Positions 1 through 64,000 are shown, counted from the stretch's first letter. The stretch: DNA of 64,000 nt from Candidatus Latescibacterota bacterium (GCA_009694805.1 SICM01000003.1:10887-74886), one strand, 5' to 3'. Translations and numbers: made by a program. The notes: generated by a model from the sequence alone, not told the origin.

Positions 1-970
1 GTCGTGGACGCGGGCGGGCGCGGAGGCCACGCTCAGTCCGGCGCTGGCCGAGTCCATCGCCGCGCATCCGGGGGTGCGGGCCGTGGACCGGCTGCGGCAG
101 TTCTTCGTCTACTCAGGGGAACGGCGAATCGTCCTGGGAGGGGTGGAGATGGGGCTTCCGGACGGGGAGGGGCGCTTCCCCCTTCTGGCCGGCGAGCGGG
201 GGGGGGCGCTGCGGCAGGTGCGCGAAGCAGGGGCGGTCCTGATCAGCGAACCTCTGGCGCGCAAGGCGGGGCTGGGCCCGGGGGACTGGCTGCCGGTCTA
301 CGGTCCGAAGGGGGAGGTGCGGTTCCGGGTCGCGGGGGTATACTATGATTATACGACGGAGGGCGGGGCGGTGGCGATGGATCTCCGGACGATGGAGCGA
401 GCTTTCGGGCCGGGGGAGGTCAACAATATGTCCCTTTATTTGAGCCCCGGATTCGACCCGGAGCGCGTGGTGGACGAGTTGAGGGCGAGGTTCGCGGGGT
501 ATCCGCTGGAGGTCCGGAGCAACCGACGGCTGCGAGAGGAGGTCTTCGCGATCTTCGATCAGACGTTCGCGGTCACGCAGATCCTGCGGGGGATGAGTCT
601 CCTGATCGCGGTCTGCGGGATCACGCTCACGCTCCTGGTGCTGGCCAGAGAAAGGGTGTCGGAACTGGCGCTCTACCGGGCGCTGGGGACGCAACGGCGG
701 CAGGTCTTCCGGGTGTTCGTGGGCGAGGGGTTGAGTATGGGGGTCATGGGTCTGGGGATCGGTGTCGTGGGAGGGTTCGCTCTGGCGATGATTCTGATCT
801 TCGCGATCAACCGGGCCTACTTCGGGTGGACGATTCAGGTCTACTGGCCCTGGTGGCAGGTCGCAGGGCAGGCGGCGACGATTCTGACGGCGGCGGTCAT
901 GGCGAGTTTATACCCCGCGCTGCGGGCGAGCCAGGCGCCGGCGGGGGAGTTGAGTCGAGATGATATTTGA
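1..970 (+). CDS. ABC transporter permease, FtsX/MacB-like (AttF/G-type), 5'-truncated
   Basis: Frame of ORF 74..970 is open from the window edge; C-terminal permease domain (IFDQTFAVT, ERVSELALYRALG, AINRAYFGWTI); adjacent to an AttH-like gene. Confidence 0.85.
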   Translation, partial: SWTRAGAEATLSPALAESIAAHPGVRAVDRLRQFFVYSGERRIVLGGVEMGLPDGEGRFPLLAGERGGALRQVREAGAVLISEPLARKAGLGPGDWLPVYGPKGEVRFRVAGVYYDYTTEGGAVAMDLRTMERAFGPGEVNNMSLYLSPGFDPERVVDELRARFAGYPLEVRSNRRLREEVFAIFDQTFAVTQILRGMSLLIAVCGITLTLLVLARERVSELALYRALGTQRRQVFRVFVGEGLSMGVMGLGIGVVGGFALAMILIFAINRAYFGWTIQVYWPWWQVAGQAATILTAAVMASLYPALRASQAPAGELSRDDI

Positions 971-2279
971 GGGGATTCCAACTTTTCTTGCTCGTGCAAG
1001 AAAAGTTGGGCAAAAGAAGCACGCTCGCTCAAGCGCCGCGAGGGGCTGGCGCGGCGCAACCTTAACGTCCTGCGGCCCTTCAACGTTGGGTGCTCACGGG
1101 AGGTGGGATGGCTCCGTCGGGCTCCGGTGGTCTGGGTTTCTGGCGCCGCGCACTCGGGGCTGTCGCGTTCTTCTGGTTATCCTTTTCAATATTCTTTTTG
1201 CAGCCGTATGCCCGGCGGAGGAGTGGAGGGCCGCGCGGCCCGACTATCCGTGGACGTTCCCGCAGGACCACTGGGCGCGGGAGGGGTACCGGACGGAGTG
1301 GTGGTACTTCACGGGACAGTTGTGTGTGGAGGGGGATTCGACCCGGTGGTTCGGGTATCAGTTCACGTTCTTCCGGGTGGGGACTCTGAGAGAACGACCT
1401 GACCTGGCCTCGGACTGGGCCGCGCGGAATCTGATCATGGGGCACGCGGCCATCAGCGATCTTTCGGGGGGTCGGCATCTCTTCAGCGAAGTGCTCTACC
1501 GGGAGGTCCCGCTGCTGGCCGGGTTCAACGCATATCCGGATTCGCTGATCGCGTGGAGCCGGGGGCCCGCCGGGACGGACGGGGCCTGGGCGCTGCGCTG
1601 GAACGGAGGGGCGTTCGACTTTGAGATGCGGGACGACGCGCAGGGCGCGGCCTTCCGGCTGTCCACGCGGCCTCTGAAACCGTTGATCTTTGAGGGGCCG
1701 AACGGATACAGCCGCAAGGGGGAGGGGCCGACGGCGGCGAGCCAGTACTACAGCTTCACCCGGCTCCGGACGGAGGGGACGCTGTCGCTGGAGGGGAGGA
1801 CGTGGCGGGTGCGGGGCGAGAGCTGGATGGACAAGGAGTTCGGGTCGAATCAGCTCGGCAAAGATCAGGTGGGGTGGGACTGGTTCAGTCTGCAACTGGA
1901 CGACGGGCGGGAGGTCATGCTCTACCTGCTGCGCGACGCGGCGGGGGAGGTCGATTTCGCCAGGGGCACGCTGGTCACGGCGACGGGGGAGGCGCGGTAC
2001 CTGACGCGGGAGGCGTGGCGGGTGCAGGCTACGGCGACGTGGAAGAGTCCCCATACCGGGGCGACGTATCCCGCCCGCTGGGTCGTGGAACTTCCGGGGG
2101 AGGGGCTGCGCCTGGAGGTCGCGCCGGAGCTGGCGGATCAGGAGAACCGGGGCAGGCTCGCCGGGGGACTTTTCTACTGGGAGGGCGCGGTGTCCGTGAA
2201 GAACTCCGGGGGGGCGCGGATCGGGCGGGGGTACGTGGAGCTGACCGGGTACGGGACGAAGAACCGGCCGGGGATATAA
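960..2279 (+). CDS. Secreted AttH/CrtC-like lipocalin-domain hydrolase
   Basis: FPQDH, TEWWYFTG, YYSFTRL, SWMDKEF, GWDWFSLQL, YWEGAV, GYVELTGY motifs; signal-like segment VLLVILFNILFAAVCPA; start uncertain (ATG 960 or TTG 1086). Confidence 0.85.
   Translation: MIFEGIPTFLARARKVGQKKHARSSAARGWRGATLTSCGPSTLGAHGRWDGSVGLRWSGFLAPRTRGCRVLLVILFNILFAAVCPAEEWRAARPDYPWTFPQDHWAREGYRTEWWYFTGQLCVEGDSTRWFGYQFTFFRVGTLRERPDLASDWAARNLIMGHAAISDLSGGRHLFSEVLYREVPLLAGFNAYPDSLIAWSRGPAGTDGAWALRWNGGAFDFEMRDDAQGAAFRLSTRPLKPLIFEGPNGYSRKGEGPTAASQYYSFTRLRTEGTLSLEGRTWRVRGESWMDKEFGSNQLGKDQVGWDWFSLQLDDGREVMLYLLRDAAGEVDFARGTLVTATGEARYLTREAWRVQATATWKSPHTGATYPARWVVELPGEGLRLEVAPELADQENRGRLAGGLFYWEGAVSVKNSGGARIGRGYVELTGYGTKNRPGI
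978..1151. repeat. Dispersed structured element, copy 1 (pseudoknot/triplex head)
   Basis: CCAACTTTTCTTG-CTCGTG-CAAGAAAAGTTGG-G-CAAAAGAA-GCACG head; similar to 19691 and 26854. Confidence 0.85.
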
Positions 2280-2341
2280 GGGAAAAGGCGGAAGGCGAAA
2301 GGATGAAGGCGGAGGGCCGTTCATTTTGAATAGGGGGGGCG

Positions 2342-4055
2342 ATGAGACGGACGCTCGTGTTTCTGGCCGTTCTGATGGGTCTGGCAGGAGGCGGTGCGCT
2401 CCAGGCGCAGGAGGCCGGGGAGCTCTCCATGAACGTCCTCTATCTCGATGGGAAGAGTGGCTACGTCGCGCTGCCGTCCGGGATGTTCGACGGCCTGAGG
2501 GAGGCCACGGTCGAGGCGTGGGTCAAGTGGGAACAGTTCAACGACTGGGCACGGGTGTTCGACTTCGGGCGGGAAAAGAACGCCGTGCTGGTGCTGAATG
2601 AGAAGCGGTCCTCCACGGTGCAGTTTGCGATCTACGACCGGAAGGGGAAGGACCACCGGACGCGGGCGGAGAAGTTGATCGCTCCGGGGGTCTGGACGCA
2701 CCTTGCGGCGGTCTGCGGGCCCCGGCGGGATGGAATTCTACGTGGACGGAAGGCTGGTGGATTCGGACCGGTACGAAGGGGGGCTGGATCAGGCCGCCGG
2801 GGGACAGAACTATGTGGGGAGGTCGAACTGGCCCGGGGACGCGCTGTTTCAGGGCTACGTGGCCGAGTTCCGGGTCTGGGACAGGCGGCGCACGCGGGAG
2901 GAGATCCTCTCCCGGATGGGCCGGCTTCTGACGGGCCGGGAGCCGGGGCTGGCGGGCTACTGGCGGTTCAATCGGGCGGAGGGCGCGTCCGTGCCGGATG
3001 ACGGGCCTTCGGGGAGGTCCGCGTCGTTGATGGGGGGCGCTCAGGTCGTGACGGTGCCCGCCGTGGCGAGGTATCTGACGCCGGGGGAGCTGGAGAAGGC
3101 GGCGGCGAACGTGTATGCGCTGGGCCAGACCAGTCTGAAGCAGGGGGCCTACATCACGGCCTACAAGGACTTCCAGGCGGCCCTGGACCTGGTCCCCGGC
3201 TTTCGGGACGCGGACGCCCTGATGCGGGAGGCCGTTGAAAAGGGGCGTTACCGCCTGGCCGTGTTCCCCGTCGCGGCCCGGATGAGGGTCGGGGGTTCGG
3301 GGCAGACTTCCAGGCCGGGGCTGCTGAGGCGCGCGCTGGAGGCCCTGTCGGAGTCCGGAACAGTGGACCTGCTCAGGCAGGAGGAGGCGCGCGCGGCCCT
3401 GGAAGAGGACCTCAACGAAACCCTCCTTTCAGAGCTTTCGAAAGGGCTTCCGCCCTACGTGGATCTGGTGGCTCAGAACAGGCTGGACTGGATTCTGAAG
3501 GGAAAGGGGCTGGATGTGAGGAGGGCAGACCCCGCGCAGATTGTCCAGGCCGCCGGGGGCTCGGGGATCCGGGCCGTGGCGCTGGGAGAGGTGGATGTCG
3601 CGTCGCTGACTCAGGACAGTGACCGGGAGGCGCAGAAGGCGTTCCTGGCGCGGGAAGTCTCTTATTTCGACGACAAGGGCAAGGAGAAGAAGCGGCGCGA
3701 GAAGGCGGGAGAACATACCTATTATGTGGTGAAGAAGGATGTCCGGATGACGTGCCGGGTGAGCTACCGGGTCGTGGAGGCGGAGACGGGGGAGGCCCTG
3801 AAACAGGATTTCGTCGAAGAGGAGGTCCAGGACGCCGTGGAGTACGCGGACCCCAACGGGATGCGACCCCAGGACCTCTGGGTCGAACGGTACGGTGACC
3901 TCCGGCGTCTGGACGGGGAGGACAAGCGGTTCGGGGCGCGGGAGAAGCTGCGCAGCCGGCCCGAGCTGATCTCGGCGGCGCTGGGCGTCCGAATGGCTGA
4001 ACGCCTCCTGTCTTTTGTGGAGGGCTACAGCCCGGGCGGTTCCGGGGGGAAGTGA
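2342..4055 (+). CDS. Secreted LamG/ConA-like lectin domain + TPR-like + C-terminal alpha/beta protein; frameshifted at ~2720
   Basis: ORF 2342..3001 (signal peptide, TVEAWVK, WTHLAAV) continues in ORF 2703..4055 (MEFYVDG, GYVAEFRVW, GLAGYWRF); removing one C from the C4 run at 2720-2723 restores VCGPGGMEF. Confidence 0.75.
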
Positions 4056-4103
4056 CCCGGCAGGGGTTTTCGCGGGTGAGGCAGGGCCAGGGTTCTTGTC
4101 TGG

Positions 4104-4137
4104 TGTGGTCGATTGTGTTATGTGGTCGATTGTGTTA
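4104..4137 (+). repeat. Perfect 17-bp tandem duplication (TGTGGTCGATTGTGTTA x2) in the putative AOR promoter
   Basis: Direct inspection; overlaps TTGTGT-N17-TATATT (4113-4141). Confidence 0.8.
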
Positions 4138-4199
4138 TATTGAGTCTGGTTGCGGCATTGAGTCCCTTTTGTTGAAGACATTATCATCCAGGAGCGCCC

Positions 4200-6104
4200 A
4201 TGAGAGCCACGACAGAGACGCCCAAGCAGGCGACGGATTTCGGCTTCACGCGGGCCGTGTTCGATGTCTCCCGGGGGGAGATGGTGGATTTCAGGGAACT
4301 GCCCGTGCAGGACGACATGGACTTCCTCGGCGGCATCGGGCGATCCTTCAAGATCGTGGGGGAGTACCGCGTCAGCGACCCGTTCGCGCCGGACAGCCCC
4401 CTGGTGCTCAACACGGGCTGTCTGACCGGGACGAGCTACATGACGGGGCTGAGGGCCTACTTCACGGGCTACTCTCCGCTCAAGCGGACGAGGCAGGGGG
4501 CGCCGATGGCGTCCTGGTCGGCCATGAGCGGGTGCTTCGGGCGGAAATTCCGTTCTGCCGGGATCGACGATCTCATCCTGATCGGCGCGGCGAAGGCGCC
4601 GCAGATCCTGCTCGTGAAGCAGTCCGCCGCAGGGCCGGAGGTCTCTCTGCTGCCCGCGCCGACGGAGATCGTGGGGGCGCGGACGCCGGAGAAGTTCGCT
4701 TATCTGAACCAGCGGTTCAACAACCCGGAGGGCCGCGACTTCCCGGCGCAGTTTGCGGTGTTAGGCCCTGCGGGGGAGCACTGGCAGACGGTCTGGTACG
4801 CGAGCATCGCCGGGTCCACGGTGGAGCAGCTTCAGTCGGGCGAGGACAAGATGCGGTTTGCAGGCCGGCTGGGGATGGGGTCCGTGCTCGGCTCCAAGGG
4901 GATCATCGCCATCGTCGCGTACGCGGAGGAAGACCTCTCCCTGAAGGGGGACGAGCGGATGAAGCCGATCAACCGGGAGATCGGCCGGGGGGAGCAGAGC
5001 AAGAACTATCGCCATCCGAACAACCAGGACGGCCGGGGGGGCACGGGCCGGAACGAGCGGCTGCTGGACAGCTTTGGCATTTTGCCGGTCAGGAACTTCG
5101 AGCCGAGGGGGGAGAACCTGGCGACGCCGGTTCATCTGGAGACGGTGCGGGAGGCGGACAAGTACATCGTCATCGACAAGAACTGCTTCGGGTGTCAGAT
5201 CTCGTGCCATCAGGACGTGTACGCAGCGCCGGAGGGGGGCAAGGATCCCAATCCGCGCGCCGCGAGGCGGAACCACGGGCCCTACGTCGGGCGCTACGAG
5301 TTCGAGCCGATGGAGCTGTCCGGGCCGAACAACGGGGTGCTGGACCCGGACCAGAACCTGGCCCTGGCGCGGCTGGCGGATGACCTGGGGTTCGATGCGA
5401 TCTCGGTGAATGTGGTGCTGTCGTTCCTGATGGACTACAACTCCCGGAACGGAAAGCGGGTGGCCGGAGGGCTTCAGTTCGGAGATGCGGAGGGGGCTGC
5501 GCGGGTGATGGAGGAGGTCGCCTACGGGCGGGAGCCGCTGTTCGGCAAGGGAGTCAAGGCGATCTCGGAGGAGATCGGAGGCGCGGGGTTCGCGATGCAC
5601 TCGAAGGGGGTGGAGCTGTCGGCCTACCTGGGACAGACGAATCCGGGCTACCCGTTTGCCACGGCGGGGGGGCACATGTCGATGCGGACTTTTCTGCTGT
5701 ATGCGACGGACCCGGAGTGCAAGCCGGAGTCGGCGGACTACTGGGTGGACAAGATCGCGAATGAAGGATGGAAGATGATCAACGTCAACCTGCACGGGGG
5801 CTGCCTGTTCGCGATGGCCCCGCCGAACCAGGTCGCCGACTCGGTGGCGTCGATCTACGGGATTCCGATGACGGCGGAGCGGGTGCTGGACGCCACGTAC
5901 CGGGCGCATCTGATGGGGTTTGCGCTGGAACAGCGGCAGGGGGCGACGGAGGCGGACTACGACCTGCCTGCGGAGACCTTTGTGGGCGGGCGGAAGGGGG
6001 ATCTGCCGGGGGTGCATTTTCTGACGCGGGGGCTGTTCGAGGAGATCCGGGAGCGGGTGCTGAGCAAGTTTAAGGGGGATGCGGTGAGGTTTGGGTATGC
6101 GTGA
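4200..6104 (+). CDS. Aldehyde:ferredoxin oxidoreductase family (tungstopterin WOR/AOR)
   Basis: RFAGRLGMGSVLGSKG, CFGCQISC (4Fe-4S), YEFE, DDLGFDAIS, HSKGVELSAY; 634 aa; GGAG RBS. Confidence 0.85.
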   Translation: MRATTETPKQATDFGFTRAVFDVSRGEMVDFRELPVQDDMDFLGGIGRSFKIVGEYRVSDPFAPDSPLVLNTGCLTGTSYMTGLRAYFTGYSPLKRTRQGAPMASWSAMSGCFGRKFRSAGIDDLILIGAAKAPQILLVKQSAAGPEVSLLPAPTEIVGARTPEKFAYLNQRFNNPEGRDFPAQFAVLGPAGEHWQTVWYASIAGSTVEQLQSGEDKMRFAGRLGMGSVLGSKGIIAIVAYAEEDLSLKGDERMKPINREIGRGEQSKNYRHPNNQDGRGGTGRNERLLDSFGILPVRNFEPRGENLATPVHLETVREADKYIVIDKNCFGCQISCHQDVYAAPEGGKDPNPRAARRNHGPYVGRYEFEPMELSGPNNGVLDPDQNLALARLADDLGFDAISVNVVLSFLMDYNSRNGKRVAGGLQFGDAEGAARVMEEVAYGREPLFGKGVKAISEEIGGAGFAMHSKGVELSAYLGQTNPGYPFATAGGHMSMRTFLLYATDPECKPESADYWVDKIANEGWKMINVNLHGGCLFAMAPPNQVADSVASIYGIPMTAERVLDATYRAHLMGFALEQRQGATEADYDLPAETFVGGRKGDLPGVHFLTRGLFEEIRERVLSKFKGDAVRFGYA

Positions 6105-6119
6105 TATAGGAGCTTTGAC

Positions 6120-7128
6120 ATGAACCGACCTCCGGAAAAGTTCAAGCGTATCCCTGTCGAACAGCTCCAGGCGTTCGCGGCGGCGTGCCTGAAGGCCGCT
6201 GGGATGCGGGCCGAGCACGCGGACCAGCTCGCGGAGTTGCTGACCCACGGCGACCTGCGCGGGGGTGCGCTCGCACGGCACGCGCGCGCTCTCCGGCTAC
6301 TGCCGGTCGCTGCGTGACGGCCAGGTCAACCCCAACCCCGACCTCCGGGTGCTCCAGGAGACGGATACCTCCGTCCTGGTGGACGGGGACGGGGGGCTGG
6401 GCTACGCGCCGATGATGAGGGCGACCGAGATGGCCATCCCCAAGGCGAAGGCCAAGGGCGTGGCCGTGGGGGCGACGCGGCACATCGGGCACTACGGCTC
6501 CGCCGGCCATTACGTGCGCCGGGCCATGCAGGAGGGGTGTACGGCGTTCTCGGTGCAGGGGGGCCACACCACATACTGGGGGGAGGACGGGAGGAACAAG
6601 ACCATTCAGTCCGCGTACTGGGGCAACCCGCCGATCTGCTTCGGCCTGCCGGGCCAGGACGAGCCGCCGCTGGTGCTGGACGCGGCCACCTGCATCCTGG
6701 CCGACTACCAGCGGGGGGAGGCATTCGACGCGCTCCAGGAGTTGATCCCGGCGGCGTTTTTCAAGTCCATGGGCTACACGGGCGTGGCCACGGCCCTGGG
6801 TGGGGCGTTCGTGGGGATGAACAGCCCGGAGGCAGAGGCGGTGACGGCGAAGTGGCCGGGCGCGCGGCACGGGGGGCTGGTCCTGGTGATGAACATCGGC
6901 CTGTTCGCGCCGGCGGAGGCGTTCCGGACCGGCATCGACAACCTGGTGCGCGGGGTGCGGGAGCACATGGCGCCGGTGCGGGGTTACGCGGAGGCCACGC
7001 TGCCGGGCACGGTCGAGTCCCGCAATGAACAGGCGTACCGCCGGGACGGGATTCCCTACGGCCTGGAGGACCTGGCGCGCATCGAGGCGACGGGGGCGGC
7101 GTTCGGTGTGACGCCGGGGTGGGCGTAG
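6120..7128 (+). CDS. Ldh_2 (malate/L-lactate dehydrogenase 2, ComC/YiaK-like) oxidoreductase; frameshifted at ~6261
   Basis: Family motif DLRGVxSHG is split over ORFs 6120..6317 and 6265..7128 by a G5 run; VDGDGGLG, HYG, GNPPI, LDAAT, LPG. Confidence 0.8.
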
Positions 7129-7205
7129 GAAACGATTGCTTCGCAATAGAGACCTCCGCGGGAGAGGGGACGGGGGTCAGGCCGGTTAATGTAAAGGAGA
7201 ATTCC

Positions 7206-8459
7206 GTGATTCGAAAGTCCTGTCTCTTAGTCGTGTTCCTTCTGACCTTTGCCGGTGTCGTGCGCGCCGAGTACCAGATGCTGGACCGGATCGTGGCCGT
7301 GGTGGACGACCAGATCATCCTCGCCTCGGACGTGGAGCAGGAGCTGGCCATGCAGGTGATGCAGCGCGGCGGAGACCCGGCCAAGCTGACGTCGAGCCAG
7401 CGCGAAGAGTACACCCAACAGACCCTCGAACTCCTCATCCGGTCGAAAATCCTGGCCTATAAGGCCAAGAGGGACACCCTCAAGGTGGACGAGGAGCAGC
7501 TCGAAGAGGCGGTGCGGCAGCAGATGCAGCAGGTCAAGGAGGAGAACCCGAACTTTCAGGACCTGCTCAAATCGCAGAATATGACGGAGCGGGAGCTGCG
7601 CAACCGTTACCGGAAGACCCTCCGGGAGCAGTTTCTGACGCAGCAGGTGCAGCAGAAGTTGGCGTCCAGGGTGGAGGTTTCCTACCGGGACGTACAGGCC
7701 TTCCGCCAGACGTACCGGGATTCCCTCCCGCCGCAGGTGGGCGTCAGCCACATCCTCATCACGCCGAAGGCCGGGGACGTGCAGCGGGCCGAGGCGCGAA
7801 AAAAGGCCGAGGCCCTGCTGGCGCGGGTGAAGGCGGGGGAGGACTTCGCGGCCCTGGCCACGCAGAATTCGGATGATACGGGCAGCGCCAAGGAGGGGGG
7901 GGATCTCGGGTTCTTCGGCAAGGGAAACATGGTTCCGGAGTTCGAGAAGGTGGCGTTTGCGCTGAAGCCGGGGGAGATCAGCGACGTGGTGGAGAGCTCG
8001 TTCGGGTTCCACATCATCAAGTGCGAGGGCGTGTCCGAAGGCAAGGTGCATGCCCGGCATATCCTGGTCACCTTTCCGCCCCCTTCCGAGGAGGACGACA
8101 AGAAGGCCTACACCCTGGCCAGCGAGCTGAAGGAGCGGGCGCTGAAGGGGGAGAAGTTTGCGGACCTCGCCCGACAGTACTCCGAGGAGAAGGGGAGCGC
8201 GGAGCGCGGAGGATTTCTGAACTTCTTCCGCCGGGATGCTATCCCGTCGGAATTTGCGGACACGGTGTCGAAGATGCGCCTCGGCGACGTGGCCGGGCCG
8301 GTCAAGACCAAGTTCGGGTGGCACGTGCTCAAGCTCAACAACGACCGGGAGACGATCGAGAATCTTCTGCGCCAGGAAAAGCTGACGGAGCTGTTCGAGA
8401 AGACCATCGAAGATACGCGGCGAAAGATGTACGTGGATGTGCGGGGGGGTAAACCGTGA
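7206..8459 (+). CDS. surA: Periplasmic chaperone/peptidyl-prolyl isomerase SurA
   Basis: Signal peptide, LDRIVAVVDDQII N-domain, two parvulin domains (SHILI, GGDLGFF, FGFHIIK, FGWHVLK); GTG start after AAGGAG. Confidence 0.85.
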   Translation: MIRKSCLLVVFLLTFAGVVRAEYQMLDRIVAVVDDQIILASDVEQELAMQVMQRGGDPAKLTSSQREEYTQQTLELLIRSKILAYKAKRDTLKVDEEQLEEAVRQQMQQVKEENPNFQDLLKSQNMTERELRNRYRKTLREQFLTQQVQQKLASRVEVSYRDVQAFRQTYRDSLPPQVGVSHILITPKAGDVQRAEARKKAEALLARVKAGEDFAALATQNSDDTGSAKEGGDLGFFGKGNMVPEFEKVAFALKPGEISDVVESSFGFHIIKCEGVSEGKVHARHILVTFPPPSEEDDKKAYTLASELKERALKGEKFADLARQYSEEKGSAERGGFLNFFRRDAIPSEFADTVSKMRLGDVAGPVKTKFGWHVLKLNNDRETIENLLRQEKLTELFEKTIEDTRRKMYVDVRGGKP

Positions 8460-8465
8460 CGAGTG

Positions 8466-9215
8466 ATGAGTGATGAGTCTGTCAGCCCTCCTTACGGGCG
8501 TCTGGCCGACATCTACGACTTCGTCATGCGACACGTCGATTACAGGGCGTGGGCGGACTATGTCGAGGCGGCCTTCGCGCGGCACGGGGTGAATCCGGTT
8601 CGCGTCCTGGACATGGCCTGCGGCACGGGGACCATGGCCCTGGAGCTGTCGCGGCGGGGTTATGACACGAGTGGCGTTGACGCCTCGGAGGCGATGCTCT
8701 CTGTGGCCCGCCGGAAGGTCGAGGCCGCCGGCCGGGCCATCCCGCTTCACGTGGCCGACCTGCGGTCTGTGGAGGGGCTCCCTGTCTTCGACGCCGTCAT
8801 CTGTCTCTACGACAGCATGAACTACATGATGTCCCCGGATGAGATGGGCCAGGCCTTCCGGCAGGTTCGTCCGCTTGTCCGGCAGGAGGGGCTGTTCCTG
8901 TTCGACGTCTGCACGGAGGCCAACTCCATCCGTTATTTTCGCGACATGACGGATCGCGAGGTCGGAGACGGGTTCGCCTATGTGCGTCACAGTTTCTACA
9001 GGGACGGCATCCAGACGAACGATTTCACGATCCGCTTTCAGGCCTCCGGGGAATCGGTCCGGGAGACTCACCGCCAGCGCATCTATCCGGTCAGGACGGT
9101 GCTCGATGCCATTGCGGCGTCCGATTTCGCGCTGCAGGGGGCTTACGAAGGGTTCACCTTCCGCACGGCCTCCGAGGAATCCGACCGGGTGCATTTCGTT
9201 CTGAGACCGAAATGA
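8466..9215 (+). CDS. Class I SAM-dependent methyltransferase
   Basis: VLDMACGTG, GVDASEAML, DSMNY, GLFLFDV. Confidence 0.85.
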   Translation: MSDESVSPPYGRLADIYDFVMRHVDYRAWADYVEAAFARHGVNPVRVLDMACGTGTMALELSRRGYDTSGVDASEAMLSVARRKVEAAGRAIPLHVADLRSVEGLPVFDAVICLYDSMNYMMSPDEMGQAFRQVRPLVRQEGLFLFDVCTEANSIRYFRDMTDREVGDGFAYVRHSFYRDGIQTNDFTIRFQASGESVRETHRQRIYPVRTVLDAIAASDFALQGAYEGFTFRTASEESDRVHFVLRPK

Positions 9216-9295
9216 ATCCGCAGATGGGCGCAGAGGGGCGCAGATGGCGCAGGTCACACAGGGTTTCTATCTGCGACATCCGTGAAATCTGCGGG
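9213..9295. repeat. 9-nt periodic inverted arms (CGCAGATGG-type / ATCTGCG)
   Basis: ccgcagatgggcgcagaggggcgcagatggcgcagg ... atctgcgacatccgtgaaatctgcgg. Confidence 0.7.
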
Positions 9296-9303
9296 TGGGT
9301 TCT

Positions 9304-9957
9304 ATGATCGAACTCCAGAACGTCTGGGTTGAGAAGGGGGACTCCATCCTTCTGGAAGACGTGACCATGGCCGTCCGGAAAGGGGAGTTCGTCTACCTGA
9401 TCGGTCCGAGCGGGGCCGGGAAGAGCACGCTCCTGCGCCTGATCTATTTCGACGAGCGCCCGACGCGGGGGCGCGTGGCCGTGGAGGGCCGGAACTCCGA
9501 CGCCATCCGGGACCGGGACATCCCTTTCATTCGCCGAAAGATCGGCCTCATCTTTCAGGACTTCAATCTCCTGCGGGACCGGACGGTCCTGGACAACGTG
9601 GCCTTCGCCCTGGAGGTGACCGGGGCTTCCCGATCGACCCTCCACCGGCGGGCGCTGGCCGCGCTGGCCGCCGTGGGCATGACGCAGAAACGGAACGAGA
9701 TCCCCGATCACCTGTCGGGGGGGGAGCGCCAGCGCGTGGTGATCGCCCGCGCCCTGGTCAACGAGCCGGTCCTGCTGCTGGCGGACGAACCGACCGGAAA
9801 CCTGGACGCCCGCGCGACGGAGAACGTGACGGAGATCCTCCGGAACATCCACCGTCAGGGCACTGCCGTGATCGTGGCCACGCACGACGCCACCCTGACC
9901 CAGCGGTCTCCCCACCGGACGGTGAGACTGGAGTCGGGAAAGATCAAAGGCCAGTGA
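9304..9957 (+). CDS. ftsE: Cell division ATP-binding protein FtsE
   Basis: GPSGAGKST, IFQDFNLL, LSGGERQRV, LLADEPTGNLD; upstream of ftsX. Confidence 0.9.
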   Translation: MIELQNVWVEKGDSILLEDVTMAVRKGEFVYLIGPSGAGKSTLLRLIYFDERPTRGRVAVEGRNSDAIRDRDIPFIRRKIGLIFQDFNLLRDRTVLDNVAFALEVTGASRSTLHRRALAALAAVGMTQKRNEIPDHLSGGERQRVVIARALVNEPVLLLADEPTGNLDARATENVTEILRNIHRQGTAVIVATHDATLTQRSPHRTVRLESGKIKGQ

Positions 9958-10017
9958 CGCGTGATGTGTGACGCGTGATGAGCAGCCCCTCACCCCTCAC
10001 CTTTCACTCCCTTTTTT

Positions 10018-10887
10018 ATGAACCTCTCCTTCGCCTTTCGCGAGGCGCTCATCGGGCTGCGTCGGACGGGGTCTGTGGGCATCGTCTCGGCGGGAACCCT
10101 GATCGTCTCGCTCCTCCTGCTCGGCGCGTTTGTCCTCCTGACCGCCAATGTCTATGGCCTGCTCCGCTCCGTCCGGGAGCGCGTCGAGATCGCCGTCTAC
10201 CTCAAAGACGGGGTGTCGGACGAACGGGCGATGCAGTTGACACGGGATACCGCCCGCCTGCAGGGGGTGGAGCGAGCGACCTACGTGGACAAGGCCACGG
10301 CTGCGCAGGAGTTCCGGGAGGCGTTCGGCGGAGGGCTGCTGGAGGCCGTGTCGCACAACCCCCTGCCCGCCTCCATCCGGCTGCATCTGAGCCCGGACGT
10401 GGACCCCGCAGGGGTCGTGGAGGGCCTTTCGGTCCAGATCCAGAAATGGCCCGGGGTGGAGGAGGTGGACACGGGGCTGGCCTGGGTGTCACGACTCGAC
10501 CGGCTCTCGCGCATCGTGTTTGCGGTCAACGGCATCCTGGGGCTCGTCATCAGCCTGGCCTGCGCCTTCGCCATCTCCAACACCGTCCAGTTGACGGTGG
10601 TCGCGCGCCGGGAGGCCATCGAGGTGATGCGTCTGGTCGGGGCCACGGAGGGGTTCATCCGCCTGCCGTTTTTGATCACGGGCATGGTTCAGGGGGCGGC
10701 GGGGGGCGTGGTGGCCGCCCTCTTTCTGGTGGTGGGCTACATCTATGGCGTCCGCCTGTTCCCGGAGCTGCCCGTCCGCTCCGCGGCCTCGACCGGGGGC
10801 GGCCTCGTGGCGCTGGGGCTCGTGCTGGGGGCCCTGGCCAGTCTCTTCGCGGTCCGCCGCGTGCTGCGCACCCTGGCGTGGCGGTAG
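10018..10887 (+). CDS. ftsX: Cell division permease FtsX
   Basis: 4 TM segments, NPLPASI, ISNTVQL, IEVMRLVGAT, FIRLPF. Confidence 0.9.
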   Translation: MNLSFAFREALIGLRRTGSVGIVSAGTLIVSLLLLGAFVLLTANVYGLLRSVRERVEIAVYLKDGVSDERAMQLTRDTARLQGVERATYVDKATAAQEFREAFGGGLLEAVSHNPLPASIRLHLSPDVDPAGVVEGLSVQIQKWPGVEEVDTGLAWVSRLDRLSRIVFAVNGILGLVISLACAFAISNTVQLTVVARREAIEVMRLVGATEGFIRLPFLITGMVQGAAGGVVAALFLVVGYIYGVRLFPELPVRSAASTGGGLVALGLVLGALASLFAVRRVLRTLAWR

Positions 10888-10900
10888 AGGAGAGACAGGG

Positions 10901-10993
10901 AAATGCAAAGCGCAAAGTGTAGAATGCAAAGTGTAAAATGTAAACCCTGTCTTTTCATTTTGTGTTTTGCATTTTGCATTTTGCATTTTGCAC
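10901..10993. repeat. 7-nt periodic inverted arms (AATGCAA-type / TTTTGCA) overlapping the envC 5' end
   Basis: aaatgcaaagcgcaaagtgtagaatgcaaagtgtaaaatgtaaa ... ttttgcattttgcattttgcattttgca. Confidence 0.85.
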
Positions 10994-12153
10994 TCTGGTT
11001 TTTTCCCGTGCTTGCGGCGAACGCGCCCAGCAGGACCTCGGAAGAGGTGCGGACCTCCCTGGAACGGATCAAGCGGGAGGCGGAGGAGAACCGGAAGCGG
11101 TTGCGCCGGACAGAGGCGCGGGAGCGCAGCGTCGTGGCGCAGCTCGACTCTCTGGACCGGGAGATGGGGCTGGTCCGGTCCTACTTCAAGCAGCTCGACG
11201 CGGAGGCCCAGCGCCTCACGCAGGAGATGCGCGGGGCGGACACGGCGCTGGAGATGTCTGCGCAGCAGCTGGTGGACCGGCAGGCCGGTTTTGCCCGGAG
11301 GCTGCGGGACATCTACAAGCGGGGCCGCCGGCTTCAGGGCCTCCAGGCCCTGCTGTCGGCGGACTCCTTCACCGGGCTTCTCCGCCGGTCCCGTTATCTG
11401 GCCGCCGTGGCCCGGCAGGACCGGGAGGATTACGAGGCGATCCTGCGGGACCGGGACGCCATCGGGGCCACGCGGTCCAGGCTTTCGGCGCAGCAGGAGG
11501 CGTTCGAGGCCGTCCGGAGGGAGAGAGAGGCCCAGGTGAAGGCCCTGAGCGCCCAGGTGGAGGCCCGGAAGCGGCTGCTCGGGGAGGTGCGCAGGAGCGT
11601 CAAGACGTACAAGGCTGCCGAGACGCAATTCGCCCGCGAACGCGAGCGGAGCGAGGAGGCGCTTCGTCGGCTGATCGCGGAGGCAGAGGAGGGGCGCGCT
11701 CGCAGGCAGGAGGCGCGGGGTTCCGCATCCGCTCCGCAGACAGACGCCTTCTCCGGGTTGCGAGGGCGTCTGCGATGGCCCGTCCGGGGGGCGGTCGTGG
11801 GGCGCTTCGGGCGCATTCAGGACCCGACGCTGAAGACGTGGACCTTCAACCGGGGGATCGAGATCGAGGCCCTGGAGGGGACGCCGGTCCAGGCCGTGGC
11901 CGTCGGGCAGGTGGAGACGGTGGACTGGTTCCGGGGCTACGGGTGGTTTGCGATAGTGGGCCACGGGGGCGGCTACTACACCCTCTACGCCCATCTGAGC
12001 GAGGTCTCCGTGCGGGTCGGGGACCGGGTAGAGGCTGGAGAGCCGATCGCGCTGTCGGGGGACACGGGTACGCTCGACCAGCGGGCCACGCTCCATTTCG
12101 AAATCCTCAAAGGGAGCGATCCGGAAGACCCGTTGGCGTGGCTGGGGAGATAA
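10903..12153 (+). CDS. envC: Murein hydrolase activator EnvC (coiled coil + M23/LytM domain)
   Basis: Long coiled coil, LRWPVRG, degenerate NRGIEI, YAHL, LHFEI; follows ftsEX; start uncertain. Confidence 0.8.
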   Translation: MQSAKCRMQSVKCKPCLFILCFAFCILHFALWFFPVLAANAPSRTSEEVRTSLERIKREAEENRKRLRRTEARERSVVAQLDSLDREMGLVRSYFKQLDAEAQRLTQEMRGADTALEMSAQQLVDRQAGFARRLRDIYKRGRRLQGLQALLSADSFTGLLRRSRYLAAVARQDREDYEAILRDRDAIGATRSRLSAQQEAFEAVRREREAQVKALSAQVEARKRLLGEVRRSVKTYKAAETQFARERERSEEALRRLIAEAEEGRARRQEARGSASAPQTDAFSGLRGRLRWPVRGAVVGRFGRIQDPTLKTWTFNRGIEIEALEGTPVQAVAVGQVETVDWFRGYGWFAIVGHGGGYYTLYAHLSEVSVRVGDRVEAGEPIALSGDTGTLDQRATLHFEILKGSDPEDPLAWLGR

Positions 12154-12175
12154 GGCATCAGAGAAGGGGAGGGAA

Positions 12176-14400
12176 GTGACCGAGATCCGAGGACAGATTT
12201 ACCGGAAACTCCACAAGACCTACGCCGTCCGGGACTTTGACAATCGGGATGTCTGGGCGGGAAACATGTCCATTGAGGTGGATGGGATTCTTTATGGGCC
12301 GACCATGGCCCGGGCCTTTCTGGGGCCTCATCGACCGCAGGTGGAGGCGCGTGTTCGGGCTGAACTCTACCTGCGGGACGTAGACTTCACGGCGGTCCGT
12401 TCGGGGGATATCGACGCGCATCTCTGGACGGACATCAATGATCGCGGGTTCGTCGACCGGCGGGGGATGCATCACAACGCCCTGGGGCGGCATCTGCCCA
12501 TGCATCTGTTGGTGGATGAAAGGGGGCGTCCACGGCTTTCGGGGAACAACCTGGTTTTCGAGTCGGGCGCGATGCCGGTCGAACAGACAGGGGTGTTCCA
12601 TTACGCGGTGGCGTTTTCAGCAGACGCCAGGTCCTCCTCCGATCCGTCCAAGTCGTGGGTCCCCCTCAACGACATCGCCTTCAACCGGGACGGGGTGATC
12701 GTGGTCAGCCCCGAAGGGGTTCAGAGGTGCCCCTCCGTGACCGAGGTCTGCGCGCGAAAGGTGGGGGCGAGGGCGCAGGGGGAGACGTTCGTGAGCGGGA
12801 CCTTCCGGGGAATGACCCGTCTTCTGGAGACGATCCCGACGGACGTGGTCTACCTGCTGCCCTTCTTTGAAACGGGGTTCGGAGACCTCTTCACGGGGGA
12901 GGACGTGCGCAAGGGGACGCTGGGGAGTGTGTACGCGGTGCGGGACTTTTTCAGGATCGCCTCCCAGCTCGTCACCCCGCCCGAGGAGGCGGACCTCCTC
13001 CAGCTCGTGTCGGAGGGCCTGATCCAGAATTTCGACCTGCGCGACCTGCTGGACGGGCGTCAGTTGGCCCGCCTGCGAGGGGTGGAGGACTTCAACCATT
13101 TCCGGACCTTCACGGAACTGGCGGACTGGGTGGGACACGACCGGCTGACCCAGCTCGTGGGGCGCGCGGAACTCCGGGCGCTGACCCGGCGGGCGCACGC
13201 ATTGGGCAAGCGGGTCATCTTCGACCTGGTGCTGATGCAGACCAGTCGGGACTGCCCCCTGATCGAGCAGCACCCGGAGTGGTATGTGCTGGACGAGATG
13301 GGCCGGCCCAGGATTCATCGGATCGCCTGGCTGGTCTACTCCGACGTGGCCCTTCTGGACCTCCCCTTCAACAAGCCCCTTCAGAACTACCTTTCGGCGG
13401 TGGCGCCCTTCTGGATCGAGGCGTGCGACCTGGACGGGGTGCGGATCGACGCGAGTCAGACCGTGGACCGGCCCTTTCTGAAGCAGATCAAGAACCGGAT
13501 CAACGAGGTGAAGCCGGACGCGATTGTGCTGGGGGAGACGCTGTGCGACCCGCAGGAGGCGGTGGACGTTCCGACCGACATGATTTACGCGCTGCTGGCC
13601 GATTTTCACCGGGATACCGAGCACGCCCGCCCGTATGTCGAGTTTCTGGAGCGGATGTGCGGGACGTTTGCGCCCCGCACGGTGGCCCTGGGCTACTTCG
13701 AGAATCACGACAGCCCGCGCGCGACCCGGACCTGGCGGGAGCGGTTTGCGAGGCTGCTGGGGGAGGAGGCCGAGCTGGCGCGGGCGTGGGGGGAGCGGGT
13801 GGGGGGGCACGACCCGGCGCTCGTCATGGCCCTGCTCAGGAACATCCAGGCGACGCTGATCGATGCGACGGCGGGGACGGCCCTGAACGTGAATCTGGCC
13901 TATGGCCTGGAGTTCGGAACGGCCTGGGGGGGGAGGCACTCACCGATTTTGAGAACCCGACGCTGTATCGCTCCGAGCGGGCCGGGAGTCCGCCCCATGC
14001 CTGTCTCACGCGCGCCTACGAGGCGCTGCACCGTCTCCGGGAGGGGCTTCCGGAGGTGTGGAAAGGGCACATCTATTTTCACCGGAACGAATTCGTGGGA
14101 GGGGACCCCGAAGACCGGGTGCTGGCCTACACCCGCTACACGCCCGATTCGGGCCTGCTGGCGGCCCACAACCTCGACCCGTGCCGGGCGCGCAGGGTGA
14201 CCTGCCGGCTGGACGATCTGGAAGGCCTGGCGTGGAGGCCGGTGGAAGGGGAGACGCTTTTCGACACCTATCCCTTCTTCTTCGAGAAGGAGCGGTCCGG
14301 GGGGGCCGTGGTGGAGGGGGGAGCGGTCAGCGTCTCCCTTGGGCCACTGCAGAGCCTCCTCTTCAGGCTGCGGGGTGGATGCCGCTCCACGGGGGTGTGA
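12176..14400 (+). CDS. Alpha-amylase family (GH13) glycosidase with unusual N-terminal domain; frameshifted at ~13930
   Basis: GSVYAVRDF, VIFDLV, DGVRIDAS (nucleophile), LGET (acid/base), FENHD; C-terminal beta domain (VLAYTR, AAHNLDP) lies in ORF ending 14400, after a G8 run at 13926-13933. Confidence 0.75.
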
Positions 14401-14414
14401 AAGGAGGCTATGAT

Positions 14415-16751
14415 GTGATGAGATGGTTTGTGATGCTCCTGGCGCTGGCTGCGGTGTCCGAGGGGGCTGCGGAGACTCCCCGGCAGGTCACCCTGGACAG
14501 TCTCGAAAACGTGGATGCGCGGCTGAAGAAGGGGGGCCAGGCGGGCGACTACACGACCCTGGGGGAGGCCTGCGCCCGCGCCGGGGACCTGGGCAGGGCG
14601 ACGAACGCCTATGAGAAGGCGGTGGATCTGGATGGGAAAGACCTTCAGGTCCGGTATGCCCTGGGTCGCCTCTATTTCAGGAGGGCGATGGGGAAGGGGG
14701 TGAAGGCCATTGAGTTTCGCCGGAAGGCGATGCTCACGGCCCGCCGGATTCAGGAGATCGATCCTTCCTGTCCGCTGACCTATTTTCTGCTGGGGCTCTG
14801 CTACGAGTGGCTGGAGAACGATTCCGAACAGGCCCTGAAGTACTACGAGCGATACGTCGGCCTGCGGCCAGACGACCCGGAGGGCCTGCTGGGGATCGGG
14901 AGGGCTTGTCTGGACCTCCGGCAGTTCAAGAAGATCGAGGAGACTCTGACCCCCTATTGTGAGCAGCATCCGGAGGATGTGCGCCTCCTGCCGGTATTGG
15001 CGCAGGTGGACCTCCTGCTCGGCAGGTCGGAGCAGGCATTTGCCCGCTTCAACCGCTACCTGGAGACCCTCGACCCGGCGGAGCGGGCCCTGTACGAGGA
15101 CATCCGGCCCATCGCTTCGGCATCGGAGGCGGAGGCGTTTGCGGCGCTGGCTCCGGAGGAACGTCCGGCGTCTCTGAAGCGGTTCTGGGCGAAGCGGGAT
15201 GTTGACATCCTGACGGACGTGAGTGAGGGGCAGGTCGAGCACTACCGCCGGGTCTGGTACGCGCGCACCTACTTCGGGCGCCTGGTTCAGCCGTGGGACC
15301 GTCGGGGGGAGGTCTACATCCGGTACGGAGAGCCGGACTCGCGGTCGCGCGCCGGACACATCGACGTCATCCAGGGCGAGGGGGTGCAGCGGGTGAAGGA
15401 GCGGATGGCGCAGTCGCTCTACGGGACGGTCTCGCAGGACGTGACCTACGTGGGGCCGGTGTTCCCGATCCGGAGCCGCTATAACGGGGAGTCGACCCTG
15501 GCGGCCCCGCTGGACAAGGTGATCATGGACCCGGGCAGCGTGGTGCCCCGCATCGAGGACGTGGAGAACAATCAGAACAATGAGCTCGGCACCCTCCTGC
15601 AGGGGGCGGCCAACGAGGCGCTGCCGACGCAACTGCCCACGTTCAGCAGCCTCACCTATGCGCCCGTGACCACGGGCGGGGACCACAGCCTGGTGCTGTG
15701 GGAGTCGTGGATCTACCTGAACGTCAGCGGCGGCATTGAGGTCACGTTCACGGACGAGCTGAACAGCGGGGTCTACGACTACGCCCCGATCCCGGCGGTG
15801 GACTTCAAGGAGGAGCGGGCGATCGCCAGGTTGAGCAAGCTCACCGCCTACGCGCCGAAGGCCGTGGTGGACCGGGCGGCCTCGGAGACGCCGGCCGTCT
15901 ACCGCGTGAAGCGGGAGGGGGAGGAGCTGGGGTTCTACTACGACACGGCGGACTACCGGGGCGCAGACGGAAAGACCCGCGTGGAGATCGCCTACGGGCT
16001 TCCCACGAAGGAGATGGGGGTTCTGGACGAGGGGGACACGCTGACGGTGGCCGTGGAGCGGGCCGTGGCCCTGGCCACGAAGGACCGGTCCCAGGTCTAC
16101 CGGGTGCACGACGGGACGGCGCTGACGGGACGAGGGGGGTTCCTGAAGCAGAGGGGGGAGTTCATCCCGGACCTGATCCGGCTGGAGGTGCCGCCGGGGG
16201 ACTACGAACTCGCGGTGCAGATCGTGGACCGGGTATCGGGGCGCACCGGGCTTTACAAGCAGGACCTGAAAGTCAAGCCCTACGGCGGGGAGGGCCTGCA
16301 GATCAGCGACGTGGCCCTGGCCTTCGCGGTGCTGGACCAGCCAGCGGGCGATCATTTCCGGAAGGGGGACGTGTGGGTGCTGCCGATGCCGACCCGGGCC
16401 TACGGGGCGGGGCAGAACGCGGCGGCTTACTACGAGGTCTACAACCTGCAGAAGGACGCCCAGGGTCACACCCGGTACAGGGTGGAATACAGCGTCCGGT
16501 CCGACGTGGACGAGGCGGGGGGGGACCCGATCTCCAGGGCCATCGTGAGTGTCAAGAAGCTCATGCGGAGCCGCAAGCCCCAGGTGTCGGTCACGTACGA
16601 CCGCGCCGGAAGCGCCTCGTCCGACGCGGGCTATCTCACCCTGGACCTGAAGAAGGTCAAGTCGGGCCGGAATCTCCTGAGGGTGTCGGTCACGGACCTG
16701 ATCGGCGGCCAGTCCACGGAGCGGGAGGTGGCGTTCCGGTACGGGAAGTGA
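14415..16751 (+). CDS. Secreted TPR + GWxTD-like domain protein
   Basis: AAGGAGG RBS, signal peptide, TPRs, FWAKRD, EHYRRVWYA, PWDRRGEVYIRYGEPD, C-terminal Ig-like domains (PPGDYEL, LQISD, YYEVYNL). Confidence 0.8.
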   Translation: MMRWFVMLLALAAVSEGAAETPRQVTLDSLENVDARLKKGGQAGDYTTLGEACARAGDLGRATNAYEKAVDLDGKDLQVRYALGRLYFRRAMGKGVKAIEFRRKAMLTARRIQEIDPSCPLTYFLLGLCYEWLENDSEQALKYYERYVGLRPDDPEGLLGIGRACLDLRQFKKIEETLTPYCEQHPEDVRLLPVLAQVDLLLGRSEQAFARFNRYLETLDPAERALYEDIRPIASASEAEAFAALAPEERPASLKRFWAKRDVDILTDVSEGQVEHYRRVWYARTYFGRLVQPWDRRGEVYIRYGEPDSRSRAGHIDVIQGEGVQRVKERMAQSLYGTVSQDVTYVGPVFPIRSRYNGESTLAAPLDKVIMDPGSVVPRIEDVENNQNNELGTLLQGAANEALPTQLPTFSSLTYAPVTTGGDHSLVLWESWIYLNVSGGIEVTFTDELNSGVYDYAPIPAVDFKEERAIARLSKLTAYAPKAVVDRAASETPAVYRVKREGEELGFYYDTADYRGADGKTRVEIAYGLPTKEMGVLDEGDTLTVAVERAVALATKDRSQVYRVHDGTALTGRGGFLKQRGEFIPDLIRLEVPPGDYELAVQIVDRVSGRTGLYKQDLKVKPYGGEGLQISDVALAFAVLDQPAGDHFRKGDVWVLPMPTRAYGAGQNAAAYYEVYNLQKDAQGHTRYRVEYSVRSDVDEAGGDPISRAIVSVKKLMRSRKPQVSVTYDRAGSASSDAGYLTLDLKKVKSGRNLLRVSVTDLIGGQSTEREVAFRYGK

Positions 16752-16761
16752 AACGACAATT

Positions 16762-16841
16762 CCTCGATACGCCCCTTTGGGACTACTCGGAATAGACGGA
16801 ACCGTACGCCCCGAGTAGCGAACCAAGTGAGCGTATCGAGG
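16762..16841. repeat. REP-doublet-like palindrome (CCTCGATACG..CTACTCGG / CCGAGTAG..CGTATCGAGG), copy 1
   Basis: Inverted pair of half-units; homologous to 45591-45673. Confidence 0.8.
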
Positions 16842-16871
16842 GGCAAACGGCAAACGTAAAACGGAGAGACG

Positions 16872-19643
16872 GTGAACCGGGGAAAGTGGACCCTGTGGTT
16901 ATTCCGCGTGGCGGCCGTGGTGCTCCTCCCTTTGCTGTCCTTCGGTGCGCTGGAGTTGGGGTTGAGGATTTTCGGATATGGGAATCCTGCTGACTTTTTC
17001 GTCAAGATCAAAGGGCGTGACGCCTATACGATCAACCCGCAATTCGGCTGGCGCTTTTTCCCTCCGGAGATCGCCAGAAGGCCCGAGCCCTGCAGCCTGC
17101 CGGCCCGGAAGGACGCCCATACGTTTCGCATCTTTGTGCTGGGGGAATCCGCTGCCATGGGGATCCCTGAGCCGGCGTTCGGCTTCGGGCGAATCCTGGA
17201 GGTGATGCTTCGAAACCGGTATCCCGGCATCCGGTTTGAGGTGGTCAACGCGGCCATGACGGCCATCAACTCCCACGTCATCCTTCCGATTGCCCGGGAC
17301 TGCGCGGGGCGAGACGGCGACCTGTTCATCCTGTATGCGGGCAACAACGAGGTGGTGGGGCCCTATGGCGCGGGGACCGTCTTCCAGGCTTATTCGCCCA
17401 GCCTGTCGCTGATCAGGGCCGGGGTCTGGGCGAAATCGACCCGGATCGGGCAATGGGTTGAAAATCTGATGCGATGGTCCGTCAGACGGGATCAGGGTTT
17501 TACGGAGTGGCAGGGGATGGGGATGTTTCTCCACCACCAGGTTCCGGCCGATGACCCGCGCCTGGAGAAGATCTACCAGCACTTTCAAAAGAATCTGACC
17601 GATATCTGCGAGGTCGCCAGGGGCAGGGGGGGACAGGTCATCGTCTGCACGGTGGCGACGAACCTGAAGGACAGCGCGCCGTTTGCCTCGGCGCATCGGC
17701 CTGCCCTGACCCCATCCGACATGGCGGAATGGGAAAGGCTCTACAGGAGCGGGATTGCGCTGGCCGAATCGGGCCAGCACGCCCGTGCGATTGAGGCATT
17801 CCTCAAGGCAGTTCCCTTTGATGACCGGTTCGCGGATCTCCCCTTTCGCCTGGCCCGGAGCTATCTGGCGATGGGCCTGTTCGAGGAGGCCCGCGCACAT
17901 TTCATCCAGGCCCGCGACCTGGACGCCCTCCGGTTCCGGGCGGACACCCGGATCAACGAGATCATCCGTCAGGTGGCAGGCCAAAGGGAGGTCCAGGGGA
18001 TTTTTCTGATCGACGCAGCGCGCGCGTTTGATCTGAATGGGGAGACGCCCATCCCGGGCCAGGAGCTGTTCTACGAGCACGTGCATCTGAACTTCGACGG
18101 GAACACCCTGCTCGCCAGGACGATTTTTGAGCGGGTGAGCCAAATCCTTCAGGCGAAGTTCGGGGACCGGGTTCAGGCTCCGGCCACTCCGCCGTCTAAG
18201 GACCTTTGCCAGGAGCTGTTGGCGCTGACGGACTGGAACCAGTACCGGATGCAGGCCCAGATGGCGGAGATGATGGAACACCCCCCGTTCACCCATCAGC
18301 TCGACACCGAACGGGACCGCCTTCAAAGGTATGGGGCGCTGAAGGCGTTTCGTTTGAAACGTGTCTTTCCGGCCGCTCTCCAGAAGGCCCAGGCCCAGCA
18401 GGTCTACCTCAAGGCCGTGGAACGGGACCCGGAGGACCTGAGTTTCCGGCAGGGGTTCATCCATCTTTTGCAGGAACGCCGGGACTATGCCGCTGCCGCC
18501 GCGCAATGTCGCACGTTGCTGGAGAGGATACCGGATAATCCGTGGTTCCACGGAGGGCTGGGAGATATTCTAAGCCTTCAGGGGAAGGCCGACGAGGCGG
18601 TGGCGCAGTACCGGGAGATGCAGCGCCTCTTACCGGGGCTGGCTGCGCCCCACCTCCAGGTCGGGATGACGCTGGCCAAACAGGGTAAGTTCTCCGAGGC
18701 AGTTGCCGAGTTGAACCGGGCGCTGGAGATCGACCCTGGATCGGAGACCGTGCGGACCCCTCTTACCGAACTCCTCGAAACCCAGGGCAGGCCGGAGGAG
18801 GCCAGAGCGGTCCTCACGTCCGGGCTTGAGAGGGCTCGCCAGCATCAGGACAGGCGCTCTGAAGGCATCTTTCTGGGCAGGCTGGGAAGGGTCTACCACA
18901 GGCAGGAAAAACCGGATGAGGCCCTGAAGTATTACCGGCGCGCGCTGGAGGCCGACCGGGAAGCTCAAAATTACCCCGGGGAGGCGGGTGTCCTCAACGA
19001 TGCCGGGGATGCTTACCTGGCCATGGGGGATTTTTCGGAGGCGCTGAAGTCTTACGAGGCCGGGCTTAAAATCTATGGAGAGATGGACGATCTCTCCGGG
19101 CAGGCCAGCGCCTTTTCGGGAATCGGGAGTGTCTTGCTCAGACGCGGGGGCGGGGGGGGAGACCTGGAAGGGGCGTTGAGGGCTTTCAAGGAGGCCCTTG
19201 AGAATCAGCGCGAGATGGACGACCTTCCGGGGCAGGCCAGCAGTCTGGGCAACATCGGAGACGTGTACTTCCAGAAAGAGGATTGGGAGCAGGCGCTGGC
19301 CTCTTACGGAGAAGGCCTCCAGATACGGAGAGGGCTGGGGGACCTCGCCGGTCAGGCCTTCACATTGAGTTTCATGGGCAACGTCTACATCCGGAAAAAG
19401 GGGCTGGATGAGGCCCTGAACGCCCACGCGCAGGCGCTTGAGATTTACAAGAAGATCGGGGATCTTCCGGGCCAGGCCAATGCCCTCTCCAACATCGGTC
19501 TGTGTTATGCCAAACAGGGGAGGGTGCGTGAGGCGTTCGATCTGCTGAATCAGGCTCGATCCATTTATCTCAAGATGGGGGACAGGGGGGCTGAGTTGCA
19601 GGGGGTGGAGGAGATGATGGGGAGGCTGCAGGGGGGACAGTGA
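16872..19643 (+). CDS. Membrane-anchored SGNH-like + tetratricopeptide repeat protein
   Basis: N-terminal TM, RIFVLGESAAMG, YAGNNEVVG, FYEHVHLN; many TPR units. Confidence 0.8.
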   Translation: MNRGKWTLWLFRVAAVVLLPLLSFGALELGLRIFGYGNPADFFVKIKGRDAYTINPQFGWRFFPPEIARRPEPCSLPARKDAHTFRIFVLGESAAMGIPEPAFGFGRILEVMLRNRYPGIRFEVVNAAMTAINSHVILPIARDCAGRDGDLFILYAGNNEVVGPYGAGTVFQAYSPSLSLIRAGVWAKSTRIGQWVENLMRWSVRRDQGFTEWQGMGMFLHHQVPADDPRLEKIYQHFQKNLTDICEVARGRGGQVIVCTVATNLKDSAPFASAHRPALTPSDMAEWERLYRSGIALAESGQHARAIEAFLKAVPFDDRFADLPFRLARSYLAMGLFEEARAHFIQARDLDALRFRADTRINEIIRQVAGQREVQGIFLIDAARAFDLNGETPIPGQELFYEHVHLNFDGNTLLARTIFERVSQILQAKFGDRVQAPATPPSKDLCQELLALTDWNQYRMQAQMAEMMEHPPFTHQLDTERDRLQRYGALKAFRLKRVFPAALQKAQAQQVYLKAVERDPEDLSFRQGFIHLLQERRDYAAAAAQCRTLLERIPDNPWFHGGLGDILSLQGKADEAVAQYREMQRLLPGLAAPHLQVGMTLAKQGKFSEAVAELNRALEIDPGSETVRTPLTELLETQGRPEEARAVLTSGLERARQHQDRRSEGIFLGRLGRVYHRQEKPDEALKYYRRALEADREAQNYPGEAGVLNDAGDAYLAMGDFSEALKSYEAGLKIYGEMDDLSGQASAFSGIGSVLLRRGGGGGDLEGALRAFKEALENQREMDDLPGQASSLGNIGDVYFQKEDWEQALASYGEGLQIRRGLGDLAGQAFTLSFMGNVYIRKKGLDEALNAHAQALEIYKKIGDLPGQANALSNIGLCYAKQGRVREAFDLLNQARSIYLKMGDRGAELQGVEEMMGRLQGGQ

Positions 19644-19690
19644 GATGAAGAAAGAATCGCGCTCGCTCAGAGGTCTTTCTTGCCGGCGTT

Positions 19691-19866
19691 CCCACTTTTC
19701 TTGCTCGTGCAAGAAAAGTGGGCAAAAGAAGCACGCCCGCTCAGACGCCGCGGGGGGCTTTGGCGCGCCGCAACCTTGACGTTCAGTTGTCGCACCGAAA
19801 TGGGTGCCCCCGGAAAGTGGGTTGCTTCTGCTGGACTCCGGTAGTGGGGGGTTCTGGCGGCGCGCC
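19691..19866. repeat. Dispersed structured element, copy 2
   Basis: CCCACTTTTCTTG-CTCGTG-CAAGAAAAGTGGG-CAAAAGAA-GCACG ... GGCGCGCCGC ... GCGGCGCGCC. Confidence 0.85.
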
Positions 19867-19940
19867 GCGAGTCTTTTTGACTGGGCTGTTCCCTTTATCG
19901 CCGTTTCTCTGCTTCTCCCTGTTCTTGAGAGGGTCCCCAT

Positions 19941-20711
19941 ATGCGAGTCGATTTTCAGACGTTTCTGCCCGGGCAGTTTGACGGGAAACCCTTCGGGCCG
20001 GAGGATCTGACGGCGCTGGCGGACGAGGCGGGGGTCGAGCGGTTCGTGGTGATGCCGGAGACTGCCGAGCGCCCGGACAATGCGGGCCTGGCCGCACGGA
20101 TCAAGGGGGAGCAGAGGATGGTCGGCTGCGCGTCGGTGAACCCGACGCGGGGGGAGGAGGCCGTCCGGGAGTTCGAGGCGGCGGTGAAGTCGTTCGGGTT
20201 CCGGGGGCTGCGCCTGTCCCCCTTCACGCACGGCTACTCCATTGACGGGGAGGTCGCCCGCCCCGCGCTGGAGAAGGCCGGGGAACTGGGCGTCCCGGTC
20301 ACGATGGAGAGCTGCTCGGAGGGGTGCTGGCCGTCGCAGGTCGCCCGGGTGGCGGAACAGTTTCCGGGGGTGACGATCATCGCGGACGTGGGCTTTCGCC
20401 CGCTGGCCCCTCCCGTGAGTCTGGGGCTGGCAGCGCCGCGAGAGGGGCGGATCGCGGACGTGGCGCTGGAGCGTCCCAATGTCTATCTGGGACTGACCGC
20501 GCTGGGGGCGGCGGAGACCTACCTGATCAAGCGCCTCCTGGGGGCTGTGGGGACGGATAAGTTCATCTTCGGGTCGAATGCCCCGTCGGGTATCCCCCTG
20601 TTCGCCATCGGCGGGTTCCAGCGGGCAGGGCTGGGGGAACAGGCGGAGGCGATGATCTTCGGCGAGACGCTCCGAAGGATATACAGGCTGGAGAGGGGGG
20701 ACCGGTCATGA
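19941..20711 (+). CDS. Amidohydrolase_2-fold protein, metal ligands degenerate
   Basis: GFRGLRL, LGVPV, PNVYL, FIFGSNAP, IFGETLRRIY. Confidence 0.75.
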   Translation: MRVDFQTFLPGQFDGKPFGPEDLTALADEAGVERFVVMPETAERPDNAGLAARIKGEQRMVGCASVNPTRGEEAVREFEAAVKSFGFRGLRLSPFTHGYSIDGEVARPALEKAGELGVPVTMESCSEGCWPSQVARVAEQFPGVTIIADVGFRPLAPPVSLGLAAPREGRIADVALERPNVYLGLTALGAAETYLIKRLLGAVGTDKFIFGSNAPSGIPLFAIGGFQRAGLGEQAEAMIFGETLRRIYRLERGDRS

Positions 20712-21445
20712 TCTACTGCTGCGAATCTTACCTGCCCAACTCCGGAAATCCATACCTGTGCGGGGACTCGTTCGAGCCGGCGGACCTGGTCCGGATGCTG
20801 GACGAGGCGGGCATCGATGCGGCGATGACGATCCCCGCGCCCGAGGCCCCGCTGCCGGGCTGGCCGCAGACGAACAACGAGACGCTGAAAGAGGCGATGG
20901 ACCTGTATCCCTCCCGGATCCTGGGCTGCTGTCACGTGGACCTCCACCGGGGCCGGGAGGCCGTGGAAGAGTTCCGGAGGACGGTGAAGGACTGGGGGTT
21001 TAAGGGACTGAAGCTTTCAGTGACCCCCTTCGACACGGCGGACGCGCTGGCGCGGGCAGCGGCGGACCTGGGGGTGCCGGTGACGATCCATACCAACGGT
21101 TCGACGGACCTGTACCCGAAGATTGCCGAACTGGCGAAGAAGTACCCCGCGCTCCAGGTCGTGATGGAGCACATGGGATATCGCTACCACGTGGACCGGG
21201 CCGTCGAGATCGTCAGGCAGCATCCGAACCTCTATATGGGCACGACCGTGGTGGCCGCCACGGAGCCCGTGGTCGTCCGGAAGGTCATCCAGGCCGTGGG
21301 CGTGGAACGGGTGCTGTTCGGGGCGAATACGCCCTGGGCGATCCCCTATTACGGCGTGGCGGGCATCCGGAGGCTGGGCCTGGGCAAGGCGGATGAAGCG
21401 TTGATTCTGAGCGGGAATTTCAGAAGGATATACCGGATGGGGTGA
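20708..21445 (+). CDS. Amidohydrolase_2 family protein
   Basis: MLDEAGID, GFKGLKL, VPVTIHT, MEHMG, RVLFGANTP, ILSGNFRRIY; ATGA overlap with previous gene. Confidence 0.8.
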   Translation: MIYCCESYLPNSGNPYLCGDSFEPADLVRMLDEAGIDAAMTIPAPEAPLPGWPQTNNETLKEAMDLYPSRILGCCHVDLHRGREAVEEFRRTVKDWGFKGLKLSVTPFDTADALARAAADLGVPVTIHTNGSTDLYPKIAELAKKYPALQVVMEHMGYRYHVDRAVEIVRQHPNLYMGTTVVAATEPVVVRKVIQAVGVERVLFGANTPWAIPYYGVAGIRRLGLGKADEALILSGNFRRIYRMG

Positions 21446-21455
21446 GGTCTGTTCG

Positions 21456-22817
21456 TCATGCTTTCCAGACTTCTTCGACCAGGGACCGCGCGGCATCCAG
21501 GAGGAGGTCGAAGGCCTGAGGACCGACGTTGGACCAGGTGCCGAGGCTGACCTCGTAGCCGCCCTGGGCCCAGGCTGACACCGGGGCCAGGTAGCCGATG
21601 TAGTCGTTGGCATAGCCGAGGCAGAGGGCCATGGGCGCGCAGGTCTCCCGTTTGAGGACCACGCCCATCTGCGCGAACGGCTCACCGGGGATGCCGACGA
21701 GGGCCGCATCGCCCACGCGCAGGACCTGGACCTCGGCGGGGGCCGGGGCGTCTCCCCGGCGCACCCGCACCAGACGCTCCGTCAGGCCCAGCAGGGCGCG
21801 CTCCGCTCTCTTTCGCTCTTCATCGGTTCCGGCCTGGCGAACGACCTCTTCGCCCTGCCGGTGAGCTTCCAGGACTTCGGACAGGGGAGGGAGTTCCCGC
21901 GAGGGGAGGGAGAGGGTCCGGGAGGCCGCTCTGACGTGGGGCGAGGCCACCGGGTAGTCCGGGGCGGACACGGCGGCGATCTGCTTGAGGACCTCCCCGG
22001 CCAGCAGGAGCCCGTAGCGCCGCACGTCGGCGAAGTCCGTGGTCCCGCGAACGGGGTTGATGTCCCCGGCAGCGCCCTGAAGAAAGAGGCAGTGGTCGCA
22101 TCCGATGCCGGAACCTTCGATGAAGGTGGTCATCGCGCCGGGGAAGTCGGCGGAGATGAGGGGCTGCACCTGCACGGTGACCGGATGGCAGGCGAAGTGG
22201 ACCAGGGCGATGTTCGACGCACCCTCCCGCTCGAACAGGAGGAGGGTGGCCTCCGGGTCGTGCGTCCCCCAGTCGGCGATCTGATCGTCCGGCGGGCGAC
22301 GGGTCCAGGGGTAGAGCCTGCCGTCCCTGCCGAGGATGCGGCGGGACCGGGCGAGGCCTTCGGCGCGCCCGATGGCCTGTTTGAGGCGGGCCGGGGCGCG
22401 GTCCCGGTCGGCCAGGGCCACGGCGGAGGCGAGCTGGTCCCGGAGGGTATCGATCCAGGCCGCGGCCCCGGGATGGTCGAGCATCCGGCGGAGGCCGGTT
22501 GTCTCCGGCGTGGAGTGTGCGTGCGTGGCGCTGAGCAGGACGTGATCGGGCGGGATGCCGCAGGCCGCGCGGACGCGTTCCCGGACCTCTGCGGTGAAGT
22601 CCCGCCCCTCTCCGGCCAGGGATTTTGAGAGTCCGATGATGTCGGCGGAGAGGAGGGCCACGCGGCGCTCTCCGTCGCCGACGACCACGGCCCTCGCGTG
22701 GAGGGGGTCGTGTACGCCTTCGAAGAAGGCGTGGCGGGGCACGAAGCCCAGATAAGGGATGGTCAGGGGCGGGGTGATGTCGATGCGGGACGCGCCGGCG
22801 GTGAATCCTTCGTTCAT
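21456..22817 (-). CDS. Neutral/alkaline ceramidase N-terminal-like hydrolase
   Basis: DITPP, GVHDPLHARA, SATHAHSTP, FACHP, ISADFPG, FLQGAAGDINP, GIPGEPF, GYANDYIGY, GGYE. Confidence 0.8.
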   Translation of the reverse strand: MNEGFTAGASRIDITPPLTIPYLGFVPRHAFFEGVHDPLHARAVVVGDGERRVALLSADIIGLSKSLAGEGRDFTAEVRERVRAACGIPPDHVLLSATHAHSTPETTGLRRMLDHPGAAAWIDTLRDQLASAVALADRDRAPARLKQAIGRAEGLARSRRILGRDGRLYPWTRRPPDDQIADWGTHDPEATLLLFEREGASNIALVHFACHPVTVQVQPLISADFPGAMTTFIEGSGIGCDHCLFLQGAAGDINPVRGTTDFADVRRYGLLLAGEVLKQIAAVSAPDYPVASPHVRAASRTLSLPSRELPPLSEVLEAHRQGEEVVRQAGTDEERKRAERALLGLTERLVRVRRGDAPAPAEVQVLRVGDAALVGIPGEPFAQMGVVLKRETCAPMALCLGYANDYIGYLAPVSAWAQGGYEVSLGTWSNVGPQAFDLLLDAARSLVEEVWKA

Positions 22818-22921
22818 GCTCAACCTCTGTGTTTGGCGGCGAGGCTATCCGCGACCTTGCGGATGGAGGGGTGGAAGGGGGACTGTAAATATATGTCCCG
22901 TGCGCTATCCGTGCAAGCGCA

Positions 22922-22950
22922 TTGACAGAACTGGAACGAGGTATTATCAT
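22922..22950 (+). promoter_or_regulatory. Sigma70-type promoter of purM
   Basis: TTGACA-N17-TATCAT about 47 nt upstream of the GTG start. Confidence 0.75.
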
Positions 22951-22997
22951 GAGGGCGGCCGGTCGGGCGTCCGTACCCTCATCGTGAGGCATATTCC

Positions 22998-24032
22998 GTG
23001 ACTCAGAAGAGCGCATACGCAGCGGCGGGCGTGGATATCGAGGCCGCCGACGCCACCAAACGCCGCATGAAGGCCCTCGTGCGGTCCACGTTCGGGCCGG
23101 AGGTGCTGGCGGACATCGGGGGGTTCGGGGGGCTGTTCGCCCCGGACTGGGGGGCCTACCAGGCGCCGGTGCTGGTCGCCAGCGCGGATGGGGTGGGCAC
23201 GAAGCTCAAGGTCGCGTTCATGACGGGCATCCATCACACGGTGGGCGCGGACCTGGTGTGTCACTGCGCGAACGATATCCTGGTGCAGGGGGCGAGGCCG
23301 CTGTTCTTCCTGGACTACATTGGCATGGGGAACCACGACCCGGATGTGGCCCTGGCCGTGGTGTCCGGCGTGGCCGAGGGGTGCCGGCGCGTGGGGTGTG
23401 CGCTGATCGGGGGCGAGACGGCCACCATGCCGGACTTCTACGGCCCCGGCGAGTACGACCTGGCCGGGACCATTGTGGGGGTCGTGGAGCGCGCGCGGAT
23501 CGTGGACGGGTCCGCGATCCGGCCCGGGGACGCGCTGATCGGGCTGGGCTCGGATGGCCTGCACACGAACGGGTACTCCCTGGCCCGGCGGCTGCTGTTT
23601 GAGGCGGCGGGCATGACGCCGGAGACGCGGGTGGAGGCCTGGGGCGCGAAGGTGGGCGAGGAGCTGCTGAAGCCGCACCGACCCTACGTCGAGCCGGTGT
23701 TCCGGCTCCTCGGTCAGGTCCCGGTACACGGCATGGCGCACATCACCGGGGGCGGGCTGGTGGACAACCTCCCGCGCATCCTCCCCTCCGGCAGTGCGGC
23801 CCGCATCGAGAAGGGGACCTGGCCCGTGCTCCCAGTGTTCACGACCCTGAAGGCCGCAGGAGACGTGAGCGAGTCGGAGATGTACCGGGTGTTCAACATG
23901 GGGATCGGGTTCGTGGTGGCCGTGCCGCCGGACCGGGCAGAGGAGACGCTGGCGCTTCTGAAGGCGCAGGGGGAGCGGGCCTACCGGATCGGAGCGGTGG
24001 TGGACGGGGATCAGGGCGTGGAGATCGTGTGA
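22998..24032 (+). CDS. purM: Phosphoribosylformylglycinamidine cyclo-ligase (AIR synthase)
   Basis: YAAAGVDI, GGFGGLF, DGVGTKL, PLFFLDY, GGETATMP, GLHTNGYSLAR, AHITGGGL, FNMGIG. Confidence 0.95.
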   Translation: MTQKSAYAAAGVDIEAADATKRRMKALVRSTFGPEVLADIGGFGGLFAPDWGAYQAPVLVASADGVGTKLKVAFMTGIHHTVGADLVCHCANDILVQGARPLFFLDYIGMGNHDPDVALAVVSGVAEGCRRVGCALIGGETATMPDFYGPGEYDLAGTIVGVVERARIVDGSAIRPGDALIGLGSDGLHTNGYSLARRLLFEAAGMTPETRVEAWGAKVGEELLKPHRPYVEPVFRLLGQVPVHGMAHITGGGLVDNLPRILPSGSAARIEKGTWPVLPVFTTLKAAGDVSESEMYRVFNMGIGFVVAVPPDRAEETLALLKAQGERAYRIGAVVDGDQGVEIV

Positions 24033-24039
24033 GGGGGGA

Positions 24040-24117
24040 TGCGCGGGGATTCATCCCCGCGCAAGGGGGGTGTGGAGGGGGATATGTTTTTTCGTAGCCC
24101 GGCGATTCATCGCCGGG
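24040..24117. repeat. Two REP-like hairpins with GATTCATC core, the second preceded by GTAG
   Basis: TGCGCGGGGATTCATCCCCGCGCA (24040-24063) and GTAG-CCCGGCGATTCATCGCCGGG (24094-24117). Confidence 0.7.
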
Positions 24118-24163
24118 TGGAGATTTCGTAGAACGATGAATGACGAACGATGAATGGGGAGTT

Positions 24164-25180
24164 ATGCCCGACGTTCTCAAGCTGGCGCTCGTGGGCTGCG
24201 GCGCGATTGCGCGGTTTCATCTGGACGGCATTCAGGCGTGCGGGGGGAAGATCCGGGTCACCGCGGCCGTGGACCCGGACCGCGGGAAGGCCGAACGAGT
24301 CGCCTCGGAGACCGGCGCGCAGGTCTTCTCGTCTCTGGCGGAGGCCGTGGCCGGGGGCGATTTCGACGCCGTGGATCTGATGGTCCCGCACGACCTGCAC
24401 GAGGCGGTCGCTGTGAAGGCCTTCCAGGCCGGAAAACACGTGCTGCTCGAAAAGCCGATGGCCCCCACGCTGGAGGCCTGCGACCGCATCCTGGCCTCGG
24501 CGAAGGCCGCGGGCACGGTCTTCATGGTCGCCGAGAACGCCCAGTACTGGCCGGAGGTCGTGAAGGCGAAGGAGCTGATCGACGCCGGGGCCATCGGGGA
24601 GATCCTCACGGCCCGCGCCACGTATGCCGCCGAGTTCGACGCCTACTGGTTCAAGGAGAAGAATGCCTGGCGATATGAGAAGGGGCGCACGGGCGGAGGG
24701 ATCACCATCGACGGGGGCTCCCACTGGATCCGTCCCCTGCGGATGTGGATGGGGGAGATTGAGGAGGTGGTGGGGGTCCTGGACCATCCGCTCAAGCAGA
24801 TGGAGGGGGAGTCCCTGGTCCGCGCCCTCTTCCGGTTCCGATCGGGAAAGATCGCCACGTTCGACGCGATGATGGTCACCACGGTCCTGGGGCCGGATGC
24901 GTCGTGGCGCGTGGTCGGGACGAAGGGAGAGATCGTGATCGAGGGGGGGTTCGGGGGCGGGATCAAGCTGTTTGACGTCGCGAACCGGGGAGGAAAGCTG
25001 ATGGCCGAGCCGCAGGGCTATGGGAAGTCCTTCGGGCCGGAGCTGGACGACTTTGCGGAGGCCGTGTTACGCGGAAAACCCCTGGAGGCCGGGCCGGACT
25101 ACGCGCTGGGCGAGTTGCGCACGGCCCTGGCCATCTACCGGTCTGCCGAGAGCAGGCAATGGGAGAAGGTGTGGGGGTGA
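24164..25180 (+). CDS. Gfo/Idh/MocA family oxidoreductase
   Basis: LVGCGAIA, GKHVLLEKPMA, GGGITIDGGSH. Confidence 0.9.
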   Translation: MPDVLKLALVGCGAIARFHLDGIQACGGKIRVTAAVDPDRGKAERVASETGAQVFSSLAEAVAGGDFDAVDLMVPHDLHEAVAVKAFQAGKHVLLEKPMAPTLEACDRILASAKAAGTVFMVAENAQYWPEVVKAKELIDAGAIGEILTARATYAAEFDAYWFKEKNAWRYEKGRTGGGITIDGGSHWIRPLRMWMGEIEEVVGVLDHPLKQMEGESLVRALFRFRSGKIATFDAMMVTTVLGPDASWRVVGTKGEIVIEGGFGGGIKLFDVANRGGKLMAEPQGYGKSFGPELDDFAEAVLRGKPLEAGPDYALGELRTALAIYRSAESRQWEKVWG

Positions 25181-25354
25181 GGCACGCTCGTTTTTAGTTG
25201 TTCGCAAAGGCTTTATCCTCTATATTCATTGAGATAGGCTGCGAAGGACGGGTCGGTTCGGGGATCGGGACAGGCGCTCAGGGGATTTGGGTTTGCGAAC
25301 GAGGAATATAGCGATTCATGGTCGTATTGACGATGTGAGGAGACATAACGTATT

Positions 25355-25615
25355 ATGTGGAGCTGGTTTCGGAGCCTTTTCAAGCGAGAGTCCCCCACTC
25401 CGGCCTCTCCTCCCGCGCGGGGCACGGTCAAGCGCATCGTCCGGGACAGGGGATTCGGGTTCATTCGGAGCACCGACGGAAAAGAGGTTTTTTTTCATAG
25501 ATCGGCTCTGGTGGGGATGGACATGGGCGCTCTGTCGGAGGGGCAGAAGGTGGAGTTCGTACTGGAGAATAGTCCCAAAGGCCCCAGGGCGTCCAGGGTG
25601 CGGGTGGTGAGGTAA
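25355..25615 (+). CDS. Cold-shock domain protein with 21-aa N-terminal extension
   Basis: GTVK, RGFGFI (RNP1), VFFHRS (RNP2), LSEGQKVEF, PKGPRA. Confidence 0.85.
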   Translation: MWSWFRSLFKRESPTPASPPARGTVKRIVRDRGFGFIRSTDGKEVFFHRSALVGMDMGALSEGQKVEFVLENSPKGPRASRVRVVR

Positions 25616-25619
25616 AAGC

Positions 25620-25712
25620 GGGGATCGGGGAGCGAGGGGTGGGGATTGAGAAAAAGACAAAGGCAAAACGTTCTGATTTTTCTCACCCCTCGCCCCTCAC
25701 CCCTGACCCCTG
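25620..25712. repeat. 7-nt periodic inverted arms (GGGGATC-type / CCCCTCA-type) between convergent genes
   Basis: ggggatcggggagcgaggggtggggattgagaaaa ... ttttctcacccctcgcccctcacccctgacccctg. Confidence 0.75.
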
Positions 25713-26798
25713 TTTCAGGATCTCCACAATCCGTTCTGCCGCGTGTCCATCCCAGAGATCAGGAATTCGCCCCTGCTTGTGGGACCCCTCCAGGATTCGC
25801 AACGCCTCCCGGACAATCATCTGAGGGTTTGTGCCGACCAGGGTGCTCGTCCCCACGGACACCGTCTCAGGGCGTTCGGTGTTCTCTCTGACGGTGAGGC
25901 AGGGGATGCCGAGGACCGTGGTCTCCTCCTGCAGGCCGGCCGAATCCGTGATGACGAGCCGGGCTTCTTTTTGAAGTTTGATGGAGTCGAAGTAGCCCAC
26001 CGGATCGGTCAGGATCAGTTTTGGCATGGCGGCGATCTGATTCTGGAGGCCGAAGATCTCCAGGGCCTTTCGGGTGCGTGGGTGGATGGGGAAGACGAGG
26101 GCGATGCGCTCCTGAATCTTCTGAAGGGCCGACAGGATGCCTCGAAGCGTCTCCGGATAGTCCACGTTGGAGACCCGGTGCAGGGTCACCAGGGCATATT
26201 CCCCGGGCTGGACGCCGAGGGTTGAGAGGATGGGCGATCGGTCCGCGGCGGTCAGGGCATGAAAGAGGGAGTCGATCATGACGTTGCCCACGCGGTGAAC
26301 TTTGTCGGGGGGGTAGCCTTCGCGCATCAGGTTGGCGTCGGCCTCCGCGGAGGTGGTGAACAGGAGATCGGAGACGGCGTCAGTGACGATCCGATTGATC
26401 TCTTCGGGCATGGTCCGGTCGGAGCTGCGCAGGCCCGCTTCCACGTGGGCGACGGGGACGTGGAGTTTGGCGGCGCAGAGCGCGCAGGCGAGGGTGGAGG
26501 TGACGTCGCCGACGACCAGGACGAGGTCAGGACGCTGTTCGATCAGGAGTTCCTCAAAGGCGATCATGACCTTTGCGGTCTGGACGGCCTGCGAGCCGGA
26601 GCCGATGCCCAGATGCCGGTCCGGCTCCGGGAGGCCGAGGTCACGGAAGAAGACCTCGGACATCTGCCAGTCGTAGTGCTGGTCGGTGTGGACGAGGCAG
26701 GGCGAGAAGGCGTCGGGGTGTCTCTGGAGCGCCCGGAGGATGGGGGCGATCTTCATGAAGTTGGGACGTGTGCCGACGACGAGGGTGATGGAACGCAT
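25683..26798 (-). CDS. wecB: UDP-N-acetylglucosamine 2-epimerase (non-hydrolysing)
   Basis: VGTRPNFMK, HTDQHYD, VGDVTST, HVEAGLRS, MPEEINR, TDSAGLQEE, NTERPE. Confidence 0.93.
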   Translation of the reverse strand: MRSITLVVGTRPNFMKIAPILRALQRHPDAFSPCLVHTDQHYDWQMSEVFFRDLGLPEPDRHLGIGSGSQAVQTAKVMIAFEELLIEQRPDLVLVVGDVTSTLACALCAAKLHVPVAHVEAGLRSSDRTMPEEINRIVTDAVSDLLFTTSAEADANLMREGYPPDKVHRVGNVMIDSLFHALTAADRSPILSTLGVQPGEYALVTLHRVSNVDYPETLRGILSALQKIQERIALVFPIHPRTRKALEIFGLQNQIAAMPKLILTDPVGYFDSIKLQKEARLVITDSAGLQEETTVLGIPCLTVRENTERPETVSVGTSTLVGTNPQMIVREALRILEGSHKQGRIPDLWDGHAAERIVEILKQGSGVRGEG

Positions 26799-26853
26799 GG
26801 GGCGACCTCTTTGGGAGGGGATCGTTCCCCCGGCTCCGGGAGCCCCATTCCAG

Positions 26854-27029
26854 GTCCAACTTTTCTTGCTCACCCAAGAAAAGTTGGACAAAAGAAGGGT
26901 GCTCCTCAAGCGCCGGAGGGGCTTGGCGCGCCGCAACCTTAACGTTCAGTTGTCGCACAGAAATTTGTGCCCCCGGCATGTGGGGTGCTTCTGCTGGACT
27001 CCGGTGGTGGGGGTTTCTGGCGGCGCGCC
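26854..27029. repeat. Dispersed structured element, copy 3
   Basis: GTCCAACTTTTCTTG-CTCACC-CAAGAAAAGTTGGAC-AAAAGAA-GGGTG ... GGCGCGCCGC ... GCGGCGCGCC. Confidence 0.85.
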
Positions 27030-27164
27030 TGCTTTTGATCTGTACATCGTACTGGTTATTGTACTCTCCCCTCCCCTCTTGTAGGGAGGGGTTTCATGGT
27101 GAGGTCACAAAAACATGCGCCAAATAGATGGCGATGTCAAGCCGATTACCCAAAGGAGGTTTTT

Positions 27165-27506
27165 GTGAAGATCGTTCGAATAATCGCGGGGGCGATGATG
27201 GCGGGGGCGCTGGGGCTGGGCCTCTGGGCGTGCCAGCAGGCCGGTGCGAAGGTGGCGGAGATCAAGGTGAACAACATGGTGTGCGGCACGTGCGCGGCGG
27301 CGATCGAGGCGGCGCTGAAGAATGTGGAGGGCGTTCAGGATGTGAAGGTGGACAAGGACGCGAAGGTGGCGACGGTGCGCTACGAGGCGGGCAAGGTGGA
27401 TGTGAAGGGTCTGGAGAAGGCGGTTTCGATGGCAGGCTACAACGCCAACGACACGGCGGCGGACCCGAAGGCGCACGCGGATCTGCCGGATTGCTGCAAG
27501 ATTTAG
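27165..27506 (+). CDS. Exported heavy-metal-associated (HMA; MerP/CopZ-like) lipoprotein
   Basis: AAGGAGG RBS + GTG, lipobox-like LWAC, MVCGTC metal motif, C-terminal LPDCCK. Confidence 0.85.
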   Translation: MKIVRIIAGAMMAGALGLGLWACQQAGAKVAEIKVNNMVCGTCAAAIEAALKNVEGVQDVKVDKDAKVATVRYEAGKVDVKGLEKAVSMAGYNANDTAADPKAHADLPDCCKI

Positions 27507-27663
27507 AGTCCGTCCCGGAGAACCCTGAGCGGCTGAAAAAAGGTTGCGTTTTGGATATCCATGAATTAGCTTCTCAAGCTGCGAGCCCTGCGTCGCGCAT
27601 CGCAGGGCCGTTGTGTCCGGGGTCTGTTTTTGGGGGTCGAGGGTTGTTTTCAAGGAGAGGTAT

Positions 27664-28416
27664 ATGGCTGAGGTGACAGAGGTGGCAGGTCGGATAGGTT
27701 TCGGCGAAACCCTTCGCCGGGATGCCTGGTGGGTGGCGCCCCTGGCGACGGCGCTGGGGCTGGGCGCCTTCGGCGTCTATTCGTTCTGGGCGGCGCTTCA
27801 GGGGAATCACTACGAGTCGAGTCCCTATCTCTCTCCGTTCTACTCGCCGCTCATCCTGGTGGACTGGTGGAAATTCTCGCCGGCGTTCCTGATCCTGTGG
27901 GCGCCTCTGGGGTTTCGGGCCACGTGTTACTACTATCGGAAGGCCTACTACCGGTCTTACTTCCTCGACCCGCCCGCGTGTGCGGTGGGGGAGTTTCGGG
28001 ACGGAAAATACAAGGGGGAGACGGCGTTCCCCTTTATCCTTCAAAACCTGCATCGCTACATGCTGATCCCAGCCCTCGCGCTGATCGCCTTCCTGTGGCA
28101 CGACGCGTACAACGCCTTTTTCTTCTCGGACGGATTGCACATGGGCGTGGGATCCCTCGTGCTGACCGCAAACGCCTTTCTGCTGTCGGGCTACACGCTC
28201 GGGTGTCATTCCCTGCGCCACCTCGTGGGCGGGCGTCTGGACTGTTTCTCGTGCGCCACGCTGGGCAACTTTCGGCACGGTATCTGGGAGAAGCAGAGCG
28301 TCCTGAATCGTTTTCACATGGGATGGGCGTGGACGAGTCTGTTCATGGTGGGATTCTCTGACGTTTACGTACGTCTGCTGTCGATGGGCGTGGTCACCGA
28401 TGTGAGGTTGATCTGA
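27664..28416 (+). CDS. Succinate dehydrogenase membrane anchor, mycobacterial Sdh1 type
   Basis: YLSPFYSP, FRATCYYYRKAYYRSYF, PPACAV, QNLHRY, YTLGCHSLRH; first gene of the sdh operon. Confidence 0.85.
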   Translation: MAEVTEVAGRIGFGETLRRDAWWVAPLATALGLGAFGVYSFWAALQGNHYESSPYLSPFYSPLILVDWWKFSPAFLILWAPLGFRATCYYYRKAYYRSYFLDPPACAVGEFRDGKYKGETAFPFILQNLHRYMLIPALALIAFLWHDAYNAFFFSDGLHMGVGSLVLTANAFLLSGYTLGCHSLRHLVGGRLDCFSCATLGNFRHGIWEKQSVLNRFHMGWAWTSLFMVGFSDVYVRLLSMGVVTDVRLI

Positions 28417-30209
28417 TGGAGAATTACGAGACGCACGAATACGACGTGATCGTGATCGGGGCCGGAGGGGCCGGGCTGCGGGCGGCCATCGAGGCTTCGG
28501 CGCAGGGGGCTTCGGTGGCGCTGATCTGCAAGTCCCTGCTGGGCAAGGCGCACACGGTGATGGCCGAGGGGGGGGTCGCGGCGGCCCTGGCCAACGTGGA
28601 CGAGCGGGACAACTGGCAGGTGCATTTTCGCGACACGATGCGCGGCGGGAAGATGCTGAACAACTGGCGCATGGCGCAACTCCACGCGCAGGAGGCCCCG
28701 GACCGGGTGAATGAACTGGAGGCGTGGGGGGCGCTGTTCGACCGGACGAAGGATGGCCGAATCCTGCAACGAAACTTTGGGGGACACCGGTATCCGAGGC
28801 TGGCACACGTGGGGGACCGGACCGGGCTGGAGATGATCCGGACGCTTCAGGACCGGGGGGTCCACCTGGGCATCGACGTGTACATGGAGTGTACCGTGGC
28901 GCGGCTGCTGAAGGACGGAGAGGCCGTGTCGGGGGCGTTCGCGTACTGGCGGGAGCACGGCCGGTTCGTGATCTTCCGGGCGAAGGCGACGGTCCTGGCC
29001 ACCGGCGGCGTCGGCAAGGCCTACCGGATCACGAGCAATTCGTGGGAGTACACGGGCGACGGCCACGCCCTGGCCTACGAGGCGGGGGCGGATCTGATCG
29101 ACATGGAATTCTTGCAGTTCCATCCCACGGGCATGATCTGGCCGCCGAGCGTGCGGGGACTCCTCGTGACGGAGGGGGTTCGGGGGGACGGCGGGGTGCT
29201 CCTGAACAACCAGGGGGAGCGGTTCATGTTCAACTATATCCCCGACACCTACCGGAAGGAGACGGCGGAGACCATCGAGGAGGCGGATCGCTGGCTGGCC
29301 GGGGATCGGTCCGCACGACGGACGCCTGACCTGCTGACGCGGGACGTGGTGGCCAAGGCCATCAACGCGGAGATGAAGGCGGGGCGGGGCAGCCCGCACG
29401 GCGGGGCGTTTCTGGACATCTCAAAGACGCGGGACGCGGAGACGATCAAGCGGAAACTGCCGAGCATGTATCACCAGTTCAAGGAGCTGGCCGGGGTGGA
29501 CATCACGAAGGAGGCGATGGAGGTGGGGCCGACCTGCCACTACGCGATGGGTGGGGTGCGGGTGGATGCGGAGACGGCGGCGACGACGGTCCCGGGCCTG
29601 TTCGCGGCGGGGGAGGTGGCGGGGGGCATGCACGGGGCGAACCGGCTGGGTGGCAACTCCCTGAGCGACCTCCTGGTGTTCGGGCGGCGGGCCGGGCTGG
29701 GCGCGGCGGCGTATGCGAAGCGTCTGTCTAAGGCCCTTTCGTTGAACCCCGACCAGGTGGAGGCCGTGGCGCGGGAGGTGCAGGAGCCGTTCAACCGGAC
29801 GGAGGGGGAGAACCCCTTCACGGTTCACGAGAAGCTCCAGGAGGTCATGGAGCGCCACTGCGGGATCATCCGGGAGGAGCAGGAACTCCGGGAGGGACTG
29901 GTGGAGCTGGAGAAGCTGAAGGCGCGGGCCGGGCGGATGCGGGTGACGGGAAACCGCGATTTCAACCCCGGCTGGAACATGGCCGTGGACCTTCACAACA
30001 TGCTCCTCGTGTCCGAGGCGCTGGCGAAGGCGGCCCTGGAGCGGAAGGAGAGCCGGGGCGGACACACGCGGTCCGATCACCCGAAGGAGGACCCGGCGTG
30101 GACGCGGGTGAACGTGGTGATTCGCCGGTCGGGGGATGAGATGGCCGTGACGCAGGAGCCGATTCCCCAGATGCCCGATGAACTCAAGAGACTGTTCGAG
30201 GAGGGGTAG
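28416..30209 (+). CDS. sdhA: Succinate dehydrogenase/fumarate reductase flavoprotein
   Basis: IGAGGAGLRAA, AHTVMAEGG (covalent FAD His), QFHPTG, TEGVRGDGG, HYAMGG, HGANRLGGNSL, ESRGGH. Confidence 0.95.
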   Translation: MENYETHEYDVIVIGAGGAGLRAAIEASAQGASVALICKSLLGKAHTVMAEGGVAAALANVDERDNWQVHFRDTMRGGKMLNNWRMAQLHAQEAPDRVNELEAWGALFDRTKDGRILQRNFGGHRYPRLAHVGDRTGLEMIRTLQDRGVHLGIDVYMECTVARLLKDGEAVSGAFAYWREHGRFVIFRAKATVLATGGVGKAYRITSNSWEYTGDGHALAYEAGADLIDMEFLQFHPTGMIWPPSVRGLLVTEGVRGDGGVLLNNQGERFMFNYIPDTYRKETAETIEEADRWLAGDRSARRTPDLLTRDVVAKAINAEMKAGRGSPHGGAFLDISKTRDAETIKRKLPSMYHQFKELAGVDITKEAMEVGPTCHYAMGGVRVDAETAATTVPGLFAAGEVAGGMHGANRLGGNSLSDLLVFGRRAGLGAAAYAKRLSKALSLNPDQVEAVAREVQEPFNRTEGENPFTVHEKLQEVMERHCGIIREEQELREGLVELEKLKARAGRMRVTGNRDFNPGWNMAVDLHNMLLVSEALAKAALERKESRGGHTRSDHPKEDPAWTRVNVVIRRSGDEMAVTQEPIPQMPDELKRLFEEG

Positions 30210-30953
30210 ATGTCCGAGAGACATTTCAGGGTATACCGGGGCAACGCCGCAGGAGGCTCGTTTCAGGACTTCCGCGTGCAGGTGGACGAGGGCATGGTGG
30301 TGCTCGACGCCATCCATCGCATCCAGGCCACGCAGGCGATGGACCTGGCCTGCCGGTGGAACTGCAAGGCGGGCAAATGCGGGTCGTGCAGCGCGGAGGT
30401 CAACGGTCGTCCGCGCCTGATGTGCATGACGCGCATGTCCGACTATGCGGGGGAGGAGACGATCACCGTGGGGCCGATGAGGGCGTTCCCGCTGCTCAAG
30501 GACCTGGTGACGGACGTGTCGTGGAACTTCGAGGTCAACCGGAAAATCCCGGGGTTCAAGCCGCGCCCCCCGGAGGCCGACGGCACCTGGCGGATGCAGC
30601 AGATCGACATCGACCGGGTGCAGGAGTTCCGGAAGTGCATCGAGTGTTTCCTCTGCCAGGATGTCTGCCACGTCCTGCGGGACCACAACCGGAAGGACGC
30701 CTTCGTGGGACCGAGGTTTCTCGTGCGCCTGGCGAGTCTGGAGATGCACCCGCTGGACACGGCAGACCGGTCAGAATTCCTGAAGGACGTGGCCGGCACC
30801 GGGTTCTGCAACATCACGAAGTGCTGCACGGAGGTCTGCCCGGAGCATATCACGATCACGGACAACGCCATCATCCCGCTGAAGGAGCGGGTGGTGGGCC
30901 GTTTCTACGATCCGCTGGCGTGGCTGCTGAGGAAGATCACGGGGAAGGGGTAG
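30210..30953 (+). CDS. sdhB: Succinate dehydrogenase/fumarate reductase iron-sulfur subunit
   Basis: CKAGKCGSC, CIECFLCQDVC, CNITKCCTEVCP. Confidence 0.95.
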   Translation: MSERHFRVYRGNAAGGSFQDFRVQVDEGMVVLDAIHRIQATQAMDLACRWNCKAGKCGSCSAEVNGRPRLMCMTRMSDYAGEETITVGPMRAFPLLKDLVTDVSWNFEVNRKIPGFKPRPPEADGTWRMQQIDIDRVQEFRKCIECFLCQDVCHVLRDHNRKDAFVGPRFLVRLASLEMHPLDTADRSEFLKDVAGTGFCNITKCCTEVCPEHITITDNAIIPLKERVVGRFYDPLAWLLRKITGKG

Positions 30954-30965
30954 ATAAAAGGCAGG

Positions 30966-31004
30966 CCCTCACCCCCAGCCCCTCTCCCACACGTGGGAGA
31001 GGGG
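30966..31004. repeat. BoxC/PIT-like potential intrastrand triplex hairpin between convergent genes
   Basis: CCCTCACCCC-CAG-CCCCTCTCCCAC-AC-GTGGGAGAGGGG. Confidence 0.65.
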
Positions 31005-31032
31005 TGGCCGCGCCAGCGGACGGGGCGAGGGC

Positions 31033-32034
31033 TTACTGTTTGCTGATCATTTTACGAAGGGCATTGACGTCCGGGTCGTCGCTCAGGGGGCGGCCCAGGT
31101 AGAGGACGGCCTGCCTCCCCCTTGCCTCCGGGGCATCCCAGGCCTGGCGCAGGAGGCGCGCCCCGGCGGTCTCCGGGCGGCTTCGCAGATGGGCGAGCCG
31201 GGCCAGGACGACGAGGTGGAACAGGAGGTCGTGCGCGTCGGTGGCGCGAACGACGGCCTCCTCGCGGGGCTCCGGGGAGGCGGCAGACCGTGCCCGGGCG
31301 TAGTAAGCGACGAGTTCGGGCGTCAGGGGGCTGACGAGACGGCCCCCTCTGCGGTAGGCCCCCAGGCCGGTGACGTACTGGACGAAGCGGCGCTCAGGCC
31401 AGTCCCATCCCACGCTTGAAAAATCGATGAAACGAACTGTCCCGTCGCAGTCGATGACGACGTTGCGGGCGTTGTAGTCCAGGCTGGCGACGGCCCGCGC
31501 TCCAGTGCGGAGACGTTCCACCACGCGCACCAGCCCTTCTCGCGCCTCTGTCAGAGGACCGCCCCTCAACAGGGCCTCCGCCCCCCGCTTGGCCATCCGG
31601 AGGATGCCGGCTGCTTCGTCTCCCGCATCCGGTTTTAGCACCAGGCTCTCGTTCAGTTTCGCATCCCTCATCGCCGCCTCGATCCTGCACAGGCCTTCGG
31701 CGACGCCTCTTCCCCTTTGCGCTCCTGCCTTTTGATCCTCCTCCTGACAGACGTCATCCATCGTCCTGTCTCCTGCCCACGCCGTGACCAGGATGCGCAG
31801 GTCAGGTTCGACGAGGTGGACCTCCGGGACAGGGCAGCCGAGCCGGTGAAGGCGTTCGAGGGCGAGGGACTCCGTGTGGAGCGGGTCCGGCGCCGGACCC
31901 TCCGCGACGCGCTTGAGGGCCACCTGAAGGCCGTCCGAGAGGGTCACTTTGTAGACGTGTGCGCCGGCCTGTTCGATGGAGGCAGGGGGGGTGCGGCCCA
32001 GGACGGTTTCTCGGAGGAGAGAGCGGTCGACCAT
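31033..32034 (-). CDS. APH/kinase-like phosphotransferase
   Basis: VALKR, LGCPVPEV, LDYNARNVV (catalytic loop), FIDFS. Confidence 0.65.
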   Translation of the reverse strand: MVDRSLLRETVLGRTPPASIEQAGAHVYKVTLSDGLQVALKRVAEGPAPDPLHTESLALERLHRLGCPVPEVHLVEPDLRILVTAWAGDRTMDDVCQEEDQKAGAQRGRGVAEGLCRIEAAMRDAKLNESLVLKPDAGDEAAGILRMAKRGAEALLRGGPLTEAREGLVRVVERLRTGARAVASLDYNARNVVIDCDGTVRFIDFSSVGWDWPERRFVQYVTGLGAYRRGGRLVSPLTPELVAYYARARSAASPEPREEAVVRATDAHDLLFHLVVLARLAHLRSRPETAGARLLRQAWDAPEARGRQAVLYLGRPLSDDPDVNALRKMISKQ

Positions 32035-32035
32035 A

Positions 32036-32095
32036 TTGCGGATTACGGATTACGAATTACGAATTTCTAACTCGACATTCGACATTCGACGTTCG
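32036..32095. repeat. 7-nt periodic arms (TTACGAA-type / TTCGACA)
   Basis: gcggattacggattacgaattacgaatt ... ctcgacattcgacattcgacgttcg. Confidence 0.75.
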
Positions 32096-32108
32096 TTTCA
32101 TCCCGAAA

Positions 32109-32453
32109 TCATATGGGTGTCTCGGCTCCATAGTCTCCGAGCCGGCGGGGTTTCATTCGGCGTTTTCCTTCCTGATTCAGGGCTGATGCATGCTCCTCGT
32201 CGAGCTTCTGGATCTTCTGCTCCATGTCCGTGAGGGTGCGCTGGAGGCGTTCGATCGTCACGGTCCTGTCGCGCTCCTGGCGCGAGAGCTGGGCGGAGGC
32301 ATCCCGCATCTCCTCCGTGTGCTGGCGAGCGACGGCGTATTCCCGCTGAAGCCTGGCGAGGTCGCGCCGCAAGCGCACGACCGTACGCGTGGCCAGGAAC
32401 TTGGCGGTCAGCGTCCCAGCCGTGGCCAGAAGCCAGATCACTCCCCAGAACAT
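32109..32453 (-). CDS. Small membrane-anchored coiled-coil protein (hypothetical)
   Basis: Hydrophobic N-terminus MFWGVIWLLATAG, heptad coiled coil; GAGG RBS. Confidence 0.6.
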   Translation of the reverse strand: MFWGVIWLLATAGTLTAKFLATRTVVRLRRDLARLQREYAVARQHTEEMRDASAQLSRQERDRTVTIERLQRTLTDMEQKIQKLDEEHASALNQEGKRRMKPRRLGDYGAETPI

Positions 32454-32576
32454 GAGTCGCCCTCTTTTGAAAGTTGTGGCGCATCGCACGGCGATTCATC
32501 GCCGCATGGGAGAATTTCCCATAACATCTGAAAATCGACGGCAGCAGGCAAGAACTATTTTTTTGGAGAGGCTCCG

Positions 32577-33464
32577 GTGCCGTTCAATTTCAACTGGGTG
32601 ATCGAGGGGGAAGTCGCAGGCATGGGGAGGCCGGGGTCCGGGATGGAGCTGGCCGGGGAGATGAGTCCTGTGGAGCGGCGCTTTCTTTCGTGGCTGGCGG
32701 GACCGCAGGACCTGCACGTGGAACGGAAGGCCCTGGCGCGCAGGATCGGGCTGGATTTCGAGGAGGAGTTCGACCTGGACCGGCGGATGATCCCGATCTA
32801 CAAGAAGTTCCGGGATATCTGGGACATCCTGGAGTCCTACCGGGAGGGGGTGGGCGCGGGTGGCCACGCCGTGGACCACTTTCGCCTGAACCCGGCGCGG
32901 TTGAGGGGCGACCTCCGGTTCCTGAAGGAGCAGGGGATCGGGGCGATTGTGACGCTGTCGGAACGCCCGCTTGAGGCGAGTCCTGTGGCCGAGTTCGGGT
33001 TTGACGTGGCCCACATTCCTCTGCGGGACCGACGCGCCCCCGAGCAGGGTCTGATCGATGTGTTCGTGCGCTATGTGAGGCGCACCGTGGCCGCCGGGAC
33101 GCCGGTGGTGGTCCACTGCCTGGGCGGGTATGGACGGACGGGGACGATGCTGGCGTGTCACCTCGTCCACCGGGGACGCACGGCCGAGGAGGCCCTGACC
33201 GAGGTGCGGGGAAAACGGCCGGGGTCCGTGGAGCCGGGGGAGCAGGAGGAGACGGTGCGGGAGTATGAGCGAAGGATAAAATCAGTCACGGGTCCAGGGT
33301 CGCGGGTCAAAACCCGCGTGACTCGTGACTCGCGACTTTCGCAAGGAGGTTACCGGTGCCGGACGCCACGTCACAGAAGCTTCGCGCCGATGCCCGCGCC
33401 GTCTTTGACGCGGCGCTGGAGGCGGCGGACCCGAAGATCAGCATTCGGAATGCGGTGCGCATAG
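32577..33464 (+). CDS. Dual-specificity/Cys-based protein phosphatase
   Basis: VAGMGRP, AIVTLSE, VHCLGGYGRTGT (CX5R), RPGSVE..EQ; family similarity ends ~33280 and the tail runs through repeats into the next gene. Confidence 0.8.
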   Translation: MPFNFNWVIEGEVAGMGRPGSGMELAGEMSPVERRFLSWLAGPQDLHVERKALARRIGLDFEEEFDLDRRMIPIYKKFRDIWDILESYREGVGAGGHAVDHFRLNPARLRGDLRFLKEQGIGAIVTLSERPLEASPVAEFGFDVAHIPLRDRRAPEQGLIDVFVRYVRRTVAAGTPVVVHCLGGYGRTGTMLACHLVHRGRTAEEALTEVRGKRPGSVEPGEQEETVREYERRIKSVTGPGSRVKTRVTRDSRLSQGGYRCRTPRHRSFAPMPAPSLTRRWRRRTRRSAFGMRCA

Positions 33465-34693
33465 AGGGCCGGACGCTGCGCGTCGGAGAGGGGACGTACG
33501 ATCTGGACGCTTTCTCGCGGGTCCTGGTGGTAGGGGCGGGGAAGGCTTCCGCGCAGATGGCGTCGGCCGTCGAGGAGGTCCTGGGGGACCGGGTGAGCGG
33601 GGGCCTGATCAACACGAAGTATGACCACGGCGTTCCCCTGAGACGGGTCGAGGTCAACGAGTGCGGGCATCCGGTGCCGGACGAGGCGGGGGTGGCGGGG
33701 ACGGAGCGCATCGTCCGGATGCTGGCCGAGGCGGACGAGCGGACGCTGGTCTTCTGCCTGCTGTCCGGGGGCGGGTCGGCGCTGATGCCGGCCCCGGCGG
33801 ACGGGATCACGTTCGCCGAGAAACAGGAGACGACGCGGCAGTTGCTGGCGTGCGGGGCGACGATCAACGAGTTGAACGCCGTCCGCAAGCACCTGTCGAA
33901 GGTGAAGGGGGGGCAACTCGCCCGGATCGCCTTTCCGGCGACCCTCGTCTCCCTGGTCCTGTCGGACGTGATCGGAGACCCGCTGGATGTGATCGCGTCG
34001 GGGCCGACGGCCCCGGATGAGAGCACCTTCGGGCATTGCCTGGAGATCCTGCGGAAGTACGAGGTCCAGGATCGCATCCCGAAGGGGGTGATGGAGCGGT
34101 TGCAGGGCGGTTCCGAGGGGAAGGTTCAGGAGACGCCCAAGCCGGGGGACAGCGTCCTGAGCCGGTGCCGGAACCTCATCGTGGGGAGCAACCGGCTGGC
34201 CGTGGCCGCGGCGCGGGAGAAGGCGGAGGCCCTGGGCTACCGGACGCTGATGCTCTCCACGCGCGTTCAGGGGGAGGCGCGGGAGGTGGCCAAGGTGTTC
34301 GCGGCCATCGGGAAGGAGATCCGGACGACCGGGGCGCCGATCCCAACCCCTGCGTGCGTGATCTGCGGGGGGGAGACGACGGTGACCCTCCGGGGGAAGG
34401 GGAAAGGGGGGCGCAACCAGGAGATCGCCCTGTCCGCGGCGATGGAGATCGAGGGGTGGTCGGGGCTCGTGATCTTCAGCGGGGGGACGGACGGGACGGA
34501 CGGGCCGACGGATGCGGCCGGGGCCGTTGCGGACGGGGAGACCGTGGCGCGGGCGCGCGGGATGGGGCTGGCGGCGGGGGATTTCCTGAAGGAGAACGAT
34601 TCGTACCCCTACTTTGAGCGACTGGGGGATCTGGTGATGACAGGGCCGACGGGAACCAATGTGATGGATGTGGCGTTGATCATGGTGGGGTGA
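33356..34693 (+). CDS. Glycerate 2-kinase (MOFRL/DUF4147, TtuD-like)
   Basis: VGAGKAS, HPVPD, LSGGGSAL, VRKHLSKVKGG, IASGPT, GGETTV, GGRNQE, TDGTDG, TGPTGTNVMD. Confidence 0.92.
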   Translation: MPDATSQKLRADARAVFDAALEAADPKISIRNAVRIEGRTLRVGEGTYDLDAFSRVLVVGAGKASAQMASAVEEVLGDRVSGGLINTKYDHGVPLRRVEVNECGHPVPDEAGVAGTERIVRMLAEADERTLVFCLLSGGGSALMPAPADGITFAEKQETTRQLLACGATINELNAVRKHLSKVKGGQLARIAFPATLVSLVLSDVIGDPLDVIASGPTAPDESTFGHCLEILRKYEVQDRIPKGVMERLQGGSEGKVQETPKPGDSVLSRCRNLIVGSNRLAVAAAREKAEALGYRTLMLSTRVQGEAREVAKVFAAIGKEIRTTGAPIPTPACVICGGETTVTLRGKGKGGRNQEIALSAAMEIEGWSGLVIFSGGTDGTDGPTDAAGAVADGETVARARGMGLAAGDFLKENDSYPYFERLGDLVMTGPTGTNVMDVALIMVG

Positions 34694-34737
34694 GGGCCGG
34701 GGGCGTTTTTTTATACACTTTCAGGGGATGACGGACT

Positions 34738-36066
34738 ATGGGCGCTCGCGTTTTATTTTTTTTAATCTGTCTTTCCATCTTCAGCGCATCTTTTCTGAGA
34801 GGACCTGCGGCTCAGAATCCGCCGGACCTGACCCCTGCTGAGCGGGCGAGGGCCTATTTCGAGAAGGGACAGATCGACTCGGCCATCGCCGTCTTTGAGG
34901 CGGCGGCCTCGGCCAACCCGAAAGACGCGGACCTGATGTCCCAGTTGGGGTTCTTCTGCGCCCAGGCGGGACGGGTCGACGAGGCGATTGCGGCCTATGA
35001 GAAGGCCCGGGATCTGGACCCCAGGAACACGGAGGCGCTGAGCAACCTCGGCCTGCTCTACTCCGGGAAGGGGCGTTTTGAGGAGGCCCTGGCGTCGCTT
35101 CAGAAGGCCCTGGCCATGGCCCCGGACGACGTCGCGCTGCACGTCAACCTGGGCGGGGTCTACTTCGCCATGCAGGACACGGCGAAGGCCGTGACGGCTT
35201 ACCGGAGGGCGATCTCCATCGCCCCGAACGATGCCAAGCCGCACGGCGCCCTGGGGTTTGTGATGGCGGAGGCGGGGTCCCTGGATGTGGCTGTCTCGGA
35301 GTTCAGCCGGGCCGCTGCGCTGAGCCCCGATGACGTGGAGGTGCGGGGGAGCCTGGCCGACGCCTATCTGGGCAAGGGGGAGATGGACTCGGCGCTCGTG
35401 AACTACCGGCGACTGCTGGCCATCGCCCCGAATGCCGTCCGGGCGCGCCAGCGGCTGGGGATCGTGTACACGGAGAAAGGGATGCTCGACTCAGCGATGG
35501 TCGAATACCGCCGCTGCCTGGAGGTTGCCCCCCGGTGGGTCCTGCCGCAGAGCAACCTGGCCACCGTGTACATCCGCGCCGGGATGCTCGACTCGGCGCT
35601 CGCGGCCTACCGCCGGTGCCTCGCCCTTGTCCCCGATGAGGCGGGGTTCCACAACAACATCGGTTTTGTCTACGCCCGGAAGGGAGAGATCGATTCGGCG
35701 CTCACGGCCTACAAGCGGGCCATCCGATTGAGCAAAGATCCCAACACGCTGGCGGACGCCCAGAACAACCTGAACATCATGCAATCGATTCAGGCGGGCA
35801 AGATACGGGCCCGTCACATCCTGGTCAAGACGCAGGCGGAGGCGGAGGACATCCTGAAGCAGTTGAAGAACGGCGCCGATTTCGCCGACCTGGCTCGCAG
35901 GCGGTCCATCGACCCGAGCGCGGCGGAGGGGGGGATGACGGGGTTCTTCGTGCCGGGGGACCTCGACCCGGACTTTGAAGCGGCCGTCCGGCAGACGAAG
36001 GCGGGGACCCTGAGCGGCGTCGTGAAGACGAAGCTGGGTTACCACATCATCCTGAGATTGAACTGA
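34738..36066 (+). CDS. Secreted TPR protein with C-terminal parvulin (PpiC) domain
   Basis: Signal peptide, about 9 TPRs, ARHILV, FADLARRRS, GYHII. Confidence 0.85.
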   Translation: MGARVLFFLICLSIFSASFLRGPAAQNPPDLTPAERARAYFEKGQIDSAIAVFEAAASANPKDADLMSQLGFFCAQAGRVDEAIAAYEKARDLDPRNTEALSNLGLLYSGKGRFEEALASLQKALAMAPDDVALHVNLGGVYFAMQDTAKAVTAYRRAISIAPNDAKPHGALGFVMAEAGSLDVAVSEFSRAAALSPDDVEVRGSLADAYLGKGEMDSALVNYRRLLAIAPNAVRARQRLGIVYTEKGMLDSAMVEYRRCLEVAPRWVLPQSNLATVYIRAGMLDSALAAYRRCLALVPDEAGFHNNIGFVYARKGEIDSALTAYKRAIRLSKDPNTLADAQNNLNIMQSIQAGKIRARHILVKTQAEAEDILKQLKNGADFADLARRRSIDPSAAEGGMTGFFVPGDLDPDFEAAVRQTKAGTLSGVVKTKLGYHIILRLN

Positions 36067-36155
36067 AACCGAACGTCAAACGTATCTCGTGAAGCGTGAA
36101 GCGCGTAAAACCCGTGAAGCGTATCTCGTGACACGTCTCACCTTCTTCCCTGCCT

Positions 36156-37178
36156 GTGAAACGTTTTCGCGTCCTGTTTCTCCTCCTGGGATTCCTCCTG
36201 CTGGGCATCCTGATCTTCCGGACGGACCCCCAACAGATCTTCTCCTATCTCTCGATGATCGGATGGCGGTTTCTCCTGATCATCGGGGTGGCCTTTGGCT
36301 GGCAGTTCGGGAATACCATCGCCTGGGGACTGGCCTTCCAGCGGGGGGAGAGGGTTCGATTCCGGCATCTGTTCGTCGCCAAGCTGGGGGGCGATGCGAT
36401 CAATTATATCACCCCGCTTCTGGGCCTGGGGGGTGAATTCGTGAAGCCCTACCTGATCCGTCGCCACGTGTCCCTGTCCGCGAGCTTCGCCTCCATCGTC
36501 ATCACCAAGACGGTTCAGGCCATGACGGGGGTGATCTATGCCCTTGTGGGCATCGGGTGCGCCCTCTTTTTTTTAAACCTGTCCCCCTCCGTGTGGGCTA
36601 CGACCGCGGGCGTTGTGGGGGCAGGGGGGGCCATCCTCCTGTGGTTGTTCATCCAGCAGCACCGGAACCCTTTCTCATCCCTTCTGAAGGTCCTGATCCG
36701 GTTAGGCGTCAAGACAGGCTCTCTGAAGGACCGACTCCATAGCGCGGCGGAGATGGACGCCTACATCGCGGCCTACTACCGGAAGGAGCGGATGCGACTC
36801 CTGGCCGCCGTGGCGATTTACTGTCTGAGCTGGACGTTCGGGGTCCTGGAGACGTGGCTGATCGTCCATCTGCTGGAAGCGCCGATCTCCTTTGGAACCG
36901 CCTTTTTTCTGACCTCTCTCTCCTCCGTGATCAGCACGGCCTTCTTCTTCGTGCCGGGGGGCGTGGGGGTGTCGGAAGGAGGGCAGGTATTTCTGTTCGG
37001 GCTTCTGGGGCTCCCTCCGGCCATGGGATTGGCCGTGGGGATCATCAAGCGCATCCGGAAGCTGGTCTATGTGCTGGCGGGACTCCTGCTGATCTCCGGA
37101 TGGCTCTGCAAGGGGGAGAAGGAGGAAGCAGAGGGCTCAGGATGGGGTGAGGGGTGTCGTGCCGTGGATACAGTGTGA
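36156..37178 (+). CDS. Flippase-like LPG_synthase_TM (UPF0104/HpnL-like) membrane protein
   Basis: NYITP, GGEFVKPYL, PGGVGVSEG, multiple TM segments. Confidence 0.8.
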   Translation: MKRFRVLFLLLGFLLLGILIFRTDPQQIFSYLSMIGWRFLLIIGVAFGWQFGNTIAWGLAFQRGERVRFRHLFVAKLGGDAINYITPLLGLGGEFVKPYLIRRHVSLSASFASIVITKTVQAMTGVIYALVGIGCALFFLNLSPSVWATTAGVVGAGGAILLWLFIQQHRNPFSSLLKVLIRLGVKTGSLKDRLHSAAEMDAYIAAYYRKERMRLLAAVAIYCLSWTFGVLETWLIVHLLEAPISFGTAFFLTSLSSVISTAFFFVPGGVGVSEGGQVFLFGLLGLPPAMGLAVGIIKRIRKLVYVLAGLLLISGWLCKGEKEEAEGSGWGEGCRAVDTV

Positions 37179-37296
37179 ACCGCCGTGAATTACGAATTAC
37201 GAATTACGAAGTTCAAATTCAAAGCTTAAGGCTCAGGGTTTAGGACCTGGGACCCGGGATTCAGGATCGATTCCGGGTTGGCAGAGATTTTGCAAC

Positions 37297-38643
37297 ATGA
37301 GGATGGGTATGGACTGTTCCAAGTTATGGGGTTGGAGATTCGCCGCCGTGGCCCTGGTCCTCATCCCGGCCTGCGCATCCGCGGAGGGGGGGATGACGTT
37401 GCAGGCCTGCATCGAACGGGCGCTGGCGGTGAACCCGGAGGTCAAGGGGGCCGCATTCGACGTCCAGACTGCGGAGGCCAGACTGGGGGAGGTGAAGGCG
37501 TCCCGATTCGTCCCCAAGTTCGAGATGACGCAGTACTTCGGGCCTTCGCCGGCGGCGCACGGGGACGTCTTCACGGCGCGGTCGGACTGGAAGAGCCTGA
37601 GCGTCTTCGAACGGACGGAGTTCGAGATCCTCCAGCCGCTCTACACATCGGGGAAGTGGAGCGCGGCGAGAGACGCGGCGGTGGCGGGCGTGGCGGTCCA
37701 GTCGGCAGGCGTGGACCGGCGGCGGGCAGAGGTCGTCCTGAGGGTCAAGGAGCTGTATTACGGCCTCCTCCTGGCCAAGCAGCTTTACGACGCGGCCGCC
37801 GAGAGCCAGAGCGAACTGAAAGAGGCCCGAACCAGGCTCATGGAGAAGATCGAGGGGGAGTCGGAGGAGGTCTCCTACAACGACCTCTACAAGCTGGACA
37901 CGTTCGGCTTCAAGGTCGATCAGGGGCTGCACCGCGTGGAGAAGGAGATGGCCCTGGCCCGGTCGGCGTTCAAGGCGTTGCTCGGCCTGGCCCCGGCGGA
38001 CAGCTTTGACGTGGCGGGGGAGGGTCTGGAGCAGGAGGCGGTGACGATCGAACCCCTGGAAGTCTACGTCGCGAGGGCCCTGAAAGACCGGCCCGAGATC
38101 CGGCAGCTTGCGGCGGGGATCGAGGCGCGCCGGGCGCAGGTGAGCGTGGCCCGGAGCGACTACTACCCGCAGGTGTTCATAGCGGGAGGGGGAAAGCTCG
38201 GGTATGCCCCGAATCGGGACCGGCAGACCGGTCCGTTTGTGCGGGACGATTTCAACGTCCGGCAGGCAGGGGCTGTGATCGGCCTGCGGCAGTCGCTCTC
38301 CTTCGGGATGACGAGGTCCCGCGTGGCTGCTGCTCAGGCCGAGTACCAGAAGACGCTGGCGACCGAAAAGGCCGCGCGGGATGGCATCGCGCTGGAGGTG
38401 GAACGGGCCTACAGGGACCTGGCCGAGGCGGGGGCGAACGTGGAGAGTGGAGAGCGGGCGTTGAAGGCGTCGCGGAGTCTGATGGTGGCGACGCGGGATG
38501 CCTTCAACGCCGGGCTGGGAGAGAGCAAAGAGATGGTCGATGCCTTCAAGGGGTATGGTGAGATGCGCGTGGAGTATTTCAGGGCGATTTTCGAGTACAA
38601 CCGGGCGGCGGCGCAGCTGGACAGGGTGACGGGGAAGGAATAG
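37297..38643 (+). CDS. TolC-family outer membrane protein
   Basis: Signal peptide, MTLQACIERALAVNP, QPLYTSG, VKELYYGLLL, RPEI, YYPQV, EVERAY. Confidence 0.85.
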   Translation: MRMGMDCSKLWGWRFAAVALVLIPACASAEGGMTLQACIERALAVNPEVKGAAFDVQTAEARLGEVKASRFVPKFEMTQYFGPSPAAHGDVFTARSDWKSLSVFERTEFEILQPLYTSGKWSAARDAAVAGVAVQSAGVDRRRAEVVLRVKELYYGLLLAKQLYDAAAESQSELKEARTRLMEKIEGESEEVSYNDLYKLDTFGFKVDQGLHRVEKEMALARSAFKALLGLAPADSFDVAGEGLEQEAVTIEPLEVYVARALKDRPEIRQLAAGIEARRAQVSVARSDYYPQVFIAGGGKLGYAPNRDRQTGPFVRDDFNVRQAGAVIGLRQSLSFGMTRSRVAAAQAEYQKTLATEKAARDGIALEVERAYRDLAEAGANVESGERALKASRSLMVATRDAFNAGLGESKEMVDAFKGYGEMRVEYFRAIFEYNRAAAQLDRVTGKE

Positions 38644-38691
38644 GCAGAAGGCAAGAAAATGTAAAATACAAAATGCAAAACAAAAAAACCT

Positions 38692-39411
38692 ATGCGAATT
38701 ATAAAAAACTACAAATTGCGAAAAGCGAGTGTCTGGACAGGAGGGGTGCTGCTCTCTACTTTCTGCTTCCTGTTTTCCGGGGGGGTGGGAAGGGTGGCGC
38801 TGGCAGACCCGGACAGGATCGTGCTGGAGAATTTCTCGCAGGGGCGCGTGGGAGAGTTGCCGTCGGGGTGGCGGTGGCGCGGAAAGGACGACGACAAACC
38901 CAAGCTCTACGCCATTCAGGAGGAGAGCGGTCACCGGTACCTGAACGCGAAGGATAGCGGGTATTCCGTGGCGATCTTCAAGACGATATCCTGGGACCTC
39001 CGGGCATATCCGGTCCTGACGTGGCGATGGCGTGCCAAGGCCCTCCCCCCCGGCGGGGATGAGCGGTTCGGGGCGAAGAACGACAGCGCGGCGGGTCTCT
39101 ACGTGGTCTTCTCGCAGAACTGGGTGGGGGTTCCGAAGCAGATCAAGTACGTCTGGAGCACGACGCTTCCGGTCGGGACGGTCGCAGACCGGAAGTTGAT
39201 CGGGAGGCCCCGTGTCCTGGTCCTCCGGAGCGGCAGGGCGCGGCTCGGGGAATGGGTGACGGAGCGGGTGAATCTCTACGAGGACTACAAACGGATCTGG
39301 GGCGGGGAGCCCAGCGAGAAGACGGTGGGCATCGCCATTCTGACGGATGCGGATGCGACGCACACCTTCGCAGAGGCGGATTATGCGGATATCGTGGCGA
39401 GGAAAGAGTAA
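38692..39411 (+). CDS. DUF3047-family periplasmic protein
   Basis: PVLTWRWR, ND.AAGLYVVF, IKYVWS, GEWVTERVNLYEDY, IAILTDAD. Confidence 0.8.
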   Translation: MRIIKNYKLRKASVWTGGVLLSTFCFLFSGGVGRVALADPDRIVLENFSQGRVGELPSGWRWRGKDDDKPKLYAIQEESGHRYLNAKDSGYSVAIFKTISWDLRAYPVLTWRWRAKALPPGGDERFGAKNDSAAGLYVVFSQNWVGVPKQIKYVWSTTLPVGTVADRKLIGRPRVLVLRSGRARLGEWVTERVNLYEDYKRIWGGEPSEKTVGIAILTDADATHTFAEADYADIVARKE

Positions 39412-39451
39412 TTGCAACTTTTCTTGCTACCGCTTTATGAAGGGGATTCCA

Positions 39452-40171
39452 ATGATTAAACGAACCTGTTATGGCGCCGCGTGTCTGATCCTGATGGCGT
39501 TTGCGCTGTGGGCTGACGGCCTTGCGCAGACGCCTTCGGATGCGGTCACCGGCCAGAAGCTGATCGACATGCTGAAGGAACGGGACAACGCCATCCGGGC
39601 CATCGCCCGTTCGACGAGCGGCCCGTTGAGCGCTGCGAACCAGGAGAAGCTGAAGGGCATCGTCGGCGATGCCTTCGATTACGAGGAGCTGAGTCGGCAG
39701 TCTCTGGGGAAATACTGGGCTGAGCGCACGCCGGCGGAGCAGAAAGAGTTCGTGGGGCTTTACAGAAAGCTCATCGAGAAGAGCTACGCCGATCCCAAGC
39801 TCTACCGGAAGGTGGAGAAGATCGCCTACGATGGGGCAGAGGTGGTGGACTCGATGGCGACGGTGAGGACGACCGTGGTGTACAAGGGAGAGAAGAGCGT
39901 CATCAAATACGTGATGCGCCGTGTGGGCGACAGGTGGCTGATCACGGACATGGTGATCGACGACGTGAGCGTGGTGCGAAACAACCGACAGAACTTCTAC
40001 AAGGAGATCGCCAAGTCGTCCTATGCCGGGCTGTTGAGCAAGCTCAAGAAGAAACTGGCGGAGAAGACGTCCGGGGGGGGAAGGCCAGCGGTAAGACATT
40101 TTGAAAGGCGGGCGGGAGGGGTGAGGGGTGAGGTGCGGGCATGGAGATGTTTTTCAGGGGCGGGTGAATGA
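39452..40171 (+). CDS. MlaC/Ttg2D (HpnM-like) periplasmic lipid-binding protein
   Basis: FDYEELSRQSLGKYW, WLITDMVIDDVSVVRN; true stop may be TAA 40092-40094 if the G8 run at 40073 has an extra G. Confidence 0.85.
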   Translation: MIKRTCYGAACLILMAFALWADGLAQTPSDAVTGQKLIDMLKERDNAIRAIARSTSGPLSAANQEKLKGIVGDAFDYEELSRQSLGKYWAERTPAEQKEFVGLYRKLIEKSYADPKLYRKVEKIAYDGAEVVDSMATVRTTVVYKGEKSVIKYVMRRVGDRWLITDMVIDDVSVVRNNRQNFYKEIAKSSYAGLLSKLKKKLAEKTSGGGRPAVRHFERRAGGVRGEVRAWRCFSGAGE

Positions 40172-40190
40172 ACCCGCCCCTTTTATTCTT
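40156..40190 (+). terminator. Intrinsic terminator / REP-like hairpin after the mlaC-like gene
   Basis: AGGGGCGGGT-GAATGA-ACCCGCCCCT followed by TTTATTCTT. Confidence 0.55.
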
Positions 40191-40310
40191 TCTTGCGGAG
40201 GCCGCAGGAATGCCTTATATTGAGAGAGTTTTAGCCGTATCGAGGGCATGGAACTGGGCTGGGAAAGAGGGTCACATTCGTCCTTCAGGCTTGGGGGAGA
40301 TCGTAGCATT

Positions 40311-41312
40311 ATGACATTCTGGCCCAAGATGCTCAAGCGGGCGTTCGACCGGGAGCCGATCGCGTGTCACCTCTACGTAACCGATCAGTGCAACCTGGAC
40401 TGTCACTACTGCACTGAGTACGACAACAGCGTCCCTCATCCGAGCCTGGAAGACCTCAAGCGGTGGATCCGGAAGATCAAGGAACTGGGGTGTATCCGGA
40501 TCGGCCTTCAGGGGGGAGAACCCCTGTTACACCCGGACATCGTGGAAGTGGTCCAGTACTGCAAAACGCTCCGGCTCAGGACCAGCCTCTCCACGAACGG
40601 GTTCAAACTGACCCCGAAGCTGGTCCGCTCCCTGGAGGAGGCTGGACTGGATTCGCTCCAGGTGTCCGTGGATCGGATGACGCCCATCCCGTCCACGCTC
40701 AAGGCCCTCAAGACCGTCATCCCCAAACTGGAATATCTCAAGCATTCCAAGATCCCCTACCATATCTCAGGCGTCCTGTTCAGCGAGACGCTCGCGGAGT
40801 CCCGGCAGGTGCTGGAGTACGGGTTCTCTGAGGGGATCTCCACGCACGCCCGTCTGGTCCACGCAGGGCCGGATGGAGGCCTGCGCGTCGGCGCCGGCGA
40901 GAAGGCCGCGCTGTCGTCGTTCATCGACTCGATGGCCGAGGCGAAGCGGCAGGGGAAGCAGGTTCATACGACCGGCCCCATCCTGGACTATCAGAAGGCC
41001 CTGCTCAACGGGGGGGGCGTGGACTGGACGTGTCTGGCCGGATATAAATATTTTTTCGTGTCGGCGAAGGGGGAATTCTGGCTCTGCAGCATGAACCGGA
41101 GGCCGGCCCTGGACATCATGTCCGTCACCCCTGACCTCCTGAAGAGTTACTTCCACAAGAAGGCGTGTCAGGAGGGGTGCGGGGTTTACTGCATCGTCGA
41201 GACCTCCATGTTCTGCAATCATCCCTTCCGGTTCGTGCTCCACGAAGCGTGGGATCGCCTTCAGCAGAAGGCCTCGCGACTATGGAATCGCCCGTCAAAG
41301 TCCTTTTCCTGA
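40311..41312 (+). CDS. Radical SAM protein with C-terminal Cys (Twitch/SPASM-like) domain
   Basis: CNLDCHYC, GGEPLL, STNG, CLAGYKY..GEFWLC, CQEGCGVYC. Confidence 0.85.
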   Translation: MTFWPKMLKRAFDREPIACHLYVTDQCNLDCHYCTEYDNSVPHPSLEDLKRWIRKIKELGCIRIGLQGGEPLLHPDIVEVVQYCKTLRLRTSLSTNGFKLTPKLVRSLEEAGLDSLQVSVDRMTPIPSTLKALKTVIPKLEYLKHSKIPYHISGVLFSETLAESRQVLEYGFSEGISTHARLVHAGPDGGLRVGAGEKAALSSFIDSMAEAKRQGKQVHTTGPILDYQKALLNGGGVDWTCLAGYKYFFVSAKGEFWLCSMNRRPALDIMSVTPDLLKSYFHKKACQEGCGVYCIVETSMFCNHPFRFVLHEAWDRLQQKASRLWNRPSKSFS

Positions 41313-42475
41313 CCAGTTGCGTCCGGGGCGGAGGGCCTGGCTGGAGCCTCTTCTATCTGCTCAAGTATCTCGACCGGTCCGCCGTCGATCCGACGGTGGT
41401 ACTCCCGGCGGCCGGAGTTCTGGCCGGACGTCTGGAGTCCATCCAGGTCCGGTATCGGATCTGTCCTCAACTGCCGGAGCGGCTCTACACCCTCCGGTTT
41501 GCGCGTGCTGGAAGGGTGCGGTATCTCCTCTCCGCGCTGTGGAACTTCGTGGATGGATGCCGCGCCTTCGTCGCGCTGGTCCGGTTCATCCGCGCGGAAA
41601 AGTTCCATCTGATCTACTGCAACAACATGCTCGTGAAGGCCATCGGCGCTTTCGCCGGGCAGGTCACGGGCACGCCGGTGATTCTGCACTGCCGGAACAT
41701 CCACGATTCCTTCCTGAGACGGACACTGCTGGTCCAGATCGCCCGATTGCCCGCTGTCCGGCGCGTGGTGTGCATCTCCCAGGCTGCCGAGGGGCCGTAC
41801 CGCTTTTCCGGGAAGACGACGGTGGTCCCGAACGGGGTGGATCTGAGCGAATATCATCCTGAACGGGTGACCGGGAGGCTCCGGGCAGAATTGGGCCTGG
41901 GCGAAGAGGATATCATCGTCGGCTATCTGGGACGGATCGTCCCGTGGAAGGGACTCGACGTGCTGATCGACGCTGCCCGGATCGTGTTGCAGCAGCGTCG
42001 GGGGGTCCAGTTCTGTATCGTGGGGGAGAATCCGGTCGGGGCCACGCGGGATCTGGGGGCGGAGTACCGTCAGCGGGCGGTGGGCCACGGGATTTCGGAC
42101 CACGTCCATTTTCTCGGATTCCGGGAGGACGTCCGGCCCTATCTGCGCGACTTCAACCTGCTGGCCCTCCCCTCCAAGGAGCCGGAGCCTTTCGGACGGG
42201 TGAACATCGAGGCGATGGCGATGGGCGTGCCGGTGATCGCGACCGCCCACGGAGGGCCCGCCGAGATCATCGAAGATGGCGTGGACAGTTTCCTGGTCCC
42301 TCCGAAAGACCCCGAGGCCCTGGCCCGCAAGATCCTGTGGCTGATCTCAGATCTGGAAGCCTGCAGGGCATTTGGCGCACGTGCGCGGAAGAAGGTCTGC
42401 GAACGCTTCGACGCCGCGAAGGTCGCGGGGAGGATCGAAGGCGTCATCGGAGAGGCGACAGAACGGCGGAGATGA
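41282..42475 (+). CDS. Glycosyltransferase family 4
   Basis: VPNGVD, GRIVPWKG, EPFGRVNIEAMAMGVPVI. Confidence 0.9.
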   Translation: MESPVKVLFLTSCVRGGGPGWSLFYLLKYLDRSAVDPTVVLPAAGVLAGRLESIQVRYRICPQLPERLYTLRFARAGRVRYLLSALWNFVDGCRAFVALVRFIRAEKFHLIYCNNMLVKAIGAFAGQVTGTPVILHCRNIHDSFLRRTLLVQIARLPAVRRVVCISQAAEGPYRFSGKTTVVPNGVDLSEYHPERVTGRLRAELGLGEEDIIVGYLGRIVPWKGLDVLIDAARIVLQQRRGVQFCIVGENPVGATRDLGAEYRQRAVGHGISDHVHFLGFREDVRPYLRDFNLLALPSKEPEPFGRVNIEAMAMGVPVIATAHGGPAEIIEDGVDSFLVPPKDPEALARKILWLISDLEACRAFGARARKKVCERFDAAKVAGRIEGVIGEATERRR

Positions 42476-42521
42476 AACGGAGAAGGGAGAAACGGGGAAA
42501 CGGGGAGAAGTTCTTTCCTCT

Positions 42522-44345
42522 TCACCGATTCTCCGATTCCCCGGTTCCGGGTTGGGTGGCAGAGGAGGGTGAGGGCGGCGAATCGCTTGGGATGCGGTAG
42601 ACTCTGAAGAGGGCATTCTCATAGACCTTGTCGAGTGTGCTCAGGTCTCCGAGGTGCTGGGGCGCGACGACGACGACGTATTGTACGTCGAACGTCCGGG
42701 CCAGGGCGCGGGCGCGTTCCGCGTCCAGGCTGAGATATCCCTGAACGACCTCCTGCTGAGACACGGGGTTGCTCGTGCCGCTCACCGTTGCGATTCGGCG
42801 GTACCACTCTTCAGAATCCTGCAGGCGGTAGGGAAACCCCTTCCAGTCCACGACGATGCTCCGTCCCGCGTTGAGCCGGAATCGGTCCATCTTGAGTGGC
42901 GCCACGAAACGGGCGTCTTGAGGGGTAGCCGCACGGATCCACCGGTAGAGGTCGGATTCGGGTCTGAAGGGCAGCAAGGTAGCGAGGATCTGGGGCGGCG
43001 TATGGCTTCGGACCCATCTACACAGGGCGTAATCGGCCCCGTAGGGAGAGAAGGACGCCATTGAAAGCGGGAAGCAGAATCCGGTCAGACCTGTCAGGAA
43101 GAGGAGGGTTCCCCAGGTCAGGAACCGGGGCGCAAACTTCGGACCCTGGCCGAAAAACCTGACTCGCGCGGCGATGAGACAGGGGATGATCAGGATGACC
43201 AGCACGAGCCCGACGATCCGATTCGTCCAGCAGGTCACGAGCAGGCCCAGGCCCAGAAGGATGAGTCTCCTGAGTCTGGATGCGGCGTCCCCCTGAGATT
43301 CCACCTCTTTCGCCACCGCGCCTGCGAAGAAGAGCAGGCCGAAGCAGGACAGGAGCGCCACGAAGTGGAATGGCTCCAGCATGGCGACCTGCGGGATAAA
43401 GAGGATCAGCGTACAGAAGCACATGAGGATGAAAAGTCCTGACAGGGAGGCGGCGGCCGAGAGCACGACCGGCGACCCGGGCGTCCGAGGCCAGCGCATG
43501 AGCAGGCCGATGATCCCCAGGGCCGCGTGTCCGGCGAAAAGGGCAAAGCCCGCCGTGCCCCAGTTTCTGGGCAGGTAGTGATGGGGCGCGCGGAATCGGA
43601 GCAGGGCGTCGAGGCGTTCGACGGCGTGTTCTCCGAGATCGAAGCGGACCAGGACTGACCAGACGGACGGAAGCGTCAGGACCAGGAAGGGGACCAGGAA
43701 GGCGATGATCTCCCGCCTTGAGAACCTGCGGGGGAGCGCGACCCAGACCCCTCCCAGGAACAGCGGGATCATGAACAGAAACGTCCCGTGGAACAGGCCG
43801 CTCAGGCCGAACAGCGCCCCGGCCAGGGCGCAACGCGAGGGCATCGGCGCAGCGCACGAGAGTGCGGCCACGCCGGCCAGGAACAGGGTGGAGGCTATTC
43901 CTGCGGGGAGGAGCCAGGGGACGAAGAAGGGGTGCGACAGGATGCTCGTGTTGCCCACGGCCATGTAGAGAATGATCAGGGAGAACAGGAACGGCAGGAA
44001 GGGGCGGTCGTAGAGGGCGCGCAGGATGACGTAGGCGCTGAAGGCGAGCAGGGTCTTGAACAGCAGGTAGAAGACGGCGCTGGTCCAGGGCAGGGGCCCC
44101 ATCCCCTGCAGCAGATAGATCAGGTAGGTGAAAGCGGCGTGGTGATGGACGGTCTCCGAGGCAAACCAGTCCCCTGCGAGGAACGAGGGGGCGGCCATCC
44201 GAAGGCCCGAAAGCAGATAGGTGTTCTGGTCCGAGACGCCGTAATGCACCCCGAGGGAACACGCAAAGAGGAGGCAGAGGAGCCCCACCCCGAGACGTTC
44301 CGGGGGGCGCCAGGACCGGATCCATTCCGATTTCATAAGCGACAT
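42522..44345 (-). CDS. Polytopic membrane protein, DUF6798-like (GT-C-like topology)
   Basis: About 12 TM segments; DQNTYL, GDWF, RAPHHY, FRL.A.RSIVVDWK, EEWYRRI. Confidence 0.65.
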   Translation of the reverse strand: MSLMKSEWIRSWRPPERLGVGLLCLLFACSLGVHYGVSDQNTYLLSGLRMAAPSFLAGDWFASETVHHHAAFTYLIYLLQGMGPLPWTSAVFYLLFKTLLAFSAYVILRALYDRPFLPFLFSLIILYMAVGNTSILSHPFFVPWLLPAGIASTLFLAGVAALSCAAPMPSRCALAGALFGLSGLFHGTFLFMIPLFLGGVWVALPRRFSRREIIAFLVPFLVLTLPSVWSVLVRFDLGEHAVERLDALLRFRAPHHYLPRNWGTAGFALFAGHAALGIIGLLMRWPRTPGSPVVLSAAASLSGLFILMCFCTLILFIPQVAMLEPFHFVALLSCFGLLFFAGAVAKEVESQGDAASRLRRLILLGLGLLVTCWTNRIVGLVLVILIIPCLIAARVRFFGQGPKFAPRFLTWGTLLFLTGLTGFCFPLSMASFSPYGADYALCRWVRSHTPPQILATLLPFRPESDLYRWIRAATPQDARFVAPLKMDRFRLNAGRSIVVDWKGFPYRLQDSEEWYRRIATVSGTSNPVSQQEVVQGYLSLDAERARALARTFDVQYVVVVAPQHLGDLSTLDKVYENALFRVYRIPSDSPPSPSSATQPGTGESENR

Positions 44346-44485
44346 TGAACAGGGATGGACAGGATGAACAGGACAGGGGGGCCGGGATGTCGAATGGCCT
44401 GAGCGCAAATTTAAACGCTCCGCCCTCTTAGTCAACACATTTCTGAGGCTTGTGGCAAAAAAGAGAATCGAACAGGGATGTACAG

Positions 44486-44509
44486 GCTTGTCCTGAGCGT
44501 AGTCGAAGG
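44486..44509. repeat. Short REP-like unit CCTGAGCGTAGTCGAAGG nested in a 9-nt repeat array
   Basis: Interrupts gaacagggatgtacagg...gagcaggata; compare uninterrupted gaacagggatggacaggatgaacaggac near 44348. Confidence 0.55.
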
Positions 44510-44617
44510 GGTGAGCAGGATAAAAGAACTGTAGGCGTGAGGAGTGAGGATCGAGGGAAGACTTCCTCATTCCTCATCTCTATGTGCGGGCTTCAACTTT
44601 TTTCAGGATCGGTGTCC

Positions 44618-45583
44618 ATGTTGACGCGTAAGATGACGCCTTCGCGAAAATTTAGGGCCACCCTCAAATACATCAAGACCCGCCTCCAGCGCCGGCCCCT
44701 GCTGGTGAATCTGGAGGTGACCAAGTTCTGCAACGCGGCGTGCGATTTTTGCGATTACTGGCAGACGAAAAAGTCGCCGAAGCTGGACGATTACGTGGCC
44801 GTCGTCCAGAAGATCAACCCGATGATGGTGTCGCTGACGGGGGGGGAGCCGATGCTTCGGAAGGACCTCCCGAACGTCATCCGCAACCTGCGGGACCATT
44901 TCGGATTTCTCTACATCGGGATGGTGACCCACGGGCAGTTGCTGACCATGGAGAAGGCGAAGGCCCTGTGGGACGCCGGTCTGGATCAGCTTTCGATCTC
45001 GATGAACTACCTCGGCCCGAAGCACGACGAGGAACGGGGACTGCCCGGACTGTTCGACCACCTGTCGAAGCTGATCCCGAGGCTGAAAGAGGTGGAAGTG
45101 GACAACGTGGTGCTGAACACCGTGATCAAGGACGACAATCTGGATCACATTCCGAACCTCATCCGGCAGGCGCACGCGTGGGGCATTCGCATCTCGTTCA
45201 GTTCCTACACGGCGCTCAAGAACGGGAATGAGGTGCACATGGTCCGGGCGGAACAGATGGAGAAGCTGCGGGCCACGATCGAGGAGATCCGGGCGCTGAA
45301 GCGGCGCTACCGGAACGTGGTCTCCTCCCAGTATTACCTGAGCATGGTGCCGAAGTACTTCGAGCAGGGCTACCTGGAGGGGTGCAAGGCGGGGAAGAGT
45401 TTCATCCAGGTGACGCCGGACGGCCACCTGAAGGTGTGTCCGGAGATGCCGGTGATCGGCCACTACTCCGAGTACAGGCGACAGAAGGAGGACGTGACCT
45501 GCACGAAGTGCTGGTACAGCTGTCGTGGAGAGTCTCAGGCCCCGTTCTCGCCCCAGCGGTTCTGGGAGCTGGTGAGGGGATAG
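44618..45583 (+). CDS. Radical SAM protein, HpnH-like architecture
   Basis: PLLVNLEVTKFCNAACDFC, TGGEPML, HDEERG, CKAG..TPDG..VC, CTKCWYSC. Confidence 0.85.
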   Translation: MLTRKMTPSRKFRATLKYIKTRLQRRPLLVNLEVTKFCNAACDFCDYWQTKKSPKLDDYVAVVQKINPMMVSLTGGEPMLRKDLPNVIRNLRDHFGFLYIGMVTHGQLLTMEKAKALWDAGLDQLSISMNYLGPKHDEERGLPGLFDHLSKLIPRLKEVEVDNVVLNTVIKDDNLDHIPNLIRQAHAWGIRISFSSYTALKNGNEVHMVRAEQMEKLRATIEEIRALKRRYRNVVSSQYYLSMVPKYFEQGYLEGCKAGKSFIQVTPDGHLKVCPEMPVIGHYSEYRRQKEDVTCTKCWYSCRGESQAPFSPQRFWELVRG

Positions 45584-45590
45584 AGGCAGT

Positions 45591-45673
45591 CCCTCGATAC
45601 GGGGCCTGCGGCCGCTACTCGGGATAAACGGACCGTATGCCCCGAGTAGCGGCTGTAAGCCGCGTATCGAGGG
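45591..45673. repeat. REP-doublet-like palindrome, copy 2
   Basis: CCCTCGATACG..CTACTCGGG..CCCGAGTAG..CGTATCGAGGG. Confidence 0.8.
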
Positions 45674-45689
45674 GCAGAAGGCAGAAGGC

Positions 45690-45727
45690 AGAGGGGCGCG
45701 CGGCGATGCCGCGCGCCCCTCTTTTTT
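45690..45727 (+). terminator. Intrinsic terminator between the radical SAM gene and convergent ftsZ
   Basis: AGAGGGGCGCGCGGC-GAT-GCCGCGCGCCCCTCT followed by a T run. Confidence 0.8.
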
Positions 45728-46931
45728 ATATGCTCAATCCGCGCCCCTTGCGGAGGAAGGTGGGGTATTCGAGGTCGTTGGGGGAGAGTTTTTCGAGATC
45801 GACCTCGTCGCCCGCCTTGTGCTCCGCCGACTCCGGCGAAGCGGCGTCGTTCGCGCCGTTCGGCGGACGCATGAAGGTCGGGATGTCCAGCTTCTCCATC
45901 TTGGAGATGCGGCCGTTGTCGGGGAGGGCGGTCCTGGCCTTCTCGGTGACGCTGGCGACCGCATCCTCCCGCTTGCTGTGGAAGCCGGTGGCGATGACCG
46001 TGACGCGCATCTCATCTTCCAGGTTGTCGTCGAGGACCGTGCCCCAGATGATCTCGGCATCGCTGCCCACGGCCTCGGTGATGACGGAGACGGCGTCATT
46101 GACCTCGAACAGCGTGAGGTCGCTTCCTGCGGAGATGTTGACCAGGACGCCCTTGGCCCCCAGGATGGACATGTCTTCGAGGAGGGGGCTTCGGATGGCG
46201 TTCTGGGCGGCCTGGATGGACCGGTTCTCGCCCCGCGCCAGCCCGGTGCCCATCAGGGCGTCTCCGCCGGCGGACATGACGGTCTTGACGTCGTTGAAGT
46301 CGAGGTTGATCAGGCCGGGCGTGGTGATCAGGTCGGAGATGCCCCGCGTGGCCTGGAGCAGGACATCGTCGGCCAGCCGGAACGCCTCGGTGAGGGGGAG
46401 GTCTTTCGGGGCGATGGTCAGGAGGCGCTGGTTGGGGATGATGATGAGGGTATCGACGCTCTCCTTGAGCTGCGCGATGCCCTGCTCGGCGTTGCGCGAA
46501 CGGGGTTTCCCCTCCCACTTGAAGGGCGTGGTGACGATGCCGACGGTGAGCGCGCCCAGCTCCTTGGCGATCTGCGCCACGACGGGGGCCGCTCCGGTTC
46601 CGGTCCCGCCCCCCATGCCGGCGGTGATGAAGACCATGTCGCTCCCGGCGAGGATCTCGGCGACCTGTTCCCGATCCTCTTCTATGGCCTTGCGTCCGAC
46701 GTCCGGCCTGGCCCCCGCGCCGAGCCCTTTCGTGACGCTGTTACCGATGTGGATGCGGTGGGTGGCCTTGGAGAGTTCCAGGACCTGGGCGTCGGTGTTG
46801 ATGGCCACGAACTCCACGCCTTCCAGCCCCGCGTCGATCATGCGATTGACCGCGTTGCCCCCTGCGCCCCCCACGCCGATGACCCGCATCCTGGCCTGTT
46901 TCTCCGTCTCCATGATGGAAAATGTTACCAC
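45726..46931 (-). CDS. ftsZ: Cell division protein FtsZ
   Basis: [30 protein letters not shown]-terminal LEYPTFLRK. Confidence 0.97.
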
Positions 46932-46996
46932 GGTTCACCTCCCTGAAACGATGAATGCAGAACGCTGAAGGATGAATGCGAAATGAAAAGTAGGTT

Positions 46997-48226
46997 TTAA
47001 AAGATTCCGGTCACCAGATTCTTGAGCCAGCCCATCAGCCCCCCGGGCGTCTCGGGGATCTTGACCCGGTCGTTGCGGCTGCGGACGCGGTGGCCGTAGA
47101 GGACCAGGCCGACGCCCGTGGCGTAGCTGGGGGCATTGATGATGTCGATCAGCCCGCCGACCCCCTGAGGGAGGCCCGCGTTGACCGGCATGTCGAACAC
47201 CTGCTCGGCGAGCTTGGATACCCCGTTGAGGAGCGACCCTCCGCCGGTCAGGACGATGCCCGCCGAAAGGAGGTCCGCGTACTCTGTCCTCCGGATCTCC
47301 TTGAACACGAGTGAGAAGATCTCCTCCATGCGGGGCTCGATGATGGCGGCGAGTTCCCGGCGGGGGATCTGGTAGGAGACCCGTCCGGCCACGCCCGGGA
47401 CGGTGATCGTCTCTTCCGCCGCCACCTCCGACTGGAGGGCGCAGCCATAATCCTGCTTGATGCGCTCGGCCTGCTGCCAGGGCGTCCGGAGGCCGATGGC
47501 CACGTCGTTGGTGACGTTCTGGCCGCCCAGCCCGATCACGGCGGTATGGCGCACGCTCCCTTCGTAGAAGACGGCCAGGTTGGTCGCGCCGCCGCCGATG
47601 TCCACGAGCGCCACCCCCATCTCCTGCTCGTCGGGGGAGAGGACGGAGTGGCTGGCTGCGATGGGCTCCAGGACCGGCTCCACCACCTCGATCCCGGCGC
47701 GGGAGACGCTCTTGATGAGGTTCTGGACGGAGGTGACGGCGCCGGTCACGATGTGGACCTCCGCTTCGAGGCGCACCCCGGACATCCCGATCGGCTCCTT
47801 GATGCCGGACTGCTCATCGACGGTGAACTCCTGCGGCAGGACGTGGATGACCTGGCGGTCCGGAGGGATGGAGACGGCCCGCGCGGCGTCGATGACGCGT
47901 GTCTGGTCGGTGGCCGTGATCTCGTGGTCAGGCCCGGAGACGGCGATGACCCCCCGGCTGTTGATGCTGCGGATGTGTTCCCCGCCGATCCCGACGTAGA
48001 CGGATTCGATCTTGACGCCGGCCATCATCTCGGCCTCTCCGACGGCCTTCTGGATCGACTGCACCGTCTTCTCGACGTTGACCACCACGCCCCGACGAAG
48101 ACCCTCCGAAGGGCTGGTCCCCACGCCCACCACCCGGAGTTCACCCGACACATCGACCTCTGCGACGATGGCACACACTTTGGTGGTGCCGATGTCGAGA
48201 CCCACAATCATGTCCTCTTTTGCCAT
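46997..48226 (-). CDS. ftsA: Cell division protein FtsA
   Basis: GLDIGTTKV, DIGGG, VLTGGGS, C-terminal amphipathic GWLKNLVTGIF. Confidence 0.96.
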   Translation of the reverse strand: MAKEDMIVGLDIGTTKVCAIVAEVDVSGELRVVGVGTSPSEGLRRGVVVNVEKTVQSIQKAVGEAEMMAGVKIESVYVGIGGEHIRSINSRGVIAVSGPDHEITATDQTRVIDAARAVSIPPDRQVIHVLPQEFTVDEQSGIKEPIGMSGVRLEAEVHIVTGAVTSVQNLIKSVSRAGIEVVEPVLEPIAASHSVLSPDEQEMGVALVDIGGGATNLAVFYEGSVRHTAVIGLGGQNVTNDVAIGLRTPWQQAERIKQDYGCALQSEVAAEETITVPGVAGRVSYQIPRRELAAIIEPRMEEIFSLVFKEIRRTEYADLLSAGIVLTGGGSLLNGVSKLAEQVFDMPVNAGLPQGVGGLIDIINAPSYATGVGLVLYGHRVRSRNDRVKIPETPGGLMGWLKNLVTGIF

Positions 48227-48250
48227 ATCTCCCTCAATCTCCCTTCTTCA

Positions 48251-48318
48251 GGCAGAATGCAGAATGCAGAAGGTGTTTACTGCCTTCTGTCTCCTGCTTA
48301 CTGCTTACTGCTTACTGA
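48251..48318. repeat. 7-nt periodic inverted arms (GCAGAAT / CTGCTTA) between ftsQ and ftsA
   Basis: ggcagaatgcagaatgcagaagg ... ctgcttactgcttactgcttactg. Confidence 0.8.
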
Positions 48319-48336
48319 CAGAGGTCTTCCTTCCTG

Positions 48337-49086
48337 TTATTTTTTCAGTTTTCCCTTTTTATTTTCGTCTTCCGGCCTGGCCTTCGGGGGCCCGACGACC
48401 ACCTGGCCACTGAAACGCAGGTCGATGTAACTGGGCAGGGCCGACCATTTGGCGGCCTCAAGTGCCCGGAACTTCTCCGCCTGGACAGGTACGGCTTCGG
48501 GTTTCATCCAGACCTCGAGCCCATCCCCCACCAGGTTGAGGACGACCCTGTCCGGACCGGGGCGCACCTCGGAGATCTGATCCCAGAGGTCGGGCGCGGC
48601 CTTCCGGGCGTCCTTCAGGAGCGCCAGGCAGCGGCTGAGGCCCTCCTCCGCGACGGGGCGACCGAGGGTGTAGGTCTTCGGGTTCACCCCCGTGATCACG
48701 GGGAGATCCACGAAGGACGGGTGGAACGGGATCAGGACGCCCTCCTCGTCGATCCCGCAGAGGGTCTCCAGGTTGATCAGGGCGATCGGGGTCCGCTCGA
48801 CGACGGTGATAAGAACGCCGTTGGGGGGCGTGCGGACGATGCGCGCGCTCCGGATCATGGGGTGGGCCTCGATGCGGGCGGCGGCATCCTTCAGGTCCAT
48901 CTCATAGAGGTTGGCGCCGGGCGCGATGCCGGAGAGGGCTGAGATCTCCTCGTTCTCCAGAAGGCGCAGGCCATCGACGGAGATGCGGGCCACCTTGAAG
49001 AGCGGCGAACGGGTGATGGAGGGGCCTGCGCCGAGGGCGAGGAGCGCGGCGGCGACGATGAACAGGGTTTTTTTTTGGATGAGCAT
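48337..49086 (-). CDS. ftsQ: Cell division protein FtsQ/DivIB
   Basis: TM, POTRA domain, ERTPIA, IDEEG, LPVITG, YIDLRF; dcw position. Confidence 0.85.
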   Translation of the reverse strand: MLIQKKTLFIVAAALLALGAGPSITRSPLFKVARISVDGLRLLENEEISALSGIAPGANLYEMDLKDAAARIEAHPMIRSARIVRTPPNGVLITVVERTPIALINLETLCGIDEEGVLIPFHPSFVDLPVITGVNPKTYTLGRPVAEEGLSRCLALLKDARKAAPDLWDQISEVRPGPDRVVLNLVGDGLEVWMKPEAVPVQAEKFRALEAAKWSALPSYIDLRFSGQVVVGPPKARPEDENKKGKLKK

Positions 49087-49092
49087 GGAGGT

Positions 49093-50004
49093 CTAAGGGC
49101 TTTCGCCGATGGTTCGTATCTCGGTTTCCAGTTCGATGCCGGCGTGCTGTCGGACGCGGTCGCGGATGCGTTCGATGAGGGTCAGGACGTCCGCGGCCGT
49201 GGCCCCGCCCCGGTTGACCATGAAGTTGGCGTGGAGGTCGGAGACGACCGCGCCGCCCACGCCGAGGCCCTTGCAGCCTGCCTGGTCGATCAGAAGGCCG
49301 GCGGACGACCCGGCCGGGTTCTTGAAGATGCACCCCGCGTTGCGCTCGTAGAGGGGCTGCGTGGCCTTGCGCCTGCTCAGGATGTCGTCCATGCGGGCCT
49401 CGATCTCCTCCGGCCGGCCCCCGGCCAGGGCGAACGCCCCGCGCAGCAGGAGGAGGCCCGGCGGCAGGTCGCAGCGGCGGTAGCTGTGGGGGAGGTCCTC
49501 CTTTTTCAGAAGGAGGGTCTGGCCCGTCCCCATGTCCAGGGCCTCGACGGACAGGAGGCGGTCGAAGGTCTCGCCGCCGAAGGCCCCGGCGTTGCCCCGC
49601 ATCGCGCCGCCCAGGGTGCCCGGGACGCTGCACGCCCACTCCATCCCGGCCAGGCCCGCGCGCTGGCACTGGCGGGAGAAGACGGAGAGGCTGGCCCCGG
49701 CCTCGGCGGACCCGGTCTCCTCCTGAAAGGAGATGACGCGCAGGCCCTTCGTCAGGCAGATGACCGCGCCGCGCCACCCGGCGTCGGAGACGAGCATGTT
49801 CGTCCCGTCACCGAGGGGGAGGATCGGGATCTCCTGGCTGACGAGGCGCCGGCAGACGGCCCTGACCTCGTCGAGATCCCCAGGCAGGAGGAGGGCGTCC
49901 GCAGGCCCCCCGACGCCGAAGCTGGTGTGCCGCGCCATCGGCTCATCGAAGCGGACCTCGCCCCGGCAGATCGCCCGAAGTTCCTGTTTGAGTCGATCGT
50001 CCAT
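49093..50004 (-). CDS. murB: UDP-N-acetylmuramate dehydrogenase
   Basis: HTSFGVGGPA, PGTLGGA..GNAGA, QP, AGCIFKNP, HANFMVN. Confidence 0.93.
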   Translation of the reverse strand: MDDRLKQELRAICRGEVRFDEPMARHTSFGVGGPADALLLPGDLDEVRAVCRRLVSQEIPILPLGDGTNMLVSDAGWRGAVICLTKGLRVISFQEETGSAEAGASLSVFSRQCQRAGLAGMEWACSVPGTLGGAMRGNAGAFGGETFDRLLSVEALDMGTGQTLLLKKEDLPHSYRRCDLPPGLLLLRGAFALAGGRPEEIEARMDDILSRRKATQPLYERNAGCIFKNPAGSSAGLLIDQAGCKGLGVGGAVVSDLHANFMVNRGGATAADVLTLIERIRDRVRQHAGIELETEIRTIGESP

Positions 50005-51374
50005 CACAGAAGTCTCAGCAGCTCTTCCCCTGCGGATCGGATGTCTCCGGCCCCCATGACGATCACCAGGTCGCCTGGCTGAACCCGTTCGGCCAGGGCC
50101 CCTGCGACGGCGTCCCGGTCCGGGATGTAGGTGACGCCTTTCGCCCCGGCCTGCCGGGCGGCCTCTGCGACCAGCGCCCCGGTGACCCCTTCGATGGGGG
50201 CTTCCCGAGCGGCGTAGACATCGGTCACGATGACCAGATCGGCTTCGGCCAGGGCTGCGCCGAACCTCGACGCAAAGTCCCGCGTCCGGGAGTAGAGGTG
50301 GGGCTGAAACGCGACCACGATCCGGTCCCGTCCGAGGGACCGGGCCCCGGCGAGCGTGGCCTCCACCTCCGTCGGGTGATGGGCGTAGTCGTCAACGACC
50401 AGAACGCCGTTTCGCTCGCCCAGGGTCTCGAACCTGCGCCCCACGCCGCCGAAGGCCTGGAGGGCGTCCCGGATGGGGTCGAAGCTGACGCCGAGGTTCA
50501 GGGCCACCGTCGCGGCGGTCAGCGCGTTGCGGACGTTGTGCAGGCCCGGCAGGCGGAGCTGAATGGCGCCGATCACCGTCGCCTTACGCATCAGCGTGCA
50601 GGTCGAACCCGCCCCCGTCAGCGACACATCGGTCGCCGACACGTCGGCGTCGGACGAGAGTCCACAGGTGACGACGCGGGACGTGAGGGAGGGACGAAGG
50701 GCGCGGACGTTCGGGTCGTCGATGCAGAGGACGGCGAAACCGTCCGACGGGACGCGGTTGGCGAACATCACAAAGGCATCGCTGATGTCGTCCAGGTCCT
50801 GGTAGCAGTCCAGATGCTCCTCCTCCACCGTGGTGACGACGGCCACGGCAGGCCGGAGGCTGAGGAAAGACCGGTCGAACTCGTCGGCCTCGGCCACGAA
50901 GTGCGGCCCGGCGCCGACGCGGGCGTTGCCCCCGATCTCCGGAACGTGTCCGCCGACCATCACCGTCGGGTCGAGCCCGGCCTGGATCAGCGCCAGGGCG
51001 GCCATCGCCGTGGTGGTCGTCTTTCCGTGCGTGCCGGAGATGGCGACGCCCCTCTTCCCCTCCATCATCCGCCCCAGGGCCTGGGCCCGGCCGATGACCG
51101 GAATGCCCAGCCGGTGGGCCTCGACGACCTCGGCGTTGTCGGGCCGGATGGCGGCAGTGGCGATGACCAGATCTGTGCCCAGGACGGCCTCGGCGCGGTG
51201 CCCCTCCCGGACGGCGATGCCTTCCGTGCGCAGTTGTCGGAGGGGCTCGGAAGCCTCCCGGTCGGAGCCCGATACGATGCATCCGCGCGCGGCGAGGAGC
51301 CGGGCCATCGCGCTCATGGCCACGCCACCGATGCCGACGAAGTGGATGCGCTGTCCGGGAGCGAAAGGCGTCAT
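50004..51374 (-). CDS. murC: UDP-N-acetylmuramate--L-alanine ligase
   Basis: IHFVGIGGVAMS, GTHGKTTTT, EADEFDRSF, DDYAHHPTE, FQPHLYSRT. Confidence 0.95.
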   Translation of the reverse strand: MTPFAPGQRIHFVGIGGVAMSAMARLLAARGCIVSGSDREASEPLRQLRTEGIAVREGHRAEAVLGTDLVIATAAIRPDNAEVVEAHRLGIPVIGRAQALGRMMEGKRGVAISGTHGKTTTTAMAALALIQAGLDPTVMVGGHVPEIGGNARVGAGPHFVAEADEFDRSFLSLRPAVAVVTTVEEEHLDCYQDLDDISDAFVMFANRVPSDGFAVLCIDDPNVRALRPSLTSRVVTCGLSSDADVSATDVSLTGAGSTCTLMRKATVIGAIQLRLPGLHNVRNALTAATVALNLGVSFDPIRDALQAFGGVGRRFETLGERNGVLVVDDYAHHPTEVEATLAGARSLGRDRIVVAFQPHLYSRTRDFASRFGAALAEADLVIVTDVYAAREAPIEGVTGALVAEAARQAGAKGVTYIPDRDAVAGALAERVQPGDLVIVMGAGDIRSAGEELLRLL

Positions 51375-51485
51375 AGAGGTTCTGCGTTCCAAGCCCTGAG
51401 TCCTGAGTGAAGTCAGAAGCTCACCACGGTCTTTTTTCTCAGCACTCAGCATTCAGCCCTTATCGTGTGTGGAAAACCGACGGAT

Positions 51486-52592
51486 TCAGGCGCGTTCCCG
51501 GAGCAGTCCTGCCCGCTGCATGGCATCGACGATGCGGGCCGCGGCGTCGGGGGCGCTGAAGGCGCGCATCCGGTCGGACATGTCACGCTGTCTGACGGGG
51601 TCGTTCACCAGGTCCAGCACGGCCCGGGCGAGCCGATGTCCGTCCAGGTCGCGCTGCGGGATCATCTGCGCGGCCCCGGCCCTGACGAGGGCCTGCGCAT
51701 TCTTCGTCTGATGGTCTTCTGCGGCCGTCGGGAGCGGGACGAAGATGGCCGGGAGGCCGCAGCGGGTCAGTTCGGCGATGGTCGTGGCGCCTGCGCGGCA
51801 GATAGCCAGGTCCGCCGCGCCGAAGGCGGCGGCCATGTCGTCGATGAAGGCCCGGACGACCACCCGGTCTCCGAAGGGCCGGGCCTGCTCGGAGGCCGAA
51901 TCAAAGTCCAGATGGCCGGTCTGCCAGAGCACCTGGAGCCTCTGGCCCTCGATGAGCGCCGGGAGGGCCTGGCCGACGGCCGTGTTGATGCCGCGCGCGC
52001 CCTGGCTCCCCCCGAAGACCAGCAGCGTGGAGAGGTCGGGATGGAGGCCCGAGCGGATGCGGCCCTCGGTCTGGCCGATGGTTCCGAATTCGGCCCGCGT
52101 GGGATTTCCGCTCACCTCCCCTCTGCCTCCCAGGTAGTGCAGGGAGGCGGGGAAGGTCACGTGGACCTGCGTGGCGACGCGGGAGAGGAGCCGGGTCGTG
52201 AGGCCCGGAAAGCTGTTCTGTTCCTGGACCACGACGGGCACCGACTGCAGGTATGCGACGATGCCCGCCGGACCGCCGACGTAACCGCCGGTGCAGATGA
52301 CGACGGCGGGGCGGAATCGGCGAACCATCCGGAAGGTCCGGATCAGGCCTGCCGTGAGGATGAACGCGAATCGGAGGAGATCGACGCTCAACGCCCGGCG
52401 GAGGCCGATGACCGGCACGACCTCTATCGGATAACCCGCCCTCGGGACGGCCCGCATCTCCACACCCCGACGCGTCCCGACGAACCGGATGTCTGCGTCG
52501 GCCCGACGTCTGCGGATCTCATCGGCTATGGCGATGGCCGGGAACGCGTGTCCGCCTGTCCCTCCACCGGCTATCAGGATGCGGATCGCCAT
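51486..52592 (-). CDS. murG: Lipid I N-acetylglucosaminyltransferase
   Basis: GGGTGGHAFP, EQN, GNP, GGSQGA, RAGATT, HQTKNA. Confidence 0.95.
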   Translation of the reverse strand: MAIRILIAGGGTGGHAFPAIAIADEIRRRRADADIRFVGTRRGVEMRAVPRAGYPIEVVPVIGLRRALSVDLLRFAFILTAGLIRTFRMVRRFRPAVVICTGGYVGGPAGIVAYLQSVPVVVQEQNSFPGLTTRLLSRVATQVHVTFPASLHYLGGRGEVSGNPTRAEFGTIGQTEGRIRSGLHPDLSTLLVFGGSQGARGINTAVGQALPALIEGQRLQVLWQTGHLDFDSASEQARPFGDRVVVRAFIDDMAAAFGAADLAICRAGATTIAELTRCGLPAIFVPLPTAAEDHQTKNAQALVRAGAAQMIPQRDLDGHRLARAVLDLVNDPVRQRDMSDRMRAFSAPDAAARIVDAMQRAGLLRERA

Positions 52593-52659
52593 GGATGTTC
52601 ATATCTTGAAAGGAGCAGAATGAAAACAGCGGAACAATCCTGTTCATCCCTGTAAACCC

Positions 52660-53826
52660 TCAGGTCCCGCGCCCCGTCTGCGGGGGCCAGACGAGGGCCC
52701 CGGTCATCGATGTGAACGACGTCGAGGGGGGGGTCCCCTGCCGCGCCACGTTCAGGAGGATGCCGACGCCGATGAGGGTCAGCATGAGCGAAGAACCGCC
52801 GTAGCTGATGAACGGGAGCGGAAGGCCGGTGGTCGGGAGCACGGCGGTGACGACGCCGATGTTGAGCAGGGCGTACATCAGGACCAGGGAGGTGATGCCG
52901 ACGCTGAGGAGGAAGCCGTGCAGGTCCGGGGCGCGCCGGGCGATTCTGAACCCGATCAGCCCGAACAGGAGAAACAGGGCGACCACCGTGACGGTTCCCA
53001 GGAGCCCCCACTCCTCGCCGAGGATGGAGAAGACGAAATCGGTGTGAGGGTCGGGCAGGAAGAGGAACTTCTGGTGGCTGTGCCCCAGCCCGACGCCGGT
53101 GAGTCCGCCGGAGGCCAGTCCCACCAGGGACTGCGTGATCTGGTATCCCTTCCCCTGAACGTGCTCGCTCCGGCTGACAAACGCCTCGATGCGGTCCTTC
53201 CGGTAGCCGACCCAGAAGATCAGGACGTAGAGGACGGGCAGGGCGGCCAGCGCCGATCCGATCATGTAGCGCATCCGGACCCCGGCCACGACCATCATCA
53301 GGGCGGCCACCGTCCCCAACCCCACGGCCATGCCCAGGTCGGGCTGAAGGATGATCAGCCCCGCCACAGCGACGACGACAGCGGCGTGGTGGGCGAACTC
53401 CCTGGGTTCGTGGATGTGGCTGTGTCTCCGGGCGAGGGATTCCGCCATGTAGATCACGAGGATGAGCTTGACCAGTTCGGAGGGCTGGAAGGTGATGGAG
53501 GCGATCTGGATCCAGCGGTGCGCGCCCCGGATGCCCGCGTGCCCGGACAGCAGTTTCTGGAGGACGACGGCGAGGAGCAGGCCCACGCCGAGGATGAGTA
53601 GGGGTTTGGCCAGCCGCGCCCAGACCTGGTAGTTGACCCGCATGACCAGGGTCATCAGGAGCAGCGCAAGGCCGGCGCGCAGGAGCCAGCGGTTGAGGAA
53701 GAAGCTGCTGCTCTCAAAGCGCATCTCGCCCAGGACGGAACTGGCGCTGTAGATCATGACCGTCCCGATGGCGACGAGGGCCAGCGTGATCAGGAGGAGG
53801 GAGATGTCGAGGCGGGTGTTGGGCAT
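52660..53826 (-). CDS. ftsW: Peptidoglycan polymerase FtsW
   Basis: MIYSAS, RWI, QPSELVK, QPDLG, PDPHTDF, GEEWG, TGLPLPFISYGGSS. Confidence 0.94.
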   Translation of the reverse strand: MPNTRLDISLLLITLALVAIGTVMIYSASSVLGEMRFESSSFFLNRWLLRAGLALLLMTLVMRVNYQVWARLAKPLLILGVGLLLAVVLQKLLSGHAGIRGAHRWIQIASITFQPSELVKLILVIYMAESLARRHSHIHEPREFAHHAAVVVAVAGLIILQPDLGMAVGLGTVAALMMVVAGVRMRYMIGSALAALPVLYVLIFWVGYRKDRIEAFVSRSEHVQGKGYQITQSLVGLASGGLTGVGLGHSHQKFLFLPDPHTDFVFSILGEEWGLLGTVTVVALFLLFGLIGFRIARRAPDLHGFLLSVGITSLVLMYALLNIGVVTAVLPTTGLPLPFISYGGSSLMLTLIGVGILLNVARQGTPPSTSFTSMTGALVWPPQTGRGT

Positions 53827-53837
53827 AGGAAAAAGAA

Positions 53838-53913
53838 GGGATCGGGGATCGGGGATCGGGAAACAAGACAAATGATGTTTTCCTGACCCCTGACCCCTGA
53901 CCCCCGATCCCCG
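53838..53913. repeat. 7-nt periodic inverted arms at the murF-ftsW junction
   Basis: gggatcggggatcggggatcgggaaaca ... tgttttcctgacccctgacccctgacccccgatccccg. Confidence 0.8.
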
Positions 53914-55293
53914 TTAAAAGTTGAGCCCTGAGAGGATCTCTTCCATCCGCATGCCCCGCGAGCCCTTGACCAGCAGGACGTCGCCGGGGCGGAGGGTCTC
54001 GTTCAGCGCCTGGATGAGGTGGGCCCTGTCCGGGAAGTGCTGCGCGCGGTCGCCCAGCCCTGCGGCGCCCTTCACGATCTCGGCGGCGAGGGGGCCGGTG
54101 GCGAAGAGGAGGTCGACGCCCCGGGCTGCAAAGGCGCCGACCTCCCGGTGCAGGGCGGGGGCGTCGTCCCCCAGTTCGAGCATGTCGCCCAGGCAGGCGA
54201 TCCGCCTGCCCCCCTGTTCGACGGCCATGCCCCTGAGGGTTTCGAGGGCGGCCTTCATCGAGGCGGGGTTGGCGTTGTAGGCGTCGTTGAGGATGCGAAC
54301 CCCGTCCCGGATCTCGACCGCGCCGCGCATCGCAGCGGGTTGAAACGCCTCCAGGGCCGGGATCGCATCGCTTAGCGGGACGCCGAGCGTGTCTCCCACA
54401 GCCACCGCCGCCAGGGCGTTGTAGACGTTGTGGCGACCGGGAACGCGCAGGGTAATATTACGGCCCTGTAGAGAGAAATGACCGCAGCCGGCCTGGTCAA
54501 AGACAAGTCCCTCCCCACGGAACTGACATATCTTCTCGATGCCAAAGCCAAGGAGTCTCCCCTTGATTTTGTTTTGCCCCTTGACCAGCCACAGGTCATC
54601 GAGATTTAAGATAGCCGTCGAAGACTCGTCTAGATACTCCAGGATTTCCCCTTTGGCCTTGGCCACCCCCTCTACAGAGCCTAAAAACTCCAGATGAGAT
54701 GGACCGACGTTGGTGATCAGGCCGACGTTCGGGTCGGCCACCTGACAGAGATGCGTGAGTTCGCCGAACTCGCTGATGCCGAATTCGAGGACCGCGACTT
54801 CGTGTTGTGCGGAGAGCCGGAACAGCATGAGGGGGACGCCCTGCTGGTTGTTCTTGTTCCCCTCGGTCTTCAGGACGCGGTAGCGGGTCGCGAGCACCGC
54901 CGCCGCCATCTCCTTTGTGGTTGTCTTGCCGGTACTGCCTGTGATGCCGACGACCGGGATCCGGAACTTCCGCCGGTAGGCGCGGGCGATGTCGGACATC
55001 GCCCGCTCCGGGTCGTCCACCAGGATGAGCGTCCCGGCGGGCCGGTCTCGCTCCGGCAGGGCGGCGAACCAGCGGCCCGACACGATGGCCACCGCGGCCC
55101 CCTTCGAGACGGCCTGGGCGATGAAATTATGGCCGTCGGTCCGAGTCCCTTTAAGGGCGAAGAAGAGTTCCCCCGGCTGGATCTTCAGGGTGTCGATGGA
55201 GACGCCGACGGGCTCGAACTCCGGCGGGCAGGTCCCCGGGACGAGCTGCCCGCGCGCGGCGTCGGCGATCTCTCCGAGTGTGAAATGTTCCAT
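53914..55293 (-). CDS. murF: UDP-MurNAc-tripeptide--D-Ala-D-Ala ligase
   Basis: DGHNF, ITGSTGKTTTKE, NDAYNANPASM, LGDMLELG, VKGSRG. Confidence 0.95.
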   Translation of the reverse strand: MEHFTLGEIADAARGQLVPGTCPPEFEPVGVSIDTLKIQPGELFFALKGTRTDGHNFIAQAVSKGAAVAIVSGRWFAALPERDRPAGTLILVDDPERAMSDIARAYRRKFRIPVVGITGSTGKTTTKEMAAAVLATRYRVLKTEGNKNNQQGVPLMLFRLSAQHEVAVLEFGISEFGELTHLCQVADPNVGLITNVGPSHLEFLGSVEGVAKAKGEILEYLDESSTAILNLDDLWLVKGQNKIKGRLLGFGIEKICQFRGEGLVFDQAGCGHFSLQGRNITLRVPGRHNVYNALAAVAVGDTLGVPLSDAIPALEAFQPAAMRGAVEIRDGVRILNDAYNANPASMKAALETLRGMAVEQGGRRIACLGDMLELGDDAPALHREVGAFAARGVDLLFATGPLAAEIVKGAAGLGDRAQHFPDRAHLIQALNETLRPGDVLLVKGSRGMRMEEILSGLNF

Positions 55294-55295
55294 TG

Positions 55296-56738
55296 TTACT
55301 TCTTTAGCGCCTCGCGGGCCACCTCGCGGTCGTCGAAATGGGTCTTGGTCGTCCCGATGATCTGGTAGTCCTCGTCTCCCTTCCCCGCGATCAGGACCAC
55401 GTCGCCGGGGTGGGCGAGTTCGATGGCCCGATGGATGGCCTGCCGGCGGTCCGGGAGCGCCTCGTGGGTCCCTCCGGAGATGCCGGCCGTGATCTCGGCG
55501 ATAATGGCGTCCGGGTCCTCGGTGCGGGGGTTGTCGGAGGTCACGATCGTGAGGTCCGACAGGTCGGTCGCGATCTTTCCCATGATGGGGCGCTTGCCCC
55601 GGTCGCGGTCCCCGCCGCAGCCGAAGACGCAGATCAGCCGGCCTTTCGTGAGTCCCCGCGCGGTCCTGAGCACCTTTTCGAGGGCGTCGGGCTTGTGGGC
55701 GTAGTCGACCAGGACCGCGAAGGGCTGGCCGGCGTCCACGCTCTCGAAACGGCCCGGGACCTGAACGTTCAGGAGGCCCTGCCGGATGGGGTCGGGATCG
55801 ATGCCGAGCGCGACCCCGGCGGCGACGGCGGCCAGGAGGTTGGAGACGTTGAACAGCCCCCGGAGGTTCGACTGGACCTCGACCTTCCCGACCGGGGTCA
55901 TCACCTCCATCCGCGTCCCCTGCCAGTCGGTGGCGTGGCGTTCGGGCCGCACGTCTGCGGTCGAGGCCAGGCCGTAGGTGAGGACGGGCGCCCGGGTGCG
56001 CCGGGCGAGTTCGGCGGAGGCGGGGTCGTCGGCGTTGAGGACCGCTCCGGATTCGGATCTCAGATTTTCAAAGAGCAGGGCCTTGGCTTCGAAGTAGGCC
56101 CGTTCGGTCTTGTGAAAGTTCAGGTGGTCACGGGTCAGGTTCGTGAAGAGGGCCAGTTTAAAGTCGATGCCGTAGACCCGGTCCAGGGTTAGCGCGTGGG
56201 AGGTGACCTCCATCACGACCGCCCGGTCCCCCTTTTCGACCATCTCCCGGAGGAGGCGCTGGACCTCGTGGGCGAAGGGGGTCGTGTTCTGCGCTGGCTG
56301 AACTTCTCCTCCGACGATGTTCTGGCCGGACCCGATGCGACCGGCCTGTATCCCGGCGGCCTCAAGGACGGATCTGATCAGCGAGGTCGTCGTGGTCTTG
56401 CCGCTCGTGCCGGTGACGCCGATGGTCGTGAGGTTCCGCCAGGGTTCCCCGTAGAACCGGTTGGCCAGGAGGGCCAGGGCCCGCTTCACATCCGGCACCC
56501 GGACCCTGACCGCCGGGGCCGTGGGCAGGTCGTCCTCCAGGACGATGGCCGAAGCCCCTCTGGCGACGGCGTCCGGGATGTAAGGATGTCGATCTTCCTC
56601 CTCGCCCCCCCGGATGGCGGCGAAGAGATCCCCGCGATGGATGCGCCGGGAGTCCGTCTCGATGTTCCGGACCTCGACCCCCCGGTCTCCCTCCACGGTG
56701 GCATCGGGCAGGACGGACAGCAGGTCGTTGAGTTTCAT
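55296..56738 (-). CDS. murE: UDP-MurNAc-dipeptide--meso-DAP ligase
   Basis: DSRR, GTSGKTTT, MEVTSH, TNLTRDHL, VDYAHKPD, DNPR (DAP-type), AGKG. Confidence 0.95.
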   Translation of the reverse strand: MKLNDLLSVLPDATVEGDRGVEVRNIETDSRRIHRGDLFAAIRGGEEEDRHPYIPDAVARGASAIVLEDDLPTAPAVRVRVPDVKRALALLANRFYGEPWRNLTTIGVTGTSGKTTTTSLIRSVLEAAGIQAGRIGSGQNIVGGEVQPAQNTTPFAHEVQRLLREMVEKGDRAVVMEVTSHALTLDRVYGIDFKLALFTNLTRDHLNFHKTERAYFEAKALLFENLRSESGAVLNADDPASAELARRTRAPVLTYGLASTADVRPERHATDWQGTRMEVMTPVGKVEVQSNLRGLFNVSNLLAAVAAGVALGIDPDPIRQGLLNVQVPGRFESVDAGQPFAVLVDYAHKPDALEKVLRTARGLTKGRLICVFGCGGDRDRGKRPIMGKIATDLSDLTIVTSDNPRTEDPDAIIAEITAGISGGTHEALPDRRQAIHRAIELAHPGDVVLIAGKGDEDYQIIGTTKTHFDDREVAREALKK

Positions 56739-56829
56739 GCGTGAAATCAGGTATTTCGTGTCCGATGCCAGGAACCAGGTCGGAAGGAGAGTCAGAGCGA
56801 CCTGATCCTGGCGCCTGACGCCGGACACC

Positions 56830-59100
56830 TCAGTTGCCCACCCCTGCCCCTTTCGGACGCCAGGACGCCAGAGCCACCAGGGGGTTCAGCGAACGATCCT
56901 TCTTCTCCTGTCCCGGCGCCTGAGCGACATACGGCGAGGGGTGTTCCACGGGCAGGAACTCGGGTTTACAGACCAGGGCGCAGGCCGAGCCGTGCCTGAC
57001 CAGAGACCCCGGGGCCGGGGCCTGGGCAGCCACAAAGCCGTTCCCGTAGATGGAGGGCCGGAGCCCCTGGGCGCTCAGGCGGTTGATGGCCTGCCGGAGG
57101 GGGAGGCCGGTCAGGTCGGGCACGGCGGTCCCCGCGTCATTTCGGGCCATCATCAAGGCCTGGCATTTCAGCGTCAGACGGACGTTCGACCCGAGCGGTT
57201 CGCCGGGCAGGATCGACTGTTCCGTGATGACCCCTTCCCCTTCGAACCCGGCGACCATCTGGTATCTCCTCAGGACGCCCTCGGCGGAACCCCGCGAGAG
57301 GCCCAGGAGGTTGGGCATCGTGGGGGGGCCGGCGTATACGGCCCCGGTGTCCGGGGGTGTCCCAACGGGTGAGAGACGCGCCGGACAGTCTCTCAGGGCC
57401 AGGACGCGCTCCAGGATCCGCCGGAAGGTCGGGGCGGCCACGGCGCTGCCCCAGTGGACGCCGGTGGGCCGGTCGATGGCGACCAGGCAGAGGAGGCGCG
57501 GGTCGTCCGCCGGGAGGAAACCGACGAAGGAGGAGACATACTGCCCGCTCTCATAGCCCCTCCCCCCTTCGGCTGCGCGCTGGGCCGTGCCGGTCTTCCC
57601 GGCGACCTCGTAGCCGGCGACGGCGCCGTTCGTTCCGGTCCCTTCCTTGACGACGCCCTTGAAGAAGTCGACCAGGGTCTGGCAGGCCTTCTCTTCGATG
57701 ACCCGGCGAATGGCCTCAGGACGGGTCTCGGCAGGGGCCTGGCCCGTCCGGGCGATGGCCTTGAGGATACGCGGCTTCATCAGGACGCCTTCATTGGCGA
57801 CTGCCCCGTAGGCGAAGGCGAGCTGCAGGGGGGTGACCAGGACCTCCTGGCCTATGGCGATGGTCTCCATGGACCGCTTCGACCAGACGGAGGGGTGATG
57901 GAGGAGGCCCCTGGCCTCGCCGGGGAGTTCGATGCCCGTCCGGGCATCGAACCCGAAACGCCTGGCATATTCATAGAGGCGCTTTCCCCCGAGGGTGCGG
58001 GCGACCTTGATGGTCCCGATGTTGCTAGAATGTCCGATGACCTGTTTGAAGCTGAGCCAGCCGAGGGGATGGGAGTCCCGTATGAAGCCGCCGGGCACCG
58101 CCATCCTGCCGTTCTCGCAGAAGATCTGATCTTCGGGGCGTCGCGTCCCCTCGTTCAGCGCCGCCGCTGCCGCGACGATCTTGAAGGTGGACCCCGGCTC
58201 GTACATATCCGTGATCGCCCGGTTGCGCCGGTTCTCGGGGTGGTGCTCGCCGGGGCGGTTCGGGTCGTAGAGCGGCGCGCCGGCCATGGCCAGGATCTCC
58301 CCGGTGCGGGGGTTCATCAGGACGGCCACGCCGGCCTTGGCCCGGTATTTATCGACGGTGGCCGCCAGCTCTTCCTCGGCGATCCACTGACAGTCGGCAT
58401 CGATGGTGAGGGTCACATCCGCTCCGTCTTCCGGAGGGGTCAGGATCTCTCCACGCTCTGCGAGGGACCGCCCGAGGGCATCGACCTCCGAGACCATGAC
58501 CCCGGACTGACCCCTGAGGTGGCTGTCGAGCCCCAGCTCTCCCCCTTCAATGCCCACATTGTCGATGTCCGTATAGCCGAGGATCTGGCTTCCGACGCTT
58601 CCCATCGGATAGTAACGCTTCATCTCCACCAGGGCATGGGTCCCCTGGAGCGTCTTCATCTCGGCCTTCTGGAGACGCTCGATGTCGAACTTGCGCGCCA
58701 GCCAGGCGAACCTCCGCTGGCCGGTCAGGCCCCGGTAGAGATCGGACTCATCGAGGTTGGCGGCCCGGGCGAGGGTCCGGGCCGCTGCCTTGGGGTTTTT
58801 CACCTCTGCCTGGTTGGTGACAAAGTAAGAGATCATCTTGAGGTTGGTGGCCACCTCCCGGCCGTGACGGTCGAAGATACGGCCTCTTTTGGCTTCGAGG
58901 ACCACGCTCTTCGTGTGCTGATCCTTCGCCCGCTCGACGTAGCTCTGCCCTGCCCACACCTGAAGCTGGACGAGCCGCAGGATGAGGACCACCCCGAAGA
59001 GGGCGGCGCCCCAGAAGAGCAGGCCGAGGCGGCGGAGGTGCTTCGGGGAGGGCGCCGAGGGTGCCGGCGCTGACTTCGATAAAGAAGAGGGAAGGACCAT
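56830..59100 (-). CDS. ftsI: Class B penicillin-binding protein FtsI with two PASTA domains
   Basis: RGRIFDR, EPGSTFK (SxxK), SSN, GKTGTAQ, C-terminal PASTA-like repeats. Confidence 0.92.
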   Translation of the reverse strand: MVLPSSLSKSAPAPSAPSPKHLRRLGLLFWGAALFGVVLILRLVQLQVWAGQSYVERAKDQHTKSVVLEAKRGRIFDRHGREVATNLKMISYFVTNQAEVKNPKAAARTLARAANLDESDLYRGLTGQRRFAWLARKFDIERLQKAEMKTLQGTHALVEMKRYYPMGSVGSQILGYTDIDNVGIEGGELGLDSHLRGQSGVMVSEVDALGRSLAERGEILTPPEDGADVTLTIDADCQWIAEEELAATVDKYRAKAGVAVLMNPRTGEILAMAGAPLYDPNRPGEHHPENRRNRAITDMYEPGSTFKIVAAAAALNEGTRRPEDQIFCENGRMAVPGGFIRDSHPLGWLSFKQVIGHSSNIGTIKVARTLGGKRLYEYARRFGFDARTGIELPGEARGLLHHPSVWSKRSMETIAIGQEVLVTPLQLAFAYGAVANEGVLMKPRILKAIARTGQAPAETRPEAIRRVIEEKACQTLVDFFKGVVKEGTGTNGAVAGYEVAGKTGTAQRAAEGGRGYESGQYVSSFVGFLPADDPRLLCLVAIDRPTGVHWGSAVAAPTFRRILERVLALRDCPARLSPVGTPPDTGAVYAGPPTMPNLLGLSRGSAEGVLRRYQMVAGFEGEGVITEQSILPGEPLGSNVRLTLKCQALMMARNDAGTAVPDLTGLPLRQAINRLSAQGLRPSIYGNGFVAAQAPAPGSLVRHGSACALVCKPEFLPVEHPSPYVAQAPGQEKKDRSLNPLVALASWRPKGAGVGN

Positions 59101-59117
59101 AAAAGGCTCACGTCTTT

Positions 59118-59181
59118 CTAATGTGCTGACGACCTAATGTGCTGACGACCTAATGTGCTGACGACCTAATGTGCTGACGAC
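59118..59181. repeat. Perfect 16-bp tandem repeat x4 containing the ftsL stop codon
   Basis: CTAATGTGCTGACGAC at 59118, 59134, 59150 and 59166. Confidence 0.95.
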
Positions 59182-59474
59182 GACACCGTGAAGATATTCC
59201 TGGGGGAACCGGACGGGGTGATCATGGAAAGTTTCTCAGAGGCGATGGTCGCGACCCGCTTGCCGTGGGTCAGTCGGGCGGCGTTCACGGTCAGCCGGTC
59301 CCTTTCGTCCAGAAGCCTCTTTTTCTCCTCACCGAGGGTGCTCAATTCTTCTGCCAGATCCATCACCGCGACGTGCTGATAGAGGTAGATCAGCATACTT
59401 CCGACAATCAAAATGGTCCAGATCAGGTAGCGGCCGAAGGCCTGGTAAAATCGGCTCAGGTTTTCACTTTTCAT
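59166..59474 (-). CDS. ftsL: Cell division protein FtsL
   Basis: Single TM + coiled coil, RVATIASEKLSM; lies between rsmH and ftsI. Confidence 0.8.
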   Translation of the reverse strand: MKSENLSRFYQAFGRYLIWTILIVGSMLIYLYQHVAVMDLAEELSTLGEEKKRLLDERDRLTVNAARLTHGKRVATIASEKLSMITPSGSPRNIFTVSSSAH

Positions 59475-59545
59475 ATATTTAATAAAAATTAATTATATTT
59501 TCAAGTATTTTTAATATTTTTTAATTAATTTTCAATTCTCTGTTT

Positions 59546-60475
59546 TTAAATCTTTTCTGCAACTCTTAAGACCGCGCTTCGGGCTCTCGGGTTTCGCTCG
59601 ATCTCCTCAGGCCCCGGTCTTATCCCCCGCTTGCCGAAGATGAACTTCAGGGTGGATTGCCTTCCGCATCGGCAGACTGGAAAACCAGGGGGACAGATGC
59701 AACCCCGGACCCATTCGGCAAATGCCGTTTTGACTGTCCGGTCTTCTATGGAGTGGTAGCTCATCACCCCGACTCGCCCCCCGACTCCGAGGGCCTCAAC
59801 GGCCTGCCGGAGGGCTTCGGGGAGGTGTTCGATCTCTGCGTTGACCTCGATCCGGATGGCTTGAAAGATCCGGGACAGGGTCTTCTGGGGCAGGTCGGGG
59901 GGGATGATGGACCGTATCAGGGCTGCGAGTTCCCCGGTCCTCAGGATCGGCCCCTGTTCCCGCCGCGCGCAGATCGCTCGCGCGATGGGGGCTGCCCTCC
60001 TCTCCTCCCCGTAATCCCGAAAGATCCGGAGGAGGTCCTGGTAGGGCGCTGTATTGACGAGATGCCAGGCCGACCGGTCACCCTCTCCCATCCTCATGTC
60101 GAGGGGGCCGTCGTGTCGGTAACTGAACCCCCGATCCGGGTCGTCGATCTGGTGAGACGAGACGCCGAGGTCGAACAGGATGCCGTCGATCTCCCGGATG
60201 TTCAGGTCCCGCAGGAGGGCGCCGAGCTGCCAGAACACCCCCTGTCTCAGGGTCACCCGATCTCCGTATCTCCGGAGAGATTCTGCCGCGACCCGGATGG
60301 CCGCCGGGTCCCGGTCCAACCCGATGAGCCTGCCCCGTTCTGAAAGCCCGGAGAGGATGGCTGCCGCGTGTCCTCCTCCGCCCACCGTGGCGTCGAGGTA
60401 GAGGCCATCCCTGCCTGTGATCAGACTCTGCAGGATCTCCGATACTAGGACGGGGCTGTGGAATTCGGGGGACAC
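59546..60475 (-). CDS. rsmH: 16S rRNA m4C1402 methyltransferase
   Basis: HSPVL, DATVGGGGH, DLGVSS, RGFSY, PLDMRM, FQAIRIEVN, SYHSIEDR, NPRARSA. Confidence 0.96.
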   Translation of the reverse strand: MSPEFHSPVLVSEILQSLITGRDGLYLDATVGGGGHAAAILSGLSERGRLIGLDRDPAAIRVAAESLRRYGDRVTLRQGVFWQLGALLRDLNIREIDGILFDLGVSSHQIDDPDRGFSYRHDGPLDMRMGEGDRSAWHLVNTAPYQDLLRIFRDYGEERRAAPIARAICARREQGPILRTGELAALIRSIIPPDLPQKTLSRIFQAIRIEVNAEIEHLPEALRQAVEALGVGGRVGVMSYHSIEDRTVKTAFAEWVRGCICPPGFPVCRCGRQSTLKFIFGKRGIRPGPEEIERNPRARSAVLRVAEKI

Positions 60476-60479
60476 CTTT

Positions 60480-60686
60480 CTAAGATGTGAAACTGTAGTC
60501 TATTCTATTCTTTTCGGCCATCTCCAGACCGATGGCGTTCACGGTGGCGGGTTTGGTCCGACGCCGGCGCATGAGTTCGGTGATGGTGTAGAGATAGCTC
60601 CGGATGCGGGGGTTGGTGTGGACGCCCCGCTGAAGTCGCCAGTAGAGAATGGCCAGGTCCCGGTCGGTGTCCGTGTCGGGTGTCAT
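60480..60686 (-). CDS. Small basic hypothetical protein between mraZ and rsmH
   Basis: 68-aa ORF fills the gap co-directionally, AAAGGA upstream, ends 4 nt before the rsmH start. Confidence 0.55.
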   Translation of the reverse strand: MTPDTDTDRDLAILYWRLQRGVHTNPRIRSYLYTITELMRRRRTKPATVNAIGLEMAEKNRIDYSFTS

Positions 60687-60731
60687 ATTTATTCGAATAT
60701 CCTTTGGAATATTTATTCTTTATGCGGAATA

Positions 60732-61175
60732 TCAGAACAGGTCCGTCAATTCAGCGACCCTGGCCACGTCGATGCCGGCCATGTGTTGTTCGTAGCGCTC
60801 TGGGTTCCAAAGTTCTGCGTGGTCTCCAACACCGATGACCGTCACCCTATCCGTTATCCCGGCAAATCCTAAGAGCTTCTTATTTATGGAGATACGGCCC
60901 TGAGTGTCGATCTTGACGTCGTCGGAATTGGAGTGCAAGAAGCGGAGCAGGTTCCGGGTATTGGCGTCGGAAACTGAGGCCCCATTCTGTATTTTTGATG
61001 TAAGTTCGTTCCAGGTATGAAGATCAAACACTGCCAGACAGTTCTCCAGCCAGGCCGCGAGGACGCAGGTGTCGTTAGCCTCCTGAGGGAGCGAGCCCCG
61101 GATCTTACGAGGCAGGATGATCCGCCCTTTTTCGTCTACAGGGATCGAATCGTAGGCTCCACGGAAGAAGGACAT
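60732..61175 (-). CDS. mraZ: dcw cluster transcriptional repressor MraZ
   Basis: VDEKGRIILP, IDTQGRI, IGVGDHAELW; first gene of dcw. Confidence 0.93.
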   Translation of the reverse strand: MSFFRGAYDSIPVDEKGRIILPRKIRGSLPQEANDTCVLAAWLENCLAVFDLHTWNELTSKIQNGASVSDANTRNLLRFLHSNSDDVKIDTQGRISINKKLLGFAGITDRVTVIGVGDHAELWNPERYEQHMAGIDVARVAELTDLF

Positions 61176-61210
61176 ATATAACTCTATGTTTTACAGTGTT
61201 TAAACAGAAT

Positions 61211-61246
61211 TCCCAAATTTCACCACATTCCACCACTATTCACCAC
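61211..61246 (-). promoter_or_regulatory. MraZ operator: GTGGTG repeats at 10-bp period
   Basis: CACCAC on + strand at 61221, 61231 and 61241, with degenerate TCCCAA at 61211; fits the known GTGG/TGG repeat MraZ boxes. Confidence 0.8.
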
Positions 61247-61250
61247 CCGA

Positions 61251-61278
61251 ATTATACGAATTCCGGGGTGAAAGTCAA
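61251..61278 (-). promoter_or_regulatory. Sigma70-type dcw promoter
   Basis: Minus strand TTGACT-N16-TATAAT directly upstream of the MraZ boxes. Confidence 0.75.
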
Positions 61279-61446
61279 GTCGATTTTTCTCCTTTTTTCT
61301 ATCAAAAATAATGACTTGTGCTCATTTGGGCAGTTTTTTGGGGACAGATTCCGGTTGCACCAGGGGGGGCATTTTCTTAGCTTAGGGTCAAATGATCTGC
61401 ACGGCGCACGCAGAACGTACCGGAACGCATCAGGAGGGAGGGTGTC

Positions 61447-62412
61447 ATGGCGGTCAAGATCGGATTCGTGGGGACGGGGGGCATCGCGGGCATGCACATG
61501 CGTCAGCTCGCCCAGGTGGAGAAGGCTCAGATGGTGGCTTTCTGCGATGCGCTCAAGGAGCGGAGCAGGGCCGCGGCCAAGACCTATGGCGGGAGGGCCT
61601 ACACGGACTACCGGAAGATGTACGATCAGGAGGACCTGGACGCGGTCTACGTCTGTGTCCCTCCGTTCGCCCACGGGGAACAGGAGATCCTGGCGGCGGA
61701 ACGGGGGCTGGCCCTGTTCGTGGAGAAGCCGATCGCCACGACCCTGGAGAGGGCCGAGGAGGTCCGGTCGGCCATCGCCGGACACGGGGTCCTCAACGCC
61801 GTGGGGTATCACTGGCGGTATATGGATGCGACGGAGCGGGCGAAGAGGCTGATCGGAAAGGGGCCGGTGGGGTTTGCGCTGGGGAGCTGGATCGGGGGGA
61901 TGCCGGGCGTGGCCTGGTGGCGCGTCATGGCGCAGAGCGGGGGGCAGATCGTGGAGCAGACGACGCACATCTTCGACCTGGCCCGGCACCTGCTCGGCGA
62001 GGTCGAGGAGGTCCAGGCCTTTGGGCGGACAGGGGTCATCACCGGGGTCCCGAACTACGACATCCAGGATGCCTCGGTGGTGAACCTCCGGTTCAAGGGC
62101 GGGGCCGTGGCGAGCATCGCCTCCTCGTGTCTGGCCCGCGCCGGGGGGAAGGTGGGGCTGGATATATATATTAATGAAAAGGTCCTGCGGGTGTCGAGCA
62201 ACGCCCTGGAGGTCGTGGAGCGGGGGCATACGGAGGCGTTTCAGGGGGCCTGGGACCCCTACCTCAAGGAGGACCAGACCTTTGTGGAGGCGGTGGCATC
62301 CCGGAACGGGTCCAAAATCAGATCCTCTTATGCGGACGCGCTCAAGACGCTGAAGGTCACGCTGGCGGCCAATCGGTCCGTGGCGGAGGGGAAGCCGGTG
62401 GAAATACAGTGA
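61447..62412 (+). CDS. Gfo/Idh/MocA family oxidoreductase
   Basis: IGFVGTGGIA, FVEKPIA, SGGQIVEQTTHIFD. Confidence 0.9.
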   Translation: MAVKIGFVGTGGIAGMHMRQLAQVEKAQMVAFCDALKERSRAAAKTYGGRAYTDYRKMYDQEDLDAVYVCVPPFAHGEQEILAAERGLALFVEKPIATTLERAEEVRSAIAGHGVLNAVGYHWRYMDATERAKRLIGKGPVGFALGSWIGGMPGVAWWRVMAQSGGQIVEQTTHIFDLARHLLGEVEEVQAFGRTGVITGVPNYDIQDASVVNLRFKGGAVASIASSCLARAGGKVGLDIYINEKVLRVSSNALEVVERGHTEAFQGAWDPYLKEDQTFVEAVASRNGSKIRSSYADALKTLKVTLAANRSVAEGKPVEIQ

Positions 62413-62499
62413 TCAGTGATCAGTGATGAGTGGTCAGTGCCCCACCCATCCCCAAGGTACAAGCGGAGGAGGGGAAGGGTCTGACCACTGGCCACTGCT

Positions 62500-63232
62500 T
62501 TACTGGATGGTCGTGTCGAAGCGGGACCCCTTCTGGCCGGCATCGGGGTCGGGGGGGGGAGGGGGCTGAGGGGGAGGTTTCTGGGCAGGGGGCTTCCAGG
62601 GTTTGATCTTTTTCAGGCGCTCGTCGATGGACTGACGCTTCCGGGAGGCCTCCTCAATGCGCTGGAGGAGCTGATTCGTGGCTGACGCGAGGACCTCCTG
62701 GGGGTGAGGCTACCTGGCGGCGCGGGACCTCCTGGCGCGGGGTTTCCGGGGTCTCCGGGTCCGTTCGGGGAGGGTCCCAGCCGGCGATCTGCGAGAGGGC
62801 CTCGACCTCGGCGGTCATGGCGTCGATCCGGTCGCTCTGGAGGCAGGCGATGTCGAGGAGGAAGTTGAGCCGCCCCTCCTTTTTCACGGCCAGCGCCTCT
62901 ATGTCCCCGGCGGGTTTGAGGAGGTCGGAGGCAGACCCGGACTGCCGCTGCTTGTAGGCGTTGACCGTGAACCGCTGGAGGTCGAGCAGGCGTTCGCTGA
63001 TCTGGAGGTCGATGGCCTCACTGCGCTCCTCCGCCGCCTTCAGGCCGGTCAGCAGGACATCCTGGCCGGGCAGGGCCTCCGGGGGGAGGGGGGGGCTCCG
63101 GCGTCGTCTCCGAAGCCTCCGGAGCCGCCGTCGGTCCCAGGCCTCGGCCAGGCGGTCCCCCCATTTCAGGGCCAGGAGGACGGGGAGGGCCAGGAAGACG
63201 AGCAGGGCAAGGATGTAGAGCGTATCGTGCAT
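62500..63232 (-). CDS. Membrane-anchored coiled-coil hypothetical protein; frameshifted at ~62700
   Basis: AAGGAGG RBS, N-terminal TM; removing one base from the G5 run at 62700-62704 extends the ORF through QEVLASATNQLLQRIEEASRKRQSIDERLKK to TAA at 62500-62502. Confidence 0.6.
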
Positions 63233-63269
63233 GTATAGAAGTATAACCTCCTTTTCCAGGATGTCAACC

Positions 63270-64000
63270 ATGAACTACGGCGTGAAGATGCGGTTCGACG
63301 TGAAGGTCCCGATGCGGGACGGGGTGAACCTGTCGGCGGACCTCTACCTGCCCGACGCGCAGGGGCCGTTCCCGACGGTGCTCATCCGAACCCCTTACGA
63401 CAACAATGCGGCCTCGATGATCGAGAAGGGGCGGCGGCTGGCCAACCAGGGGTACGCGTGCGTGATCCAGGACTGCCGGGGGCGGTGGGACTCGGACGGG
63501 GTCTACTACGCCTTTCAGAACGAGGGGCAGGACGGGTACGACACGCAGGAGTGGATCGGCCGGCAGGCCTGGTGCAGCGGGAAGGTCGGGACCGCCGGGG
63601 GGTCCTACGTGGGGACGACGCAGTGGACGACGGCCCCGCACCGGAGCCGGTTCCTGACCTGCATGGTCCCGCGCGTGACGCCGAGCGACTACTGGGATTC
63701 GCCCAACTACACGCAGGGGGCGTTCCAGGTGGGGGTCCTGGCCACGTGGGGGATGCGGACGAACGGGCGCACGGCGCAGAGCATCGAGTATTACAACTGG
63801 GCAGAGCTGTTCCGGACGCTCCCTCTGATGGACCTGGAGCGGGCGGCGGGGCGGGACCTGGCCTTCTGGAAGGACTGGGTGAAGCACCCGACGTACGACG
63901 ACTACTGGCGGGCGATCAGCAACGAGGACAAGTGGGGGGAGATGGCGGCCCCGGCGCTCAACATGGGGGGGTGGTTCGACCTGTATTCGAAGGCCACGTT
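63270..64000 (+). CDS. CocE/NonD family hydrolase, 3'-truncated
   Basis: Manual translation: VPMRDGVNLSADLYLP, LIRTPY, QDCRGRWDSDG, DGYDTQEW, GGSYVG nucleophile, GGWFD. Confidence 0.9.
   Translation, partial: MNYGVKMRFDVKVPMRDGVNLSADLYLPDAQGPFPTVLIRTPYDNNAASMIEKGRRLANQGYACVIQDCRGRWDSDGVYYAFQNEGQDGYDTQEWIGRQAWCSGKVGTAGGSYVGTTQWTTAPHRSRFLTCMVPRVTPSDYWDSPNYTQGAFQVGVLATWGMRTNGRTAQSIEYYNWAELFRTLPLMDLERAAGRDLAFWKDWVKHPTYDDYWRAISNEDKWGEMAAPALNMGGWFDLYSKAT

Follow-up and report, generated by a model that had tools for sequence, protein, structure and literature searches.

What kind of element is carried in three copies by a 64-kb stretch of Candidatus Latescibacterota DNA, here called the window, and at which stage would its fold be required? 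All three copies noticed in the preliminary description lie on the + strand at the places given there (Table 1); in an alignment of 249 columns, column identity averages 81%. Found again in the copies were the stem CTTTTCTTG/CAAGAAAAG, whose outer pairs are either CCAAC/GTTGG or CCCAC/GTGGG, the pairing of its loop with a 5-mer (CGTGC/GCACG or CACCC/GGGTG), the mirror relation of linker AAAAGAA to AAGAAAA, and the long-range stem GGCGCGGCGC/GCGCCGCGC or GGCGCGCCGC/GCGGCGCGCC, whose middle pair covaries (CG in 44 and GC in 8 of 64). In the inner hairpin (GCACC/GGTGC vs GCACA/TGTGC), the compensatory change proposed for the fifth pair is not general, since C.T occupies this pair in 38 of the 64 aligned copies, against A-T in 12 and C-G in 2.

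Table 1. Positions of the three copies and their parts, counted from the first letter of the window.
Feature	Position	Strand	Remarks
Copy 1, head and tail	977–1152	+	R1 covariance-model match 976–1051, 82.9 bits
Copy 1, hairpin H1	977–1010	+	5' arm 977–990, loop 991–996 (CTCGTG), 3' arm 997–1010
Copy 1, linker AAAAGAA	1012–1018	+	Mirror image of AAGAAAA in the purine arm; putative triplex third strand
Copy 1, pseudoknot 3' strand GCACG	1019–1023	+	Partner: loop/closing bases CGTGC (993–997)
Copy 1, hairpin H2	1024–1042	+	CTCGC / loop TCAAGCGCC / GCGAG, then GGGGCT
Copy 1, tail (long irregular hairpin)	1048–1152	+	Closing strands GGCGCGGCGC (1048–1057) and GCGCCGCGC (1143–1151)
Copy 2	19690–19866	+	R1 match 19689–19763, 78.8 bits
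Copy 2, hairpin H1	19690–19723	+	
Copy 2, linker	19724–19730	+	
Copy 2, pseudoknot strand	19731–19735	+	
Copy 2, hairpin H2	19736–19754	+	Loop motif CTCAGACGCC 19740–19749
Copy 2, tail	19762–19866	+	
Copy 3	26855–27029	+	R1 match 26854–26927, 95.5 bits
Copy 3, hairpin H1	26855–26888	+	Loop CTCACC
Copy 3, linker	26890–26896	+	
Copy 3, pseudoknot strand GGGTG	26897–26901	+	
Copy 3, hairpin H2	26902–26918	+	Loop motif 26905–26914
Copy 3, tail	26925–27029	+	
Accessory C-rich/G-rich hairpin module	27068–27091	+	CCCCTCCCC...GGGAGGGG; downstream of copy 3

Copy 2 is flanked by two + strand ORFs (16872–19643 and 19941–20711). Beyond the 3' end originally assigned to it, the element often continues into accessory modules: a C-rich motif was found within 150 nt downstream of 29/97 full copies as compared to 5/97 upstream, and the 3' arm of the module that follows copy 3 overlaps the Shine-Dalgarno-like GGGAGGGG, with an ATG following at 27096.

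Family Size and Distribution

What had been described as a three-copy element is in fact a large family, with 136 copies in the window's own genome (G000, 4.9 Mb; nhmmer score of at least 40), namely 97 full copies, 38 heads joined to another tail and one tail alone; its recurrence is far above chance. With the R1 covariance model, the head of approximately 70 nt was detected in multiple copies in 44 of 151 genomes sampled across the phylum: 24/30 in family f3, 18/19 in f4, 0/64 in f2, 0/36 in the others and 1/1 in f1, a tally that omits G000, itself a carrier. An exact-pattern scan using one genome per species returned at least 74 loci, and the titles of the metagenome-assembled genomes (MAGs) among the matches listed name Latescibacterota, Gemmatimonas, Clostridia/Ruminococcus/Oscillospiraceae/Bacillota and Selenomonadaceae; four of the 74 listed loci (L054, L064, L077 and L085) have no hairpin and seem to be chance matches. 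Four Firmicutes carriers hold 4, 19, 8 and 10 R1 matches, and in one Firmicutes MAG the conserved, non-coding tail region spans as much as about 800 nt. The head was found in 0/120 other genomes sampled from the order of one Firmicutes carrier, and the occurrence in Firmicutes is thus patchy. A blastn search against 72,556 plasmid records gave no match to the element.

The element had not been assigned to a named family in the preliminary description, and Rfam 15 gave 0 matches in the window; among 11 loci from other phyla the sole Rfam match was a tRNA, and the E-value mode gave just unrelated sub-threshold matches. The 70-nt core is common to distant bacterial phyla and appears to adopt a pseudoknot with a triple helix, a design uncatalogued among bacterial repeats.

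Covariation Supports a Pseudoknotted Head

The head comprises a 13–15-bp A/T-rich hairpin (H1), whose loop pairs with a 5-mer located beyond a linker of 7–9 nt, followed by H2, a short GC hairpin whose loop of 9–10 nt is conserved, and then by a lineage-specific long tail hairpin. Selection on this structure, as initially proposed, is borne out by covariation and permutation. Over 103 distinct rows, 97.1% of cells were paired as compared to 78.5% (sd 0.5) in shuffles and 44–59% in slid controls, and both sides had changed in 20 of 22 pairs, including 12 of the 14 pairs of H1. Double changes occupied 375 cells against 98 in shuffles, with 0/500 shuffles as high as observed, where cells are sequences rather than events and block exchange between copies can spread co-adapted sets. 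All four pairs of H2 covary, and so do all four of the pseudoknot, in which 94.9% of cells were paired; the pseudoknot is absent from the covariance model, the alignment of which was fitted to H1 and H2. Moreover, in 189 parsed heads the pseudoknot shows 5/5 Watson-Crick pairs in 119 and 4/5 in 53, at least 12 compensated variants occur, and permutation matched the observed value in 0/2000 trials. The H2 loop CTCANNCGCC is invariant across the seed. Among the 1661 head-helix cells with letters, 1594 are Watson-Crick, 21 G.T, 21 A.C and 25 other.

The Mirror Linker and the Folded Strand

The linker had been proposed as a triple-helix strand mirroring the purine arm of the stem, and it behaves in this manner, since linker and purine arm change together. 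The 5' A-run of the linker equals the 3' A-run of the purine arm in 194/198 heads, in three states (3, 4 and 5) found in different lineages; this agreement holds in 27 of 30 genome-types and was matched by 0/5000 permutations. Among asymmetric heads the relation is mirror in 174/178 and direct in none, which rules out the alternative of Watson-Crick pairing of the linker. Three-way covariation of the linker with both stem arms is what a triple helix predicts, and the head may physically form such a helix.

With regard to the folded strand, the wobble counts are in conflict. The excess of wobbles favoring the + strand that had been noted is confined to the inner hairpin of the tail (T.G 21 vs C.A 2), whereas the closing stem points to the minus strand (A.C 13 vs G.T 3). 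In the head, A.C, equivalent to G.U on the minus strand, prevails at one H1 position in Firmicutes (17 sequences from seven genomes) and occupies the pseudoknot junction pair in about 55/59; T.G prevails at the terminal H1 pair (10 T.G vs 2 G.T). We infer that the minus strand of the window is probably the one that folds, a preference drawn solely from chain topology and from triplex chemistry (U.A-U and C+.G-C, the purine arm and the third strand being parallel); on this strand a connection of 1–2 nt would be enough to cross the deep groove.

Genomic Context and Turnover

Copies of the element are intergenic, often 0–76 nt from a gene end, and their neighbors are housekeeping genes such as those for BipA, RF3, RecG and Mfd; no recurrent neighbor family or conserved neighboring ORF was found beside them. 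In G000, 50 copies have the same orientation as both flanking genes and 54 the opposite one, while 11 lie between divergent and 11 between convergent genes. In another genome (G036), orientation depends modestly on position (33+:19- vs 12+:21-), a pattern that matches neither GC-skew nor coding-strand domains. Some copies are accompanied by an inverted short head 270–340 nt away. An insertion sequence (IS) with an rve-type ORF sits in the loop of one H1, with a 5-bp duplication, and an identical junction is present in a second copy.

The search for empty sites suggested in the preliminary description was fruitful: copies 1 and 3 are missing at the orthologous sites of the same-genus genome G001. 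The site of copy 1 measures, between conserved flanks, 45 nt in G001 as compared to 246 nt in the window, and that of copy 3 is without head and tail and measures about 70 nt as compared to about 300 nt. Conversely, two copies of a congeneric record are missing in G000, and three shared loci carry different head subfamilies in the two genomes, one of them retaining tail and H2. Such presence and absence could stem from deletion instead of insertion, and neither terminal inverted repeats nor a clear duplication of the target site could be made out in the empty/filled comparisons, in which the flanks are too diverged. The clade-wide presence in f3 and f4 of G000's phylum is also compatible with long vertical retention and host function.

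A linked HUH, TnpB or reverse transcriptase gene, which the earlier description had suggested looking for, was searched for, and no gene linked to the element was found, whether for a transposase, for a reverse transcriptase or of any other kind. Y1_Tnp occurs in 20/41 relatives, including 15/36 non-carriers, and R1 detected 0 heads at six Y1_Tnp loci; of five further carriers, two have RVT_1 and two Y1_Tnp. In G000 the only Y1_Tnp, a weak one, lies beside small palindromes of its own, and the 3' end and downstream region of the genome's single TnpB are unrelated to the element, nhmmer giving no element match on that contig. Transposase_20 and RVT_1 are absent from the G000 assembly, which is 92% complete.

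Nature of the Element and Rival Explanations

On balance, we lean towards reading the family as a horizontally spreading, non-autonomous, high-copy modular intergenic repeat of MITE/REP-like type, the single-strand fold of which is needed for propagation. Of the options raised at the outset, a non-autonomous mobile element fits best, given the insertion polymorphism and the patchy cross-phylum distribution, and nothing supports a role as terminator or ribozyme. As a single strand the head would form an H-type pseudoknot in which the linker runs along the stem and provides the third strand of a triplex. We propose that this fold is required during propagation, when a trans-acting factor may recognize or process an ssDNA or RNA intermediate, and that it would not be needed for host function of each copy. 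The need for the fold is placed in propagation because compensatory changes separate subfamilies and single copies gain all kinds of mismatches at similar rates. This accrual of mismatches in individual copies also speaks against a domesticated cis-acting RNA element, like REP stabilizers or ENE-type triple helices, which we regard as unlikely. Here the transcribed fold, its hairpins forming either way round, would cap the RNA end, block exonucleases or modulate termination or processing, functions that we consider equally doubtful, and on the minus strand a U-rich strand, a U-rich arm and an A-rich arm would build a U.A-U triplex. Such an element would suit the intergenic position of all copies, often 0–76 nt from a gene end, their retention throughout entire families within the phylum (f3 24/30, f4 18/19), the T-rich tract after the tail closing stem in many copies, the GC hairpin and TTTT after H2 in some Firmicutes copies and the prevalence of opposite over same orientation (26 vs 13) at loci of other genomes. 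However, orientation in G000 is unbiased (50 vs 54), orthologous loci of the congener are empty or hold different subfamilies, the Firmicutes distribution is patchy (0/120), and a scan for terminator-like sites gave 9, not significantly more than the 6.1 expected.

Pseudoknot-triplex cores are known in OMEGA/TnpB-, IscB- or IS110-type guide scaffolds, and HEARO-type RNAs are multi-copy. It is nevertheless improbable that the copies are genes for trans-acting structured RNAs of this kind, with the flanking DNA as guide: a conserved head beside variable sequence, a multi-copy state as in HEARO-type RNAs and the long ornate tail, up to about 800 nt in one Firmicutes MAG, would fit, but Rfam recognized no HEARO or similar family, the single TnpB of G000 shares no similarity at its 3' end or downstream and its contig has no nhmmer match, and neither Transposase_20 nor a conserved neighboring ORF was found. 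Neither duplex DNA nor a simple cruciform would give meaning to covariation between loop and downstream strand, and this makes improbable a feature of double-stranded DNA, that is, a protein-binding palindrome with a homopurine mirror repeat (H-DNA/cruciform); a use in nucleoid organization, topology or replication, such as has been put forward for REP/BIME, seems just as remote. Near-pure Watson-Crick pairing on both strands (1594/1661 cells with letters) agrees with such a feature, as does the rve-type IS in the H1 loop, where the 5-bp duplication and the repetition of the junction in a second copy mark the H1 hairpin as a structural target in DNA. The position-dependent orientation in G036 (33+:19- vs 12+:21-) could be added, although it disagrees with GC-skew and coding-strand domains.

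Comparison With Known Systems

REP/BIME and REPIN sequences are repetitive extragenic palindromes mobilized by RAYT Y1 transposases. The element resembles them in having over 100 copies in a genome (136 here), all intergenic, with palindromic hairpins in both orientations, a mosaic structure with accessory modules and a hairpin loop that serves as IS target. In contrast, REPs are hairpins of 20–40 nt, each restricted to one genus or species, whereas a 70-nt core with a covarying pseudoknot and a triplex-type linker is found here across phyla, and the only RAYT-like gene of G000 lies beside other small palindromes. Dependence on RAYT is not supported, with 0 heads in six Y1_Tnp loci and Y1_Tnp present in 15/36 non-carriers and missing in 3/5 further carriers. 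Derivatives of IS200/IS605 (PATEs) and TnpB omega-RNAs likewise have a selected single-strand structure, their non-autonomous derivatives can abound, and some guide scaffolds carry a pseudoknot and a triplex; this assignment is not supported, the element showing no linkage to Y1_Tnp/TnpB and no similarity to the TnpB 3' region.

Integron attC sites (GTTRRRY core, cassette arrays) do not match either, because copies lie between housekeeping genes and the stem-foot core is not general: GTT occurs in one subfamily only (GTTGG), the others having GTGGG, GTAGA, GGTGA or GTAAA. Type III toxin-antitoxin RNAs (ToxI/CptI-like) are tandem repeats upstream of a toxin gene, as opposed to dispersed copies with no recurrent neighboring ORF. 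For a MOBQ-type oriT, with the nic consensus NWACCNNTAAGTGCGCCCTYNN (PMC3832669), only CGCC is consistently shared with the H2 loop CTCA[AG]NCGCC, and none of the 72,556 plasmid records matched by blastn.

Bacterial MITEs (Correia, ERIC, BOX, RUP) are, like the element, non-coding, 100–300 nt long, non-autonomous, polymorphic in presence, structured into subfamilies and modular. Presence and absence at orthologous sites, a trait of DDE-type MITEs, was observed for copies 1 and 3 against G001 and in the two converse cases. The element differs in that its conserved part is a single-strand fold and that no parent IS, terminal inverted repeats or target-site duplication was found, the flanks compared being too diverged; the words pseudoknot, triple and triplex are absent from a 2024 MITE review (PMC10969869). 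Pseudoknot-triplex RNAs are single-copy and functional, with known ligands or partners, whereas the element is a repeat dispersed in either orientation, and it has a much longer stem (13–15 bp) and a triplex predicted from sequence. As in an H-type pseudoknot with a triple helix, the loop covaries with the downstream strand and the putative third strand agrees with the purine strand at each position (194/198). Furthermore, the minus strand of the element has the order of such RNAs, namely pseudoknot strand, U-rich strand, U-rich arm, loop and A-rich arm, with one interrupting C.G-C setting the register and stem and third strand changing together.

Architecture and Copy Number of the Element

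All three copies reported in the preliminary description were found at their places on the + strand of the window, and their alignment has a mean column identity of 81% over 249 columns. Each copy consists, in this order, of hairpin H1, a linker, a 5-mer complementary to the H1 loop, the short hairpin H2, the motif GGGGCT and a long terminal hairpin, hereafter the tail; the conserved ~70 nt from H1 to H2 are termed the head. The loop of copy 3 is CTCACC and its complementary 5-mer is GGGTG. A conserved module in the 5' flank of copy 2, which is also found at many copies in G000, the genome assembly of the window, resembles a degenerate linker/H2 with a second pyrimidine arm, as if it were the remnant of another head.

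Positions of the parts of the element and of associated features (window coordinates unless a genome or locus is named)
Feature	Position	Strand	Remark
Copy 1	977-1152	+
Copy 2	19690-19866	+
Copy 3	26855-27029	+
H1, copy 1	5' arm 977-990; loop 991-996; 3' arm 997-1010	+	loop CTCGTG
Linker, copy 1	1012-1018	+	AAAAGAA
Loop-complementary 5-mer, copy 1	1019-1023	+	GCACG
H2 loop motif, copy 1	1028-1037	+	CTCA[AG][AG]CGCC, in short hairpin H2
Tail closing stem, copy 1	1048-1057 with 1143-1151	+	9-10-bp GC stem closing a tail of ~105 nt
Module in 5' flank of copy 2	19641-19690		GCTCGCTCAGAG..CTTTCTT..CCGGC
C-rich hairpin module after copy 3	27068-27091		overlaps ribosome-binding site of ORF starting at 27096
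Short head variant, G000 loci	L013:208-270; L024:1847-1909; L026:1875-1937
Insertion sequence in H1 loop	L113:2859-4180		Latescibacterota-labelled record
Second copy of the insertion junction	L093:1-300
Partial unit, Firmicutes MAG	L108:5060-5125
Cluster of fifteen heads	G107:C1:4927194-5037306
Y1_Tnp-like ORF	G000:C64:13000-14700

The element had been described as present in three copies; the family in G000 (4.89 Mb, 293 contigs, 92% complete) is larger. BLAST of the element gave 66 matches from 40 of 147 candidates scored, and a profile built from 64 full copies returned 227 nhmmer hits, 136 of them with a score of at least 40 (97 full length, 38 heads with a tail outside the profile and one tail-only), only three of which lie in the window.

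The element is modular. Tails vary by lineage yet retain the GC closing stem adjoining GGGGCT, and in one Firmicutes MAG (L044, L047, L079, L089) a conserved non-coding unit of ~800 nt begins with the head; at least 19 copies of this unit are present, and its hairpins carry compensated differences between copies. One copy of this unit has an extra insertion of ~160 nt after H2 and another lies directly upstream of rpmH. The short head lacks the pseudoknot strand and has a 2-nt loop, yet retains a matching mirror linker and H2; inverted at 270-340 nt from some full copies, it forms a composite with hairpins at both ends. A C-rich hairpin motif occurs within 150 nt downstream of 29/97 full G000 copies versus 5/97 upstream (~5% expected). 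The C-rich module CCCCTC(C/T)CC ... GG(A/G)GAGGGG, which often follows the element, has 3339 occurrences in G000 with both strands counted, and a similar motif is present in the long Firmicutes unit.

In locus L113 the H1 loop is the exact site of an insertion sequence of ~1.3 kb, which is accompanied by a 5-bp duplication (CCGCC) and has a 378-aa ORF judged by eye to be of rve type. The outer stems of the two element halves do not match there, and a second copy, in L093, has the same right-hand junction and a different outer stem. In the Firmicutes MAG loci L108, L068, L074 and L089, partial units, in which a small upstream hairpin and then a spacer precede the H1 5' arm with its loop, stand in tandem just upstream of complete units, and they end at the loop/3'-arm junction in three different genomes.

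Covariation of the Head and the Triple-Helix Signal

A cmsearch over 80 sources gave 107 matches and an alignment with 103 distinct rows, in which about nine antisense matches to the palindromic H1 alone were kept, which biases the counts against the structure; four pseudoknot pairs were added to the stored structure for pair counting. Standard pairs fill 97.1% of 2136 cells as compared to 78.5% (sd 0.5) after shuffling, a value reached in 0/500 shuffles, and pairing falls to 44-59% when partners are slid by 1-3 columns. Changes on both sides were seen at 20/22 pairs (H1 12/14, pseudoknot 4/4, H2 4/4), with 375 doubly changed cells versus 98.3 in shuffles. The counts for H1 and H2 lean towards the structure, as the alignment was fitted to these hairpins, whereas the pseudoknot is outside the model. 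In a separate parse of 213 heads, of which 24 failed, the loop 5-mer and the post-linker 5-mer were fully complementary in 119 of the 189 parsed heads and matched at four of five positions in 53. At least 12 compensated variants were found (CGTGC/GCACG, TGCCC/GGGCA, CGCCC/GGGCG, CGTCC/GGACG, CGCTC/GAGCG, CACCC/GGGTG, GCCCC/GGGGC, TGTCC/GGACA, CCTG/CAGG, CGCA/TGCG, TGCA/TGCA and TGCG/CGCA), and permuting partners among 32 types reached the observed value in 0/2000 trials, in line with the covarying loop-to-5-mer pseudoknot proposed from the three copies.

The proposal that the linker mirrors the purine strand of the stem was likewise borne out. Arms and linker can be written as T(a)CT(b) for the pyrimidine arm, A(b)GA(a) for the purine arm and A(a)GA(b) for the linker; the counts that follow also take in heads in which an A directly after the linker extends its 3' run by one. 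The type (4,2) was found in 91 heads of G000, its relatives and Latescibacterota-labelled records, (3,2) in 60 heads, mostly of a G000 subfamily in which T-A is changed to C-G and linker A to C, (3,3) in 19 Firmicutes heads, (4,3) in 11 heads (G000-type and one Ruminiclostridium record) and (4,4) in one Selenomonadaceae head, while (5,2) occurs with a matching linker in eight genomes of genera g2, g13 and g20. The linker 5' run equals the purine arm 3' run in 194/198 heads, linker and purine arm match in 27/30 genome-by-type observations (permutation 0/5000), and among the 178 heads with unequal a and b the linker is a mirror in 174 and a direct repeat in none. Since the linker is never a direct repeat, its alternative Watson-Crick pairing with the 5' arm was rejected; a third strand lying in the major groove would require just such a mirror. 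The 3' flank TTCTTTTG, considered as a covarying triplex or helix partner, was discarded, as it is present with both stem variants and, by eye, unconserved in other genomes.

Folding of the + strand would give a purine-motif triplex (A.A-U, G.G-C); folding of the minus strand would place the third strand parallel to the purine arm, in the classical motif U.A-U/C+.G-C. We favour the minus strand by inference, because U.A-U/C+.G-C is the motif known to be stable in RNA and because the third strand would enter the deep groove from the pseudoknot junction and reach the stem with a short connection: one or two connecting nucleotides would bridge the distance to the 5' end of the outer 5-6 base pairs, while on the + strand the chain would need to double back along its own strand. 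Wobble pairs, previously taken to favour the + strand, conflict: the inner tail hairpin (T.G 21, C.A 2) agrees with that view, whereas the tail closing stem of 64 copies (A.C 13, G.T 3) and the pseudoknot (A.C 59, about 55 of them at the junction pair, G.U 4) point to the minus strand. The head helices of 96 unique heads contain 1594 Watson-Crick, 21 G.T, 21 A.C and 25 other pairs, with 12 of the G.T at the terminal pair and 17 of the A.C at one position in Firmicutes copies from seven genomes. In individual copies all mismatch types are similarly frequent, which suggests that the copies decay neutrally after insertion; compensated differences separate subfamilies.

Distribution across Genomes

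By BLAST, the whole element was found only in the same-genus genome G001 and the head alone in three further genomes of the class (carriers 6/41 relatives, G000 included). In a scan of one genome per species, the exact pattern running from the 3' arm through the linker to the H2 loop gave at least 74 loci in records labelled Candidatus Latescibacterota (several MAGs), uncultured Gemmatimonas sp., Clostridia, Ruminococcus, Oscillospiraceae, Ruminiclostridium, Bacillota, Porcipelethomonas and Selenomonadaceae. The single hits L054, L064, L077 and L085 lack the hairpin and look like chance, and so do two viral contigs matching the pattern, in both of which it is also absent. Furthermore, R1, a covariance model of the head (74 positions, 18 pairs, 30 seed sequences), gave hits in 44 of the 151 genomes that were sampled within the phylum, with at most 32 candidates scored per genome: 1/1 in family f1 (with G000, itself a carrier, outside the tally), 24/30 in f3, 18/19 in f4, 0/64 in f2 and 0/36 in the other families. 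Four Firmicutes carriers with genomes of 1.4-2.8 Mb had 4, 19, 8 and 10 hits. Thus part of one phylum carries the element clade-wide, and elsewhere its occurrence is sporadic, though in multiple copies. In the order of one Firmicutes carrier, R1, built from non-Firmicutes sequences and run with stricter Infernal filters, hit 0/120 other sampled genomes, and blastn against 72,556 plasmid and 50,697 phage records gave no match to the element.

Turnover, Gene Context and Candidate Partners

In our view the element is somewhat more probably than otherwise a structured repeat that is non-autonomous, spreads horizontally and needs its fold to propagate; the chief alternative is a cis function at the RNA level. 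On the side of turnover, G001 lacks copies 1 and 3 at the orthologous sites, so that empty sites of the kind sought in relatives do exist: the flanks of copy 1 (83-87% identical) are 45 nt apart in G001 versus 246 nt in the window, and those of copy 3 are ~70 nt versus ~300 nt apart, with the accessory 3' module and the C-rich hairpin retained in G001. For copy 2 the left flank alone was found (71% identity). In the other direction, G000 (contigs C61 and C152) lacks two copies that are present in loci of a congeneric record. At three shared loci the two genomes bear different head subfamilies; at one of them the genomes have almost the same tail and H2 but differ jointly in H1, linker and pseudoknot strand, (3,2)/CGTGC versus (4,3)/TGCCC, and at the other two the tail type differs as well. 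Filled and empty sites are too diverged for exact ends or any target duplication to be read.

All 136 G000 copies are intergenic, with genes called crudely by codon-usage score. Both flanking genes run in the orientation of the element at 50 copies and opposite to it at 54, so that the element has no preferred orientation relative to transcription in G000; 11 copies have divergent and 11 convergent neighbours, and 10 lie at contig ends. A promoter and terminator scan was uninformative (3 promoter-like sites with 1.0 expected, 9 terminator-like with 6.1 expected). At the loci of one Latescibacterota record with several copies, genes run mostly opposite to the elements (10 opposite, 3 same), and the fifteen heads clustered within 110 kb in G107 share one orientation. 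Head orientation in G036:C1 is 33+:19- below 2.1 Mb and 12+:21- above; a replication-strand bias was considered, but the pattern does not track GC skew or coding-strand bias, which, sampled at 20 places, flip near 1.6 and 2.9 Mb instead.

A linked HUH, TnpB or RT gene, envisaged in the preliminary description, was not found: Y1_Tnp, TnpB, Transposase_20 and RVT_1 are neither linked nor consistently present. G000, at 92% completeness, has no Transposase_20 or RVT_1; its one TnpB gene has a 3' region unrelated to the element, and its one weak Y1_Tnp match, a short RAYT-like ORF, lies between small palindromes of its own, of the GCCAGATTGGCG and CGCCAGGCTCCTGCCTGGCG types. These are unrelated to the element and suggest a second REP family in this genome. 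Y1_Tnp occurs in 20/41 relatives, including 15/36 non-carriers, and Y1_Tnp and RVT_1 each in 2/5 other carriers; R1 found no head in six Y1_Tnp loci. When the ORFs of 120 aa or more in 74 loci were compared all against all by blastp, no family recurred beside the element, the few shared neighbours being the housekeeping genes BipA, RF3, RecG and Mfd. The comparison with Rfam 15 (window and 14 loci, gathering and E-value modes) gave no matching family. Readings as attC or as MOBQ oriT were rejected on defining motifs, for the latter as excerpted from PMC3832669. Among the papers listed by keyword and motif searches of the literature, which were reviews, primers and unrelated work, nothing on such an element was found; the terms pseudoknot, triple and triplex are absent from PMC10969869, a review of bacterial MITEs.

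Implications and Comparison with Known Systems

The core is kept from high-GC soil lineages to low-GC gut Firmicutes, which together with the patchy distribution and the lack of a linked gene implies that the element is recognized by a partner which either is widespread or moves together with it. As a tentative joint reading, which we regard as rather unlikely in its entirety, the family might be a new phylum-crossing class of non-coding mobile element whose single-stranded intermediate folds into a telomerase-like pseudoknot with a U.A-U/C+.G-C helix of 7-9 triples, is recognized by an enzyme or host machinery that has so far not been linked to transposition, and reacts at the H1 loop/3'-arm junction. 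This site is hinted at by the recurrent breakpoints in three Firmicutes genomes, which may mark the place of reaction or have arisen by slippage.

Should the fold be real, the family would offer several hundred natural sequences with covariation of triple helix, pseudoknot and two hairpins, and rare sequence-level evidence for base triples in bacteria; if the reading as a mobile element with a triplex is true, the family would be the first among bacterial repeats to be defined by a triple helix. The partner, once found, could reveal a new mobilization route or a new use of triplexes, such as RNA end protection or ssDNA recognition. Moreover, the family fills many intergenic regions, fragments assemblies and is unannotated, and a covariance model would allow annotators to mask it and to trace recent changes of the genome by it.

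The element behaves like REP/BIME sequences and MITEs but differs from them in its phylum-crossing core, whose pseudoknot and triplex covary. The predicted fold is similar to triple helices of the telomerase, SAM-II and ENE types, whereas the setting here is that of a dispersed repeat.
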